A DNA stretch of 64,000 bases. Source: Selaginella moellendorffii. Taxonomy: Eukaryota; Plantae; Lycopodiophyta. The translations under genes were made by a program, and so were the position numbers. The notes beneath the pieces are model-generated. The model was not told where the DNA came from. It made no database searches and saw only the letters and a list, made by a program, of their open reading frames with translations. Below, piece by piece: positions 1 through 64,000 of the stretch. Location of the stretch: positions 2,592,603 through 2,656,602 of the forward strand of contig NW_003314262.1 of assembly GCF_000143415.4 (NCBI RefSeq), read 5' to 3'. Position 1 is the first letter of the stretch, and each line of letters starts with the position of its first letter.

Positions 1-2256
1 TTGTGGGCTGCTTCCAGGAGGCTCATACCCCAGGAAATGCTCGGGTCTCCCAAAAACTGGAGAGCTCTTCGAAAGCAGTATGCACGCTTTGTTGGACTTC
101 GGAGGTACGAAGCATTTTCCTCGGTTCAGCTGTTGCAGAAGCATAAGGTTTCCGACTTTACTTTTCTGAGCAAGCGGGATACAATCAAGGAACTCGAAGG
201 AGTTGGATATTTCCGAACTCAAATGGTAGAAGACTGGCTATACTGGATTTTTACAAACGTATTGGTTCCTCTGATACGTGTTCACTTCTACGTTACAGAG
301 AGCGAGAATCAACGGCAAAATGTGGTGTTTTACCGGAAGCCTATATGGTCGCAGATTCAGTCTGCGGCTGTTCGTGATCTATCAAAGACTGTCTACAAAC
401 GTGTGGACGCTGACAAAGCCCTCAGGAACCGAGCACTGGGATTCTCTAAAGTCCGGCTTCTTCCGAAAAAAACGAGCGTCAGACCAATAGCTAATCTCGG
501 CTCGGCATCAATCTACGTGGTCAAGCGTAAAGACTCCACCTTTCTGAAGTCCAGGAAAGGAAAACGGGTTGTTCATGTCAGCCATCGAAGGAGATCATCC
601 GATCTAAGTTCCGGTTCCAGGGGTGATGGGAAAATTCAGACAGTTTATTCGTTCAAGTCCGTCAATTCTGCTCTCGGGGATGCTCATCAGTGTCTGAAGC
701 TTGAGCAAGAAAGTCATCAAGGTGATCTTGGCGCGTCTGTATTCGGCTACAACGACATCTACTTGAAGCTGCTTCCTTTCATCCGACGTTTCAGACAACG
801 AGAACCAACGAAAGTTTTTCTGGCTGTTTGTGATGTCGCTAATGCGTTCGACACTATCGATCAGGAACGGCTTTACAGCATTGTTGACAAGTTCTTGCAC
901 GAGGAGAAGTACGTTGTTTTGCGGTTTACTTCCGTCCGTAGCAGGCTGGCATCTGTCCGAGTGCTTCACGAGAAAGCCTGTGCTACTGCGGGGAGTGATG
1001 GGAGGGTCTACAACTTTGTTCGAAACTTGACAACTAAGCGCTCCGAAACAATATTTACTGATCAGGTTTGTTCTTTGGTTATTACAGGGCGTTGTCTTAC
1101 TAACAAATCGTTACCACAGGCCTATCACTCTAATGTGTCAAGAGTGCAGCTATTGAGAGTTCTCAAAGAACACATCAAATCCAATATCTTGCACCTCGGC
1201 CACAACTTCTTTCAACAATTTACCGGTATTCCTCAAGGCAGCGTACTTTCGTCTTTCCTATGCGCGTTATACTATGGTTACCTGGACTTGCGCCACATAC
1301 TACCAGCTTTACAAGGGAAACCTCAGGACGGCCTGGTGAAGGAAGAGACCACAGACGAGGCTCTTCTTATGCGGCTGGTGGACGACTCCTTATTTATATC
1401 GACGTCTGAAGCAAAGGCAACACTTTTCTTGAACGTAATGCACAGGGACCTCGAACAGTTCGGATGCTGTGTCAACGAGGACAAAACATCTACAAGCTTT
1501 GATACTGACATTAGTGGGAAGAACGTGAAGTCCATGTATTCGACTGAAGATGGGGCTTGTTTCATGCGATGGAGTGGTTTGCTCATCAACTGTCACACTC
1601 TTGAAATCCAAGCCGACTATACGAGGTTCGTTTGAAAGCGATCACGTTTCTTGTATGTTTTGACATGTTTTTACAGATACTGCGGCGAACACATCAGATC
1701 TAGTCTGACGGTCATGAGGTGCCACAAACAAGGACTGAATCTGGTTGTGAAGATGTTTCATTTCATGAGGCCGAAATGTCATCCGGTATTTTACGACTCC
1801 GAGATCAACTCAGCATCAACGATATCCTTGAACGCATACCAAGCGTTTCTTCTTTGTGCGATGAAGTTTCATGCGTATTTGAAGTGCTTACGGCCATTCA
1901 ACGTCAATAATCCACTATTCCTTTTCCAGGCAATTCGAAGAACGACGAGGTGAGTTGTATTCCTGAAGATAAGAGTGACCAAGTCTTTTTCCAGGTATAC
2001 CTTTCGATTGATTCGGCAAAGAATGCAAGCCGTGGGATCTGGGAAAGTATTGAGCCGAGCAAAAGAAATGGAGTGGCTAGGCTGGGCAGCGTTTCACAAA
2101 GTACTTTCGAAGAAGCAAAGCACTCACAAGCGTCTACTGTTACTGATTCAGAGAGAACTCAAGCTGGACAAATACAAGCACTACCGTTCTGCCCCACATA
2201 TGCTTTCAGCAACGGACGAGACGCGTTCTTCAATGTTCAAAACCATCAGGTATTGA
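1..2256 (+). CDS. TERT: Telomerase reverse transcriptase, 5'-truncated by window edge; exons <1-1065, 1120-1625, 1677-1949, 1995-2256
   Basis: Telomerase T motif (HFYVTE), RT motifs 1/2 (RLLPK..RPI), A (DVANAFD), B' (GIPQGSVLS), C (LMRLVDD), E (WSGL) and a C-terminal extension. GT-AG introns 1626-1676 and 1950-1994 join the three ORF pieces in frame; probable 54-nt in-frame intron at 1066-1119. Confidence 0.96.
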
Positions 2257-2316
2257 GTTTTCTTTTCTAAAAACTGCATCTCTGAAGGGCAGTGTTGATA
2301 AAAGGTTTTGAAGGAA

Positions 2317-4215
2317 ATGATACGGGGGGAACCATTTGCTACAGCAGGACATCTCAGCTTCTTGCAAGACAGCATTCCAGGTTCAGAGAGGCCAGATAGG
2401 AGCTCAGGGAGAAACGGGGAGGTATCTCAAGGAGACTTACGGGCTTATCACTATTTTCATCTGGATGGGAAGCGGCCAGACATTTTCCTTACTATCGCCG
2501 CTCTCAAGTTTTGCAGCCGCGCCAAGGACTTAGAAAACGGAAAGAAGATTCACGGCTACGTGGTCGAGAGCAGGGAAGACAGAGACGTCTACGTTGCGAA
2601 CGCGCTGCTGGCTATGTACGCAAAATGCGGCAGCCTGGGTGAGGCCCGTAAGACTTTCGACGGTATACTGCAGCCGACAGTCGTTTCATGGACGTGTGTG
2701 ATCTCGGGATATGCAGACTGTGGAGAGGCAGGCTTGGCTTTGCAACTGTTTCAACGTATGAGGGAAGAAAACTGTCTGCCGAACCGTGTCACATTTTTCG
2801 CTGCCTTGAAGGCCTGTTCTGGCTTAGCGGAGGTGGAAGAAGAAGCTAAGCAAGCGGACGGAAGGCTCGTAAAACTTGTGTCACTGGAGAAGGGACGGGA
2901 AATCCATGCTCAGGCTGCAAAGTTTGGGCTCGACAGGGACACTTTCGTGGCGAGCTCTTTGGTGGACATGTATGGGAAGTGTGGGAGTATGGAAGACGCT
3001 CGCAGAGTTTTCGACAAGATTCAAGGCTGCCAAGACGTCGTTCTGTGGAACTCCATCATTCTCGGCTATGCTGAATGTGGAGACGGTTGCGCGGCACTCG
3101 AGTTGTTCGAGGACATGCAACGGAAGGGGTTTACACCGAACGCTCGGACTTTCGTCGCTGCTGTCAAGGCTCTGGCTTGCTTAGCCACACCCACGGAAGG
3201 TATCCTCCAAGCGGCTCAGTGCGACGAGAAGACTTTCATCAGGTGGTGCCTCGTCAAGGCCAGAGATATTCACGCCGTGATCGAGAGCAGTGGACACGCA
3301 AGGAACGTATTCGTGGCCAGCTCTTTGGTGGACATGTATGGGAAGTATGGAAGTCTAGCGGAGGCAAGGCGTGTCTTCGACAACATGCGGCTTCACGACG
3401 CCGTGTCCTGGAACTCCATGATCCTGGGATACGCAGAGGCTGGAGAGCACGAGATGGCTTTGGAGCTGTATCAACGCATGCAGAGAGAAGGCTGTGAACC
3501 AAACCGAGTGACTTTCGTTGCTGCGCTCAAGGCCTGCTGTGGCTTGGGAGCTCTGGAAGTGGGAAGAAGTATAGAGGCGAATGCGGTGGACTTGAAAATG
3601 GAGGCTGATATCGTCGTTGCGACTTCGCTGGTGGATTTCTACGGCAAGTGTGGCTGTGTGGCTGATGCGCAGCGGGTTTTCGACGCATTCCCGGCAACGA
3701 AAACCAAAGGCCTGGTTACTTGGAATGCGCTGATCGCGGGGTACAGCCGCCAAGGGGACTGCAAGATGGTCTTCGGGATCTTCGAGTGCATGCACAGGAA
3801 ACGCTTGCAACCGGACGGGATCACGTTTTTATCAGTTCTCGCCGTGTGCTGCCATGGCGGACTGGTGGAAGAAGGCAAGAAGTACTTCCAGGCCATGCTT
3901 CCAAGCTACTCGGTTTCTCCCACAGCCGAGCACTATGGTTACATGGTCGAGCTGCTGGGCAGTGCAAACCAGCTCGACGTCGCCCTGGGGATGGTGAGGA
4001 GCATGCCTGTGCGGCCGAGTTTGAGCATCTGGATCACGCTCCTGGGAGCGTGTCGGAAGTGGCGGAACGTAGCTATCGGAGAGCTTGCATTCGAGGAAGC
4101 AGTGAGACTGGACGAGAAGAATGCCTCGGCGTATGTGTTGATTGCGGCGATTTACAAGGAAGCGGGAATGCGGGAAGAGAGCGCTCGAGCCCAGGCAGCT
4201 TTGCATATTCTTTAA
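2317..4215 (+). CDS. PLS-class pentatricopeptide repeat protein with C-terminal E domain (no DYW)
   Basis: Repeated MYxKCGSxxxARxxFD / VSWxxMIxGYA / PNRVTFxxxLKAC motifs; E-type tail (PTAEHYGYMVELLG...W..LLGACR...AYVL); intronless. First ATG is at 2317. Confidence 0.92.
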   Translation: MIRGEPFATAGHLSFLQDSIPGSERPDRSSGRNGEVSQGDLRAYHYFHLDGKRPDIFLTIAALKFCSRAKDLENGKKIHGYVVESREDRDVYVANALLAMYAKCGSLGEARKTFDGILQPTVVSWTCVISGYADCGEAGLALQLFQRMREENCLPNRVTFFAALKACSGLAEVEEEAKQADGRLVKLVSLEKGREIHAQAAKFGLDRDTFVASSLVDMYGKCGSMEDARRVFDKIQGCQDVVLWNSIILGYAECGDGCAALELFEDMQRKGFTPNARTFVAAVKALACLATPTEGILQAAQCDEKTFIRWCLVKARDIHAVIESSGHARNVFVASSLVDMYGKYGSLAEARRVFDNMRLHDAVSWNSMILGYAEAGEHEMALELYQRMQREGCEPNRVTFVAALKACCGLGALEVGRSIEANAVDLKMEADIVVATSLVDFYGKCGCVADAQRVFDAFPATKTKGLVTWNALIAGYSRQGDCKMVFGIFECMHRKRLQPDGITFLSVLAVCCHGGLVEEGKKYFQAMLPSYSVSPTAEHYGYMVELLGSANQLDVALGMVRSMPVRPSLSIWITLLGACRKWRNVAIGELAFEEAVRLDEKNASAYVLIAAIYKEAGMREESARAQAALHIL

Positions 4216-4669
4216 ATTACTCTTGTCATGCGAAAATTTCTTTATAAAGAGCTTTAAAGCTTAGAGTTTAGGGTTTTAGATCGAGGTTCTACCCTATGGA
4301 GATTCAGTGATTGAGGGAGGAAAGCAGTGGTACATTTGATAAAAACCAGCCAAAAGAGACGAGGTCGATTCGGTCATTGTGCTACTTTGGAATCCAACGA
4401 GGCAATTGCAGCTGCAGCACCAAATCAAGGCAAGGATCAGACTTTGGCTTTAATCTCTGGTGCTGAAGGCTGCACGTCTCTTCCCGCGAAGTATAATTGC
4501 TCTGATCAAGTGTTTAAGTTCCGATGGAGATCTATACAATTTCAATTTCAAGGTCAGTTCGTGATTGCCATATGTTTTTATATGTTTGTAATGATCTTTA
4601 CTTATCTTGCAGATAAATCTTGCGAGAAATCACGGATGGTGCTACGATCCACCTATTGAGCCAGTAGCG

Positions 4670-4832
4670 GAATGTGTATTGGTGAAGAACCTTTCTGGAG
4701 TTGTCTGGAAGTGAAATATTTTCCACTCTTTTACTAGGTCACCAGGAGCTCCTGACGAGAAAGACCAGCCTAGCCCCAGCAGAATGACCCACGAGCTCGT
4801 CCATGCAAGGAAGGAGGAGGCGAGCTCCCGCA
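4670..4832 (+). pseudogene. Heavily deleted duplicate of the LCYB promoter and exon-1 start
   Basis: Collinear blocks match 7248-7752: AACCTTTCTGGAGTTGTC, CACCAGGAGCTCCTGACGAG, GCCTAGCCC/CAGCAGAATG, CGAGCTCGTCCATGC, CGAGCTCCCGC. Confidence 0.75.
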
Positions 4833-4879
4833 GCTGATGCACAGTGAGTTTCGACCAAAGGAAGCTCTGAGACTAAATT

Positions 4880-7240
4880 CCTTAAAAGCACATACTATAA
4901 AATTAAACCTAATTGAAAAAGCAAAAAGTTATATAATGTTGAAAAAATTACTATATAGCAGGTTAAGTTTATAAAAAGGCTGCTTGGACTGAGCTTATGT
5001 TAGAAATTTAAAAGGATCATATATCTATTAAATATATTTGTAGCACTGATAAATATATATTTTTAATATCAGCTCCAGTATTGGACTAAACATTTCATAA
5101 ATAAGGTTAAATGTAAATCAGTATACACTACAAGAAACTTTGGGATAAATACTACACTTATTTTAATTTTATAAAAAATAAAATTATATAAAAAGATATG
5201 GGTATGGGAATAAGAAGGGTTATCCCTACTTATATACAAGAATGGATAAATTAAATTTAGTCATAAATAAATGGTAAATATGTTATACTACTATAAATAG
5301 TGTATTATCTAGGCAAGGTATATATATATATATTACAAACCTTACACCAATTCTCACTAAAAGATAGAAAGGTGATAATGATAAATTAAGTGGAACATAA
5401 CTTTCATGACCTATGCTAACTCAAACTCATTACTTTTGTTCTCATTTAACATTGTACATGGGAGGTTGAACTCATTTTATTTGTTCTCCACATCCTCATT
5501 ATCCCTTTGAAGAAAATTTTTCTTTGAAGTATTAGCTTTAATTGAATTGTAATGTATATGATTTTCATCTTTTATCCTATAATGATTTACCATATGATAA
5601 CCACGAAGTGGAACCTAAACCATCCACATGCCACGTGTCATATGCCATGTATCACATGCCATATGCCTAGGGACAGCAGAGCAAAACCGAAGTTTCAAAG
5701 CTTTAGGCCACTAAATGAAAAAACAAAGCAAAACTCTTAAACATAGAGCTACGGAGCAAATAAACTAGATCATGGAGAGACTATTGAGCATACAGTTTAA
5801 GGAGCGAAGGAATATGAGTATGGAATGACTTGGAACAATCGTAAAGCATTTAGCATCATAATGTTAGGACCAACATGCAAAATGGAGTTAAAAAGAGTTT
5901 GACACTATTTTAGTATACCAATGGTCTAACGTGAGGATATGGATATGCTACTAATTAGCATAATGTAAAATTTAAATTTAGACTTAAACCAAACACAAAA
6001 CAAAAATAGATATGCAAATAGGAGTTAGATTATACTTTAGGTTGGTTGGCCATGCCTGACCTACCCACTATCTCTACTATACATTTGGAACTTCATACAT
6101 CCCCCCCCTTGAAAAACACATCCTTTAAACTTTCACTCTTAGCCACCTTTAGTACCAAAAGTTAACTTGAAATTACTAAATATGGAATGGTATTAGATTG
6201 CTAATTTAGATATGGAACCAACATTATTGTGTTCAAGACAATCTTTACATTCTATAGATATGCTAAATTACTAAATCTAAACACTTTCTATAAATAACAA
6301 TTAGGACTGAATAGACTTAACATAAAATACATGATACCAAGGGTGTTTGGTAGACATGGTAAGTTATCATCTTGTGAATATTTAAGGACCAAGCTCAATA
6401 TCATGAGGGTTCCCAACACTAGTAAGTGCAAGCCAACATATAAATTTCTCTTACCAGGCTAAATATGTTCAACAAGAAACACATAAGAGTTCATACTTTA
6501 TATTTATTTTGCATAAGTACATATATGATAACCAGTTGCTCAATTAACTTGAGTGGAAACTAATAAAGGATTTAACATTTGTAACATGAACTTGCTACAT
6601 TTATCCTTATTTTGCTAATTATGTTTGGCTTCACTCTATTATCATATTTATTCAACCTTACTACATCGGGGTTAAATATTCTATTTAGACTCATTACATT
6701 TATCTTCACTTCACAATCTACTTGCTTCACTTTTATATTTATTCATTTTCACTTTATTGTTGGGGTTGGACTCTTGTCTATTAAGTTGATAATTAATCTT
6801 TAGTTGTTATGAAAAAAAAGTTGGAAGTGTTTGAGCAAAGAGAAGAAATTACATATCCTGAGCATTCAAGAAACATTACAATTTGTTTTTGGAAAATAAA
6901 GTTTTTTTCTAATGATTTACAGTGTTTGGGATTATGCTTTTGCTTTTGTTTTATTATTCTTTTTTTCTCTTTAGATTTGTTATAGCTTTTCACCAGATTT
7001 AGGATTATCACTATTTAATCCAATGCAACTTTAGATCCTTAATTAATAATGGCATAGCACGGTAGAAGAATAGAATGCAATGGAAATCAGATGATACATT
7101 GTTGTTGTGGCTGTATCCTCTTTATATTTATAGACCTTACAAAAGTAAATTATTATATAAAATATTTATTTATTTCATTTTCACTTAAATATCATAAAGA
7201 AATCTTTATATAAGTATGATAAATTGTCATGGTGAATCTC
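4880..7240. mobile_element. AT-rich intergenic block, possibly a decayed LTR-retrotransposon remnant
   Basis: Minus-strand AAGGGGGGGG-A-TG at about 6110-6098 resembles a PPT followed by an LTR start. Broken minus-strand peptide traces (VEHI*PGKRN, HPWYH) near 6330-6475 weakly resemble a gypsy RNase H end. 7-bp CACATGC-like repeats at 5625-5670. Confidence 0.25.
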
Positions 7241-7380
7241 TACAAAGAATGTTTATTGATTAATAACCTTTCTGGAGTTGTCCTGGAAGTGTGAGAATTT
7301 TCACACTTTTACTACTTCATCCATTTACGCAATCAAACCACCAAATCCAATAAGCAAATGCGCAACACCACAGATAAATG

Positions 7381-7392
7381 GGCCACGTGGCC
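7381..7392. promoter_or_regulatory. Palindromic G-box (GGCCACGTGGCC) upstream of LCYB
   Basis: Perfect 12-bp palindrome with a CACGTG core about 115 bp upstream of the LCYB ATG; CCAAT nearby. Confidence 0.5.
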
Positions 7393-7505
7393 GAATCCAA
7401 ACGAGAGAACCTCGCAGTGGAGAGGCGACAAAGCCTTGGATGATATAGGCTATGGTATCGCGCCAGGCGCATCCTCCTCTAGCTTAGGTCGCGAAGATCA
7501 TCGCA

Positions 7506-9734
7506 ATGCCGGCCATGGCGGGAGCGCTCGAATCCCCCGCTACTCTCTCCGGCGGCGCCAGGCACCAGGAGCTCCTGACGAGGAAGATCGGCTTTGGAGG
7601 TAATCGCCTAGCCCTAGCGCCACAGCAGAATGGAGCGAGCTCGCGGAGAATTGAGGCGAGGCTGAAATCCAGCGCCGGCTCCGCGAGCTCGTCCATGCTG
7701 CTGGAGCTCGTCCCGGAGAGGAAGAAGGAGAGCTTGAGCTACGAGCTCCCGCTATTCAATCCGTCCAGGAAAGGGCCTCTGGATCTGGTTGTGGTGGGCG
7801 GAGGGCCTGCCGGGCTCGCAGTTGCCGCTCGAGTGTCCGCCGCTGGGCTTAGCGTTTGCTGCATCGATCCTTGCCCGCTCAGCATCTGGCCGAATAACTA
7901 TGGCGTCTGGGTGGACGAGTTTGAGGCGCTGGATTTGCTCGATTGCTTGGATCACACCTGGGCGAGCGCTGTGGTTTACATCGATGATGGTGTCAAGAAG
8001 TTCTTGCAGCGGCCGTATGGACGCGTGAACAGGAAGCGATTGAAAGCCAAGATGACCGAGCAGTGCATCGCTAATGGCGTCCAGTTCCTGGCAACCAAGG
8101 TAAGTTTCCTTCTCTCTTTCCGGACGTTGAGAATGCTTCATGGATTGATCTTCCTTGTTCTTTTTCTCGCGAGTTCTCATTCTTTGTTTCCTTTTCTTTG
8201 TTCTGAAGAACGTAGCGCATGACAGAGGAATCTCTCGTCGCAATGCTCCATGCATTGATCTTCGTCGTTCTCTTTCTCGCAAGTTCGTTCATTGCTCTTC
8301 CTCGTTCTCTTTCTCGCGAGTTGGTTCATGTTTTTCTTTCTTTCTCACGAGTTTTTCGTTCTCTCTTTTTCTTCTCAGGTGAAGAACGTAGTGCATGACA
8401 GAGAGAAATCTCGCGTCGCGTGTGAGGATGGAACTTGTCTCGAAAGCGCGTTGGTTCTCGACGCAACCGGGTTTTCGAAATGCCTCGTGCAGTATGACCA
8501 GCCTTTCAATCCAGGATACCAGGTGGCTTATGGGATTGTGGCCGAGGTAAGCTTTGTTTCTCTCGTGTTCTTTCGCAAAGCTTCCCCTCAGGTGGACTCG
8601 CATCCATTTGATCTGGACAAGATGGTCTTTATGGACTGGAGAGACTCGCACTTGGCTGGAAATCCCGAGATGATTCGTGGCAACAAGAAGCTTCCAACTT
8701 TTCTCTACGCCATGCCGTTCTCGTCAACCAAGATCTTTCTAGGTAGGACAGAGCTCGCATCCGCAAGTTCCTTTTCCTTTTCGTTATGCTTCTCCAGTGC
8801 TTTTGCAGAGGAGACTTCTCTAGTAGCGAGACCCGGCGTGCCCCTCAAAGAGATACAAAAGAGAATGGAGGTACGGCTCAGGCACCTGGGCATTCACGTA
8901 AAGAGCATCGAAGAGGACGAGTAAGTGCCATGCTTTCGTCCTTCGCATCTAAAAGTTTGCGAGTTTCGTGTAGAGTCTGCGTGATTCCAATGGGAGGTGT
9001 TCTTCCGGTTATTCCACAAAGAGTCCTGGGCATCGGAGGTACCGCAGGCCTAGTTCATCCATCCACTGGTAAGTTTATAGACGATTTTCTTCGCAATGTC
9101 GTTCGTTTTTCACTGCAAAACTTTCTTTTTGATCTTTCTCTCCAGGTTACATGGTTGCGAGAACATTAGCCGCGGCTCCGGTGGTCGCAGACGCTATCGT
9201 TCGCCAGCTCGGTAGCAGTAGAAGTAGCAGCAGTGTCACACATCTCCCCGACGATTTATCAGCTGAAGTATGGGCCGATCTCTGGCCGATCGAGAGAAAG
9301 AGACAGCGGGAGTTTTTCTGCTTTGGCATGGACATATTACTCAAGGTAAGCTTTCTCTCTCTCTCTTTTTTTTTTTCTGTTTTTTTGGTTTTTCGTTCGC
9401 TGCTCAAACAAACTTATCCCAGCTCGACTTATACGCGACGCGGAGGTTTTTTAGCGCTTTCTTCGACTTGGAGCCTCGGTTATGGCAGGGCTTTTTGTCC
9501 TCGCGCCTTTATCTTCCAGAGGTCTTTACGCTCCCCTCTATCAATTCACATCCTTGGCAGCTTTCCGTTGTTATTTGATTCGGCCACTCACAAGTGTAAA
9601 AATTCTCGCAGCTCGTCGCGTTTGGTCTGTCGCTGTTCGCGCACGCACCGGCAAAATCGAGACTAGAGATAATGGCCAAAGGAACTCCAGCGCTTGTCAC
9701 GATGGTAAACAATCTAATCACCACAAAAAGCTAA
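7506..9734 (+). CDS. LCYB: Lycopene beta-cyclase, plastid-targeted; exons 7506-8099, 8379-8546, 8592-8742, 8809-8920, 8974-9068, 9146-9345, 9423-9521, 9612-9734
   Basis: Beta-cyclase motif LLELVPE.KKE.L..ELPL, FAD-binding DLVVVGGGPAGLAVA, WPNNYGVWVDEF, FMDWRDSHL, PTFLYAMPFS, EETSLVARP, GGTAGLVHPSTGY, FFCFGMDILLK. All seven GT-AG introns restore the frame. Confidence 0.95.
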
Positions 9735-9892
9735 AAACGTTGATAGAAGTTATCGTTTTAAACCAAGCGGATATTCTTTAAGGAATCTAAGACAGATTCT
9801 TATCACTGGTTTCGAACCCGGAACTTTCATGGGGGCTATAAATTGTAAAGTGGGTTAGCGAGTTTTTTATTTCGAGGAGGGAAGGTCTCGCG

Positions 9893-10998
9893 ATGGCGGA
9901 GGAGTTCTTCTGGTCCGAGAGCGACGAGCCTCACGCATTGAGGCGGCGCCAGATGCTAGCCGCGTATCCGGAGATCAAGGAGCTCTTCGGGCCAGATCCA
10001 TCGGGCTTCTTTAAGGTCAGCGCCCCGCCCTTTTCTCTCCTTGCTCCAGCGCTCAATCCCCATCGCCGCGGGGCAATGTGGGATGCTGGCGCCTCCGATT
10101 CGCGATATTTCGATTCATTCCTCCAGTGCTTGTGCAGATTTCCGGCGTGGTGCTGCTCCAGATTTGCGCCGCGGCCTTGGTCCGCGATCTCGGTTGGCCC
10201 TTCATCGTCCTCCTCGCGTATTTCTTCGGCGCATTCCTCAATCACAACCTCTTCCTTGCGATCCACGAGCTGAGCCACAATCTCGTCTTCGCCACGCCGC
10301 TCCTCAACAAAATCCTCGGGATTTTTGCCAATCTCCCAGTCGGCATCCCCATGTCCATCACGTTCCAGAAGTACCACTTGGATCACCATAACTATCAGGG
10401 GATCCAGGGCCTGGACGTCGACATCCCCAGCTACAGCGAGGGCCGGATCGTCAGGAACACCGCTAGCAAGATCGTCTGGGTGTTCTTCCAGCTCTTCTTC
10501 TACGCTCTCCGGCCACTCTTCGTCAATCCAAAGCCTCCAGGACTCTGGGAGGCGCTTAACTTATCAGCACAGCTACTCTTCGATGCCGCCTTGGTATACT
10601 TCGCGGGCTACAAGCCACTGGCCTTTCTCATCCTCTCGACGTTCCTGGGTGGCGGACTCCATCCCATGGCCGGGCACTTCATCTCCGAGCACTACGTCTT
10701 CCAAAAGGGCCAGGAGACGTACTCTTACTACGGCCCGCTCAATCTCCTCACCTGGAACGTCGGCTACCACAACGAGCACCACGACTTCCCGCGGATCCCC
10801 GGCAGCAAGCTCTACAAGCTCAAGCAGATCGCTCCAGAGTTCTACGAGGGGCTAGCCTCGCACAGCTCCTGGATCGAGGTGATCTACAGATACATCACGG
10901 ATCCCACCATCGGGCCCTTTTGCCGAACGATCCGGAGGCCCGAGAACAACATGCTTTGCCGGAGACTCAACGAGATGGGTATCAAGAAGAGCTCTTGA
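9893..10998 (+). CDS. DES1: Sphingolipid delta-4 desaturase (DES1/DEGS family); exons 9893-10015, 10138-10998
   Basis: N-terminal F.WS...EPH..RR..ML..YPEIK.LFG motif; three His boxes HELSH, HLDHH, HNEHH; [12 protein letters not shown]. Confidence 0.94.
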
Positions 10999-13078
10999 GC
11001 GCCACCATCGCCTCCTCAACAAGGTGACGAGCTCTAGGCTCTATATATCTTCTATAAGTTCTATCTTCTATAACTATACCGTGATCACAGACAAGCTTTG
11101 ATGGTGACGACGAAAGCGAAGACAAAGGCGAAGAAGTGGTGCTATGGAAACTAAGATCATGGTCCTCGGCAGAATCGGCATACAGGCTCGCAAGCAGCAA
11201 ATAAGGTGTGGAGGCTTGGTCGTCGGCTCTTAATAAAATCTCGGCGGCTCTGGATCCACGATCTACGTCGTTGTGCTTCCGGCATGCCGCCAGCAGCGAT
11301 CCCCAGGCAACTTGGTCAGGAAAGAACGGCATGGTCAGTATGAGCTCCTCGGCATCGCCGGTTCTTCCCGAGCGTCCCAGCAGATCGACCATGGAGCCGT
11401 AGTGATCGGGGCCAGCGCCAACGCCGTGATCCGCGATCATGCTCAGCAGCTTGGATCGCCCAAAGCTCGCCATTCCCAGATGGTTGCAAGCCAGGAGGAC
11501 CGAGAGAAAGGAGAGCTCGTCCGGATCCACGCCGTGGAGCTCCAAGTTTTGGAAGAGATCGAGAGTTTCCAGGCCGTGGCCATTGAGCGCGTAGGCCTGG
11601 AGCATCGCGTTCCAGGTGATGAGATCCACGGCTAAGTCCTCGTCCTCGAGCATGGCATCGAAGAGATTCCTGGCATCTGCCACGCGGCCGTCGTGGGCAT
11701 ATGCCGTGAGCATCGCGTTCCGGGAGATGAGGTTCTTGTCGGGGATGGCGTGGAATATCCGCATCGACTCGTCCGTGTGCCCGCCCAGGGAGCAGGCGTA
11801 GGCCAGCGCCGTGCGCGACACCGCGTTTGGCGCCGGGATCTGCGCGAAGAGCGCCCGGGCGGCCGGCAGCTCGCCGTTCTGGGAATATGCCTGGAGCATC
11901 GCGTTCCAGGAGCTGGTGTTTCGCATTGGCATCTTTTCGAATGTAGCTTTCGCGTCTTCTATCAAGGAATTGTCTCCAAATGCCGTGATCATAGAGTTCC
12001 AGGGAATGAGGCCTCTAGAGCACAAGGTATCAAAGAATCTTTTGCTCTGGGCGATGTCTAGATTGCGTCCATAGGCTGTGATCATGCTCGTCACCGAGAA
12101 CTCACCATGCTTTGGCACTAGATCGAAGATTCTCTTCGAATCTACGATCCTAGAAGTCGCGATGAATGCCGCTAGCAGCGCGTTCCAAGAGATGGAATCT
12201 TTGGATCCCCGTGGCATGGAATCAAAAAGCTCCTTTGCTCGGCCAAAATGCCCTTTCTCGGCAAGTGCGGTAATGGCCACTGTCCACGACACGGTGCCGT
12301 ACATGGGCATGTGGTCCAGGACACGCAGCACAACTTCCACGCTGGCGCCATTCTCCACGTACGCACCAACCAGCGAATTCCACGTGAGCATATCCCTGCC
12401 GTCGGTGATCTCGAAGAGCTCCACACACTGCCGTAGATGCCCGCTCTCGGCAAATGCGGTCATCATCGCGTTGTGAGACACAACGCTGTGTTTAGGGCTC
12501 TTGGAGTATGTGGATCTCGCCATCGCGAATTCGCTCGTCACGGTCCATAGATGGAGCATCGAATTCCACGACACGACGTCCCTCTGCGGCATAATCTCGA
12601 AGAAGCTCCTCCCGGCGTCGATTTGCCCGCTCTGGATCTTCGCCGCGAGGAGGACATTGCAGGAGAAGACGCTCCAGGCCGGCATTCGATCGAAGATCCA
12701 TCCGGCCTCGCGCGCGGTGCCGCAGTCGGCGTAGCCGGAGATCATCGAGGTCCAGGTCACAAGGTCGCGGCAGGGCATGCCATCGAAAATCCTCTTGGAT
12801 TCTTGGGGATTTCCATCCTGGAAGAGGGCCGAGATCATCGCGCTGTAGGAGAAGACGTTCTTGGCAGGGATGCTGTCGAAGACGCGAATCGCGTCCTCCA
12901 GGCTGCCGCATCGAGCGTACATCCGGATGAGAAGATTGGCAAGGTATCGATCCAAGCTCTGGCCGCTTTGCAGGATGGATTCATGCGCTCGCCTCCCCTG
13001 GGCAAGGTCCCTGGTTTGCGCACAACTCGCGATGATCTTGGCGAAGGAGGAATAATCCGGGCGCTTGCTAACGCTCAT
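10982..13078 (-). CDS. PLS-class PPR protein rich in short (S/SS) repeats, with E domain
   Basis: 698-aa ORF with about 31-aa repeats (xFDxMPxRxxxSWNxMI) and an E tail (HYGSMVDLLGRSG...MPFFPD..AWGSLLAAC). Confidence 0.92.
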   Translation of the reverse strand: MSVSKRPDYSSFAKIIASCAQTRDLAQGRRAHESILQSGQSLDRYLANLLIRMYARCGSLEDAIRVFDSIPAKNVFSYSAMISALFQDGNPQESKRIFDGMPCRDLVTWTSMISGYADCGTAREAGWIFDRMPAWSVFSCNVLLAAKIQSGQIDAGRSFFEIMPQRDVVSWNSMLHLWTVTSEFAMARSTYSKSPKHSVVSHNAMMTAFAESGHLRQCVELFEITDGRDMLTWNSLVGAYVENGASVEVVLRVLDHMPMYGTVSWTVAITALAEKGHFGRAKELFDSMPRGSKDSISWNALLAAFIATSRIVDSKRIFDLVPKHGEFSVTSMITAYGRNLDIAQSKRFFDTLCSRGLIPWNSMITAFGDNSLIEDAKATFEKMPMRNTSSWNAMLQAYSQNGELPAARALFAQIPAPNAVSRTALAYACSLGGHTDESMRIFHAIPDKNLISRNAMLTAYAHDGRVADARNLFDAMLEDEDLAVDLITWNAMLQAYALNGHGLETLDLFQNLELHGVDPDELSFLSVLLACNHLGMASFGRSKLLSMIADHGVGAGPDHYGSMVDLLGRSGRTGDAEELILTMPFFPDQVAWGSLLAACRKHNDVDRGSRAAEILLRADDQASTPYLLLASLYADSAEDHDLSFHSTTSSPLSSLSSSPSKLVCDHGIVIEDRTYRRYIEPRARHLVEEAMVALKSSS

Positions 13079-13089
13079 CTGATGGATCG

Positions 13090-15147
13090 ATGCCGCTCGA
13101 TCTGGAAGAACTCGCGTCCAAGATCCGATATTACGGGCAGATCAGGGATCTTTCCGGTGGCCAGCGCCTCGATCGCCTCATCCAGCGCAGTGGCTTCAGC
13201 AAGAACAGGTATCTCTTGAATCTCCTGGTGGAGATGTACGCCGATTGTGGCAGCATCGATGCCGCGACACAGGTGTTCTTCCTGATCGACCGGCCCAATC
13301 TCTTCTCCTGGAACATCCTTCTCACAGCGTATGCGCAGAACGGGCATCTGGATCGCGCTGCGGAGATCTTCGCGAGAATGCCCGAGAGGAACCTGGTGTC
13401 TTCGAATGCTATCATCTCGGCATATGCCCAGGCCGCGCAAATCCACAAGGTTCTATCGCTCTTCACGACTATGCCACAGAAGGATATAATCTCGTGGAAC
13501 GTTCTTCTCAAAGCGTATGGAGAACAGGGAAATGCCACGCTAGCAAAGGAAGTGTTTGAAAAGATGCCAGAGTGGGACTTGGTATCGTGGAATGCCATGA
13601 TCGCCGCTTATGCCCTGTGCGGGCATATTGGAAAAGCGAGAGCACTGCTGGGGAGAATTCCCATCCGGAGCGTTCTCTCTTGGAGCTGCATCGTCCAAGC
13701 CTTCGTCCAGCACTCCGGGAACTTGGGCGATGCCAGGGAAGTGTTCTTCGAGATGCCGGAGTGGGATGCCGCGTCCTCCACTGCGATTGTCACGCTGCTC
13801 TCGCAACAGTGTGGCCTGGAGCAAGCCCAAGAGGTTTTCAATGGGATGCAGCACAGGAACGTCACGGCCTGGAACGCCATGCTGCTGGTTTACATCCGGT
13901 GCGGGCATCTGGAAGGAGCCGAGAGTGTGTTTCACTCCATGCCGAGGAAGAACATCGTCTCCTGGAACTCCATGATCCACTTCCACGTCCAAAACGGGAA
14001 CTTTGAGTCGGCAAAGCGGATGTTCCTCTCGGTGCCCGAGCACGACGTGTTCTCGTGCACGGACATGATAACCGGCTTCGCTCGAGTCGGGCTCCTCAAG
14101 GATGCAGTGAAGATCTTCAGCGAAATGCCTGAGTCCAACGTTGTTTCCTGGACTGCGATCGCGGCGGCGCACGCTCAGCTCGGCTACACTGTAGAAGCGA
14201 TGGATCTCTTCGACAGGATGGCAGAGAGAGACGTGGTTGCGTGGACAATGCTGCTGACGACTCATGCTCAAGCCGGGAAGATCACCGAGGCGAAAACCCT
14301 CTTTGATCAAATGCCGGAAAGGAACTCCTCGTCCTGGAACGCAATGGTGGCGGCACTCGCTCAAAGCGGGGACTTGGAGGCCGCAAAGTCGCTGCTGGAC
14401 AGGATGCCACATCACAGCGTGATCTCCTGGAACTCCATGATCGCGGCTTACGGTCGCCTCGGGTACCTCGAGGAAGCGAAGAAACTCTTCGACCGAATAC
14501 CCGAGCACAACTTGGTATCCTGGAATTCGCTGCTCGCCGGACACGCTCAAAACTCCAGGAAAGCCGAGGATCTCTTCGCGTCCATGCCGGAAAGGAACCT
14601 CGTGAGCTGGGACTCGATGCTGGCAGCGTACGCCTGCGAAGGAAACGCTCGGGCTACCGCTAGGATGTTCGAGAGAATGCCCGAGACGGGATTGATCTCC
14701 TGGAACCTGGTCATTACGATCACTGCTCGAGCTGGACACGGCCAGGCGACGCTAGATTTCTTCCGGCTCATGAACTTGGGTGGAGTCTTGGCCGACGAGA
14801 TCACTTTCACCGGAGTTCTCACGGCTTGTAACCATCTCGGGCTGCTCGCCGAGTGCTGGGAGTTTGTCCTCTCGATGAGTGCCGACTACCATCTTGCGCC
14901 GGCGATGGAGCACTACTGCTCGGTGGTGGACATCTTGGGCCGCTCGGGCCAGCTCAAAAACGCCGAAGAGATCATCCGGCAGGAAGAAGAGGAGCAAGGA
15001 TCGTCCTCTGGAGCCGCGGCATGGAGAGCCCTGCTAGCTGCCTCCAAGATGCAAAAGGATGGAGCGCGCGCTATTCGATCGGCACGAAGTGTTATTCGTC
15101 TCGATGGTGGAAAGTCTCTACCTTTTATTGTATCAGTAGGCTTGTGA
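13090..15147 (+). CDS. PLS-class PPR protein rich in SS repeats, with truncated or degenerate E domain
   Basis: 685-aa ORF with many 31-aa F..MPERNxxSWNxM repeats and an HYCSVVDILGRSG tail. Confidence 0.92.
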   Translation: MPLDLEELASKIRYYGQIRDLSGGQRLDRLIQRSGFSKNRYLLNLLVEMYADCGSIDAATQVFFLIDRPNLFSWNILLTAYAQNGHLDRAAEIFARMPERNLVSSNAIISAYAQAAQIHKVLSLFTTMPQKDIISWNVLLKAYGEQGNATLAKEVFEKMPEWDLVSWNAMIAAYALCGHIGKARALLGRIPIRSVLSWSCIVQAFVQHSGNLGDAREVFFEMPEWDAASSTAIVTLLSQQCGLEQAQEVFNGMQHRNVTAWNAMLLVYIRCGHLEGAESVFHSMPRKNIVSWNSMIHFHVQNGNFESAKRMFLSVPEHDVFSCTDMITGFARVGLLKDAVKIFSEMPESNVVSWTAIAAAHAQLGYTVEAMDLFDRMAERDVVAWTMLLTTHAQAGKITEAKTLFDQMPERNSSSWNAMVAALAQSGDLEAAKSLLDRMPHHSVISWNSMIAAYGRLGYLEEAKKLFDRIPEHNLVSWNSLLAGHAQNSRKAEDLFASMPERNLVSWDSMLAAYACEGNARATARMFERMPETGLISWNLVITITARAGHGQATLDFFRLMNLGGVLADEITFTGVLTACNHLGLLAECWEFVLSMSADYHLAPAMEHYCSVVDILGRSGQLKNAEEIIRQEEEEQGSSSGAAAWRALLAASKMQKDGARAIRSARSVIRLDGGKSLPFIVSVGL

Positions 15148-16076
15148 AAAGAAAATTCTTTGCTTAAAGCTTAAACTGAGTATATCCTTAGAAGGAATGG
15201 AAAGGCAGATTAGGATAAGATTAAGAGAATAAGAATAACTAAAGTATAGCATTAATGGTACCTCTAGTAGACTTGAACATATAAAGCACTGAAATTTAAT
15301 ATATAAGCACCTCCACAAGAAGGTGGATGATTCGTGTGAATTCTTACGGGAGATGGAACTCATATGCCAAGCCCTCGTGATAAACATAATGCATGCACTA
15401 GCGGCTTCACTACATCCACCATTACTCAAAAGGCAACATTGAGTCACAGGCATGAGAGGAGTGGCAAATAGTGGAGGAGATGATCGTCCAGGCAACTTAT
15501 TTAAATCCTGCCACAAGACCATATGAATTGCTTCATTATAATAATAGTTTAAATTAGATTGAGACAAAAAAAAAATCCAAAAACTTATCACTAGGAAATA
15601 AATAATGCTTTTTCTATTATTAATTAAAAGCTGCATTGTAAAATATTACAGAAAAAATTAACTAAATTGATATTAAATATCATTAACTTAAACTTAAAGA
15701 CATTATGATAACAAAACTCAATAACGAATTATAAGGAAAAAGATGACTTATGAATGAACAATGTCAAATATAGTCTATGTTTATTCAAAGTTTAGTATCT
15801 TTAGATAAGAAACTGTATGATTACTTTAATTAAAAAAATTTCTGTAATAAAGGAAACTGATGCTGAATAGTCTAATATTATTCTTAGTTAATTTAATAGT
15901 CTGTATGTAAATCATGTAATTTTAATAAAGAAATATTTTTCCACAATAATAATGTTAACCGCAAGAAAACTTTACTGTTTTACATAATAAGAATAATAAT
16001 AATACTAATATAATATATAATAACTCATTGCAAGATATTTTTATACACCAAAAAACACTGAATCGCCAACTCTCGC

Positions 16077-17063
16077 TCACGCGGGCCGGTGATCCTCCTG
16101 CCCAATGCCTTTGTAGAACTCGAGCGGGATCTCTGAGTCACACACCGCGCAAGAGCAAGCGCACAAGGCATGCAGCATCAAGCACTGGAGATGGTACTCG
16201 TGGCCGCAAGACCCCAGCCGGTACCACCCCTCGCTGGAGAACCTCGCGAAGCAAACCGGGCACTCCTTCCTCTTCTCCTCCTCGCTAAACCCCGACCCCA
16301 GCGGCCGCCCCCGGAGCTCCTCCAGCGGCGTGGGAACCATCCTCGGATTATAGCTCCGCCCGCCACCATTGCCGCCACTCCGAGCTCTAGACTTGATCTC
16401 CTCCGCCTCCTTGACTCGCTCCTCCAGCTCGCGGCACCGGATCTCCGCCAGCCGGAGCTCCTTGATCGTGAGCTTGAGCCGGGGCATGATCAGATCGTTC
16501 GCCTTTCCCGACGTCCTCGGCCTCTTTGGGACGTCGCGGAACGGCAAAGACAGCGACTTGGCGGCGGCGGCGGCGGAGGTGGAGGCGATCTTCTTGGCGG
16601 CGACACGGGCGGCGCGGCGGCGGCGGTGGTTCTCGGTGTGATGCTCGTGAGATCGGGTAACCGCGGCGTAGTCCACGATTCGTTTGCCAAAGTATTCGAG
16701 GTAGCAGTAGCGGAGGAACTTGATGGGGAGGCGCGAGAGCGGCGGTTCCACGCCGTAGAGCTCCTTGTGCCGGAGCGTGGCAAGCTTCACAAACCCTGGA
16801 TCGGAGCACTGGGTGCCGTCGGCGGAATGGCGCTGCGAACTCCCAAACAGCGATCGCACTCGATCCGAGCTAGCACAGCGTGTCACCGTCGCCCAGGCTG
16901 TGACCACTGGCGCCGCCCCGGGTGATTGCTCGTTCTCACCGGCATTATCGGATTTCGTGGAGCCCGTTTCATCCACCGCCGCCGCTGACGCTGCCGATGC
17001 TGCAGCCGCTAGAGAAAGAGAAGACACAGTCGTAGGGGCAATCTCACCGTCTTCCAGCTCCAT
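16077..17063 (-). CDS. C-terminal RING-H2 finger protein with coiled coil (putative E3 ligase)
   Basis: CPVC...CGHEYHLQC...CAVC = C3H2C3 pattern; coiled-coil segment LRLAEIRCRELEERVKEAEE; intronless, 328 aa. Confidence 0.82.
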   Translation of the reverse strand: MELEDGEIAPTTVSSLSLAAAASAASAAAVDETGSTKSDNAGENEQSPGAAPVVTAWATVTRCASSDRVRSLFGSSQRHSADGTQCSDPGFVKLATLRHKELYGVEPPLSRLPIKFLRYCYLEYFGKRIVDYAAVTRSHEHHTENHRRRRAARVAAKKIASTSAAAAAKSLSLPFRDVPKRPRTSGKANDLIMPRLKLTIKELRLAEIRCRELEERVKEAEEIKSRARSGGNGGGRSYNPRMVPTPLEELRGRPLGSGFSEEEKRKECPVCFARFSSEGWYRLGSCGHEYHLQCLMLHALCACSCAVCDSEIPLEFYKGIGQEDHRPA

Positions 17064-17138
17064 TTCTCGCGAAGAACCCTAAAAAACATTTTAAGTACAG
17101 TAAATGCTATAGTCAACGGTAAAGGTAAACGACCCAAG

Positions 17139-17172
17139 AACCCTAAAACTTTTAGGGTTTTCGGTTTTAGGG
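17139..17172. promoter_or_regulatory. Inverted telo-box pair in a short bidirectional promoter
   Basis: AACCCTAAAA-C-TTTTAGGGTT inverted repeat plus a further TTTTAGGG, between divergent ATGs at 17063 and 17188. Confidence 0.5.
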
Positions 17173-17187
17173 CTCTTCGCGGGAGCG

Positions 17188-17393
17188 ATGATCTTCAGAC
17201 GGTGGAATCTCCTCACGGGCACCGCAGCTGCCTTCTCGGCTGTGCTGGGCGTCTCGATCGCCGCTGGATTGCTGCTGGTAAGCGCTCCATCCAACCCACA
17301 GCCCTAATTCTCTGTTTGGGTATTGATTCTTTGTAGCATTCTGCCCAGCAGAAGCCGCCGGCCAAAGCACAGGAGAAAGAGACGAAGAAATGA
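17188..17393 (+). CDS. 48-aa single-pass membrane microprotein; exons 17188-17277, 17337-17393
   Basis: Spliced product MIFRRWNLLTGTAAAFSAVLGVSIAAGLLL|HSAQQKPPAKAQEKETKK*; phase-0 59-nt intron GTAAGC...CTAAT...TTGTAG; telo-boxes upstream; basic N-terminus, hydrophobic helix and Lys-rich tail. Confidence 0.7.
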
Positions 17394-17513
17394 TCCAATG
17401 TAAAATCGATCGAATCTAGGATCGCTCCGAAATAAAGAAGATTAGAAAGTTCTTTGTATTTTTTCCTCTCAAACCATGAGATTGTCAAATGATAATAGTT
17501 TACAAGCTTTGTC

Positions 17514-18128
17514 TCACAGAAAGGCATCCACCCAGCTATCATCGAAGGCGTCCTTGATGTAAACCCTACCATTCATCTCCTTGCACTCGCCATTGTTGTA
17601 GCAAACGATCGCCCTCCTGAAATCTGGGAGCTTGGCCAGCGCCAGAAGAAACGGCGCCAGTCCCTGGAGAAAGCAATCCCCGGGCGATCCCTCGAACTTC
17701 TCAGCCCTCACAACGTTCTCCCTGTACTCCTTTGGGTAGAAATCCACAAGATCGTCCAACGCAACCAGCCTCTTCAAATCCACACCACGAAACTCTCGAT
17801 CGGCAAAACCCAGATCCTTGAATTTGGTTCCCTCATCGATCTTGCAGTGCCCACTATGAAGCTTTTTCCAGATCATAGTCTTTGCTGGATCCAAGTGATC
17901 AACTACGAAGTTCACATACTCCTCGACCCCAGCGCTAAACACCACCAGCCGGAAAACCTTGGAAATCCTCTTTAGAAACGCATCCACTCCGGGCCTCTTC
18001 ATTATAAACAGTGGAGATTCCTCGCCCGCGCGCTCCATTGTGAAGTCTGATCCGGCCACCATGTCCGTGTGCGCGTAGACGAGCGTGTTGTCCAAGTCGA
18101 GCACCATTGTAGGCTTTACCCTTGCCAT
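17514..18128 (-). CDS. FCP1/SCP (NIF/CPDc) HAD-family phosphatase-like protein
   Basis: TMVLDLDNTLV (DxDxT), KRPGVDAFL, LVVFSAG..YVNFVVDHLDP, KDL...DLKRLVALDD; first ATG at 18128. Confidence 0.88.
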   Translation of the reverse strand: MARVKPTMVLDLDNTLVYAHTDMVAGSDFTMERAGEESPLFIMKRPGVDAFLKRISKVFRLVVFSAGVEEYVNFVVDHLDPAKTMIWKKLHSGHCKIDEGTKFKDLGFADREFRGVDLKRLVALDDLVDFYPKEYRENVVRAEKFEGSPGDCFLQGLAPFLLALAKLPDFRRAIVCYNNGECKEMNGRVYIKDAFDDSWVDAFL

Positions 18129-18234
18129 GTTTCTGAAGAACCCTAATCTCCTTTTCCATGATTTTAAAGCATTTTGCCACGTAGGACTATGAGCTGGACA
18201 ATACGTTTGTTCTAGGGTTTTAGGGCGGGCGGGA

Positions 18235-19908
18235 ATGGCGATGAAGAGCAAGGCGCGCTTCTTCGTGGCTGTTCACGTCGGCGCTGGCTACCACGCTCAA
18301 TCCAATTCCAAGAACTACCGCAGGGCGATGCGGCGAGCTTGTCTGGCCGCCGCCGCGGTTCTCTCCCAGGTAGATTGCGCGATTTCTCTTGTGGGAGCTG
18401 GGGCTTGATTGATCTGATGGAAATTTTGGGAGAATGCGGCTTGTTTGCTCCCTTGGTTTCGAGTTCTTACGAAATTCTTGCGGATTCTTTAGAGCTCCGG
18501 GACCAGCATGGATGCCGTTGTGGCAGCGATCAAAGCCTTGGAGGTGATTAAGAATGCTTCAATCGTGTTCTATCTCTCATGAATTTTCCAGGATGATGAA
18601 ATTACGAATGCTGGTCGGGGGTCCAATCTGACTCAAGAGGGAAACGTGGAGTGCGATGCTAGCATAATGGATGACTCGGGATCGTTTGGTGCTGTTGGTG
18701 CTACTTCAGGTAAAACCTTTGTAATTTTTTTTTTCTTCTGTTCGCTCAAGCGAAGAATTCTAGGTGTCTCAAATCCTATCGAGGTAGCTGCGCTTTTGGC
18801 TAAAGAAAGTACACACGGTTCTTCCTCGCTTGGATTAATTCCACCCATGTATGTATGATTGATTCTTCCCTGTATCATCTTAGTGTTGGGCTTCCAGTTT
18901 TATAGTTGGCGATGGCGCAAGGCAATGGGCCAAAGAGCATGGAATCGAAACCATGGAGAGTCCGGAGCATGCTGTCTGTGTTGAAAATCCGTATGCTCTG
19001 TTGTTGCTGATTACAGTGCTTCTTTTACAGCTTGTCACGAATCGATCCAAGGAGCAATGGCTCAAGTATAAGAACATGATGACAAGTATGGATTCGTCGT
19101 TTCCGAATTTCTTTTCTTACTTGGGTTGTCTTTCTTGACCAGAACAGCCAGAGAGTAATTTAAGCAGAGAGGACGTGATACAGGACACGGTTGGTGCAGT
19201 GTGCGTGGACGACAAAGGAAATATTTCGGCTGGAGTTTCTAGTGGTGGTATTGCTATGAAAGTTCGTTATTCTTCGTTTTCTTTGGATTATCATGTTGCT
19301 AATCCCCAAGAGCTGCAGGCTAAAGGTCGAGTCGGACTTGCTGCGGTGTATGGATGCGGTTGCTGGGCAACGTCAAACTTATCATCTTCCGTGGGTTGCA
19401 GCACATCAGGAGCAGGAGAGAGGCTTATCAAGTCTCTTTTGGCGCGTGAATGCTGCCATTCTGTGTGGGAGTATGTATTCGTTTGACTTTGATCGTACTT
19501 ACTTCTCTGGTTGTAACAGGTCAGATGCTGGCCCCGTAAGCGTTTGCTCAGACATTTTACTGAAGCTTAATCAAGGACACTTAGCCAGTCAAAAACAGGA
19601 TGCTGGGATTCTACTTCTACAGTCTTTCAAGTCATTCGTAAGTGATATATGTGGTTTAAAATCTATAATGATTGTTTTCCAGCCTAATAGATTGGAAGGA
19701 GTTGAATTCCTCGCAGCACACACTGCTCCATCATTTGGTATAGGATATTTTGCGAACTTTATGGAGCGCCCCAAGGTTTAAACATCGAGTCCGCTTCAAA
19801 TGCATCTCTAATCTATTGTGTTCAAATTTACAGGCGTCGATTCTTAGGCAAAAGCCAGGTGACCACTCAGAAGTGAGAGTTTTGGCAACACGATTTTTGT
19901 TTACGTAG
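18235..19908 (+). CDS. TASP1: Threonine aspartase (taspase-1-like, asparaginase-2/Ntn family), multi-exon
   Basis: FVAVHVGAGYH, ITNAGRGSNLT..GNVECDASIMD, NPIEVA, autocleavage site D|TVGAVC, GVSSGG, GRVGLAAVYGCG, STSGAGE, SFGIGYF; many short GT-AG introns. Confidence 0.88.
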
Positions 19909-20979
19909 CACACTGTAGAGACAGTTGAATAACAGGATCAGTTGCAGCAATATCCTTGTTCTTGTTTGTGCCTTTTTCCCCCCAGGATGTCAGCACGCAA
20001 CATGCAAATACTTGCTACCAGACATATCGGCGCGTTATTTCTGCGTAAGTCTCAATCTTTAAACAAAACATATGAAAATATAACTGGGATGCCTTCCTGT
20101 AGCAGATCTTCGCCTAACTTGATCTGGGAAATTTTCCTGGAGTAAGCTGGTAAGGAGCATGCAAGGGGTGTGAATCGCTTTAATTTTATAAAGCCTGTTC
20201 CGTGGTGGTGCATCAGAGAGAAACAGACGTTTTGAGAAGCCAAATTCCGCGTTGCATTCATAGCAGCGATGTGATCGGGCCGCTAGCGACACTAAGAAGT
20301 AAGATCAAACACATCTCTTTGCTAATTTTGGGTATAACAAGCTGCACGTGATTTCATTGTGCAGGGACAGAGGGGTCAGGACCTCTCACGCTAAGTGCTC
20401 TACACAAGAGATGGCATTCATTCCGCACCGTCATACAAGCGCGAAAAGAAAAGGCTGGCCCGTCTGGCTCTGGTGGTGCTTGAAAAAGCAGGAGACCGTC
20501 TTTCCACGGAGGAGGGTCGTCGTTTTGCAGCGGCTTCTAGATTCTCTCAGTTCTCTTCCACCGTGGAACGTGGCTAAAGAGTGGAAGACAAGAGAACGAA
20601 GCTGATAGAGTTTTGCTCCCCTCGCCAGGAACCGAGGCCACTGGTAGTGGTCATTTCCTAACGCGAGCCACGAGGTTGAGGCAGGACAGTGGTGTGCATT
20701 GAATGCAAGAGTGCTGCTGTTACGACTGAGAGCGAGGTAACTTCTAGAGCAGGAAAAGCAGTGTCTTATTACCTCGTCTTTTCTTCCCATCCTAGAAGGA
20801 GCGAGAAGAGCGCCGCATCAAGAAGAGCGCAGCAACAAGAAGAGCGCCGTTGACAACAACGATCCTGGTTACTCCTTCAGCTGTGGAGACTGGTGAGTTT
20901 TATCATGAACTCTCTAGCAGCATTCTTCGCTGCTCTTTCCGGCAAGTACTTAGCTCGATCATTAGGAGGAGGTGCTAGA

Positions 20980-22720
20980 ATGAAGACTTACAGGGGAATG
21001 CTGCTCCTTTCAGTGATGCTAGTAGCTACATTGTCTTGGGCAGCAAGGGAAACAAGCGAAGTCATGGAACCGGCGCACCATTGTCCGGACCACGACGACG
21101 GCGATTATTACAGGTGCAGAGGTAGATTTAACGGGGGTGGAGGTCCCAACATCGGTGATGGAAGTGGCGGTAACTTTGGTGGAGGCAACGGCGGTAACTT
21201 TGGTGGTGGTGGAGGAAACTTTGGAAACGGGGGAGGGCCTGGTTCCAACTTTGGGGGTGGAACTGGGGGGAGCTTTGGAAATGGCGGTGGTGGCCCGGGT
21301 TCCAACTTCGGGGGTGGTGGAAGCTTTGGGAATGGAGGTGGTGGCCCGGGTTCCAACTTTGGAGGTGGTGGTCCGGGTTCCAATTTTGGAGGTGGAAGTG
21401 GAGGGAGTTTTGGCAATGGAGGTGGTCCGGGTTCGAACTTTGGTGGTGGAAGTGGAGGGAATTTTGGCAATGGAGGTGGTCCGGGTTCTAACTTTGGTGG
21501 TGGAAGCGGAGGGAGTTTTGGCAGTCCTGGAGGGAACATCGGCAGTGGAGGAGGCAGCGGAATTGGTGGTGGAAGCGGAGGGAGTTTTGGCAGTCCTGGA
21601 GGGAACATCGGCAATGGAGGAGGCAGTGGAATTGGTTTTGGTAGCCCGAATGCTGGCGGAGGTGATGCGTCTGGGAGCAGCGGTGGTAACTCAGGTCTAA
21701 GAATCGGTTTCTACTCGTCATCGTGTCCAAATGCGGAGAGCATTGTGCGAGCTGCCTTCTCTGGAAATTTTATTACCGATCCAACAGCACCCGCAGCACT
21801 CCTTCGGCTGGCTTTTCACGACTGCCAAGTCGGGGTAAGCATTTTTCTCGTTTCCTTTTCATGCTTTTTTATACGTTTTGTTCTACAGGGTTGCGACGCG
21901 TCCATCTTGCTCGACTCGAAAGGTTCCATCAAAAGCGAGAGAGACTCGGACAAGAACTTTGGCATCCGCCGCTTGGATTTCATCGACAGGATCAAGTCGA
22001 TGCTGGAGGCTGCCTGTCCGGGAGTCGTCTCGTGCGCGGACATCATCGTTCTGGTGGCCAGAGAATCCATCGTCTTCACCGGAGGCCCGACAATCCCCGT
22101 GCTCACAGGAAGAAGAGATGGCACAGCCGCTTCCAACGCCGCAGCCGACAGGCTGTTGCCTCCAGCAACCGTAAGCGTCGACAACTTCATCAGCCTCTTC
22201 GCATCCAAGGGCCTCTCTCTCGACGAAAGCGTTGCAATCATCGGTACGTTTCAAGGCTTTTCTTTCCAGCAAACTTTCCAAGGACGATTGATCCGAACTT
22301 CTGTACTTTTGCATTCCAGGAGCTCACACAATTGGAGTTGGGCACTGCGTCAACATTGTGAATCGGCTCTATCCAAACCAGGACAGTAAGATCGGCCTCC
22401 TGTTCGCGAGCCGGCTGAGAGTCCAGTGCCCGACGGCCAATCCCCGGATGCTCAACAACATTACAGTGATCAACAACGATATGACCAACCTCGTGTTTGA
22501 CAACCAGTACTTCCGGGACCTTATGAACGGGCAGGGGCTCTTCACCATCGATTCGGAGCTTGCGCTGGACAGCCGCACGTCGCCAGTGGTGGCGCGCTTC
22601 TCCACGAACCAGCAGCTCTTCCTCGACACATTCTCTTCGGCTTTCGTCAAGCTCACGTCCAGCAATGTCTTGACGGGACAGAGTGGACAGGTTCGAAAGT
22701 ACTGCCACTCGGTGAACTAG
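20980..22720 (+). CDS. Secreted class III peroxidase with N-terminal glycine-rich repeat domain; exons 20980-21834, 21889-22243, 22320-22720
   Basis: Signal peptide, LRIGFYSSSCPNAE, distal LLRLAFHDCQV|GCDAS, VVSCADI, GRRDG, proximal GAHTIG, FDNQYF, GQVRKYC; introns restore the frame. Confidence 0.94.
21130..21690 (+). repeat. Coding Gly-rich repeats (GGPGSNFGGG / SGGSFGNGG / GSPGGNIG)
   Basis: About 180 codons of imperfect tandem peptide repeats within peroxidase exon 1. Confidence 0.9.
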
Positions 22721-23901
22721 ATTTATAGAGTATTGGGAGACGCCATTTTGGATGTTGCTTCTTGTTCAGAGTTTAGAAGTTGCATTTGGCTTCCACAAAT
22801 ATTCTATGGAGTTGTAGAATTAGTCTTTTGACTTAGCACTTATATGATATTTATGTTATTTTGGAAGATTTTGTTTGAGTAAAATTATTATTGAGAAAAA
22901 ACAAGAGGTTTGTCATTTCAAAGTAGAATTTGTAAAAACTTTCCACTTTTCCATGAGAAGAACATGTAAGTTCAATTATTATCTTTGACTTTGTTTTAAA
23001 GATTATTTCTTGAGATAGCAAATAAACAAGAATGTATTGAAAAATAATTTTAAAGAATTCATAAAATAAAGTTAAAATTTAATGTTTTAAATTTGTATCA
23101 AGATTGGAAGATTTTGAAGTAAACCTCCCCAAAGTTATTGTTATTATTTTATATTGTTGTGGTATATATTTTACTAACAATATATTAATTGCAGAGATGA
23201 ACAATTACTTGATACATATTGAAGGGAAGGATCCGATTTGCCCTCATGCCCAACTAAAGTGAGTGAAAGGTGTAATCTTGAACTTTGAAAAATAATTAAA
23301 TTAAATTTCTTTCAAAAGTAAATTAAAACTTCAAAAAACAACTAAAAACATAACTTTTAATTTTTAAAATTAACAATTATATTAATTATTCTAAAAATAT
23401 CATGTTCATGGCCAATTATGTATTTATAAATTAAAATTTCTTTGCAATTAACCTTTTAATCTTTATAATATATAAAAGCATCACTCACAGCATAAATATT
23501 AAAATAAAGAATGGGTTAACTTTTATTTGATGTAATGCCATTAATTGTTATTCCCTTTTGTCTATTTAGTTTCACAAATTTAATCTTGCTATATTTATTT
23601 ATATTTTATTTTCAAAATTTAAATTAATATTAAAGTTGTGAGGCTTTTTATTATTATTGTAGTAAAATTTAATATCGAAAGGAGTTGTATTAAGGATAAC
23701 TCTCAATTAATTATGCCTATAAAGTGTAATGTGGATTCCCATTTCACAACATCATTCCAACTAAAGTTTAAAGTTTTCATAATTATAATTAATATTACAA
23801 TTCATCCTTTTAATTTTAATTAAACTAATTAAAAAGGCACCTTTTCGAAAATAAGTATAAATCTGTGGACCCAGAATGTGTACACTAGGGTTTATTGCAT
23901 C

Positions 23902-24525
23902 ATGAAGAGGAAGGCACAGGACGCAGAGATCCCCATGCTCGATGATCTGGAAGACGAGGTCCAAGGCGACGGATGGGAGTACGAGGGAGGCTTGGCTTGC
24001 CCTCCTTGGGACCCGGAAGCTCTCAAAAGCTTCTGTGCCATGGAGGACTGGTGTGGAGAGCCGGTGATGGCGAGAGTCAAGCCCAAAGAGCCCGCGAACA
24101 AGCCCAAGATTTCGAGCAATCCCGAGAGGCCAGAGACTCTGAGCAAGCCCAGTTCGAGCGAGCCCAAGAGGCCCAAGACTCCAAGCGAGCCCAAGCGGCC
24201 AAATATTTCGAGCGAGCCCAAGAGGCCCAAGACTTCGAGCGAGCCCAAGCGGGCAAAGGCTTCGAAAAGCTGTGGTGGTGAGGCCAAGACGAGGAAGAAC
24301 GCGTCCGCAAAGGTGACGCCCGAGCTGCGAGCGCTGCTAGCGAAGGTGAGGGCTACGCTGCCCGAGCAAATCGACTGCCCGTGGTGTGGGCGCATCTGGT
24401 GCACGAGGTTCTACGATTTCAACAATCACAAGCCTGGGCAGCCCCGGTACCATTGTAAGCCATGCAAGCGGACCTGGACCAAAGACAAGGTGCCAAGGCC
24501 AAGGAGCAAAAGGCCAGCATTCTAG
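23902..24525 (+). CDS. Atypical Dof-like zinc-finger protein, copy 1 (207 aa)
   Basis: CPWC-x22-CKPC with TRFYDFNN...QPRYHC...TWTK, aligning to the Dof consensus TKFCYYNN...QPRHFC...YWTK; Lys/Pro repeats; telo-box TAGGGTTT just upstream of the ATG. Confidence 0.8.
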   Translation: MKRKAQDAEIPMLDDLEDEVQGDGWEYEGGLACPPWDPEALKSFCAMEDWCGEPVMARVKPKEPANKPKISSNPERPETLSKPSSSEPKRPKTPSEPKRPNISSEPKRPKTSSEPKRAKASKSCGGEAKTRKNASAKVTPELRALLAKVRATLPEQIDCPWCGRIWCTRFYDFNNHKPGQPRYHCKPCKRTWTKDKVPRPRSKRPAF

Positions 24526-24844
24526 ACCATCGATCCACATGTTTCTTCTCACCTTAGATCAAAGAATCATATACAAGGGAATTTGATTTACCAGAGTTTC
24601 TAGCTTACCTGGGCTGAGCTTAAAGGTGCCAGCGTTCTGTTTTTTTTTTTGTTTTTTTCTTTTCCTCGTTTCTTCATTTCTTGGCGTACCTCTGCGTTTT
24701 TTTTCCAACACTGACTCAGAGTATAAAGCAAGACCAATGTAAGGCAGAGTATTGCAACTTCAAACAGTGAGTATTTAATAATTTGCTTCCCAAGTGCGAG
24801 AAACAACTGTACGTTTATACGTTTTTATACGTTTTGTTCTATAG

Positions 24845-25610
24845 GGTTGCGACGCGTCCATCTTGCTCGACTCGAAAGGTTCCATCAAAAGCGAAAGAGA
24901 CTCGGACAAGAACTTTGGCATCCGCCGCTTGGATTTCATCGACAGGATCAAGTTGATGCTGGAGGCCGCCTGTCCGGGAGTCGTCTCGTGCGCGGACATC
25001 ATCGTTCTGGTGGCCAGAGAATCCATCGTCTTCACCAGAGGCCCGACAATCCCCATGCTCACAGGAAGAAGAGACAGCACAGCCGCTTCCAACGCCGCAG
25101 CCGACAGGCTGTTGCCTCCAGCAACCGTAAGCGTCGACAACTTCATCAGCCTCTTCGCATCCAAGGGCCTCTCTCTCGACGAAAGCGTTGCAATCATCGG
25201 TACGTCTCAAGGCTTTTCTTTCCAGCAAACTTTCCAAGGACAATTGATCCGAACTTCTGTACTTTTGCATTCCAGGAGCTCACACAATTGGAGTCGGGCA
25301 CTGTGTCAACATTGTGAATCGGCTCTATCCAAACCAGGACAGTAAGATCAGTCTCCTGTTTGCGAGCCGGCTGAGAGTCCAGTGCCCGACGGCCAATCCC
25401 TGGATGCTCAACAACATTACAGTGATCAACAACGATATGACCAACCTCGTCTTTGACAACCAGTACTTCCGGGACCTTATAGCGCGCTTCTCCACGAACC
25501 AGCAGCTCTTCCTCAACACATTCTCTTCGGCTTTCGTCAAGCTCACGTCCAGCAATGTCTTGACAGGACAGAGTGGACAGGTTCGAAAGTACTGCCACTC
25601 AGTGAACTAG
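24845..25610 (+). pseudogene. 5'-truncated copy of the class III peroxidase (exons 2-3), copy 1
   Basis: Near-identical to 21889-22720; lacks exon 1 (signal peptide, distal His); 66-bp deletion in exon 3. Confidence 0.92.
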
Positions 25611-26049
25611 ATTTATAGAGTATTGGGGAGATGCACTTTTGGATGTTGCTTCTTGTCAAGAGTTTAGAAGTTGCATTTGGCTTCCACAAATATTGAATGG
25701 AGTCAGCACTTACATGTTATTTTGGAAGATTTTGATAGAGTAAAATTATCATTGAAAAAAAACACAAAAATATTTTGAAAAATAATTTTAAAGAATTCAT
25801 GAAATGAAGTGAAAATTTAATGTTTAAGATTTGTATCAAAATTAGAAGATCTTATAATAAACCTTTCCAAAGTTATTATTATTATTTTATATTGTTATGG
25901 TATGTAATTTACTAGTAATATATTAATTGCCGAGATAGATTGGTGGATATGGAGGAAAAGGATTTAGTTTGCCCTCAATAAGCCAGCCAAAGTAAGTGGG
26001 AGGAGTAATTTTGAACTTTGAAAAAAAAAATTTCTTTCAAAATTAAATT

Positions 26050-29000
26050 TGTGAGTGCATGGAATATGGAAAGGGAATACATGTGCATATCAATTAGCCC
26101 AAAAACCCTAGCATATATACAGGAGCGAGTGGTTCGGATTGAAACCAATCTGACGGCTACCAAAATCCCACTATGCTAATATTAATATACAGCATCGTAA
26201 CCGTACACTTGGCCCTCATATCATCCCCTCCTCTCAGAATAATGGAAGACCATCAGGGTTCTCTTGTAGACGGGCCGGGATCTGGAGGAACATCAAGAGG
26301 AGGCATCGGTGGTTCTGTAGATGGTATTAACCGCTCCTGATCCCTTTGTATGAAGCGTTTCAACCATTGCACATGCACAATCTTTGGAGGATTAGCCTGC
26401 TGGACGTCATGCCGAACCTCATAAACTTGTGGTTCAACTTGCTGCAACACACAATACGGTCCTTTCCACTGTGCAAGGAGCCCCTTAGATAAACCACATA
26501 CCGTAAGATGGGGAAAACGGACTAACACCAAATCATCCACTTTGTACTCCGCAGGTGGACGATGATGGGAGTTGTAGCGCCGTTGTTGTCCCACTTGTAC
26601 GCAGTCTAAGTGTTCGGCAGACTCTGCTCGGACAAGTGGAAGAATGCTAGTCAAATATTGATCCCATGATCTAGCATCCGCAACTCATGGCAATCGCGAA
26701 GGTAAACTCAGCTCCGTTGGTAATATTGGATCATGACCATATAAGAGTTTATATGGTGAAGCACTAACAGAACTCTACACCCCAGTGACATATGCATACC
26801 AAAGAGACGGCAAATAACCATCCCAATCCGAATGCTGAAAGTTCACATACTTTGCAATCATCCCCTTGAACGTCTGAACGAGCCGTTCCACCAGACCGTC
26901 TGATTGTGGATGATAAACACTCGTGAAAGTGTGGCAAATCCCCAACCGAGACGTCAAAACATGAAATGCCTCAGCCATAAATGCGGGACCATTATCTGAA
27001 AGAATCCGCTCTGGACAAGAATGTTAGAACACCACTCGATTGAGGAGGAAGTATCCAACAGCAGTTGTAGAGGCACTAGCAAGAGCACCAACTTCCATCC
27101 AACGAGTCAAATAGTCAGAAGCAATAATAACATACTCATTGCCAGTAATCGACCATGGAAAAGGTCCCATAAGATCAAATGCCACCAACTCAAACGGACG
27201 GGAAATTGCAATTGACTCCAACCGTCCTTCCGCTGCCGGAGGGGGAGTATTACGAGCTTGGCACCAAATGCAGCTACGCACATACCAGATAATATCACGT
27301 TGCATCTCCGGCTAATAGAAAGACCTGCGTAGCTTCTCGATTACACGGCGATGTCCCATATGCCCACCTAGAACAGGAGAATCATGGTAGGCATGGAAAA
27401 ACTACAGAATAAAGATAGAAGGCACCACCAGCCGTAAATGATCATCAAAATCTGTCCCCACAAAATAAAGAAGGCCATCTTTAAGACGATATTGAGAATG
27501 TAAATGCCGAAAAGGCAAGTCATCAGCAAGTGATGCAGGATTCTCAAACCCATCTCGAAGCCTTTGAATCCATGGCTCAATCTTTTGAGCCTCGCAAACC
27601 TCATCAAGCGAAGGTAGATCTTGCTCTGCACCTTGTGGACACTGAACATCAAGTATAGCAACTGCCGAAGGCACAGAATCCTTGTCTAGAAAATCCACAG
27701 ATGCTGGAACAATAGGCTCATTAGAAATATGAGAGGAGAGTGAAGAAGGAAGAGGAGCTCGAGAAAGGGCATCAACATCAGCCATAAAACTCCCTGGGCG
27801 GTGAATAACATCAAAATCATATATGTGAAGCTTCAAAGCCCACCGAGCAGTACGACCAACTAGGTTCTTCCGCTTTAATAATGAAGTAACAGCAGCATGG
27901 TCACCTTCAAGTAACGTCTGAGAACCATGTAGATATGCATGAAGTTTCTCAAAACCCCAAACTGCTGCTAAACACTCCTCTGTCGTGGAGTAGTTCATCA
28001 CTGCTAGTTGTAATGTACGGCTTATATATGCAATGGGATGGCGCTGATCAAGCACACTCGAGCTCTCTTGCATTAACACACCTCCAAGACCAATGTCAGA
28101 AGCATCTACTTGCAAAATAAAAGGTCGAGTGTAGTCAGGATATGCCAAAACCGGAGGAGTTGTCAATAATTCTTTGAGATCCCCGAATGCCCGCTCACAA
28201 TCTGAAGACCAAATGAAAGATGACGTTGATGACTTTAGCAACGCTCGCAATGGTGCAGTGCGATCAGAAAGATGATCCACAAAACACCTGAGATACTGCA
28301 CCTTGCCCAAGAAGCGCTGCACATCATTCACACACTTCGGAGTAGGGAACTTTAGAACAGCCACAAGTTTGTCAGGATCAACTTGCAAACCCTCACGAGA
28401 AATACGGCACCCAAAATAAGTTGTGTCCTTGGATCCAAACACACACTTCGACCGCTTCAGCTTTAAACCAATGTCACGTAGCCGATCCAACACTTTACAA
28501 ACATCACAAACGTGCTCCTCCCACATCCCCTCTGAGTGAATCAAGACATCATCAATGAAATCAGCAATCACCTCCAGCATATTGCAAAGAACCTCGTCCA
28601 TCATCTGTTGAAAAGTTGCTGGAGCATTGTTCAAACCAAATGGCATCACCAAGAACTCATACAAACCAAATGGTTTATGAAAAGCAATCTTAGGAATATC
28701 TTCTTCGACCATCAGTACTTGCTAGTACCCAGAAGCAAAATCTAGCTTGGTGAACCAACGACTTCGCCCCAAACGATCTAAGAGATCAGCAGTGTGAGGA
28801 AGAGGGTACACATCCGGGATCGTTATGTCATTTAACAGACGATAGTCGATGCAGAAACTAATACTCCTATCAGGCTTCGTCACAAGATGAGGTTCACATG
28901 CCCAAGGACTCCGCGACTTCCGAATAACACCCTTCTCCAACATCTTTTTGACATTTGCATGTAAAATCTTGATCTCCTTTGGTGACCAACGACGAACAGG

Positions 29001-31035
29001 AACCTTGATTGGACGAGCATCCCCAGTTGGAATTGGATGACGTGTGGCAATCTTGGCTCCAGACGATAGGTCAAAGTCAAAGAGATCAGAATACTCCTTC
29101 ATGAGCTTGTCAACTGCTGCAACACATAGATCGTCGGAGGGATCGGAAAAGGGAAGAGCAGAACAAGATGGAAATACAGGAGGAAATAGTGGGGAAACAA
29201 AAGTAATGGAAGCAGAGGTAGAAGTAGAGGGACAAAAAGGTACTGAAGTGAGAGGAATGGATGAAACATAAGGAAGTACAAGACAAGGGGGAGAAGCCTC
29301 AAAGTCACATTTGGCATGATTGCGCTGCAACCAATCCATACCAAGAATGAGGTCAAAAGCTTGACTCGGCACCACCCACAACGATTGCAACTCAAGCTTG
29401 AGATTGCCCACACGCACAACCAGGTCTGCCTCATCCCGTGCACATGCATGTATACGGCCGTTGCCATAAAGAATGAAAACTGGTTCCGCCGCACGACGCA
29501 AGTGTAGACGACAATGTGTGGCAATAGGTTGAGCAATAGAAGATAAACTCGAACCTGTATCAACCAATACAAAGAGAATAATAAAAGACCTCTTGTTATA
29601 AAGACGAGCTTGGAAAGTAAACATTGGATGAACTGGTGCCAAGTGAACCCCTTGATGATACTCCTAAAAGAAAGATGGAGGGGTCACTGACTTATTCGCG
29701 TAAGGTTCCTCCATTACTCGCGTGACTCCTCGTTTCCCGGATGCATCTCAGTGTCCAAACCTTCCATTGCAGCAGCACCAACGGGACGTTACTGACGCCA
29801 AGGTCTCCACCCAGGAAATGGAGGTCGCCAATCCGGAAAACGCTGACAACGCCGATAAGTATGACCAACTTCATCACATGTTCAGCAGCGAACATCACGG
29901 CCACGACCACGTCCTCGCCCGTGACCTTGGACTCGAGCAGCAGCAGCATCAACCTCCATTGGAACAAGACCATCACCCACAGAAAGTGGAGCTGAAGGAC
30001 GTGCAGCGAGAAGTGGAAGAGGCGATGTCTCATAACGTTGTGCCAAGTGAAGAGCATCATCAAGGGTGGTAGGAGCAAGTGCATGCACAAGTCCGACAAG
30101 ATCTTGACAAAGTGCTGGCCACAACATTCCTAGCTTGATCCGCTCCGACATATTTGGCTCCGCACGAAGCAAAAGACTTCGGAAACGAACACCAAATTGC
30201 ATCACCGACTCAGATGGCCCTTGGTGAAGACGATGCAATTCTTGGAAAGCATCATCACAGTTATCAGCATGTTCAAAGGCGCGTTTGAAGACATCCGAAA
30301 GAACACTCCAATCCCTGCGAGTGGCTGCTCCCAAACCGTTGTACCATTGCAACGCCGTCCCTTGGAGACATGTGGGAAACTCACGCAAACGTCAAGCATT
30401 ATCCCAAGAATGATATGTGGCAATCACTGTAAAGTGATCGAACCAATGGTACACATCATATTTTAGCTTTTTGTCATTTTTTTTCTTTTGTTCTTTCTTT
30501 TTCATTCGTCTCCATGGCAGATCAACAATCTCCTCCTTTGACTCTGGAGCAGCAGTTAGTACAATTGCTTAATGCTATGTGCTTGCAATTGAACAACCAA
30601 ACTTAGTTAATGGCGGCGTTCATGGCACATGGTACAACTCCTCTTACTCTTGGTGCCAATCCTTGTGTTCGGCCAAAGTTCTTTCACGGGAATCCTGGGG
30701 ATGCAAAAAGCTAAATCTAAACCAAAATCATGAAAGGAAATAACAAAAGAAAGGAAATAGAAAAAACTAGATCTAGACAATGCAAAAGCTAGATCTAAAT
30801 TGAAATCCCAAATCCAAGCACTCCCCAGGGACAATCAAAGGTGCCCCTCACCTCCACCAATGTAAGTGCATGGAATATAGAAAGGGAATATAGAAATGTG
30901 CATATCAATTAACCCAAAAACCCTAACTTATATATAGGAGTGAGTGGTTTGGATTGAAACCAATCCGACGGCTACCAAAATCCTACTACGTTAATATTAG
31001 TATATGGCATCATAATCGTACATTTGGCCCTCACA
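26050..31035 (-). mobile_element. Degenerate Ty3/gypsy LTR retrotransposon, copy 1 (3' LTR 26050-26220, 5' LTR 30861-31035)
   Basis: TG...CA ends; AATT TSD; PBS TGGTGGAGGTGAGGGG; PPT GAGAGGAGGGG; gag with CCHC knuckle, protease (LVDTGSS), RT (FIDDVL), RNase H (DASD), integrase (GPF, YHPQSDG, WKGPY); many stop codons. Confidence 0.95.
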
Positions 31036-31749
31036 AATTAAAATTTCAGAAAATAACTAAAAATATAGCTTTTACTTTTTTAAATTAACAATTATATATA
31101 TTATTCTAAAGATATTGTGTTCATGGCCAAGTATGTATTTATAAATTAAATTTTCTTTGCAATTAACCTTTTAATCTCTATAATATATAAAAACATCACT
31201 CACAACCTAAATATTAGGATGAAGAGTGGGCTTAAGTTTTATTTAATGTAGTGCTATTAATTATTTTTCCCTAATGTTTATCTAGTTTCACAAATTTAAT
31301 CTTGCTATATTTACTTTTATTTTATTTGCACAAATCAAATGAATATTAAAGTTGTGAGGCTTTTTATTGTTATTATAGCAAAATGTAATATCAAAAGGAG
31401 TTGTATTAAGGATAACTCTTAATTAATTATGCTTCTAAAGTTCTCTTACTGTTAGCATGGAAATCAGGGATGGGTGTTTTGCATGGCTTCGTGCCTAGAA
31501 TTTCCAAATACAAAGCCTTTTTTTTAATCTAAATGCTCTTCAGTATTAATACTGCCTTGCAAGACTGAAAGTGCAATGTGGATTCCCATTTTGCAACATC
31601 ATTCCAACTAAAGTTTAAAGTTAGCATAATTATAAATAATATTACAAGTCATCCTTTTCATTTTTAATTAAACTAATTAAAAAGGCACCTTTTTGAGAAT
31701 AAGTATAAATGTGTGGACCCAGAATGTGTACACTAGGGTTTATTGCATC

Positions 31750-32382
31750 ATGAAGAGAAAGGCGCAGGACGCAGAGATCCCCATGCTCGATGATCTGGAA
31801 GACGAGGTCCAAGGCGACGGATGGGAGTACGAGGGAGGCTTGGCTTGCCCTCCTTGGGACCCGGAAGCTCTCAAAAGCTTCTGTGCCATGGAGGACTGGT
31901 GTGGAGAGCCGGTGATGGCGAGAGTCAAGCCCAAAGAGCCCGCGAACAAGCCCAAGATTTCGAGCAATCCCGAGAGGCCAGAGACTCTGAGCAAGCCCAA
32001 GAGAAAGAGTTCGAGCGAGCCCAAGAGGCCCAAGACTCCAAGCGAGCCCAAGCGGCCAAATATTTCGAGCGAGCCCAAGAGGCCCAAGACTTCGAGCGAG
32101 CCCAAGCGGGCAAAGGCTTCGAAAAGCTGTGGTGGTGAGGCCAAGACGAGGAAGAACGCGTCCGCAAAGGTGACGCCCGAGCTGCGAGCGCTGCTAGCGA
32201 AGGTGAGGGCTACGCTGCCCGAGCAAATCGACTGCCCGTGGTGTGGGCGCATCTGGTGCACGAGGTTCTACGATTTCAACAATTACAAGCCTGGGCAGCC
32301 GAGGTACCACTGTAAGCCATGCAAGCTTACCTGGACCAAAGACAAGGTGCCAAGGCCAAGGAGCAAAAGGCCAGCATTCTAG
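31750..32382 (+). CDS. Atypical Dof-like zinc-finger protein, copy 2 (210 aa)
   Basis: Intact ORF, near-identical to copy 1. Confidence 0.8.
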   Translation: MKRKAQDAEIPMLDDLEDEVQGDGWEYEGGLACPPWDPEALKSFCAMEDWCGEPVMARVKPKEPANKPKISSNPERPETLSKPKRKSSSEPKRPKTPSEPKRPNISSEPKRPKTSSEPKRAKASKSCGGEAKTRKNASAKVTPELRALLAKVRATLPEQIDCPWCGRIWCTRFYDFNNYKPGQPRYHCKPCKLTWTKDKVPRPRSKRPAF

Positions 32383-32701
32383 ACCATCGATCCACATGTT
32401 TCTTCTCACCTTAGATCAAAGAATCATATACAAGGGAATTTGATTTACCAGAGTTTCTAGCTTACCTGGGCTGAGCTTAAAGGTGCCAGCGTTCTGTTTT
32501 TTTTTTTGTTTTTTTCTTTTCCTCGTTTCTTCATTTCTTGGCGTACCTCTGCGTTTTTTTTCCAACACTGACTCAGAGTATAAAGCAAGACCAATGTAAG
32601 GCAGAGTATTGCAACTTCAAACAGTGAGTATTTAATAATTTGCTTCCCAAGTGCGAGAAACAACTGTACGTTTATACGTTTTTATACGTTTTGTTCTATA
32701 G

Positions 32702-33458
32702 GGTTGCGACGCGTCCATCTTGCTCGACTCGAAAGGTTCCATCAAAAGCGAAAGAGACTCGGACAAGAACTTTGGCATCCGCCGCTTGGATTTCATCAAC
32801 AGGATCATGGAGGCCGCCTGTCCGGGAGTCGTCTCGTGCGCGGACATCATCGTTCTGGTGGCCAGAGAATCCATCGTCTTCACCGGAGGCCCGACAATCC
32901 CCATGCTCACAGGAAGAAGAGACAGCACAGCCGCTTCCAACGCCGCAGCCGACAGGCTGTTGCCTCCAGCAACCGTAAGCGTCGACAACTTCATCAGCCT
33001 CTTCGCATCCAAGGGCCTCTCTCTCGACGAAAGCGTTGCAATCATCGGTACGTCTCAAGGCTTTTCTTTCCAGCAAACTTTCCAAGGACAATTGATCCGA
33101 ACTTCTGTACTTTTGCATTCCAGGAGCTCACACAATTGGAGTCGGGCACTGTGTCAACATTGTGAATCGGCTCTATCCAAACCAGGACAGTAAGATCAGT
33201 CTCCTGTTTGCGAGCCGGCTGAGAGTCCAGTGCCCGACGGCCAATCCCTGGATGCTCAACAACATTACAGTGATCAACAACGATATGACCAACCTCGTCT
33301 TTGACAACCAGTACTTCCGGGACCTTATAGCGCGCTTCTCCACGAACCAGTAGCTCTTCCTCGACACATTCTCTTCAGCTTTCGTCAAGCTCACGTCCAG
33401 CAATGTCTTGACAGGACAGAGTGGACAGGTTCGAAAGTACTGCCACTCAGTGAACTAG
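32702..33458 (+). pseudogene. 5'-truncated peroxidase copy 2
   Basis: Same truncation and 66-bp deletion, plus a private 9-bp deletion and a premature TAG at 33351-33353. Confidence 0.92.
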
Positions 33459-34599
33459 ATTTATAGAGTATTGGGGAGATGCACTTTTGGATGTTGCTTC
33501 TTGTCAAGAGTTTAGAAGTTGCATTTGGCTTCCACAAATATTGAATGGAGTCAGCACTTATATGTTATTTTGGAAGATTTTGATAGAGTAAAATTATCAT
33601 TGAAAAAAAACACAAAAATATTTTGAAAAATAATTTTAAAGAATTCATGAAATGAAGTTAAAATTTAATGTTTAAGATTTGTATCAAAATTAAAAGATCT
33701 TATAATAAACCTTTCCAAAGTTATTATTATTATTTTATATTGTTATGGTATGTAATTTACTAGTAATATATTAATTGCCGAGATAGATTGGTGGATATGG
33801 AGGAAAAGGATTTAGTTTGCCCTCAATAAGCCAGCCAAAGTAAGTGGGAGGAGTAATTTTGAACTTTGAAAAAAAAAATTTCTTTCAAAATTAAATTAAA
33901 ACTTCAGAAAATAACTAAAAATATAGCTTTTACTTTTTTAATTTAACAATTATATATATTATTCTAAAGATTGTGTTGGCCAAGTATGTATTTATAAATT
34001 AAATTTTCTTTGCAATTAACCTTTTAATCTCTATAATATATAAAAAACAATCACTCACAGCCTAAATATTAGGATGAAGAGTGAGCTTAAGTTTTATTTA
34101 ATGTAGTGCTATTAATTATTATTCTCTTTTGTCTATCTAGTTTCACAAATTTAATCTTGCTATATTTATTTATATTTTATTTGCACAAGTTATATTAATA
34201 TTAAAGTTGTGAGGCTTTTTGCTGTTATTATAGCAAGATTTAATATCAAAGGGAGTTGCATTAAGGATAACTCTTAATTAATTATGCTTTTAAAGTTCTT
34301 TTACTATTAGCATGGAAATCAGCGATGGGTGTTTTGCATGGCTTCGTGCCTGGAATTTCCAAATACAAAGCCTTTTCTTGATCCAAATGCTCTTCAGTAT
34401 TAATACTGCCTTTCAAGACTGAAAGTGTAATGTGGCTTCCCATTTCACAACATCATTCCAACTAAAGCTTAAAGTTAGCATAATTATAATTAATATTACA
34501 ATTCATTTTCATTTTAATTAAACTAATTAAAAAGGCACCTTTTTGAGAATAAGTATAAATGTGTGGACCCAGAATGTGTACACTAGGGTTTATTGCATC

Positions 34600-35205
34600 A
34601 TGAAGAGGAAGGCACAGGACGCAGAGATCCCCATGCTAGATGATCTGGAAGACGAGGTCCAAGGCGACGGATGGGAGTACGAGGGAGGCTTGGCTTGCCC
34701 TCCTTGGGACCCGGAAGCTCTCGAAAGCTTCTGCGCCATGGACGACTGGTGTGGAGAGCCGGTGATGGCGAGAGTCAAGCCCAAAGAGCCCGCGAACAAG
34801 CCCAAGATTTCGAGCGAGCCCGAGAGGCCAGCGACTCTGAGCAAGCCCAAGAGAAAGAGTTCGAGCGAGCCCAAAAGGCCCAAGACTTCGAGCGTGCCCA
34901 AGAGGCCCAAGACTCCGAGCGAGCCCAAGCGGCCAAAGGCTTCGAAAAGCTGTGGTGGTGAGGCCAAGACGAGGAAGAACGCGTCCGCAAAGGTGACGCC
35001 CGAGCTGCGAGCGCTGCTAGCGAAGGTGAGAGCTACGCTGCCCGAGCAAATCGACTGCCCGTGGTGTGGGCGCATCTGGTGCACGAGGTTCTACGATTTC
35101 AACAATTACAAGCCTGGGCAGCCGAGGTACCACTGTAAGCCATGCAAGCTTACCTGGACCAAAGACAAGGTGCCAAGGCCAAGGAGCAAAAGGCTAGCAT
35201 TCTAG
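34600..35205 (+). CDS. Atypical Dof-like zinc-finger protein, copy 3 (201 aa)
   Basis: Intact ORF; one fewer 9-aa repeat; private substitutions (ESFCAMDDW); ends RLAF. Confidence 0.8.
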   Translation: MKRKAQDAEIPMLDDLEDEVQGDGWEYEGGLACPPWDPEALESFCAMDDWCGEPVMARVKPKEPANKPKISSEPERPATLSKPKRKSSSEPKRPKTSSVPKRPKTPSEPKRPKASKSCGGEAKTRKNASAKVTPELRALLAKVRATLPEQIDCPWCGRIWCTRFYDFNNYKPGQPRYHCKPCKLTWTKDKVPRPRSKRLAF

Positions 35206-35625
35206 ACCATCGATCCACATGTTTCTTCTCACCTTAGATCAAAGAATCATATACAAACTTTTCTTACACGCTCGCTCATTGGAGTTTGTCTGTGAGCGCG
35301 TTGTTGGCACTGGAAAGAAAGAACGAAGGGGAATTTGATTTACCAGAATTTCTAGCTTGCTACACCCACTTGGAATATCAGAAATGAAGAAACGAGGAAA
35401 AGAAAAGAAAACAGAACGCTACGTTTATACACCACGCATCTTTAAAATTTTAAAGCTTTTTGGATTCATAGTATAAAGCAAGAACAATGTAGGCAAAGTA
35501 TTGCAACTTCAAACAGTAGAGTCTTTCATAATTTGCTTCCCAAGTGCGAGAAACAACTGTAAAATTTCCAGTGTCAAAATTTTCGAAGAGCCAATACAAA
35601 GAATCTCGTGATGCTCTGCGAGGCA

Positions 35626-36863
35626 TCAATCCGAGCCATGACTCGCGTTCCAACTTTGCAGGAAGCTCTTACCGGCTTCGTACGTGGACCAGCTGATGGC
35701 TGCCGCAGGAGTGTGAAACAAAACTCTAGGCTTTAACCCCTTGAACAGGGCCGCCGAGCCCTCATGGCGAACAATCTCCTTCACCACTTGTGTGACGGAG
35801 CTGGTTGAATACTTGGTTGCACCGCAAACACCCTGAGAACAGCCACATCCAGAATTCAGAGCCATCGCAACTAAACTAGCATATGAAACGAACACTCATC
35901 TACATGCACAAGCATCCTAGAACTCAAGAAAGAAACGGTAAACCAGACCACAAGAACCAACACTATAAACTCTAAACAAAAAATACAACTCTGTGAAAGC
36001 AAAACTTTCAACTTCCAATCATCTAAGAAGAGTGGAACAAAGAAACAACTGAAAGCTTGATGAAACACTCGCTCTCAGAGAGAAAAGAGACACATACCTG
36101 GCACTGGAGCCTCGTCTTGACAACATCAAACGGGGTAGTGATCCCACTCGCCAGCGCTCCGGCGGTGCCACCGGCGGCAACATGCGTCAACAAGTGATCG
36201 TCCCCAGCCTGATCCGGATACAACTCGGACAAGATCTTCTTGGCAGCCTCATACGCCGCAAAGTGTACCCCGGTGAACGGAATGTTCATCAAAACCGTGG
36301 TCCTGTACGAGGCGTAGAACCCCGCAAGCCCCTCGCTCCTGTAAATCCTCGCAACGCAGTCCGCCACCCCCTGGTATGGACTCCGGCTTAGCTGCAACCG
36401 CTGCTTCACCACGTCCATGGGCGTGAGCACCGTGTCGCTAGCGACGGTAGCGCAAGCCCCGGACGCCATATGAGCTAGAGGCTGGTGGCCATCGCGGTTG
36501 CCTCCAAACTTCTCCTTGAAGAACTCGTAGCATCCAAAGTAGACCGCGTGGGACGGCCCAGCGCCGAGAACCATGGCTCCCAATCCCCGGTAGAACCCCG
36601 CCAGACCTTCCAGGCGCATGATCGATCCCACTGCCTTGGTGAGCGATGGAACTGGGGAGCCGCACGGGCAGGACGAAGGAGCCGATAGCATCTGCACGCG
36701 CGTCTTGACAGTGTCGACCGGGAACATTGCCATGTGCTCTACCACGCTGGCGATGGATCCCGCCAGCATGTATTGCCGAAATCCCAGGCCATCGTGGGGA
36801 TCTTTCTCCTCTAGCGTAGGCGGCGCCGCTGATGGACAGCGGGAGATTTGTCTCTACTGCCAT
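35626..36863 (-). pseudogene. Mitoferrin-like mitochondrial carrier duplicate with 5' frameshift and lost promoter (exons 36863-36098, 35832-35626)
   Basis: Near-identical to 54668-55916, but with an 11-bp deletion (GTGCGCCATTG) near 36808, and sequence upstream of the ATG replaced by the peroxidase 3' flank. The ORF is open from Met 36769. Confidence 0.75.
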
Positions 36864-37893
36864 TGCATTTGGCTTCCACAAATATTGTATGGAGTAGTAG
36901 GATTAGTCTTTTGACTCAGCACTTAAGCGCCGTGCCATTGAAGGTGTCGCTTCTCTCCAGATTGAAGCAGCGCTCCTCGCAGCGATGGTCGCAAGTTAAT
37001 GATATTTATGTTATTTTGGAAGATTTTGTTTGAGTAAAATTATCATTTGGAAAAAATACAAAAATATATTGAAAAATACAATGAAGTTAAAATTTAATGT
37101 TTAAGATTTATATCATTAGAAGATCTCCCCAAAGTTATTGTTATTATTTTATATTGTTATGATATGTAATTTATTACTAATATATTATTTGCCGAAATGG
37201 ACATTTATTTGGCAGATATTCAAGAGAAGCATCCGATTTACCCTTTATATACCAACCAAAGTAAATGAGAGGTGTAGTTTTGAACTTTAAAGAAAAAATG
37301 AATTAATTTTATTTCAAAATTAAATAAAAACTTCAAAAATTAACTATAAATTATAAATTTTAATTATTTAAATTAGAAATTATATAGATTATTCTATAGA
37401 TATCATGTTCATGTATTTAGAAATTAAATTGTTTTTGCAATTGCCCTTTTAATCTCTATAATATATAAAGCATCACTCACAGTATAAATGTCAGGATGAA
37501 AAGTTATTCTTAATACAACTCTTTTGGTTATTAAATTTTGCTATAATAACAATCAAAAGCCTCACAACTTTCATATTAATTTAACGTGTGCAAATAAAAT
37601 ATAAATAAATATAGCAAGATTAAATTTATGAAATTAGATAGACAAGAGGAAACACTAATTAATGGCACTATATCAAATAAAATTTAAGTAAATAAATTTA
37701 TTTGCACAAGTATTTGCACAATATGGATTCCCATTTCACAACATCATTCCAACTAAAGTTTAAAGTTTTCATAATTATAATTAATATTACAATTCATCCT
37801 TTTAATTTTAATTAAACTAATTAAAAAGGCACCTTTTCGAAAATAAGTATAAATCTGTGGACCCAGAATGTGTACACTAGGGTTTATTGCATC

Positions 37894-38526
37894 ATGAAGA
37901 GGAAGGCACAGGACGCAGAGATCCCCATGCTCGATGATCTGGAAGACGAGGTCCAAGGCGACGGATGGGAGTACGAGGGAGGCTTGGCTTGCCCTCCTTG
38001 GGACCCGGAAGCTCTCAAAAGCTTCTGTGCCATGGAGGACTGGTGTGGAGAGCCGGTGATGGCGAGAGTCAAGCCCAAAGAGCCCGCGAACAAGCCCAAG
38101 ATTTCGAGCAATCCCGAGAGGCCAGAGACTCTGAGCAAGCCCAAGAGAAAGAGTTCGAGCGAGCCCAAGAGGCCCAAGACTCCAAGCGAGCCCAAGCGGC
38201 CAAATATTTCGAGCGAGCCCAAGAGGCCCAAGACTTCGAGCGAGCCCAAGCGGGCAAAGGCTTCGAAAAGCTGTGGTGGTGAGGCCAAGACGAGGAAGAA
38301 CGCGTCCGCAAAGGTGACGCCCGAGCTGCGAGCGCTGCTAGCGAAGGTGAGGGCTACGCTGCCCGAGCAAATCGACTGCCCGTGGTGTGGGCGCATCTGG
38401 TGCACGAGGTTCTACGATTTCAACAATTACAAGCCTGGGCAGCCGAGGTACCACTGTAAGCCATGCAAGCTTACCTGGACCAAAGACAAGGTGCCAAGGC
38501 CAAGGAGCAAAAGGCCAGCATTCTAG
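37894..38526 (+). CDS. Atypical Dof-like zinc-finger protein, copy 4 (210 aa)
   Basis: Intact ORF; proximal upstream region identical to copy 1. Confidence 0.8.
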   Translation: MKRKAQDAEIPMLDDLEDEVQGDGWEYEGGLACPPWDPEALKSFCAMEDWCGEPVMARVKPKEPANKPKISSNPERPETLSKPKRKSSSEPKRPKTPSEPKRPNISSEPKRPKTSSEPKRAKASKSCGGEAKTRKNASAKVTPELRALLAKVRATLPEQIDCPWCGRIWCTRFYDFNNYKPGQPRYHCKPCKLTWTKDKVPRPRSKRPAF

Positions 38527-38845
38527 ACCATCGATCCACATGTTTCTTCTCACCTTAGATCAAAGAATCATATACAAGGGAATTTGATTTACCAGAGTTT
38601 CTAGCTTACCTGGGCTGAGCTTAAAGGTGCCAGCGTTCTGTTTTTTTTTTTGTTTTTTTCTTTTCCTCGTTTCTTCATTTCTTGGCGTACCTCTGCGTTT
38701 TTTTTCCAACACTGACTCAGAGTATAAAGCAAGACCAATGTAAGGCAGAGTATTGCAACTTCAAACAGTGAGTATTTAATAATTTGCTTCCCAAGTGCGA
38801 GAAACAACTGTACGTTTATACGTTTTTATACGTTTTGTTCTATAG

Positions 38846-39611
38846 GGTTGCGACGCGTCCATCTTGCTCGACTCGAAAGGTTCCATCAAAAGCGAAAGAG
38901 ACTCGGACAAGAACTTTGGCATCCGCCGCTTGGATTTCATCGACAGGATCAAGTTGATGCTGGAGGCCGCCTGTCCGGGAGTCGTCTCGTGCGCGGACAT
39001 CATCGTTCTGGTGGCCAGAGAATCCATCGTCTTCACCGGAGGCCCGACAATCCCCATGCTCACAGGAAGAAGAGACAGCACAGCCGCTTCCAACGCCGCA
39101 GCCGACAGGCTGTTGCCTCCAGCAACCGTAAGCGTCGACAACTTCATCAGCCTCTTCGCATCCAAGGGCCTCTCTCTCGACGAAAGCGTTGCAATCATCG
39201 GTACGTCTCAAGGCTTTTCTTTCCAGCAAACTTTCCAAGGACAATTGATCCGAACTTCTGTACTTTTGCATTCCAGGAGCTCACACAATTGGAGTCGGGC
39301 ACTGTGTCAACATTGTGAATCGGCTCTATCCAAACCAGGACAGTAAGATCAGTCTCCTGTTTGCGAGCCGGCTGAGAGTCCAGTGCCCGACGGCCAATCC
39401 CTGGATGCTCAACAACATTACAGTGATCAACAACGATATGACCAACCTCGTCTTTGACAACCAGTACTTCCGGGACCTTATAGCGCGCTTCTCCACGAAC
39501 CAGCAGCTCTTCCTCAACACATTCTCTTCGGCTTTCGTCAAGCTCACGTCCAGCAATGTCTTGACAGGACAGAGTGGACAGGTTCGAAAGTACTGCCACT
39601 CAGTGAACTAG
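38846..39611 (+). pseudogene. 5'-truncated peroxidase copy 3
   Basis: Same truncation and 66-bp deletion as copy 1. Confidence 0.92.
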
Positions 39612-40050
39612 ATTTATAGAGTATTGGGGAGATGCACTTTTGGATGTTGCTTCTTGTCAAGAGTTTAGAAGTTGCATTTGGCTTCCACAAATATTGAATG
39701 GAGTCAGCACTTACATGTTATTTTGGAAGATTTTGATAGAGTAAAATTATCATTGAAAAAAAACACAAAAATATTTTGAAAAATAATTTTAAAGAATTCA
39801 TGAAATGAAGTTAAAATTTAATGTTTAAGATTTGTATCAAAATTAGAAGATCTTATAATAAACCTTTCCAAAGTTATTATTATTATTTTATATTGTTATG
39901 GTATGTAATTTACTAGTAATATATTAATTGCCGAGATAGATTGGTGGATATGGAGGAAAAGGATTTAGTTTGCCCTCAATAAGCCAGCCAAAGTAAGTGG
40001 GAGGAGTAATTTTGAACTTTGAAAAAAAAAATTTCTTTCAAAATTAAATT

Positions 40051-43000
40051 TGTGAGTGCATGGAATATGGAAAGGGAATACATGTGCATATCAATTAGCC
40101 CAAAAACCCTAGCATATATACAGGAGCGAGTGGTTCGGATTGAAACCAATCTGACGGCTACACTATGCTAATATTAATATACAGCATCGTAACCGTACAC
40201 TTGGCCCTCATATCATCCCCTCCTCTCAGAATAATGGAAGACCATCAGGGTTCTCTTGTAGACGGGCCGGGATCTGGAGGAACATCAAGAGGAGGCATCG
40301 GTGGTTCTGTAGATGGTATTAACCGCTCCTGATCCCTTTGTATAAAGCGTTTCAACCGTTGCACATGCACAATCTTTGGAGGATCGGCCTGCTGGACGTC
40401 ATGCCGAACCTCATAAACTTGTGGTTCAACTTGCTGCAACACACAATACGGTCCTTTCCACTGTGCAAGGAGCCCCTTAGATAAACCACATACCGTAAGA
40501 TGGGGAAAACGGACTAACACCAAATCATCCACTTTGTACTCCGTAGGTGGACGATGATGGGAGTTGTAGCGCTGTTGTTGTCCCACTTGTATGCAGTCTA
40601 AGTGTTCGGCAGACTCTGCTCGGACAAGTGGAAGAATGCTAGTCAAATATTGATCCCATGATCTAGCATCCGCAACTCATGGCAATCGCGAAGGTAAACT
40701 CAGCTCCATTGGTAATATTGGATCATGACCATATAGGAGTTTATATGGTGAAGCACTAATAGACCTCTACACCCCAGTGACATATGCATACCAAAGAGAC
40801 GGTAAATAACCATCCCAATCCGAATGCTGAAAGTTCACATACNNNNNNNNNNNNNNNNNNNNNNNNNNNNNNNNNNNNNNNNNNNNNNNNNNNNNNNNNN
40901 NNNNNNNNNNNNNNNNNNNNNNNNNNNNNNNNNNNNNNNNNNTGATTGTGGATGATAAACACTCGTGAAAGTGTGGCGAATCCCCAACCGAGACGTCAAA
41001 ACATGAAATGCCTCAGCCATAAATGCGGGACCATTATCCGAAAGAATCCGCTCTGGACAAGAATGTTAGAACACCACTCGATTGAGGAGGAAGTATCCAA
41101 CAGCAGTTGTAGAGGCACTAGCAAGAGCACCAACTTCCACCCAACGAGTCAAATAGTCAGAAGCAATAATAACATACTCATTGCCAGCAGTCGACCATGG
41201 AAAAGGTCCCATAAGATCAAATGCCACCAACTCAAACGGACGGGAAACTGCAATTGACTCCAACCGTCCTTCCGCTGCCCGAGGGGGAGTATTACGAGCT
41301 TGGCACCAAATGCAGCTACGCACATACCGGATAATATCACATCGCATCTCTGGCTAATAGAAAGACCTGCGTAGCTTCTCGATTACACGGCGATGTCCCA
41401 TATGCCCACCTAGAACAGGAAAATCATGGTAGGCATGGAAAAACTACAGAATAAAGATAGAAGGCACCACCAGCCGTAAATGATCATCAAGATCTGTCCC
41501 CACAAAATAAAGAACGCCATCTTTAAGACGATATTGAGAATGTAAATGCCGAAAAGGCAAGTCATCAGCAAGTGATGCAGGATTCTCAAACCCATCTCGA
41601 AGCCTTTGAATCCATGGCTCAATCTTTTGAGCCTCGCGAACCTCATCAAGAGAAGGTAAATCTTGCTCTGCACCTTGTGGACACTGAACATCAAGTATAG
41701 CAACTGCCGAAGGCACAGAATCCTCGTCTAGAAAATCCATAGATGCTGGAACAATAGGCTCATTAGAAATATGAGAGGAGAGTGAAGAAGGAAGAGGAGC
41801 TCGAGAAAGGGCATCAACATCAGCCATAAAACTCCCTGGGCGGTGAATAACATCAAAATCATATATGTGAAGCTTCAAAGCCCACCGAGCAGTACGACCA
41901 ACTAGGTTCTTCCGCTTTAATAATGAAGTAACAACAGCATGGTCACCTTCAAGTAACGTCTGAGAACCATGTAGATATGCATGAAGTTTCTCAAAACCCC
42001 AAACTGCTGCTAAACACTCCTCTGTCGTGGAGTAGTTCATCATTGCTAGTTGTAATGTACGGCTTATATATGCAATGGGATGGTGCTGATCAAGCACACT
42101 CGAGCTCTCTTGCATTAACACACCTCCAAGACCAATGTCAGAAGCATCCACTTGCAAAATAAAAGGTCAAGTGTAGTCAGGATATGCCAAAACCGGAGGA
42201 GTTGTCAATAATTCTTTGAGATCCCCGAATGCCCGCTCACAATCTGAAGACCAAATGAAAGATGACGTTGATGACTTTAGCAACGCTCGCAATGGTGCAG
42301 TGCGATCAAAAAGATGATCCACAAAACACTCGAGATACTGCACCTTGCCCAAGAAGCGCTACACATCATTCACACACTTCGGAGTAGGGAACTTTAGAAC
42401 AGCCACAAGTTTGTCAGGATCAACTTGCAAACCCTCACGAGAAATACGGTACCCAAAATAAGTTGTGTCCTTGGATCCAAACACGCACTTCGACCGCTTC
42501 AGCTTTAAACCAACGTCGCGTAGCCGATCCAACACTTTACAAACATCACAAACGTGCTCCTCCCACATCCCCTCTGAGTGGATCAAGACATCATCAATGA
42601 AATCAGCAGTCACCTTCAGCATATTGCAAAGAACCTCGTCCATCATCTGTTGAAAAGTTGCTGGAGCATTGTTCAAACCAAATGGCATCACCAAGAACTC
42701 ATACAAACCAAATGGTTTACGAAAAGCAATCTTAGGAATATCTTCTTCGACCATCAGTACTTGCTAGTACCCAGAAGCAAAATCTAGCTTGGTGAACCAA
42801 CGACTTCGCCCCAAACGATCTAAGAGATCAGTAGTGTGAGGAAGAGGGTACACATCCGGGATCGTTATGTCATTTAACAGACGATAGTCGATGCAGAAAC
42901 TAATACTCCTATCAGGCTTCGTCACAAGATGAGGTTCACATGCCCAAGGACTCCGCGACTTCCGAATAACACCCTTCTCCAACATCTTTTTGACATTTGC

Positions 43001-45076
43001 ACGTAAAATCTTGATCTCCTTTGGTGACCAACGACGAACAGGAACCTTGATTGGACGAGCATCCCTAGTTGGAATCGGATGACGTGTGGCAATCTTGGCT
43101 CTAGACGATAGGTCAAAGTCAAAGAGATCAGAATACTCCTTCATGAGCTTGTCAACTGCTGCAACACAAAGATCGTCGGAGGGATCGGAAAAGGGAAGAG
43201 CAGAACAAGATGGAAATACAGGAGGAAATAGTGGGGAAACAAAAGTAATGGAAGCAGAGGTAGAAGTAGAGGGACAAAAAAGTACTGAAGTGAGAGGAAT
43301 GGATGAAACATAAGGAAGTATGAGACAAGGGGGAGAAGCCTCAAAGTCACATTTGGCATGATTGCGCTGCAACCAATCCATACCAAGAATGAGGTCAAAA
43401 GCTTGACTCGGCACCACCCACAACGACTGCAACTCAAGCTTGAGATTGCCCACACGCACAACCAGGTCTGCCTCATCCCGTGCACATGCATGTATACGGC
43501 CATTGCCATAAAGAATGAAAACTGGTTCTGCCGCACGCGCAAGTGTAGACGACAATGTGTGGCAATAGGTCGAGCAATAGAAGATAAACTCGAACCTGTA
43601 TCAACCAATACAGAGAGAATAATGAAAGACCTCTTGTTATAAAGACGAGCTTGGAAAGTAAACATTGGATGAACTGGTGCCGAGTGAACCCCTTGATGAT
43701 ACTCCCAAAAGAAAGATGGAGGGGTCAGTGACTTATTTGCATAAGGTTCCTCCATTACTCGCGTGACTCCTCGTTTCCCGGATGCATCTCAGTGTCCAAA
43801 CCTTCCATTGCAGCAGCACCAACGGGACGTTACTGACGCCAAGGTCTCCACCCAGGAAATGGAGGTCGCCAATCCGGAAAACGCTGACAACGCCGATAAG
43901 TATGACCAACTTCATCACATGTTCAGCAGCGAACATCACGGCCACGACCACGTCCTCGCCCGTGACCTTGGACTCGAGCAGCAGCAGCATCAACCTCCAT
44001 TGGAACAAGACCATCACCCACAGAAAGTGGAGCTGAAGGACGTGCAGCGAGAAGTGGAAGAGGCGATGTCTCATAACGTTGTGCCAAGCGAAGAGCATCA
44101 TCAAGGGTGGTAGGAGCAAATGCATGCACAAGTCCGACAAGATCTTGACAAAGTGCTGACCACAACATTCCTAGCTTGATCCGCTCCGACATATTTGGCT
44201 CCGCACGAAGCAAAAGACTTCGGAAACGAACACCAAATTGCATCACCGACTCAGATGACCCTTGGTGAAAACGATGCAATTCTTGGAAAGCATCATCACA
44301 GTTATCGGCATGTTCAAAGGCGCGTTTGAAGACATTCGGAAGAACACTCCAATCCCTGCGAGTGGCTGCTCCCAAACCGTTGTACCATTGCAACACCGTC
44401 CCTTGGAGACATGTGGGAAACTCACGCAAACGTCAAGCATTATCCCAAGAATGATATGTGGCAATCACTGTAAAGTGATCGAACCAATGGTACACATCAT
44501 ATTCTAGCTTTTTGTCCTTTTTTTTCTTTTGCTCTTTCTTTTTCATTCGTCTCCATGGCAGATCAACAATCTCCTCCTTTGACTCTGGAGCAGCAGTTAG
44601 TACAATTGCTTAATGCTATGTGTTTGCAATTGAACAACCAAACTTAGTTAATGGCGGCGTTCATGGCACATGGTACAACTCCTCTTGCTCTTGGTGCCAA
44701 TCCTCGTGTTCGGCCAAAGTTCTTTCACGGGAATCTTGGGGATGCAAAAAGCTAAATCTAAACCAAAATCATGAAAGGAAATAACAAAAGAAAGGAAATA
44801 GAAAAAACTAGATCTAGACAATGCAAAAGCTAGATCTAAATTGAAATCCCAAATCCAAGCACTCCCCAGGGACAACCAAAGGTGCCCCTCACCTCCACCA
44901 ATGTGAGTGCATGGAATATAGAAAGGGAATATAGAATTGTGCATATCAATTAACCCAAAAACCCTAACTTATATATAGGAGCGAGTGGTCCGGATTGAAA
45001 CCAATCCGACGGCTACCAAAATCCTACTATGCTAATATTAGTATATGGCATCGTAATCGTACATTTGGCCCTCACA
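40051..45076 (-). mobile_element. Degenerate Ty3/gypsy element, copy 2 (LTRs 40051-40212 and 44902-45076; contains N gap)
   Basis: Same flanks and AATT TSD as copy 1; 9-bp deletion in the left LTR. Confidence 0.95.
40843..40942. other. Assembly gap (100 N)
   Basis: Run of N inside the integrase of gypsy copy 2. Confidence 0.99.
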
Positions 45077-45789
45077 AATTAAAATTTCAGAAAATAACTA
45101 AAAATATAGCTTTTACTTTTTTAAATTAACAATTATATATATTATTCTAAAGATATTGTGTTCATGGCCAAGTATGTATTTATAAATTAAATTTTCTTTG
45201 CAATTAACCTTTTAATCTCTATAATATATAAAAACATCACTCACAACCTAAATATTAGGATGAAGAGTGGGCTTAAGTTTTATTTAATGTAGTGCTATTA
45301 ATTATTTTTCCCTTTTGTTTATCTAGTTTCACAAATTTAATCTTGCTATATTTACTTTTATTTTATTTGCACAAATCAAATGAATATTAAAGTTGTGAGG
45401 CTTTTTATTGTTATTATAGCAAAATGTAATATCAAAAGGAGTTGTATTAAGGATAACTCTTAATTAATTATGCTTTTAAAGTTCTCTTACTGTTAGCATG
45501 GAAATCAGGGATGGGTGTTTTGCATGGCTTCGTGCCTAGAATTTCCAAATACAAAGCCTTTTTTTTTATCTAAATGCTCTTCAGTATTAATACTGCCTTG
45601 CAAGACTGAAAGTGCAATGTGGATTCACATTTCACAACATCATTCCAACTAAAGTTTAAAGTTAGCATAATTATAAATAATATTACAATTCATCCTTTTC
45701 ATTTTAATTAAACTAATTAAAAAGGCACCTTTTTGAGAATAAGTATAAATGTGTGGACCCAGAATGTGTACACTAGGGTTTATTGCATC

Positions 45790-46422
45790 ATGAAGAGAAA
45801 GGCGCAGGACGCAGAGATCCCCATGCTCGATGATCTGGAAGACGAGGTCCAAGGCGATGGATGGGAGTACGAGGGAGGCTTGGCTTGCCCTCCTTGGGAC
45901 CCGGAAGCTCTCAAAAGCTTCTGTGCCATGGAGGACTGGTGTGGAGAGCCGGTGATGGCGAGAGTCAAGCCCAAAGAGCCCGCGAACAAGCCCAAGATTT
46001 CGAGCAATCCCGAGAGGCCAGAGACTCTGAGCAAGCCCAAGAGAAAGAGTTCGAGCGAGCCCAAGAGGCCCAAGACTCCAAGCGAGCCCAAGCGGCCAAA
46101 TATTTCGAGCGAGCCCAAGAGGCCCAAGACTTCGAGCGAGCCCAAGCGGGCAAAGGCTTCGAAAAGCTGTGGTGGTGAGGCCAAGACGAGGAAGAACGCG
46201 TCCGCAAAGGTGACGCCCGAGCTGCGAGCGCTGCTAGCGAAGGTGAGGGCTACGCTGCCCGAGCAAATCGACTGCCCGTGGTGTGGGCGCATCTGGTGCA
46301 CGAGGTTCTACGATTTCAACAATTACAAGCCTGGGCAGCCGAGGTACCACTGTAAGCCATGCAAGCTTACCTGGACCAAAGACAAGGTGCCAAGGCCAAG
46401 GAGCAAAAGGCCAGCATTCTAG
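45790..46422 (+). CDS. Atypical Dof-like zinc-finger protein, copy 5 (210 aa)
   Basis: Intact ORF; protein identical to copies 2 and 4. Confidence 0.8.
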   Translation: MKRKAQDAEIPMLDDLEDEVQGDGWEYEGGLACPPWDPEALKSFCAMEDWCGEPVMARVKPKEPANKPKISSNPERPETLSKPKRKSSSEPKRPKTPSEPKRPNISSEPKRPKTSSEPKRAKASKSCGGEAKTRKNASAKVTPELRALLAKVRATLPEQIDCPWCGRIWCTRFYDFNNYKPGQPRYHCKPCKLTWTKDKVPRPRSKRPAF

Positions 46423-46742
46423 ACCATCGATCCACATGTTTCTTCTCACCTTAGATCAAAGAATCATATACAAGGGAATTTGATTTACCAGAGTTTCTAG
46501 CTTACCTGGGCTGAGCTTAAAGGTGCCAGCGTTCTGTTTTTTTTTTTTGTTTTTTTCTTTTCCTCGTTTCTTCATTTCTTGGCGTACCTCTGCGTTTTTT
46601 TTCCAACACTGACTCAGAGTATAAAGCAAGACCAATGTAAGGCAGAGTATTGCAACTTCAAACAGTGAGTATTTAATAATTTGCTTCCCAAGTGCGAGAA
46701 ACAACTGTACGTTTATACGTTTTTATACGTTTTGTTCTATAG

Positions 46743-47508
46743 GGTTGCGACGCGTCCATCTTGCTCGACTCGAAAGGTTCCATCAAAAGCGAAAGAGACT
46801 CGGACAAGAACTTTGGCATCCGCCGCTTGGATTTCATCGACAGGATCAAGTTGATGCTGGAGGCCGCCTGTCCGGGAGTCGTCTCGTGCGCGGACATCAT
46901 CGTTCTGGTGGCCAGAGAATCCATCGTCTTCACCGGAGGCCCGACAATCCCCATGCTCACAGGAAGAAGAGACAGCACAGCCGCTTCCAACGCCGCAGCC
47001 GACAGGCTGTTGCCTCCAGCAACCGTAAGCGTCGACAACTTCATCAGCCTCTTCGCATCCAAGGGCCTCTCTCTCGACGAAAGCGTTGCAATCATCGGTA
47101 CGTCTCAAGGCTTTTCTTTCCAGCAAACTTTCCAAGGACAATTGATCCGAACTTCTGTACTTTTGCATTCCAGGAGCTCACACAATTGGAGTCGGGCACT
47201 GTGTCAACATTGTGAATCGGCTCTATCCAAACCAGGACAGTAAGATCAGTCTCCTGTTTGCGAGCCGGCTGAGAGTCCAGTGCCCGACGGCCAATCCCTG
47301 GATGCTCAACAACATTACAGTGATCAACAACGATATGACCAACCTCGTCTTTGACAACCAGTACTTCCGGGACCTTATAGCGCGCTTCTCCACGAACCAG
47401 CAGCTCTTCCTCAACACATTCTCTTCGGCTTTCGTCAAGCTCACGTCCAGCAATGTCTTGACAGGACAGAGTGGACAGGTTCGAAAGTACTGCCACTCAG
47501 TGAACTAG
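46743..47508 (+). pseudogene. 5'-truncated peroxidase copy 4
   Basis: Same truncation and 66-bp deletion. Confidence 0.92.
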
Positions 47509-47947
47509 ATTTATAGAGTATTGGGGAGATGCACTTTTGGATGTTGCTTCTTGTCAAGAGTTTAGAAGTTGCATTTGGCTTCCACAAATATTGAATGGAG
47601 TCAGCACTTACATGTTATTTTGGAAGATTTTGATAGAGTAAAATTATCATTGAAAAAAAACACAAAAATATTTTGAAAAATAATTTTAAAGAATTCATGA
47701 AATGAAGTTAAAATTTAATGTTTAAGATTTGTATCAAAATTAGAAGATCTTATAATAAACCTTTCCAAAGTTATTATTATTATTTTATATTGTTATGGTA
47801 TGTAATTTACTAGTAATATATTAATTGCCGAGATAGATTGGTGGATATGGAGGAAAAGGATTTAGTTTGCCCTCAATAAGCCAGCCAAAGTAAGTGGGAG
47901 GAGTAATTTTGAACTTTGAAAAAAAAAAATTCTTTCAAAATTAAATT

Positions 47948-50900
47948 TGTGAGTGCATGGAATATGGAAAGGGAATACATGTGCATATCAATTAGCCCAA
48001 AAACCCTAGCTTATATACAGGAGCGAGTGGTTCGGATTGAAACCAATCTGACGGCTACCAAAATCCCACTATGCTAATATTAATATACGGCATCGTAACC
48101 GTACACTTGGCCCTCATATCATCCCCTCCTCTCAGAATAATGGAAGACCATCAGGGTTCTCTTGTAGACGGGCCGGGATCTGGAGGAACATCAAGAGGAG
48201 GCATCGGTGGTTCTGTAGATGGTATTAACCGCTCCTGATCCCTTTGTATAAAGCGTTTCAACCGTTGCACATGCACAATCTTTGGAGGATTGGCCTGCTG
48301 GACGTCATGCCGAACCTCATAAACTTGTGGTTCAACTTGCTGCAACACACAATACGGTCCTTTCCACTGTGCAAGGAGCCCCTTAGATAAACCACATACC
48401 GTAAGATGGGGAAAACGGACTAACACCAAATCATCCACTTTGTACTCCGCAGGTGGACGATGATGGGAGTTGTAGCGCTGTTGTTGTCCCACTTGTATGC
48501 AGTCTAAGTGTTCGGTAGACTCTGCTCGGACAAGTGGAAAAATGCTAGTCAAATATTGATCCCATGATCTAGCATCCGCAACTCATGGCAATCGCGAAGG
48601 TAAACTCAGCTCCATTGGTAATATTGGATCATGACCATATAGGAATTTATATGGTGAAGCACTAATAGAACTCTACACCCCAGTGACATATGCATACCAA
48701 AGAGACGGCAAATAACCATCCCAATCCGAATGCTGAAAGTTCACATACTTTGCAATCATCCCCTTGAACGTCTGAACGAGCCGTTCCACCAGACCGTCTG
48801 ATTGTGGATGATAAACACTCGTGAAAGTGTGGCGAATCCCCAACCGAGACGTCAAAACATGAAATGCCTCAGCCATAAATGCGGGACCATTATCCGAAAG
48901 AATCCGCTCTGGACAAGAATGTTAGAACACCACTCGATTGAGGAGGAAGTATCCAACAGCAGTTGTAGAGGCACTAGCAAGAGCACCAACTTCCACCCAA
49001 CGAGTCAAATAGTCAGAAGCAATAATAACATACTCATTGCCAGCAGTCGACCATGGAAAAGGTCCCATAAGATCAAATGCCACCAACTCAAACGGACGGG
49101 AAACTGCAATTGACTCCAATCGTCCTTCCGCTGCCCGAGGGGGAGTATTACGAGCTTGGCACCAAATGCAGCTACGCACATACCGGATAATATCACATCG
49201 CATCTCCGGCCAATAGAAAGACCTGCGTAGCTTCTCGATTACATGGCGATGTCCCATATGCCCACCTAGAACAGGAGAATCATGGTAGGCATGGAAAAAC
49301 TACAGAATAAAGATAGAAGGCACCACCAGCCGTAAATGATCATCAAGATCTGTCCCCACAAAATAAAGAATGCCATTTTTAAGATGATATTGAGAATGTA
49401 AATGCCGAAAAGGCAAGTCATCAGCAAGTGATGCAGGATTCTCAAACCCATCTCGAAGCCTTTGAATCCATGGCTCAATCTTTTGAGCCTCACGAACCTC
49501 ATCAAGCGAAGGTAGATCTTGCTCTGCACCTTGTGGACACTGAACATCAAGTATAGCAACTGCCGAAGGCACAGAATCCTCGTCTAAAAAATCCACAGAT
49601 GCTGGAACAATAGGCTCATTAGAAATATGAGAGGAGAGTGAAGAAGGAAGAGGAGCTCGAGAAAGGGCATCAACATCAGCCATAAAACTCCCTGGGCGGT
49701 GAATAACATCAAAATCATATATGTGAAGCTTCAAAGCCCACCGAACAGTACGACCAACTAGGTTCTTCCACTTTAATAATGAAGTAACAACAGCATGGTC
49801 ACCTTCAAGTAACGTCTGAGAACCATGTAGATATGCATGAAGTTTCTCAAAACCCCAAACTGCTGCTAAACACTCCTCTGTCGTGGAGTAGTTCATCATT
49901 GCTAGTTGTAATGTACGGCTTATATATGCAATGGGATGGCGCTGATCAAGCACACTTGAGCTCTCTTGCATTAACACACCTCCAAGACCAATGTCAGAAG
50001 CATCCACTTGCAAAATAAAAGGTCGAGTGTAGTCAGGATATGCCAAAACCGGAGGAGTTGTCAATAATTCTTTGAGATCCCCGAATGCCCGCTCACAATC
50101 TGAAGACCAAATGAAAGATGACGTTGATGACTTTAGCAACGCTCGCAATGGTGCAGTGCGATCAGAAAGATGATCCACAAAACACTCGAGATACTGCACC
50201 TTGCCCAAGAAGCGCTACACATCATTCACACACTTCGGAGTAGGGAACTTTAGAACAGCCACAAGTTTGTCAGGATCAACTTGCAAACCCTCACGAGAAA
50301 TACGGTACCCAAAATAAGTTGTGTCCTTGGATCCAAACACGCACTTCGACCGCTTCAGCTTTAAACCAACGTCGCGTAGCCGATCCAACACTTTACAAAC
50401 ATCACAAACGTGCTCCTCCCACATCCCCTCTGAGTGGATCAAGACATCATCAATGAAATCAGCAGTCACCTCCAGCATATTGCAAAGAACCTCGTCCATC
50501 ATCTGTTGAAAAGTTGCTGGAGCATTGTTCAAACCAAATGGCATCACCAAGAACTCATACAAACCAAATGGTTTACGAAAAGCAATCTTAGGAATATCTT
50601 CTTCAACCATCAGTACTTGCCAGTACCCAGAAGCAAAATCTAGCTTGGTGAACCAACGACTTCGCCCCAAACGATCTAAGAGATCAGTAGTGTGAGGAAG
50701 AGGGTACACATCCGGGATCGTTATGTCATTTAACAGACGATAGTCGATGCAGAAACTAATACTCCTATCAGGCTTCGTCACAAGATGAGGTTCACATGCC
50801 CAAGGACTCCGCGACTTCCGAATAACACCCTTCTCCAACATCTTTTTGACATTTGCACGTAAAATCTTGATCTCCTTTGGTGACCAACGACGAACAGGAA

Positions 50901-52931
50901 CCTTGATTGGACGAGCATCCCTAGTTGGAATCAGATGACGTGTGGCAATCTTGGCTCTAGACGATAGGTCAAAGTCAAAGAGATCAGAATACTCCTTCAT
51001 GAGCTTGTCAACTGCTGCAACACAAAGATCGTCGGAGGGATCGGAAAAGGGAAGAGCAGAACAAGATGGAAATACAGGAGGAAATAGTGGGGAAACAAAA
51101 GTAATGGAAGCAGAGGTAGAAGTAGAGGGACAAAAAAGTACTGAAGTGAGAGGAATGGATGAAACATAAGGAAGTACGAGACAAGGGGGAGAAGCCTCAA
51201 AGTCACATTTGGCATGATTGCGCTGCAACCAATCCATACCAAGAATGAGGTCAAAAGCTTGACTTGGCACCACCCACAACGACTGCAACTCAAGCTTGAG
51301 ATTGCCCACACGCACAACCAGGTCTGCCTCATCCCGTGCACATGCATGTATACGGCTATTGCCATAAAGAATGAAAACTGGTTCCGCCGCACGCGCAAGT
51401 GTAGATGACAATGTGTGGCAATAGGTCGAGCAATAGAAGATAAACTCGAACCTGTATCAACCAATACAGAGAGAATAATGAAAGACCTCTTGTTATAAAG
51501 ACGAGCTTGGAAATTAAACATTGGATGAACTGGTGCCGAGTGAACCCCTTGATGATACTCCCAAAAGAAAGATGGAGGGGTCACTGACTTATTCGCGTAA
51601 GGTTCCTCCATTACTCGCGTGACTCCTCGTTTCCCGGATGCATCTCAGTGTCCAAACCTTCCATTGCAGCAGCACCAACGGGACGTTACTGACGCCAAGG
51701 TCTCCACCCAGGAAATGGAGGTCGCCAATCCGGAAAACGCTGACAACGCCGATAAGTATGACCAACTTCATCACATGTTCAGCAGCGAACATCACGGCCA
51801 CGACCACGTCCTCGCCCGTGACCTTGGACTCGAGCAGCAGCAGCATCAACCTCCATTGGAACAAGACCATCACCCACAGAAAGTGGAGCTGAAGGACGTG
51901 CAGCGAGAAGTGGAAGAGGCGATGTCTCATAACGTTGTGCCAAGCGAAGAGCATCATCAAGGGTGGTAGGAGCAAGTGCATGCACAAGTCCGACAAGATC
52001 TTGACAAAGTGCTGGCCACAACATTCCTAGCTTGATCCGCTCCGACATATTTGGCTCCGCACGAAGCAAAAGACTTCGGAAACGAACACCAAATTGCATC
52101 ACCGACTCAGATGGCCCTTGGTGAAGACGATGCAATTCTTGGAAAGCATCATCACAGTTATCGGCATGTTCAAAGGCGCGTTTGAAGACATCCAGAAGAA
52201 CACTCCAATCCCTGCGAGTGGCTGCTCCCAAACCGTTGTACCATTGCAACGCCGTCCCTTGGAGACACGTGGGAAACTCACGCAAACGTCAAGCATTATC
52301 CCAAGAATGATATGTGGCAATCACTGTAAAGTGATCGAACCAATGGTACACATCATATTCTAGCTTTTTGTCATTTTTTTTCTTTTGCTCTTTCTTTTTC
52401 ATTCGTCTCCATGGCAGATCAACAATCTCCTCCTTTGACTCTGGAGCAGCAGTTAGTACAATTGCTTAATGCTATGTGCTTGCAATTGAACAACCAAACT
52501 TAGTTAATGGCGGCGTTTATGGCACATGGTACAACTCCTCTTGCTCTTGGTGCCAATCCTCGTGTTCGGCCAAAGTTCTTTCACGGGAATCCTGGGGATG
52601 CAAAAGCTAAATCTAAACCAAAATCGTGAAAGGAAATAACAAAAGAAAGGAAATAGAAAAAACTAGATCTAGACAATGCAAAAGCTAGATCTAAATTGAA
52701 ATCCCAAATCCAAGCACTCCCCAGGGACAACCAAAGGTGCCCCTCACCTCCACCAATGTGAGTGCATGGAATATAGAAAGGGAATATAGAAATGTGCATA
52801 TCAATTAACCTAAAAACCCTAACTTATATATAGGAGCGAGTGGTCCGGATTGAAACCAATCCGACGGCTACCAAAATCCTACTATGCTAATATTAGTATA
52901 TGGCATCGTAATCGTACATTTGGCCCTCACA
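47948..52931 (-). mobile_element. Degenerate Ty3/gypsy element, copy 3 (LTRs 47948-48118 and 52757-52931)
   Basis: Same flanks and AATT TSD as copies 1 and 2. Confidence 0.95.
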
Positions 52932-53645
52932 AATTAAAATTTCAGAAAATAACTAAAAATATAGCTTTTACTTTTTTAAATTAACAATTATATATATTAT
53001 TCTAAAGATATTGTGTTCATGGCCAAGTATGTATTTATAAATTAAATTTTCTTTGCAATTAACCTTTTAATCTCTATAATATATAAAAACATCACTCACA
53101 ACCTAAATATTAGGATGAAGAGTGGGCTTAAGTTTTATTTAATGTAGTGCTATTAATTATTTTTCCCTTTTGTTTATCTAGTTTCACAAATTTAATCTTG
53201 CTATATTTATTTTTATTTTATTTGCACAAATCAAATGAATATTAAAGTTGTGAGGCTTTTTATTGTTATTATAGCAAAATGTAATATCAAAAGGAGTTGT
53301 ATTAAGGATAACTCTTAATTAATTATGCTTTTAAAGTTCTCTTACTGTTAGCATGGAAATCAGGGATGGGTGTTTTGCATGGCTTCGTGCCTAGAATTTC
53401 CAAATACAAAGCCTTTTTTTTTATCTAAATGCTCTTCAGTATTAATACTGCCTTGCAAGACTGAAAGTGCAATGTGGATTCCCATTTTGCAACATCATTC
53501 CAACTAAAGTTTAAAGTTAGCATAATTATAAATAATATTACAAGTCATCCTTTTCATTTTTAATTAAACTAATTAAAAAGGCACCTTTTTGAGAATAAGT
53601 ATAAATGTGTGGACCCAGAATGTGTACACTAGGGTTTATTGCATC

Positions 53646-54242
53646 ATGAAGAGAAAGGCGCAGGACGCAGAGATCCCCATGCTCGATGATCTGGAAGACG
53701 AGGTCCAAGGCGACGGATGGGAGTACGAGGGAGGCTTGGCTTGCCCTCCTTGGGACCCGGAAGCTCTCAAAAGCTTCTGTGCCATGGAGGACTGGTGTGG
53801 AGAGCCGGTGATGGCGAGAGTCAAGCCCAAAGAGCCCGCGAACAAGCCCAAGATTTCGAGCAATCCCGAGAGGCCAGAGACTCTGAGCAAGCCCAAGAGA
53901 AAGAGTTCGAGCGAGCCCAAGACTCCAAGCGAGCCCAAGCGGCCAAATATTTCGAGCGAGCCCAAGAGGCCCAAGACTTCGAAAAGCTGTGGTGGTGAGG
54001 CCAAGACGAGGAAGAACGCGTCCGCAAAGGTGACGCCCGAGCTGCGAGCGCTGCTAGCGAAGGTGAGAGCTACGCTGCCCGAGCAAATCGACTGCCCGTG
54101 GTGTGGGCGCATCTGGTGCACGAGGTTCTACGATTTCAACAATTACAAGCCTGGGCAGCCGAGGTACCACTGTAAGCCATGCAAGCTTACCTGGACCAAA
54201 GACAAGGTGCCAAGGCCAAGGAGCAAAAGGCTAGCATTCTAG
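53646..54242 (+). CDS. Atypical Dof-like zinc-finger protein, copy 6 (198 aa)
   Basis: Intact ORF; in-frame losses in the repeat tract; ends RLAF. Confidence 0.8.
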   Translation: MKRKAQDAEIPMLDDLEDEVQGDGWEYEGGLACPPWDPEALKSFCAMEDWCGEPVMARVKPKEPANKPKISSNPERPETLSKPKRKSSSEPKTPSEPKRPNISSEPKRPKTSKSCGGEAKTRKNASAKVTPELRALLAKVRATLPEQIDCPWCGRIWCTRFYDFNNYKPGQPRYHCKPCKLTWTKDKVPRPRSKRLAF

Positions 54243-54667
54243 ACCATCGATCCACATGTTTCTTCTCACCTTAGATCAAAGAATCATATACAAACTTTTC
54301 TTACACGCTCGCTCATTGGAGTTTGTCTGTGAGCGCGTTGTTGGCACTGGAAAGAAAGAACGAAGGGGAATTTGATTTACCAGAATTTCTAGCTTGCTAC
54401 ACCCACTTGGAATATCAGAAATGAAGAAACGAGGAAAAGAAAAGAAAAGAAAACAGAACGCTACGTTTATACACCACGCATCTTTAAAATTTTAAAGCTT
54501 TTTGGATTCATAGTATAAAGCAAGAACAATGTAGGCAAAGTATTGCAACTTCAAACAGTAGAGTCTTTCATAATTTGCTTCCCAAGTGCGAGAAACAACT
54601 GTAAAATTTCCAGTGTCAAAATTTTCGAAGAGCCAATACAAAGAATCTCGTGATGCTCTGCGAGGCA

Positions 54668-55916
54668 TCAATCCGAGCCATGACTCGCGTTCCAACTTTG
54701 CAGGAAGCTCTTACCGGCTTCGTACGTGGACCAGCTGATGGCTGCCGCAGGAGTGTGAAACAAAACTCTAGGCTTTAACCCCTTGAACAGGGCCGCCGAG
54801 CCCTCACGGCGAACAATCTCCTTCACCACTTGTGTGACGGAGCTGGTTGAATACTTGGTTGCACCGCAAACACCCTGAGAACAGCCACATCCAGAATTCA
54901 GAGCCATCGCAACTAAACTAGCATACGAAACGAACACTCATCTACATGCACAAGCATCCTAGAACTCAAGAAAGAAACGCTAAACCAGACCACAAGAACC
55001 AACACTATAAACTCTAAACAAAAAATACAACTCTGTGAAAGCAAAACTTTCAACTTCCAATCATCTAAGAAGAGTGGAACAAAGAAACAACTGAAAGCTT
55101 GATGAAACACTCGCTCTCAGAGAGAAAAGAGACACATACCTGGCACTGGAGCCTCGTCTTGACAACATCAAACGGGGTAGTGATCCCACTCGCCAGCGCT
55201 CCGGCGGTGCCACCGGCGGCAACATGCGTCAACAAGTGATCGTCCCCAGCCTGATCCGGATACAACTCGGACAAGATCTTCTTGGCAGCCTCATACGCCG
55301 CAAAGTGTACCCCGGTGAACGGAATGTTCATCAAAACCGTGGTCCTGTACGAGGCGTAGAACCCCGCAAGCCCCTCGCTCCTGTAAATCCTCGCAACGCA
55401 GTCCGCCACCCCCTGGTATGGACTCCGGCTTAGCTGCAACCGCTGCTTCACCACGTCCATGGGCGTGAGCACCGTGTCGCTAGCGACGGTGGCGCAAGCC
55501 CCGGACGCCATATGAGCTAGAGGCTGGTGGCCATCGCGGTTGCCTCCAAACTTCTCCTTGAAGAACTCGTAGCATCCAAAGTAGACCGCGTGGGACGGCC
55601 CAGCGCCGAGAACCATGGCTCCCAATCCTCGGTAGAACCCCGCCAGACCTTCCAGGCGCATGATCGATCCCACTGCCTTGGTGAGCGATGGAACTGGGGA
55701 GCCGCACGGGCAGGACGAAGGAGCCGATAGCATCTGCACGCGCGTCTTGACAGTGTCGACCGGGAACATTGCCGTGTGCTCTACCACGCCGGCGATGGAT
55801 CCCGCCAGCATGTATTGCCGAAATCCCAAGCCGTCGTGGGGACCTTTCTCGTGCGCCATTGCTCTAGCGTAGGCGGCGCCACTGATGGACAGCGGGAGAT
55901 TTGTCTCTGCTGCCAT
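54668..55916 (-). CDS. Mitoferrin-like mitochondrial iron carrier (SLC25/MRS3-4 family); exons 55916-55140, 54874-54668
   Basis: Three Px[DE]xx[KR]x[RK] signatures (PVDTVKTR, PMDVVKQR, PFDVVKTR); mitoferrin-type GAGPSHAVYF, MNIPF and P.AAISWSTYE motifs. Confidence 0.9.
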
Positions 55917-56084
55917 TGCCAATGGCGCTGCTGCCCTGAGAGGATCCAAAATCGCGAGAGAGAGAGAGAGATCAAACCGATGGATCGCCCGAGATTTCCC
56001 TGAAACGTACCATGAGATCGAGCGAGCAAGCACGCGCCAATGCTGCCGATGCCAATGCCGATACCGCGCGGCGCAGGTTAGAAT

Positions 56085-56720
56085 AAAAACCCTAATCCTC
56101 TTCTCCTCACCCGGAGCCCTATCTTTCAAATGGACGGCACAGCTTGCGCCACGTGGTACCTCAAATTCGGTGCCATGTCACAAAACACGTCAGCTTGTGG
56201 GCCAAGTGGCCATACATATTTGCGCCACGTGGAAGGTATATTTTCTACATCTGTACCTTGTTTGCCATAGCGATGGTGGGTCCTTTATACTTTATTTGGT
56301 GTTGTCCAATCTCCTCAGCGCTTTCATATCAAATCTTTTCGCCCCAGTCGTCAACCCCAAATTGAAATGCAAGCTGCAAGGACAAAAAGCCGCAAAATCC
56401 CCCGGTTTAGCTCTAATGCCCCCGATTAGCCGCGCCTTAGCTCCTAAATTCCAATTGGCCGCTCTAATCCCACCGGCATTGTACCCTGTCCTCCACACCA
56501 GAAATACATACACGGTGACTTCACTCACCACGGTACACACTTGCCACAAAACGTGGTGACCCCGGCCCCCCAAAAAGGGAAAGCTTTCCCTCCCTGGCCA
56601 TGGCTGCCAGGTGATAAAATCGGGAAATAAAGCCCCGGCCACGTGGCGTCACGCGGGTCGCAATCCTCCGCCGCGTCACGCGCCACGTCGGGCGACGACG
56701 TGGCATGGCCCCCACGGTAC
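56085..56720. promoter_or_regulatory. G-box/ABRE-rich, probably bidirectional promoter
   Basis: GCCACGTGG around 56150, 56226 and 56640, further ACGT cores, and telo-box AAACCCTAA at about 56088; lies upstream of the carrier gene. Confidence 0.5.
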
Positions 56721-57860
56721 GGACGGCGAGCGCCGTTAGATTAGCGGAATCTTAGACGGAGTTATTACGCTGCTCATCGTTGTTGCCAAAAATCCTAGCG
56801 ACGAGCGCCCGCCAGGGGCGGCCGTCCACCGCCTTGATTCCTCCTCGCTCCATTCCTCGCTCGATTCGCGATTGATTGATTGATCTCTCTTTCTTGCTCC
56901 TCGCCTCGGGCTCGCGCTCTGATTTCTAGGATTTCCTCCGCTGCCGCATTACTGCGGGCCTCGTGAATATTACGCGCGATTGTACACGCCAGGGCGGAAG
57001 AACAGGCGCCAGCCAGCGCTCCCCCCCTTCCAAATTCCGGAATCCGGATGCCTGCGCTGGGATCGAGGCGCGGCGAGCGAGAGAGAGAGAGAGAGAGAGC
57101 GCTGCCAGTGGCGGAGGCTGGAACTAGGCCAGGCCAACAGATTCTCGAGAGCGCCGTTTTGCTGTTCTGGTCGGAGGCGTGAAGATCTTCGCCCGTGCCG
57201 TGCCGTGCCGTGCCGTGCCGTTCCTCTCTTGTGAGTATAAATCTTTAAGTCTGTCTGTGAGTGTGTGTGGGAGGAAGAGCGAGAGAGAGGGAAGAGCGTC
57301 GTCGTCGTCGTCGTCTTCAAGTGGAAAGAAGGTTTTTCTTTCTTTTGTTTGTCTCATGGAAAAAAGAGAGAGTGTGGGTGTGCATTTTCGGGATCCGGGT
57401 ATACTGGCTTTCATCCATTCCTTCTTCTTCTTCTTCTTCTCTTTGCTTACTTCCTTCAAAGCTCCTCGTCTCTCCTCGCTGCTGCTGCTGCTAGAGCGAT
57501 ACCAGCATTCTAGATCCAGTCGCGAGCGAAAAACGATAAAACACAAGAGGAGATTGAGCTTGTCAATGGTCGCTGGATTAAAATGTGGTGACAGGTTTGA
57601 GCTTGGTAACAGGGGAACCTAGACTGTAATTTGCTGCTTGCTTTGATTCCCTTCGTCCTTCCACCGCCATTCCAGTCTTTGCAGTCACTGTTTCCGAAAA
57701 GTTTCGAGAAAAGGAAGAACACTGCTTGGACGCAAGCTCGTCTTGACTCGTTGTGGTGGTTTGGATTTGTGCATTTGCGCCAAGGATTTCGAGTTTCTTG
57801 TCTGCTTTCGTCTGGAGGAGATCGATGTATGCTTGTGCTCTAGGTTCCCTTGTTTCCAAA

Positions 57861-57968
57861 TTCAAGTCTGGTACCAGTCAAGAAGTTTTCTGTTTGATTC
57901 TCGATTCAGAGCTTGGTTCAAGTCTGGTACCAGTCAAGAAGTTTTCTGTTTGATTCTCGATTCAGAGC
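57861..57968. repeat. Perfect 52-bp direct repeat x2 (57861-57912, 57917-57968)
   Basis: TTCAAGTCTGGTACCAGTCAAGAAGTTTTCTGTTTGATTCTCGATTCAGAGC occurs twice with a 4-bp spacer. Confidence 0.95.
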
Positions 57969-59968
57969 GTGGAGCTTACACAATTCGCGCATCGCACGCA
58001 GCATGGTGAGAAAAGGATCTATCAAAGTCCTTTACTGTTCAAGAACAGGTGCCTGCTTCCAAATTTCTTATCTTTTCGTACTTGGCTATTCCTTGACGGT
58101 GCCATTTTGCTTTTGTCCTCTAGGCATGCAGCGAGGAGCAAGTGATCGTCCGGCACGCCTCTTCTTTTTGTATCCATGGTATATACTCTTCGATGAATCT
58201 ATCTAATTCCTGCTGGTTTTGATAGATGCAGTGGAGTCGCTTTTGTTCTTGCCTGGTGATGCATCTCCGAGTTTCATCGAGGGTCACTGGAGACTTTTGT
58301 CTGAGAGAGAGAACACTTGCCTTCGCCTGGAGACTTTTCGCATTGCTTGCCTTTGTTTACAGTGCCCGACCTGCCTAGTGCACATAGTATATGCGCTGCA
58401 TCCACATATTTTGCATTATTTGGAGCATGATTTGTCTGCTCGCAGGGTCGACATATCTGATTGGGATTACTGAATTTTGTTTAGCATTTTGCATTCCTGT
58501 CCCGGGACATATGCCTGAGATTTCATTGCAGTTGCCCAGTTTTCTATACTAAACCGCCTCGCAGCAGCAAACTCAAGCTCATGGCTTCCTTTCTTTTCTG
58601 CAATCCTTTAGCTGTCCTTCTCGTGTTGACGTTTACAATTTTTATCCAGCCGATAAGAGTGATGGTGAGATGCATAGATATATATGTACATTGATGCCAC
58701 TGGATACTATCTCGTCTTACCACCCGGATGCAGAAAGGAGAGCGATTTCAGCTGAAAGCGATGGGAAAAGCACCCAAGCTGGATGATCTCAAAGTCAGGC
58801 CTCCGAGTCCTCCAACACCTTGGAAGGTATCCAAATCTAAGTTCCAGTTCCTGATATAACCTCGCTCACCGATTCTCTACTGATTTGTCAAGGAATCTTT
58901 TCCTTTTGCGTGCCTCGGAACCATAAAGCCCGTGTCATATACCATTCCTGTGCTGCTGCTCCTGCTGCTGCTACTGCTCCTGCTGCTCCTCTGCCGCATT
59001 GAAGGTGCGTGTTTTTCAAAGGTAGAGAGACATGGGAAGTTCTAGAGTCAAGTGAAATGATTTGTCCAAGCTGTGCTGCTCGTGTCTACGTTTTTTAGAT
59101 GTTATTTTGCATATAGTAGTCATATGCAGTAGTAGCATAGCAGCAGCATTGGGACGACGCACTTCACTTTGCCACCGTTATCCATGCATGCATTTCTATT
59201 TCTACTTAGTCACACAAGCACACAGAAGGAGGAGGACTTCTTTTTTCTTGGGCGCCTGCCTTGACGTTTGTGGAAAAGAATAGCTATGCTTGGGCTGATC
59301 TGGTATGGAATAGCAGCGTAGCTGTGCAAGGCATTTGTAAATGCTGAAGGTGCATTTAATCTTGGAAGGAAAGGCCTTTGCTGATATCATTAAAGTAATC
59401 CGTAAGGCCAGAGGTCCATTTTCTTGGAGACAGTAAAGCCATTGAATTCAATGTCTTTTGTAGTATAGTAGTAGTCGTAGTAGTAGCAGCAGTAGTAGTG
59501 TTGCTTGCACCTTCCATGTCTTTTTATATCAGGTGTGTGTGGGCCTTGGGACTGGAGTCGTCGCATTTCTTTCTTTCCAAGCTCTCTGATTGTCCATCGC
59601 GTCCATCGCTATTAGAGCTAATCTCTCCGGGAATGTTTACAGGGGCCTCAGTTACTCCAGGCAGGGAAAGGAATCCTAACGTTTGGATACGCCGGTGCTC
59701 TTTTGTTGGGATCGATAAGCAAGCATCCACCAGGAGCAACGGTTTACTGGTATGAATGTGCTATAAAAAAAAAAAAAAATCCATAAACACCATCACCACC
59801 AGATCGTCTTACAGGTATTTTAGCAGTCCCCCTCTGCAGACAAAGAGAAAGGGAAGGCAACGAGCCAAAGGTACTTGCAACGTCTCAATACATATAGCAT
59901 GGAATGAACAAATGTGATTGTGATGTTCTGGCCCTTTTGCAGCAGAAGTTCAAAAATGGGGGATTGTG

Positions 59969-59971
<3 letters not shown>

Positions 59972-60001
<30 letters not shown>
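59972..60001. repeat. (AC)n microsatellite; also (GA)n at about 57079-57099 and (GTGCC)n at about 57195-57220
   Basis: Directly visible simple repeats. Confidence 0.95.
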
Positions 60002-60004
<3 letters not shown>

Positions 60005-61736
60005 TGCTGCACTGCAGCAGGTTTATGCAACACCAACACCACAGGAGGTAAAATTCAAAAGCCACTCCGTCTTTACCTCTTCTGCAACTTGGGCTTTCAG
60101 CTACAGTTCTGCACCCTGCTCGTCCTGCTTCTTTGGCATCTTTCCACTCGCCTTTCTCTTTATCTGGCCCATTTGCAAAACCAGGGAGCGTTTCCAAACC
60201 GGCCAGTCAGTCTCCCCATCTCGCTCGCTCTTTTCACTCCCTCTCAAAGCAACAAACAACTTGTACAAGAGAAGCTCGTAAACATTTACGATCCCTCGGT
60301 CGCTCGCGCTCGCTTCGTTCGCACACTCGCTCGTAAAGTCGCCATCAAAGTTGCATAGCTTTCGTCCTGTGCACTTTCGTCCTGCTTGCTGCTACATTTG
60401 TCTCTCCCTTTTTTTCTTTTTTTTTTCTTCTGCCAGGCTTGGTATTTTAAACCCGCCGCCGAACGGCTTCTAAATCTGAAGCCTGCCTTCTAAATTTGAA
60501 TTATCCGCATCAGGCATATATGTGTGAGAGTCTGTGTGCAGCTGGTACTCGCTCGGGTACCGCAGAAAAGCCTCGTTCATAATGTAACCTGCAATGATTT
60601 GGCATCAGTCAGTTTCCTCACTTATAATACTTGTCTAACCTGCATTTACTCCCCAGCTCTATGGCTATAGCCCTCCTATAGACCACCATGTCAAAGTTCT
60701 CGTCTTTTAACTATACTGTTCGCCTTCACTTTGATGGGTGCATTTCTCTTCTTTCCAGCTCGTAGCCCAATGAGATTCTTGAACGAATTTTGGGAGGGAT
60801 CACACATATCCCAGCTCCAGAGACAACATCATTTTCTATCCAGCCAAAATCCCATGGCATCATTGGAATAAATAGTGATCTTGTAGACAAGTCATAAGAG
60901 GATTGGAATCAGGCTTTTACATTTCTAAGCAAGTTTGGTTTGATATACCTATACCTTTTTACCTTTTCTTCAAAGTAGCACTAGTACCCTAAATCAAGTT
61001 GCAATTTTCCTCCCGTGCGGATCACCCAGAAAGAAGTGTCTACTGCATTCGTTCCGATAGAGGCAACTTTTCCAACCCACTTTCGTTGGTTAATTGATTC
61101 AGCGTGCTTTCGGCTGGAAAGATCTGCGCTGCAAGCAAGCATCGGTGACAATACACAAAAACTATGGTTTAGCTACAACCCAGAAAATGAAAAAAAAAAG
61201 AAAAAAGAGGAGCATTCTCTGTAAAAGGTTAGACACAACATGGAAAGGATTAGCACAGCACAGCGAGAAAGCTAATCACTCACAGCCTTAGAAGCGTCAT
61301 ACCATTGTAGTAGACGATTATGAAAGGAAAAACTTTAAAGAAAAACCTCTACAAAAACGAACACACAAAACGTTAATAGTGTCAACTGTGTCAGTCGTCA
61401 CCTGGAAAGAATTCTCGAATCTCAAACTCGTTAGAAGCGCCATGTCCACCATGCCCACCACCACTTTGGTCTTTCTCTCTCTCTCCCTCTCTCTTTTCTT
61501 TGTTGACAGCGTAGCGCTAGTAAAACAACACAAATTCATCATCATCACTATCATCAGCCTGCGCAGATTCAAACAAAAAAAAACGACACTGTGTTGAAGT
61601 TAGCACGGCGTTAGCAGCAACAACAAGATCAGCACAAGAATCAAACCATGGCACGAGAAAAAAAAAAAATCCAAGTAAGCGAAACGAAAAAATAAATTGC
61701 GGAGAAGTGAGTAAGATATCACATACCTGGAGAGCC

Positions 61737-63848
61737 TTACTTCATCTTCATCTCGGACATAAACCGCTCGTACTCCGACTCCACCTGGTTAGCCGGCGGG
61801 TTCTCGGCCGCGGCGGCATTCGTGGCCCACGGAGGAACAGCCGGAGGCGGCGGTCCAGTGTAGTAGCCACCAGAGTACTGCGGAGGATAGCCATGGTACG
61901 CGGGGCCCGAGAACTCCGACCCCTGCGACGCCGCTCCCTGCGACTCTTGCGACGCTGGCGGCGGGGAGAAACCCGGCGGCGGGGGCGCTGGATCCACCGC
62001 GTACACCCCCGGCGGCGGGAACGCGTTGAAAGGTGGCGGAGGGACCGTCCCCGGCGGAGCCAGCGGGTACTGAGCGGCGTAAGGATTGAAAGGTGGCGGC
62101 GGGCCGGGACCCCACGGTGGTGGTGCCGCCATGGACCCGGGTGGCCGAGGAAACGCCGTATAGGCTCCACCGCCGCCACTTCCATCCATTCCATACGCCG
62201 CCGGGGCGCCTGGAGCCGGGGGCCGGCCAGCGATCCTCACCGCCAGCGTCTTGTCCTCGATCTTCCACCCGTTCATGCTAAACACCGCCTGGCTCGCCGC
62301 CGCCGGGTCCGTGAACTTGACGAACCCGTAGCCTTTGCTCGCGCCGGTGGTCCGGTCCTTGATCACTTTCACCTCCTCGATCTGTCCAAACGACGAGAAG
62401 AGCCGCTTCAAGGACTCGTCGTCGTACGTCGCCGGCAAGTAGCCCACGTAGAGGTTCGTATCATCGTCCTTGGGCTTCGCCGCCAGGCCCCCCGGAGCAC
62501 CACTCGGTCCCCCGAGAAGCAAAGTCGGCCCGGTGTGGCGGCCGACGCTGGCGTCGCCGCCACCGCCGCTACCGTCGGCGTTCACCTCCACCAGGAACTT
62601 CTGGTACTCCCCGTCCATCTTGTTCACCGCCGGTCCCTGCTGCGTGCAATCGCTCGTCGGGTGGCCGCCGTCGCCACACTTCGCGCACACCACCCCAGCC
62701 TTGAAAGTCGTGCTCTTCTCAGGACAGCAGTACTGCCGGTGGCCGAGCTGTCCACACTGGCGGCAGCTCTCGTCGTCCCGGATCGTCCCGTTCAGCGCCG
62801 CCAGCTCTCGCAACTGCGCTCGCTTGTGCTCGTTCCGCCCCTCCTCTACCGGCTGGAGGAGCTTCTCCACCATCCCAGCCGCCGCCTCCAGCGCCTCCTC
62901 GGTGTCCGCCTCCACCAGGACGTGCAAGTCCTCGTTCTCGGACGGATCCGGCTTAACGTCCCTCTTCTGGTGCGTTCTTCCTTCTTTCACAGACCCTTTC
63001 CCGCGGATCACGATCTTCGCTCCAGTCTCCTTCTCCATCCTCTTCTGCGTGTTCCCGCGCGGCCCGATGATGAGTCCTATGAAGTTGTACCCCGGGTACT
63101 CCTTCGACGGGATGTAGAGCTTCTTCTGGAGCTTCGGAGGTTTGTAGTCAGGTGGCGGCTTGAAGTGTGGGTTCTTCTTTATCATCTCGGAGATGAGCTC
63201 GTGACGCTCCTTCGTCAGCTTCTCGCGAGCTCGATACTCTCTTGTGTTGATCCTAATGCCCATGTTGTCGTAGATGGGCTCCGGGGATGGAGACCTCGGC
63301 ATATCGGGCCGGTCGTCGTAGAGCTGTCCCATTTGGAGCCTCCGGTTGAGCTCCAACACCTTGATATTGAGCGCTTGCATCTCGGGATCCCACTCGATCG
63401 TCGGGAAGTTCGCCAAATTCACATTGGCCAGCAGCGTCTTGGGCTCCTCCGCGGCCCATCGCGACTTCCTCTTCTTGGGGGCGGCGGCGCCGCTGCCATC
63501 GCCGCCGGGCGGCCGCTGCGGATCGATGAGTTGCAGCTGCTGCTGCTGCTGGCTTTGCTGGGGATTTTGGCCGCCGCCCTCTTCCCCGGTGGATTCCGGC
63601 TGGGGCTCCCATCGGCTCCTCCTCTTCTTACCCTCCGCCGAGCCCTGGTTCTCCACGGAGCCGCCGCGGTCGTGCCTGTGGTGGTGATGATCCGAGTCCG
63701 AGTCCGTGCTGTGGCGATCCTTGCCGTAGTGATGACGGTGGCTGTGATGCCGCTGGATACCTGGCGGGGGGCTCTCTGGGCTGCTGCTTGGCGCATACCA
63801 TCGATCGTTCCATCCCCCGGTGCTGTACGCCATGGCCGGCTGCTCCAT
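61737..63848 (-). CDS. SF1: Splicing factor 1 / branchpoint-bridging protein (KH-QUA2, two zinc knuckles, RRM, Pro-rich tail)
   Basis: [40 protein letters not shown]2 [14 protein letters not shown], two CCHC knuckles, plant-type RRM (NLYVGYL...KGYGFVKF), terminal EYERFMSEM. Confidence 0.96.
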
Positions 63849-64000
63849 CGTTCCTATTCTTCCACTTCCAAGGTGCCCTAAATTTCGCGCTGCCCTAGCA
63901 TCTATGGCGGTCTTTAAAACTCGGAGCGATTCCCGGAGAATATTCTCTGGGCGGGCTTGGAGAAGATTTTAGGGCGCACGGAGCTGGATTTTAGGGCGGT

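Follow-up and report, generated by a model that had tools for sequence, protein, structure and literature searches.

Results

Layout of the locus

The window analysed here is a 64,000-nucleotide stretch of Selaginella moellendorffii DNA, and the array within it lies in a gene-dense part of a 6.18-Mb scaffold. Comparison of the sequence with itself shows six direct (head-to-tail) copies of a unit containing a Dof-like gene, all at one locus: a three-copy inner array is doubled to six (3 x 2, two nested levels), with heterogeneous unit sizes of 2.9-7.9 kb. The features are listed below in window coordinates, with the strand in brackets where there is one.

20893-22720 (+): parent class III peroxidase gene (Pfam PF00141, E = 1e-45; frame reading)
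22813-23720: spacer S0, AT-rich, with an empty gypsy target site AAATT at 23320-23324 (sequence comparison)
23902-24525 (+): Dof-like D1, 207 aa; 9 bp deleted from the repeat tract, 6 changes clustered in the final 45 bp
24812-24821: inner junction J1, joining the Dof 3′ flank, a 10-nt filler and peroxidase intron 1
24822-25703 (+): peroxidase piece P1, with an intron 1 remnant, exon 2, exon 3 (66-bp in-frame deletion, common) and 3′ flank
26050-31033 (-): gypsy copy 1 (LTRs, TG..CA ends, target duplication, domain order, several in-frame stops)
31750-32382 (+): Dof-like D2, 210 aa
32679-33551 (+): peroxidase piece P2, with an in-frame 9-bp deletion of its own and a single premature stop
33893-33897: empty gypsy target site (single AAATT) in spacer S2
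34600-35205 (+): Dof-like D3, 201 aa, carrier-adjacent type; 27-bp deletion, older 5′ half
35629-36866 (-): second mitoferrin-like carrier copy (XP_002961989.2, SELMODRAFT_76024)
36863-36866: outer junction J2, where the 5′ end of the carrier meets the 3′ flank of the peroxidase (at the equivalent of 22780); TTGC microhomology
36867-37718: spacer S3, copied from S0 long ago and since rearranged (75-93% identity); ~190-bp inverted piece at 37502-37688
37894-38526 (+): Dof-like D4, 210 aa, sister of D1
38823-39704 (+): peroxidase piece P4
40051-45074 (-): gypsy copy 2, with an assembly gap inside
45790-46422 (+): Dof-like D5, 210 aa, sister of D2
46720-47601 (+): peroxidase piece P5
47948-52929 (-): gypsy copy 3
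53646-54242 (+): Dof-like D6, 198 aa, recombinant; 9-bp and 27-bp deletions
54671-55919 (-): intact mitoferrin-like carrier gene (XP_002961990.2), exons 55134-55919 and 54671-54877

J1 recurs at about 32669-32678, 38813-38822 and 46710-46719 and is identical in four units. J2, with its 4-bp microhomology, is unique: the outer units (22780-36866 and 36863-55919) abut at this single junction, in agreement with the nested inner and outer units proposed in an earlier, sequence-only reading of the window.

The Dof-like gene

The six Dof-like open reading frames measure 597-633 bp from ATG to stop, and all are multiples of three with a single terminal stop. Four indel events (9, 9, 27 and 27 bp) separate the coding sequences, each in frame and each located in the gene’s own 27-bp tandem repeat, which bears out the sequence-only claim of six open frames with in-frame indels alone.

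The encoded protein matches Pfam PF02701 at profile positions 3-40 of 59, scoring 32.9 bits against a gathering cut-off of 26.6, and a sequence search matched the Dof domain of CDF1 (8xuf) at E = 2e-6. The AF2 model (pLDDT 75) was built from an alignment that included canonical Dofs; its best PDB fold match, to be read with that input alignment in mind, is the same CDF1 domain (8xuf_C; target-normalised TM 0.78, rmsd 1.6 Å, 48 columns). Besides the profile score and fold match, the protein shares with Dof transcription factors the four-Cys zinc ribbon CPxC...NNY..QPR..C..C..WT. It differs from them in several respects: the canonical C-x2-C-x21-C-x2-C spacing is absent, the spacer being 22 residues (C-x2-C-x22-C-x2-C) in each of the six copies, and likewise in paralogue P0002, as against 21 in the canonical Dofs retrieved; FYDF stands for FCYY and TW for RYW; the second half of the ~52-aa Dof domain (GG.LRNVPVGGG.RK) is absent, with a basic tail, KDKVPRPRSKRPAF, and then a stop codon in its place; and the finger is placed at the very C-terminal end, with an acidic head and a PK-rich 9-aa repeat ahead of it. 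One S. moellendorffii paralogue, XP_024524267.1, is built in the same way and is 42% identical; full-length relatives were found in S. moellendorffii only. By these profile, motif and model comparisons, the gene probably encodes a functional, lineage-specific protein with a C-terminal Dof-type zinc ribbon, predicted to bind DNA.

Truncated neighbours and a passenger retrotransposon

The parent peroxidase has a Gly-rich repeat N-terminal region with an exon end at about 21831, followed by intron 1 (about 21832-21888), exon 2 (21889-22246), intron 2 and exon 3 (22319-22720). All four peroxidase pieces start at the equivalent of 21866; as this point is inside the parent’s intron 1, they lack exon 1, as had been noticed earlier. 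The exons they keep are free of stops and frameshifts in three of the four, and the exon indels of these dead pieces are in frame only (66 and 9 bp).

The gypsy element is a Ty3/gypsy LTR retrotransposon with the expected 173-bp LTRs, TG..CA ends, 5-bp target duplication (AAATT) and order of gag, protease, RT, RNase H and integrase. The three copies have common flanks and a common AAATT duplication, and two empty target sites exist. All were described as dead, and each indeed contains several in-frame stops, part common and part private. The element departs from others of its class in being C-to-T hypermutated, dead, and a passenger rather than a driver: it is one insertion, copied passively. 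The non-TE parts of the units carry no methylation-type mutation signature.

Homology of the second carrier copy to the intact carrier stops at 36866, equivalent to 55919 (ATG), with the cut 4 bp upstream of the ATG. The copy had been called frameshifted and promoterless. This cut and an 11-bp deletion, equivalent to 55851-55861 of the intact carrier, agree with that description, but the copy retains a complete three-repeat carrier ORF from Met36 and is annotated as protein-coding by JGI and RefSeq alike.

Assembly gap and haplotypes

A gap of 100 N (40843-40942) interrupts the integrase region of gypsy copy 2 and divides the array into two contigs, one with D1-D4 and the other with D5-D6. Its flanks are collinear with gypsy copies 1 and 3, where 50 bp occupy the gap position; the reading frame across it is moot because gypsy copy 2 is dead. 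Since the array spans a gap within a three-copy repeat, the true number of copies could differ by one or more units. Some of them might even stem from haplotype stacking in a heterozygous assembly or from misjoining at the gap: the copies differ from one another about as much as alleles do (98-99.9% alike), and the published S. moellendorffii assembly contains both haplotypes. We consider such an artefact very unlikely: no gap interrupts the sequence around J1 or J2, four copies and J2 are found within the left contig by itself, and the copies are structurally distinct (private deletions, gypsy presence, inversion). The other haplotype is, moreover, present as separate records, namely its own 2.47-Mb scaffold, with one carrier adjoining SELMODRAFT_411893, and a 3.9-kb contig that encodes the second-haplotype version of the truncated carrier copy.

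Divergence among the copies

Outside gypsy, sister units (D1/D4 and D2/D5) are ~0.4-0.6% apart, and in a three-unit alignment the sequence outside TE and CDS (2059 bp) shows 8 substitutions. Among the D1, D2, D4 and D5 units, D1D4|D2D5 is the only informative site pattern (8 sites, 0 conflicting). Identity blocks across the array range from 75% to 100%. The stretch from D3 to the carrier is 99.5-100% identical to that from D6 to the carrier (35083 to 36677), and the 5′ half of D3 is 93-97% identical to the other Dof-like copies. D6 joins a D5-like 5′ half to a 3′ half identical to that of D3, with the switch near 53982 in the 27-bp repeat. Spacers S0 and S3, old and rearranged at 75-93% identity, do not resemble the product of a single recent event and require later homogenisation of the rest.

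Tests of selection and of mobility

The leading inference of the sequence-only reading was that the array reflects dosage selection on, or selfish amplification of, the Dof-like gene; the tests that we ran do not support it. If duplications as described above were followed by retention of all six copies because more of the DNA-binding protein is advantageous, intact copies would be expected in excess of neutral decay. With the observed substitutions no such excess was found: the neutral probability that all six ORFs are intact is 0.13-0.28. It falls to 0.01-0.05 when the AT-rich spacer adjoining D3 supplies the neutral rate (about 6.5%), and the CDS of D3 is 2-3 times less diverged than that spacer. 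The proposed comparison of dN/dS among the copies gave an omega of about 0.3 (0.27-0.37, one-sided p = 0.003-0.018), but the dead peroxidase pieces, as a control, show the same ratio of non-synonymous to synonymous changes (9:12, versus 11:11 in the Dof-like copies; Fisher p = 0.76). Changes on the D3 lineage are mostly non-synonymous, and the four youngest Dof-like copies differ at only 3 sites, all synonymous, and are therefore uninformative on selection. The spacer-rate probability and the omega value hint at constraint on the older lineages, and the escape of the non-TE parts of the units from the C-to-T hypermutation of the embedded gypsy would also fit retention for dosage; on balance we regard that explanation as rather unlikely. 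The omega value and the low divergence of the D3 CDS relative to its spacer do, however, speak for a genuine gene.

Selfish amplification or amplification driven by a transposon, with the Dof-like gene as cargo of a mobile element or spread by gypsy, is largely refuted and seems extremely improbable. Gypsy is present in three units, and the 2.3-kb blocks beside each copy at first resembled long LTRs, but the element is bounded by short LTRs of its own and by one 5-bp target duplication, and empty sites exist. All six copies of the Dof-like unit in the window stand head-to-tail at one locus with the J1 junction in common, and the unit contains no RNA genes. Transposon terminal repeats or target duplications around the Dof unit were not found at the locus, the inverted repeats beside the Dof ORF being only AT-rich chance ones.

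Discussion

The best-supported reading, to which we assign a probability of roughly 0.7, is that the array is a real and very young nested tandem segmental duplication, in which the intactness of the Dof-like copies needs no dosage selection. Recent neutral duplication had been raised earlier as the alternative, and the geometry of the breakpoints, the youth of the copies and the neutral controls now favour it.

The ancestral order would have been peroxidase, AT-rich spacer, Dof-like gene and a mitoferrin-like carrier, the last two genes in convergent orientation. J1 records the first step, a non-homologous tandem duplication of ~2.95 kb that began in peroxidase intron 1 and ended ~290 bp beyond the Dof stop; the unit it produced had the Dof-like gene as its sole complete gene. 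One Ty3/gypsy element then inserted into a spacer, duplicating AAATT, and was dead by the time of later copying. J2 records a subsequent tandem duplication in which an array of three copies, reaching from the 3′ flank of the peroxidase as far as 4 bp upstream of the ATG of the carrier, was doubled to 3 + 3. The mosaic identity suggests that unequal crossing-over or gene conversion later homogenised blocks to 99-100%, gave rise to D6 as a recombinant of D5 and D3 and brought a spacer with gypsy into the last unit. Under this young duplication, every copy retains a whole Dof-like gene because that gene lies between the breakpoints and the copies are too young for decay. The passengers, for their part, were mostly broken before they were copied, as had been suggested, with gypsy already dead: what broke the peroxidase and carrier copies was the position of the two founding breakpoints within those genes, and not decay while the Dof-like gene was protected.

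The array resembles tandem arrays such as that of the Selaginella lepidophylla ELIP genes (PMC5750206) in its head-to-tail units, unique microhomology junction, neighbours truncated at breakpoints, recombinant copy and blocks homogenised to 99-100%, as well as in a genome rich in tandem duplicates. It differs in its two nested levels (3 x 2), its dead retrotransposon passenger and the nature of the amplified gene, which is small, unannotated and lineage-specific. Plant resistance-gene clusters are another example of a founding non-homologous duplication followed by unequal crossing-over. With macrosatellites of the D4Z4/DUX4 type the array shares an intronless ORF for a (here predicted) DNA-binding protein in each tandem unit; unlike them, it has only six copies, heterogeneous 2.9-7.9 kb units and clear segmental-duplication junctions, and the lack of a methylation-type mutation signature in its non-TE parts gives no sign of array-wide silencing.

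The S. moellendorffii genome, which has undergone no whole-genome duplication, contains 6693 tandem gene duplicates (PMC5750206). As a clean and datable case, the locus illustrates how new gene copies arise in a gene-dense plant genome that lacks whole-genome duplication: its two junctions bear microhomology or filler, a retrotransposon was carried along as a passenger, and there are signs of unequal crossing-over afterwards. It also advises caution: the position of breakpoints and the youth of copies can suffice to make one gene the only one left intact in an amplified unit.

A bolder proposal, which we hold to be decidedly unlikely, is that a Selaginella-specific family of small proteins with a C-terminal, non-canonical Dof finger has been recurrently amplified into retained tandem arrays, its copies being transcriptionally active islands that escape the methylation-type mutation of adjacent transposons, and that the carrier copy without a promoter may obtain a divergent one, together with a first exon, from one of them. 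If true, this would point to a dosage-dependent or rapidly evolving regulatory function rather than neutral churn. The amplified gene belongs to an unannotated, spikemoss-specific offshoot of the Dof family, and the array may offer a handle on the role of that offshoot, if its copies prove to be expressed.

Organisation of the array

Self-comparison of the window detects six direct copies of a unit carrying an intronless Dof-like gene. All six Dof-like ORFs are open and encode proteins of 95-99% identity (D1-D6, in order along the array, ATG to stop):

23902-24525, D1
31750-32382, D2
34600-35205, D3
37894-38526, D4
45790-46422, D5
53646-54242, D6

The four indel events that separate them (9, 9, 27 and 27 bp) are all in frame, in agreement with the sequence-only reading. 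Variants at codons 3, 5, 23, 179 and 193 also tell copies apart. An antisense ORF of 161-173 aa overlaps every copy (23892-24404, minus strand, and equivalents) and is probably a by-product of repeat composition.

The surroundings are ordinary and gene-dense, in the order telomerase reverse transcriptase, three PPR genes, lycopene cyclase, NIF phosphatase, peroxidase, array, mitoferrin-like carrier and SF1-like splicing factor. The telomerase gene (1-1635; Telomerase_RBD and RVT_1 domains) is cut by the window start. Rfam and tRNA scans of the whole window returned no match. The PPR genes are:

2308-4215, PPR gene
10982-13078, minus strand, PPR gene
13090-15147, PPR gene

Junctions and duplication history

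Two junctions describe how the array appears to have grown. The inner junction (J1) runs from the Dof 3' flank through a 10-nt filler into peroxidase intron 1, and the flank preceding it is common to the flanks of D3 and D6, up to 24811. It is identical in four units and is therefore the mark of a single founding event of about 2.95 kb, and the Dof-like gene is the sole complete gene in that unit. At the outer junction (J2, 36863-36866), a unique site, the carrier ATG plus 4 bp meets the 3' flank of the peroxidase, and the two sides share the microhomology TTGC. A head-to-tail scar of this form is what tandem duplication of the entire segment should leave. Both outer units have their elements in the same order (spacer, Dof, peroxidase piece, gypsy, Dof, peroxidase piece, spacer with or without gypsy, Dof, carrier). 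The nesting of inner and outer units that had been proposed is thus borne out, and the architecture reads as 3 x 2.

When the D1, D2, D4 and D5 units are compared, every phylogenetically informative site (8 in all) supports the grouping D1D4|D2D5. The stretches from D3 and from D6 to the carrier are 99.5-100% identical over 35083-36677. Near 53982, within the 27-bp repeat of the gene, D6 changes from D5-like to D3-like sequence, a crossover or conversion scar. Older relics are also present: S0 and S3, the spacers that open the two outer units, are 75-93% identical, and in D3 the 5' half shows 91-97%. The blocks of 99-100% identity therefore represent recent copying or homogenisation over an older skeleton. 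Directly upstream of D4, a spacer piece of about 190 bp (37502-37688) is inverted compared with its counterparts at 23516-23701 and in the remaining spacers.

A gap at 40843-40942, in the second gypsy copy, leaves the array on two provisionally joined contigs, D1-D4 on one and D5-D6 on the other; the sequence on either side of the gap is collinear with that of both sister copies, which have 50 bp at this site. Copy number could have been partly inflated by assembly. We consider this improbable, since J1 and J2 both lie in gap-free sequence, the array copies differ in structure and separate records exist for the other haplotype. Among these records is a 3.9-kb contig whose protein model (XP_002994750.2) pairs the N-terminus of the truncated copy with substitutions of the second haplotype, as judged from the proteins only.

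The gypsy passenger

The three copies of a Ty3/gypsy retrotransposon have identical flanks and one target duplication in common, and their in-frame stops, some shared and others private, confirm that all are dead. The copies and the surviving empty target sites are:

26050-31033, gypsy copy 1
40051-45074, gypsy copy 2
47948-52929, gypsy copy 3
23320-23324, empty target site
33893-33897, empty target site

We rejected the possibility that the 2.3-kb blocks beside each gypsy are its LTRs, with the Dof ORF carried inside them, because the element has its own 173-bp LTRs with TG..CA ends; the target duplication (AAATT) and the empty sites also contradict it.

Divergence among the gypsy copies of the three large units (119 substitutions in 4934 bp) has been about six times as fast as in the remaining non-coding or dead sequence of these units, where 8 sites differ over 2059 bp. 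Of the gypsy changes 73% are C>T or G>A, with CG, CHG and CHH contexts alike, a methylation-type mutation signature that ends at the element borders.

Peroxidase pieces and carrier copies

Peroxidase and carrier, as spliced models, were searched by a single exon or ORF reference. The four peroxidase pieces begin at the equivalent of 21866, within the 57-bp intron 1 of the parent class III peroxidase gene left of the array, and consequently lack exon 1, as previously described. In all four, exon 3 has lost the same 66 bp in frame (parent 22524-22589), and 13 of the 16 exon differences that they share against the parent are G>A or C>T when read from parent to piece. Three of the four are free of stops. 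No annotated protein derived from the fragments was found within the reachable length range. In the parent, a run of about 160 codons made of Gly-rich tandem repeats with periods of 51-69 bp (21150-21640) lies in frame before the peroxidase ORF; such an N-terminal extension, if in the transcript, is unusual for a class III peroxidase.

The intact carrier (54671-55919) corresponds to XP_002961990.2 and the second, cut copy to XP_002961989.2 and SELMODRAFT_76024 (tblastn, 99.6-100% in each case), all recorded on a 6.18-Mb scaffold. The second copy had been described as frameshifted and deprived of its promoter. Its homology does stop 4 bp upstream of the ATG and it has an 11-bp deletion, but an ORF starting at Met36 still encodes the three carrier repeats, and the copy is annotated as coding by both JGI and RefSeq. 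The statement that only the Dof-like gene stays intact holds in that it is whole in six of six copies; "only" is too strong given this three-repeat ORF.

The RefSeq model XP_002961989.2 opens with an exon encoding MGISAS (37910-37928, minus strand), joined to 36833 (minus strand) across an intron of about 1.07 kb with GT-AG borders. The ATG of this exon lies antisense to D4, inside the opening 35 bp of its coding sequence; the exon together with the 11-bp deletion restores the frame. This model may represent a chimeric transcript from a divergent promoter.

The Dof-like protein

The protein is about 210 aa long. A W..GL.CPPWDP.AL motif is conserved in its acidic head, after which come a PK-rich 9-aa repeat, a helix and, at the C-terminus, a finger with the spacing C-x2-C-x22-C-x2-C. 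We place it in the Dof family, as a divergent member: it has a Pfam Dof match above cut-off and matches the Dof domain of CDF1 (8xuf) in sequence (E = 2e-6), and 8xuf is also the best fold match of its predicted model (target-normalised TM 0.78, rmsd 1.6 Å). Unlike the canonical Dof domain, it lacks the second half.

HMMER, run exhaustively against 1.84 billion representatives, returned full-length relatives solely from S. moellendorffii: XP_024524267.1, with 42% identity and an identical architecture, and SELMODRAFT_411893, the closest protein to the repeated ORF and its sole close match. The latter, of the carrier-adjacent (D3/D6) type, adjoins a single carrier gene on a 2.47-Mb scaffold and presumably comes from the other haplotype; SELMODRAFT_95032 is in the same region of that scaffold. 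Its odd C-terminus is due to an intron modelled by JGI, equivalent to 35135-35238 here, whose consensus GTAAG donor lies inside the third Cys codon (TGT then AAG) and has equivalents in the other Dof copies. The modelled splice would remove the last Cys pair, giving either a spurious model or a finger-less isoform. A literature search found no mention of the gene or of SELMODRAFT_411893. Outside the window, two proteins known from public read assemblies (P0005 and P0008) have non-canonical Dof-like fingers in tandem, two or three per chain, with the motif FRFFNNH..QPRYKC.

Intactness and selection

The six Dof coding sequences differ by 11 synonymous and 11 non-synonymous events. Omega among copies is below 1, at 0.27-0.37 (one-sided p = 0.003-0.018), but this does not prove selection: as a control, the exons that survive in the dead peroxidase pieces were set against the parent gene and show 9 non-synonymous and 12 synonymous events, an indistinguishable ratio (Fisher p = 0.76). 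The similarity probably arises because G-to-A and C-to-T changes predominate and fall at GC-rich third codon positions, where most of them are synonymous. Nor do the in-frame indels prove selection, as all four lie within the 27-bp tandem repeat, where slippage necessarily preserves the frame, and the exon indels of the dead peroxidase pieces (66 and 9 bp only) are also multiples of three. In simulations, the probability that stops and frameshifts are absent from every copy is 0.13-0.28 for the 22 observed substitutions, and falls to 0.01-0.05 only with the rate scaled to the AT-rich spacer beside D3. The four youngest copies are uninformative on selection because they have only three synonymous differing sites.

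Long-term constraint on the Dof-like gene is probable. That it alone is whole in every copy is a result of breakpoint geometry and youth, and the array is a tandem gene cluster of an ordinary kind in S. moellendorffii, for whose genome 6693 tandem duplicates and an absence of whole-genome duplication are reported (PMC5750206).
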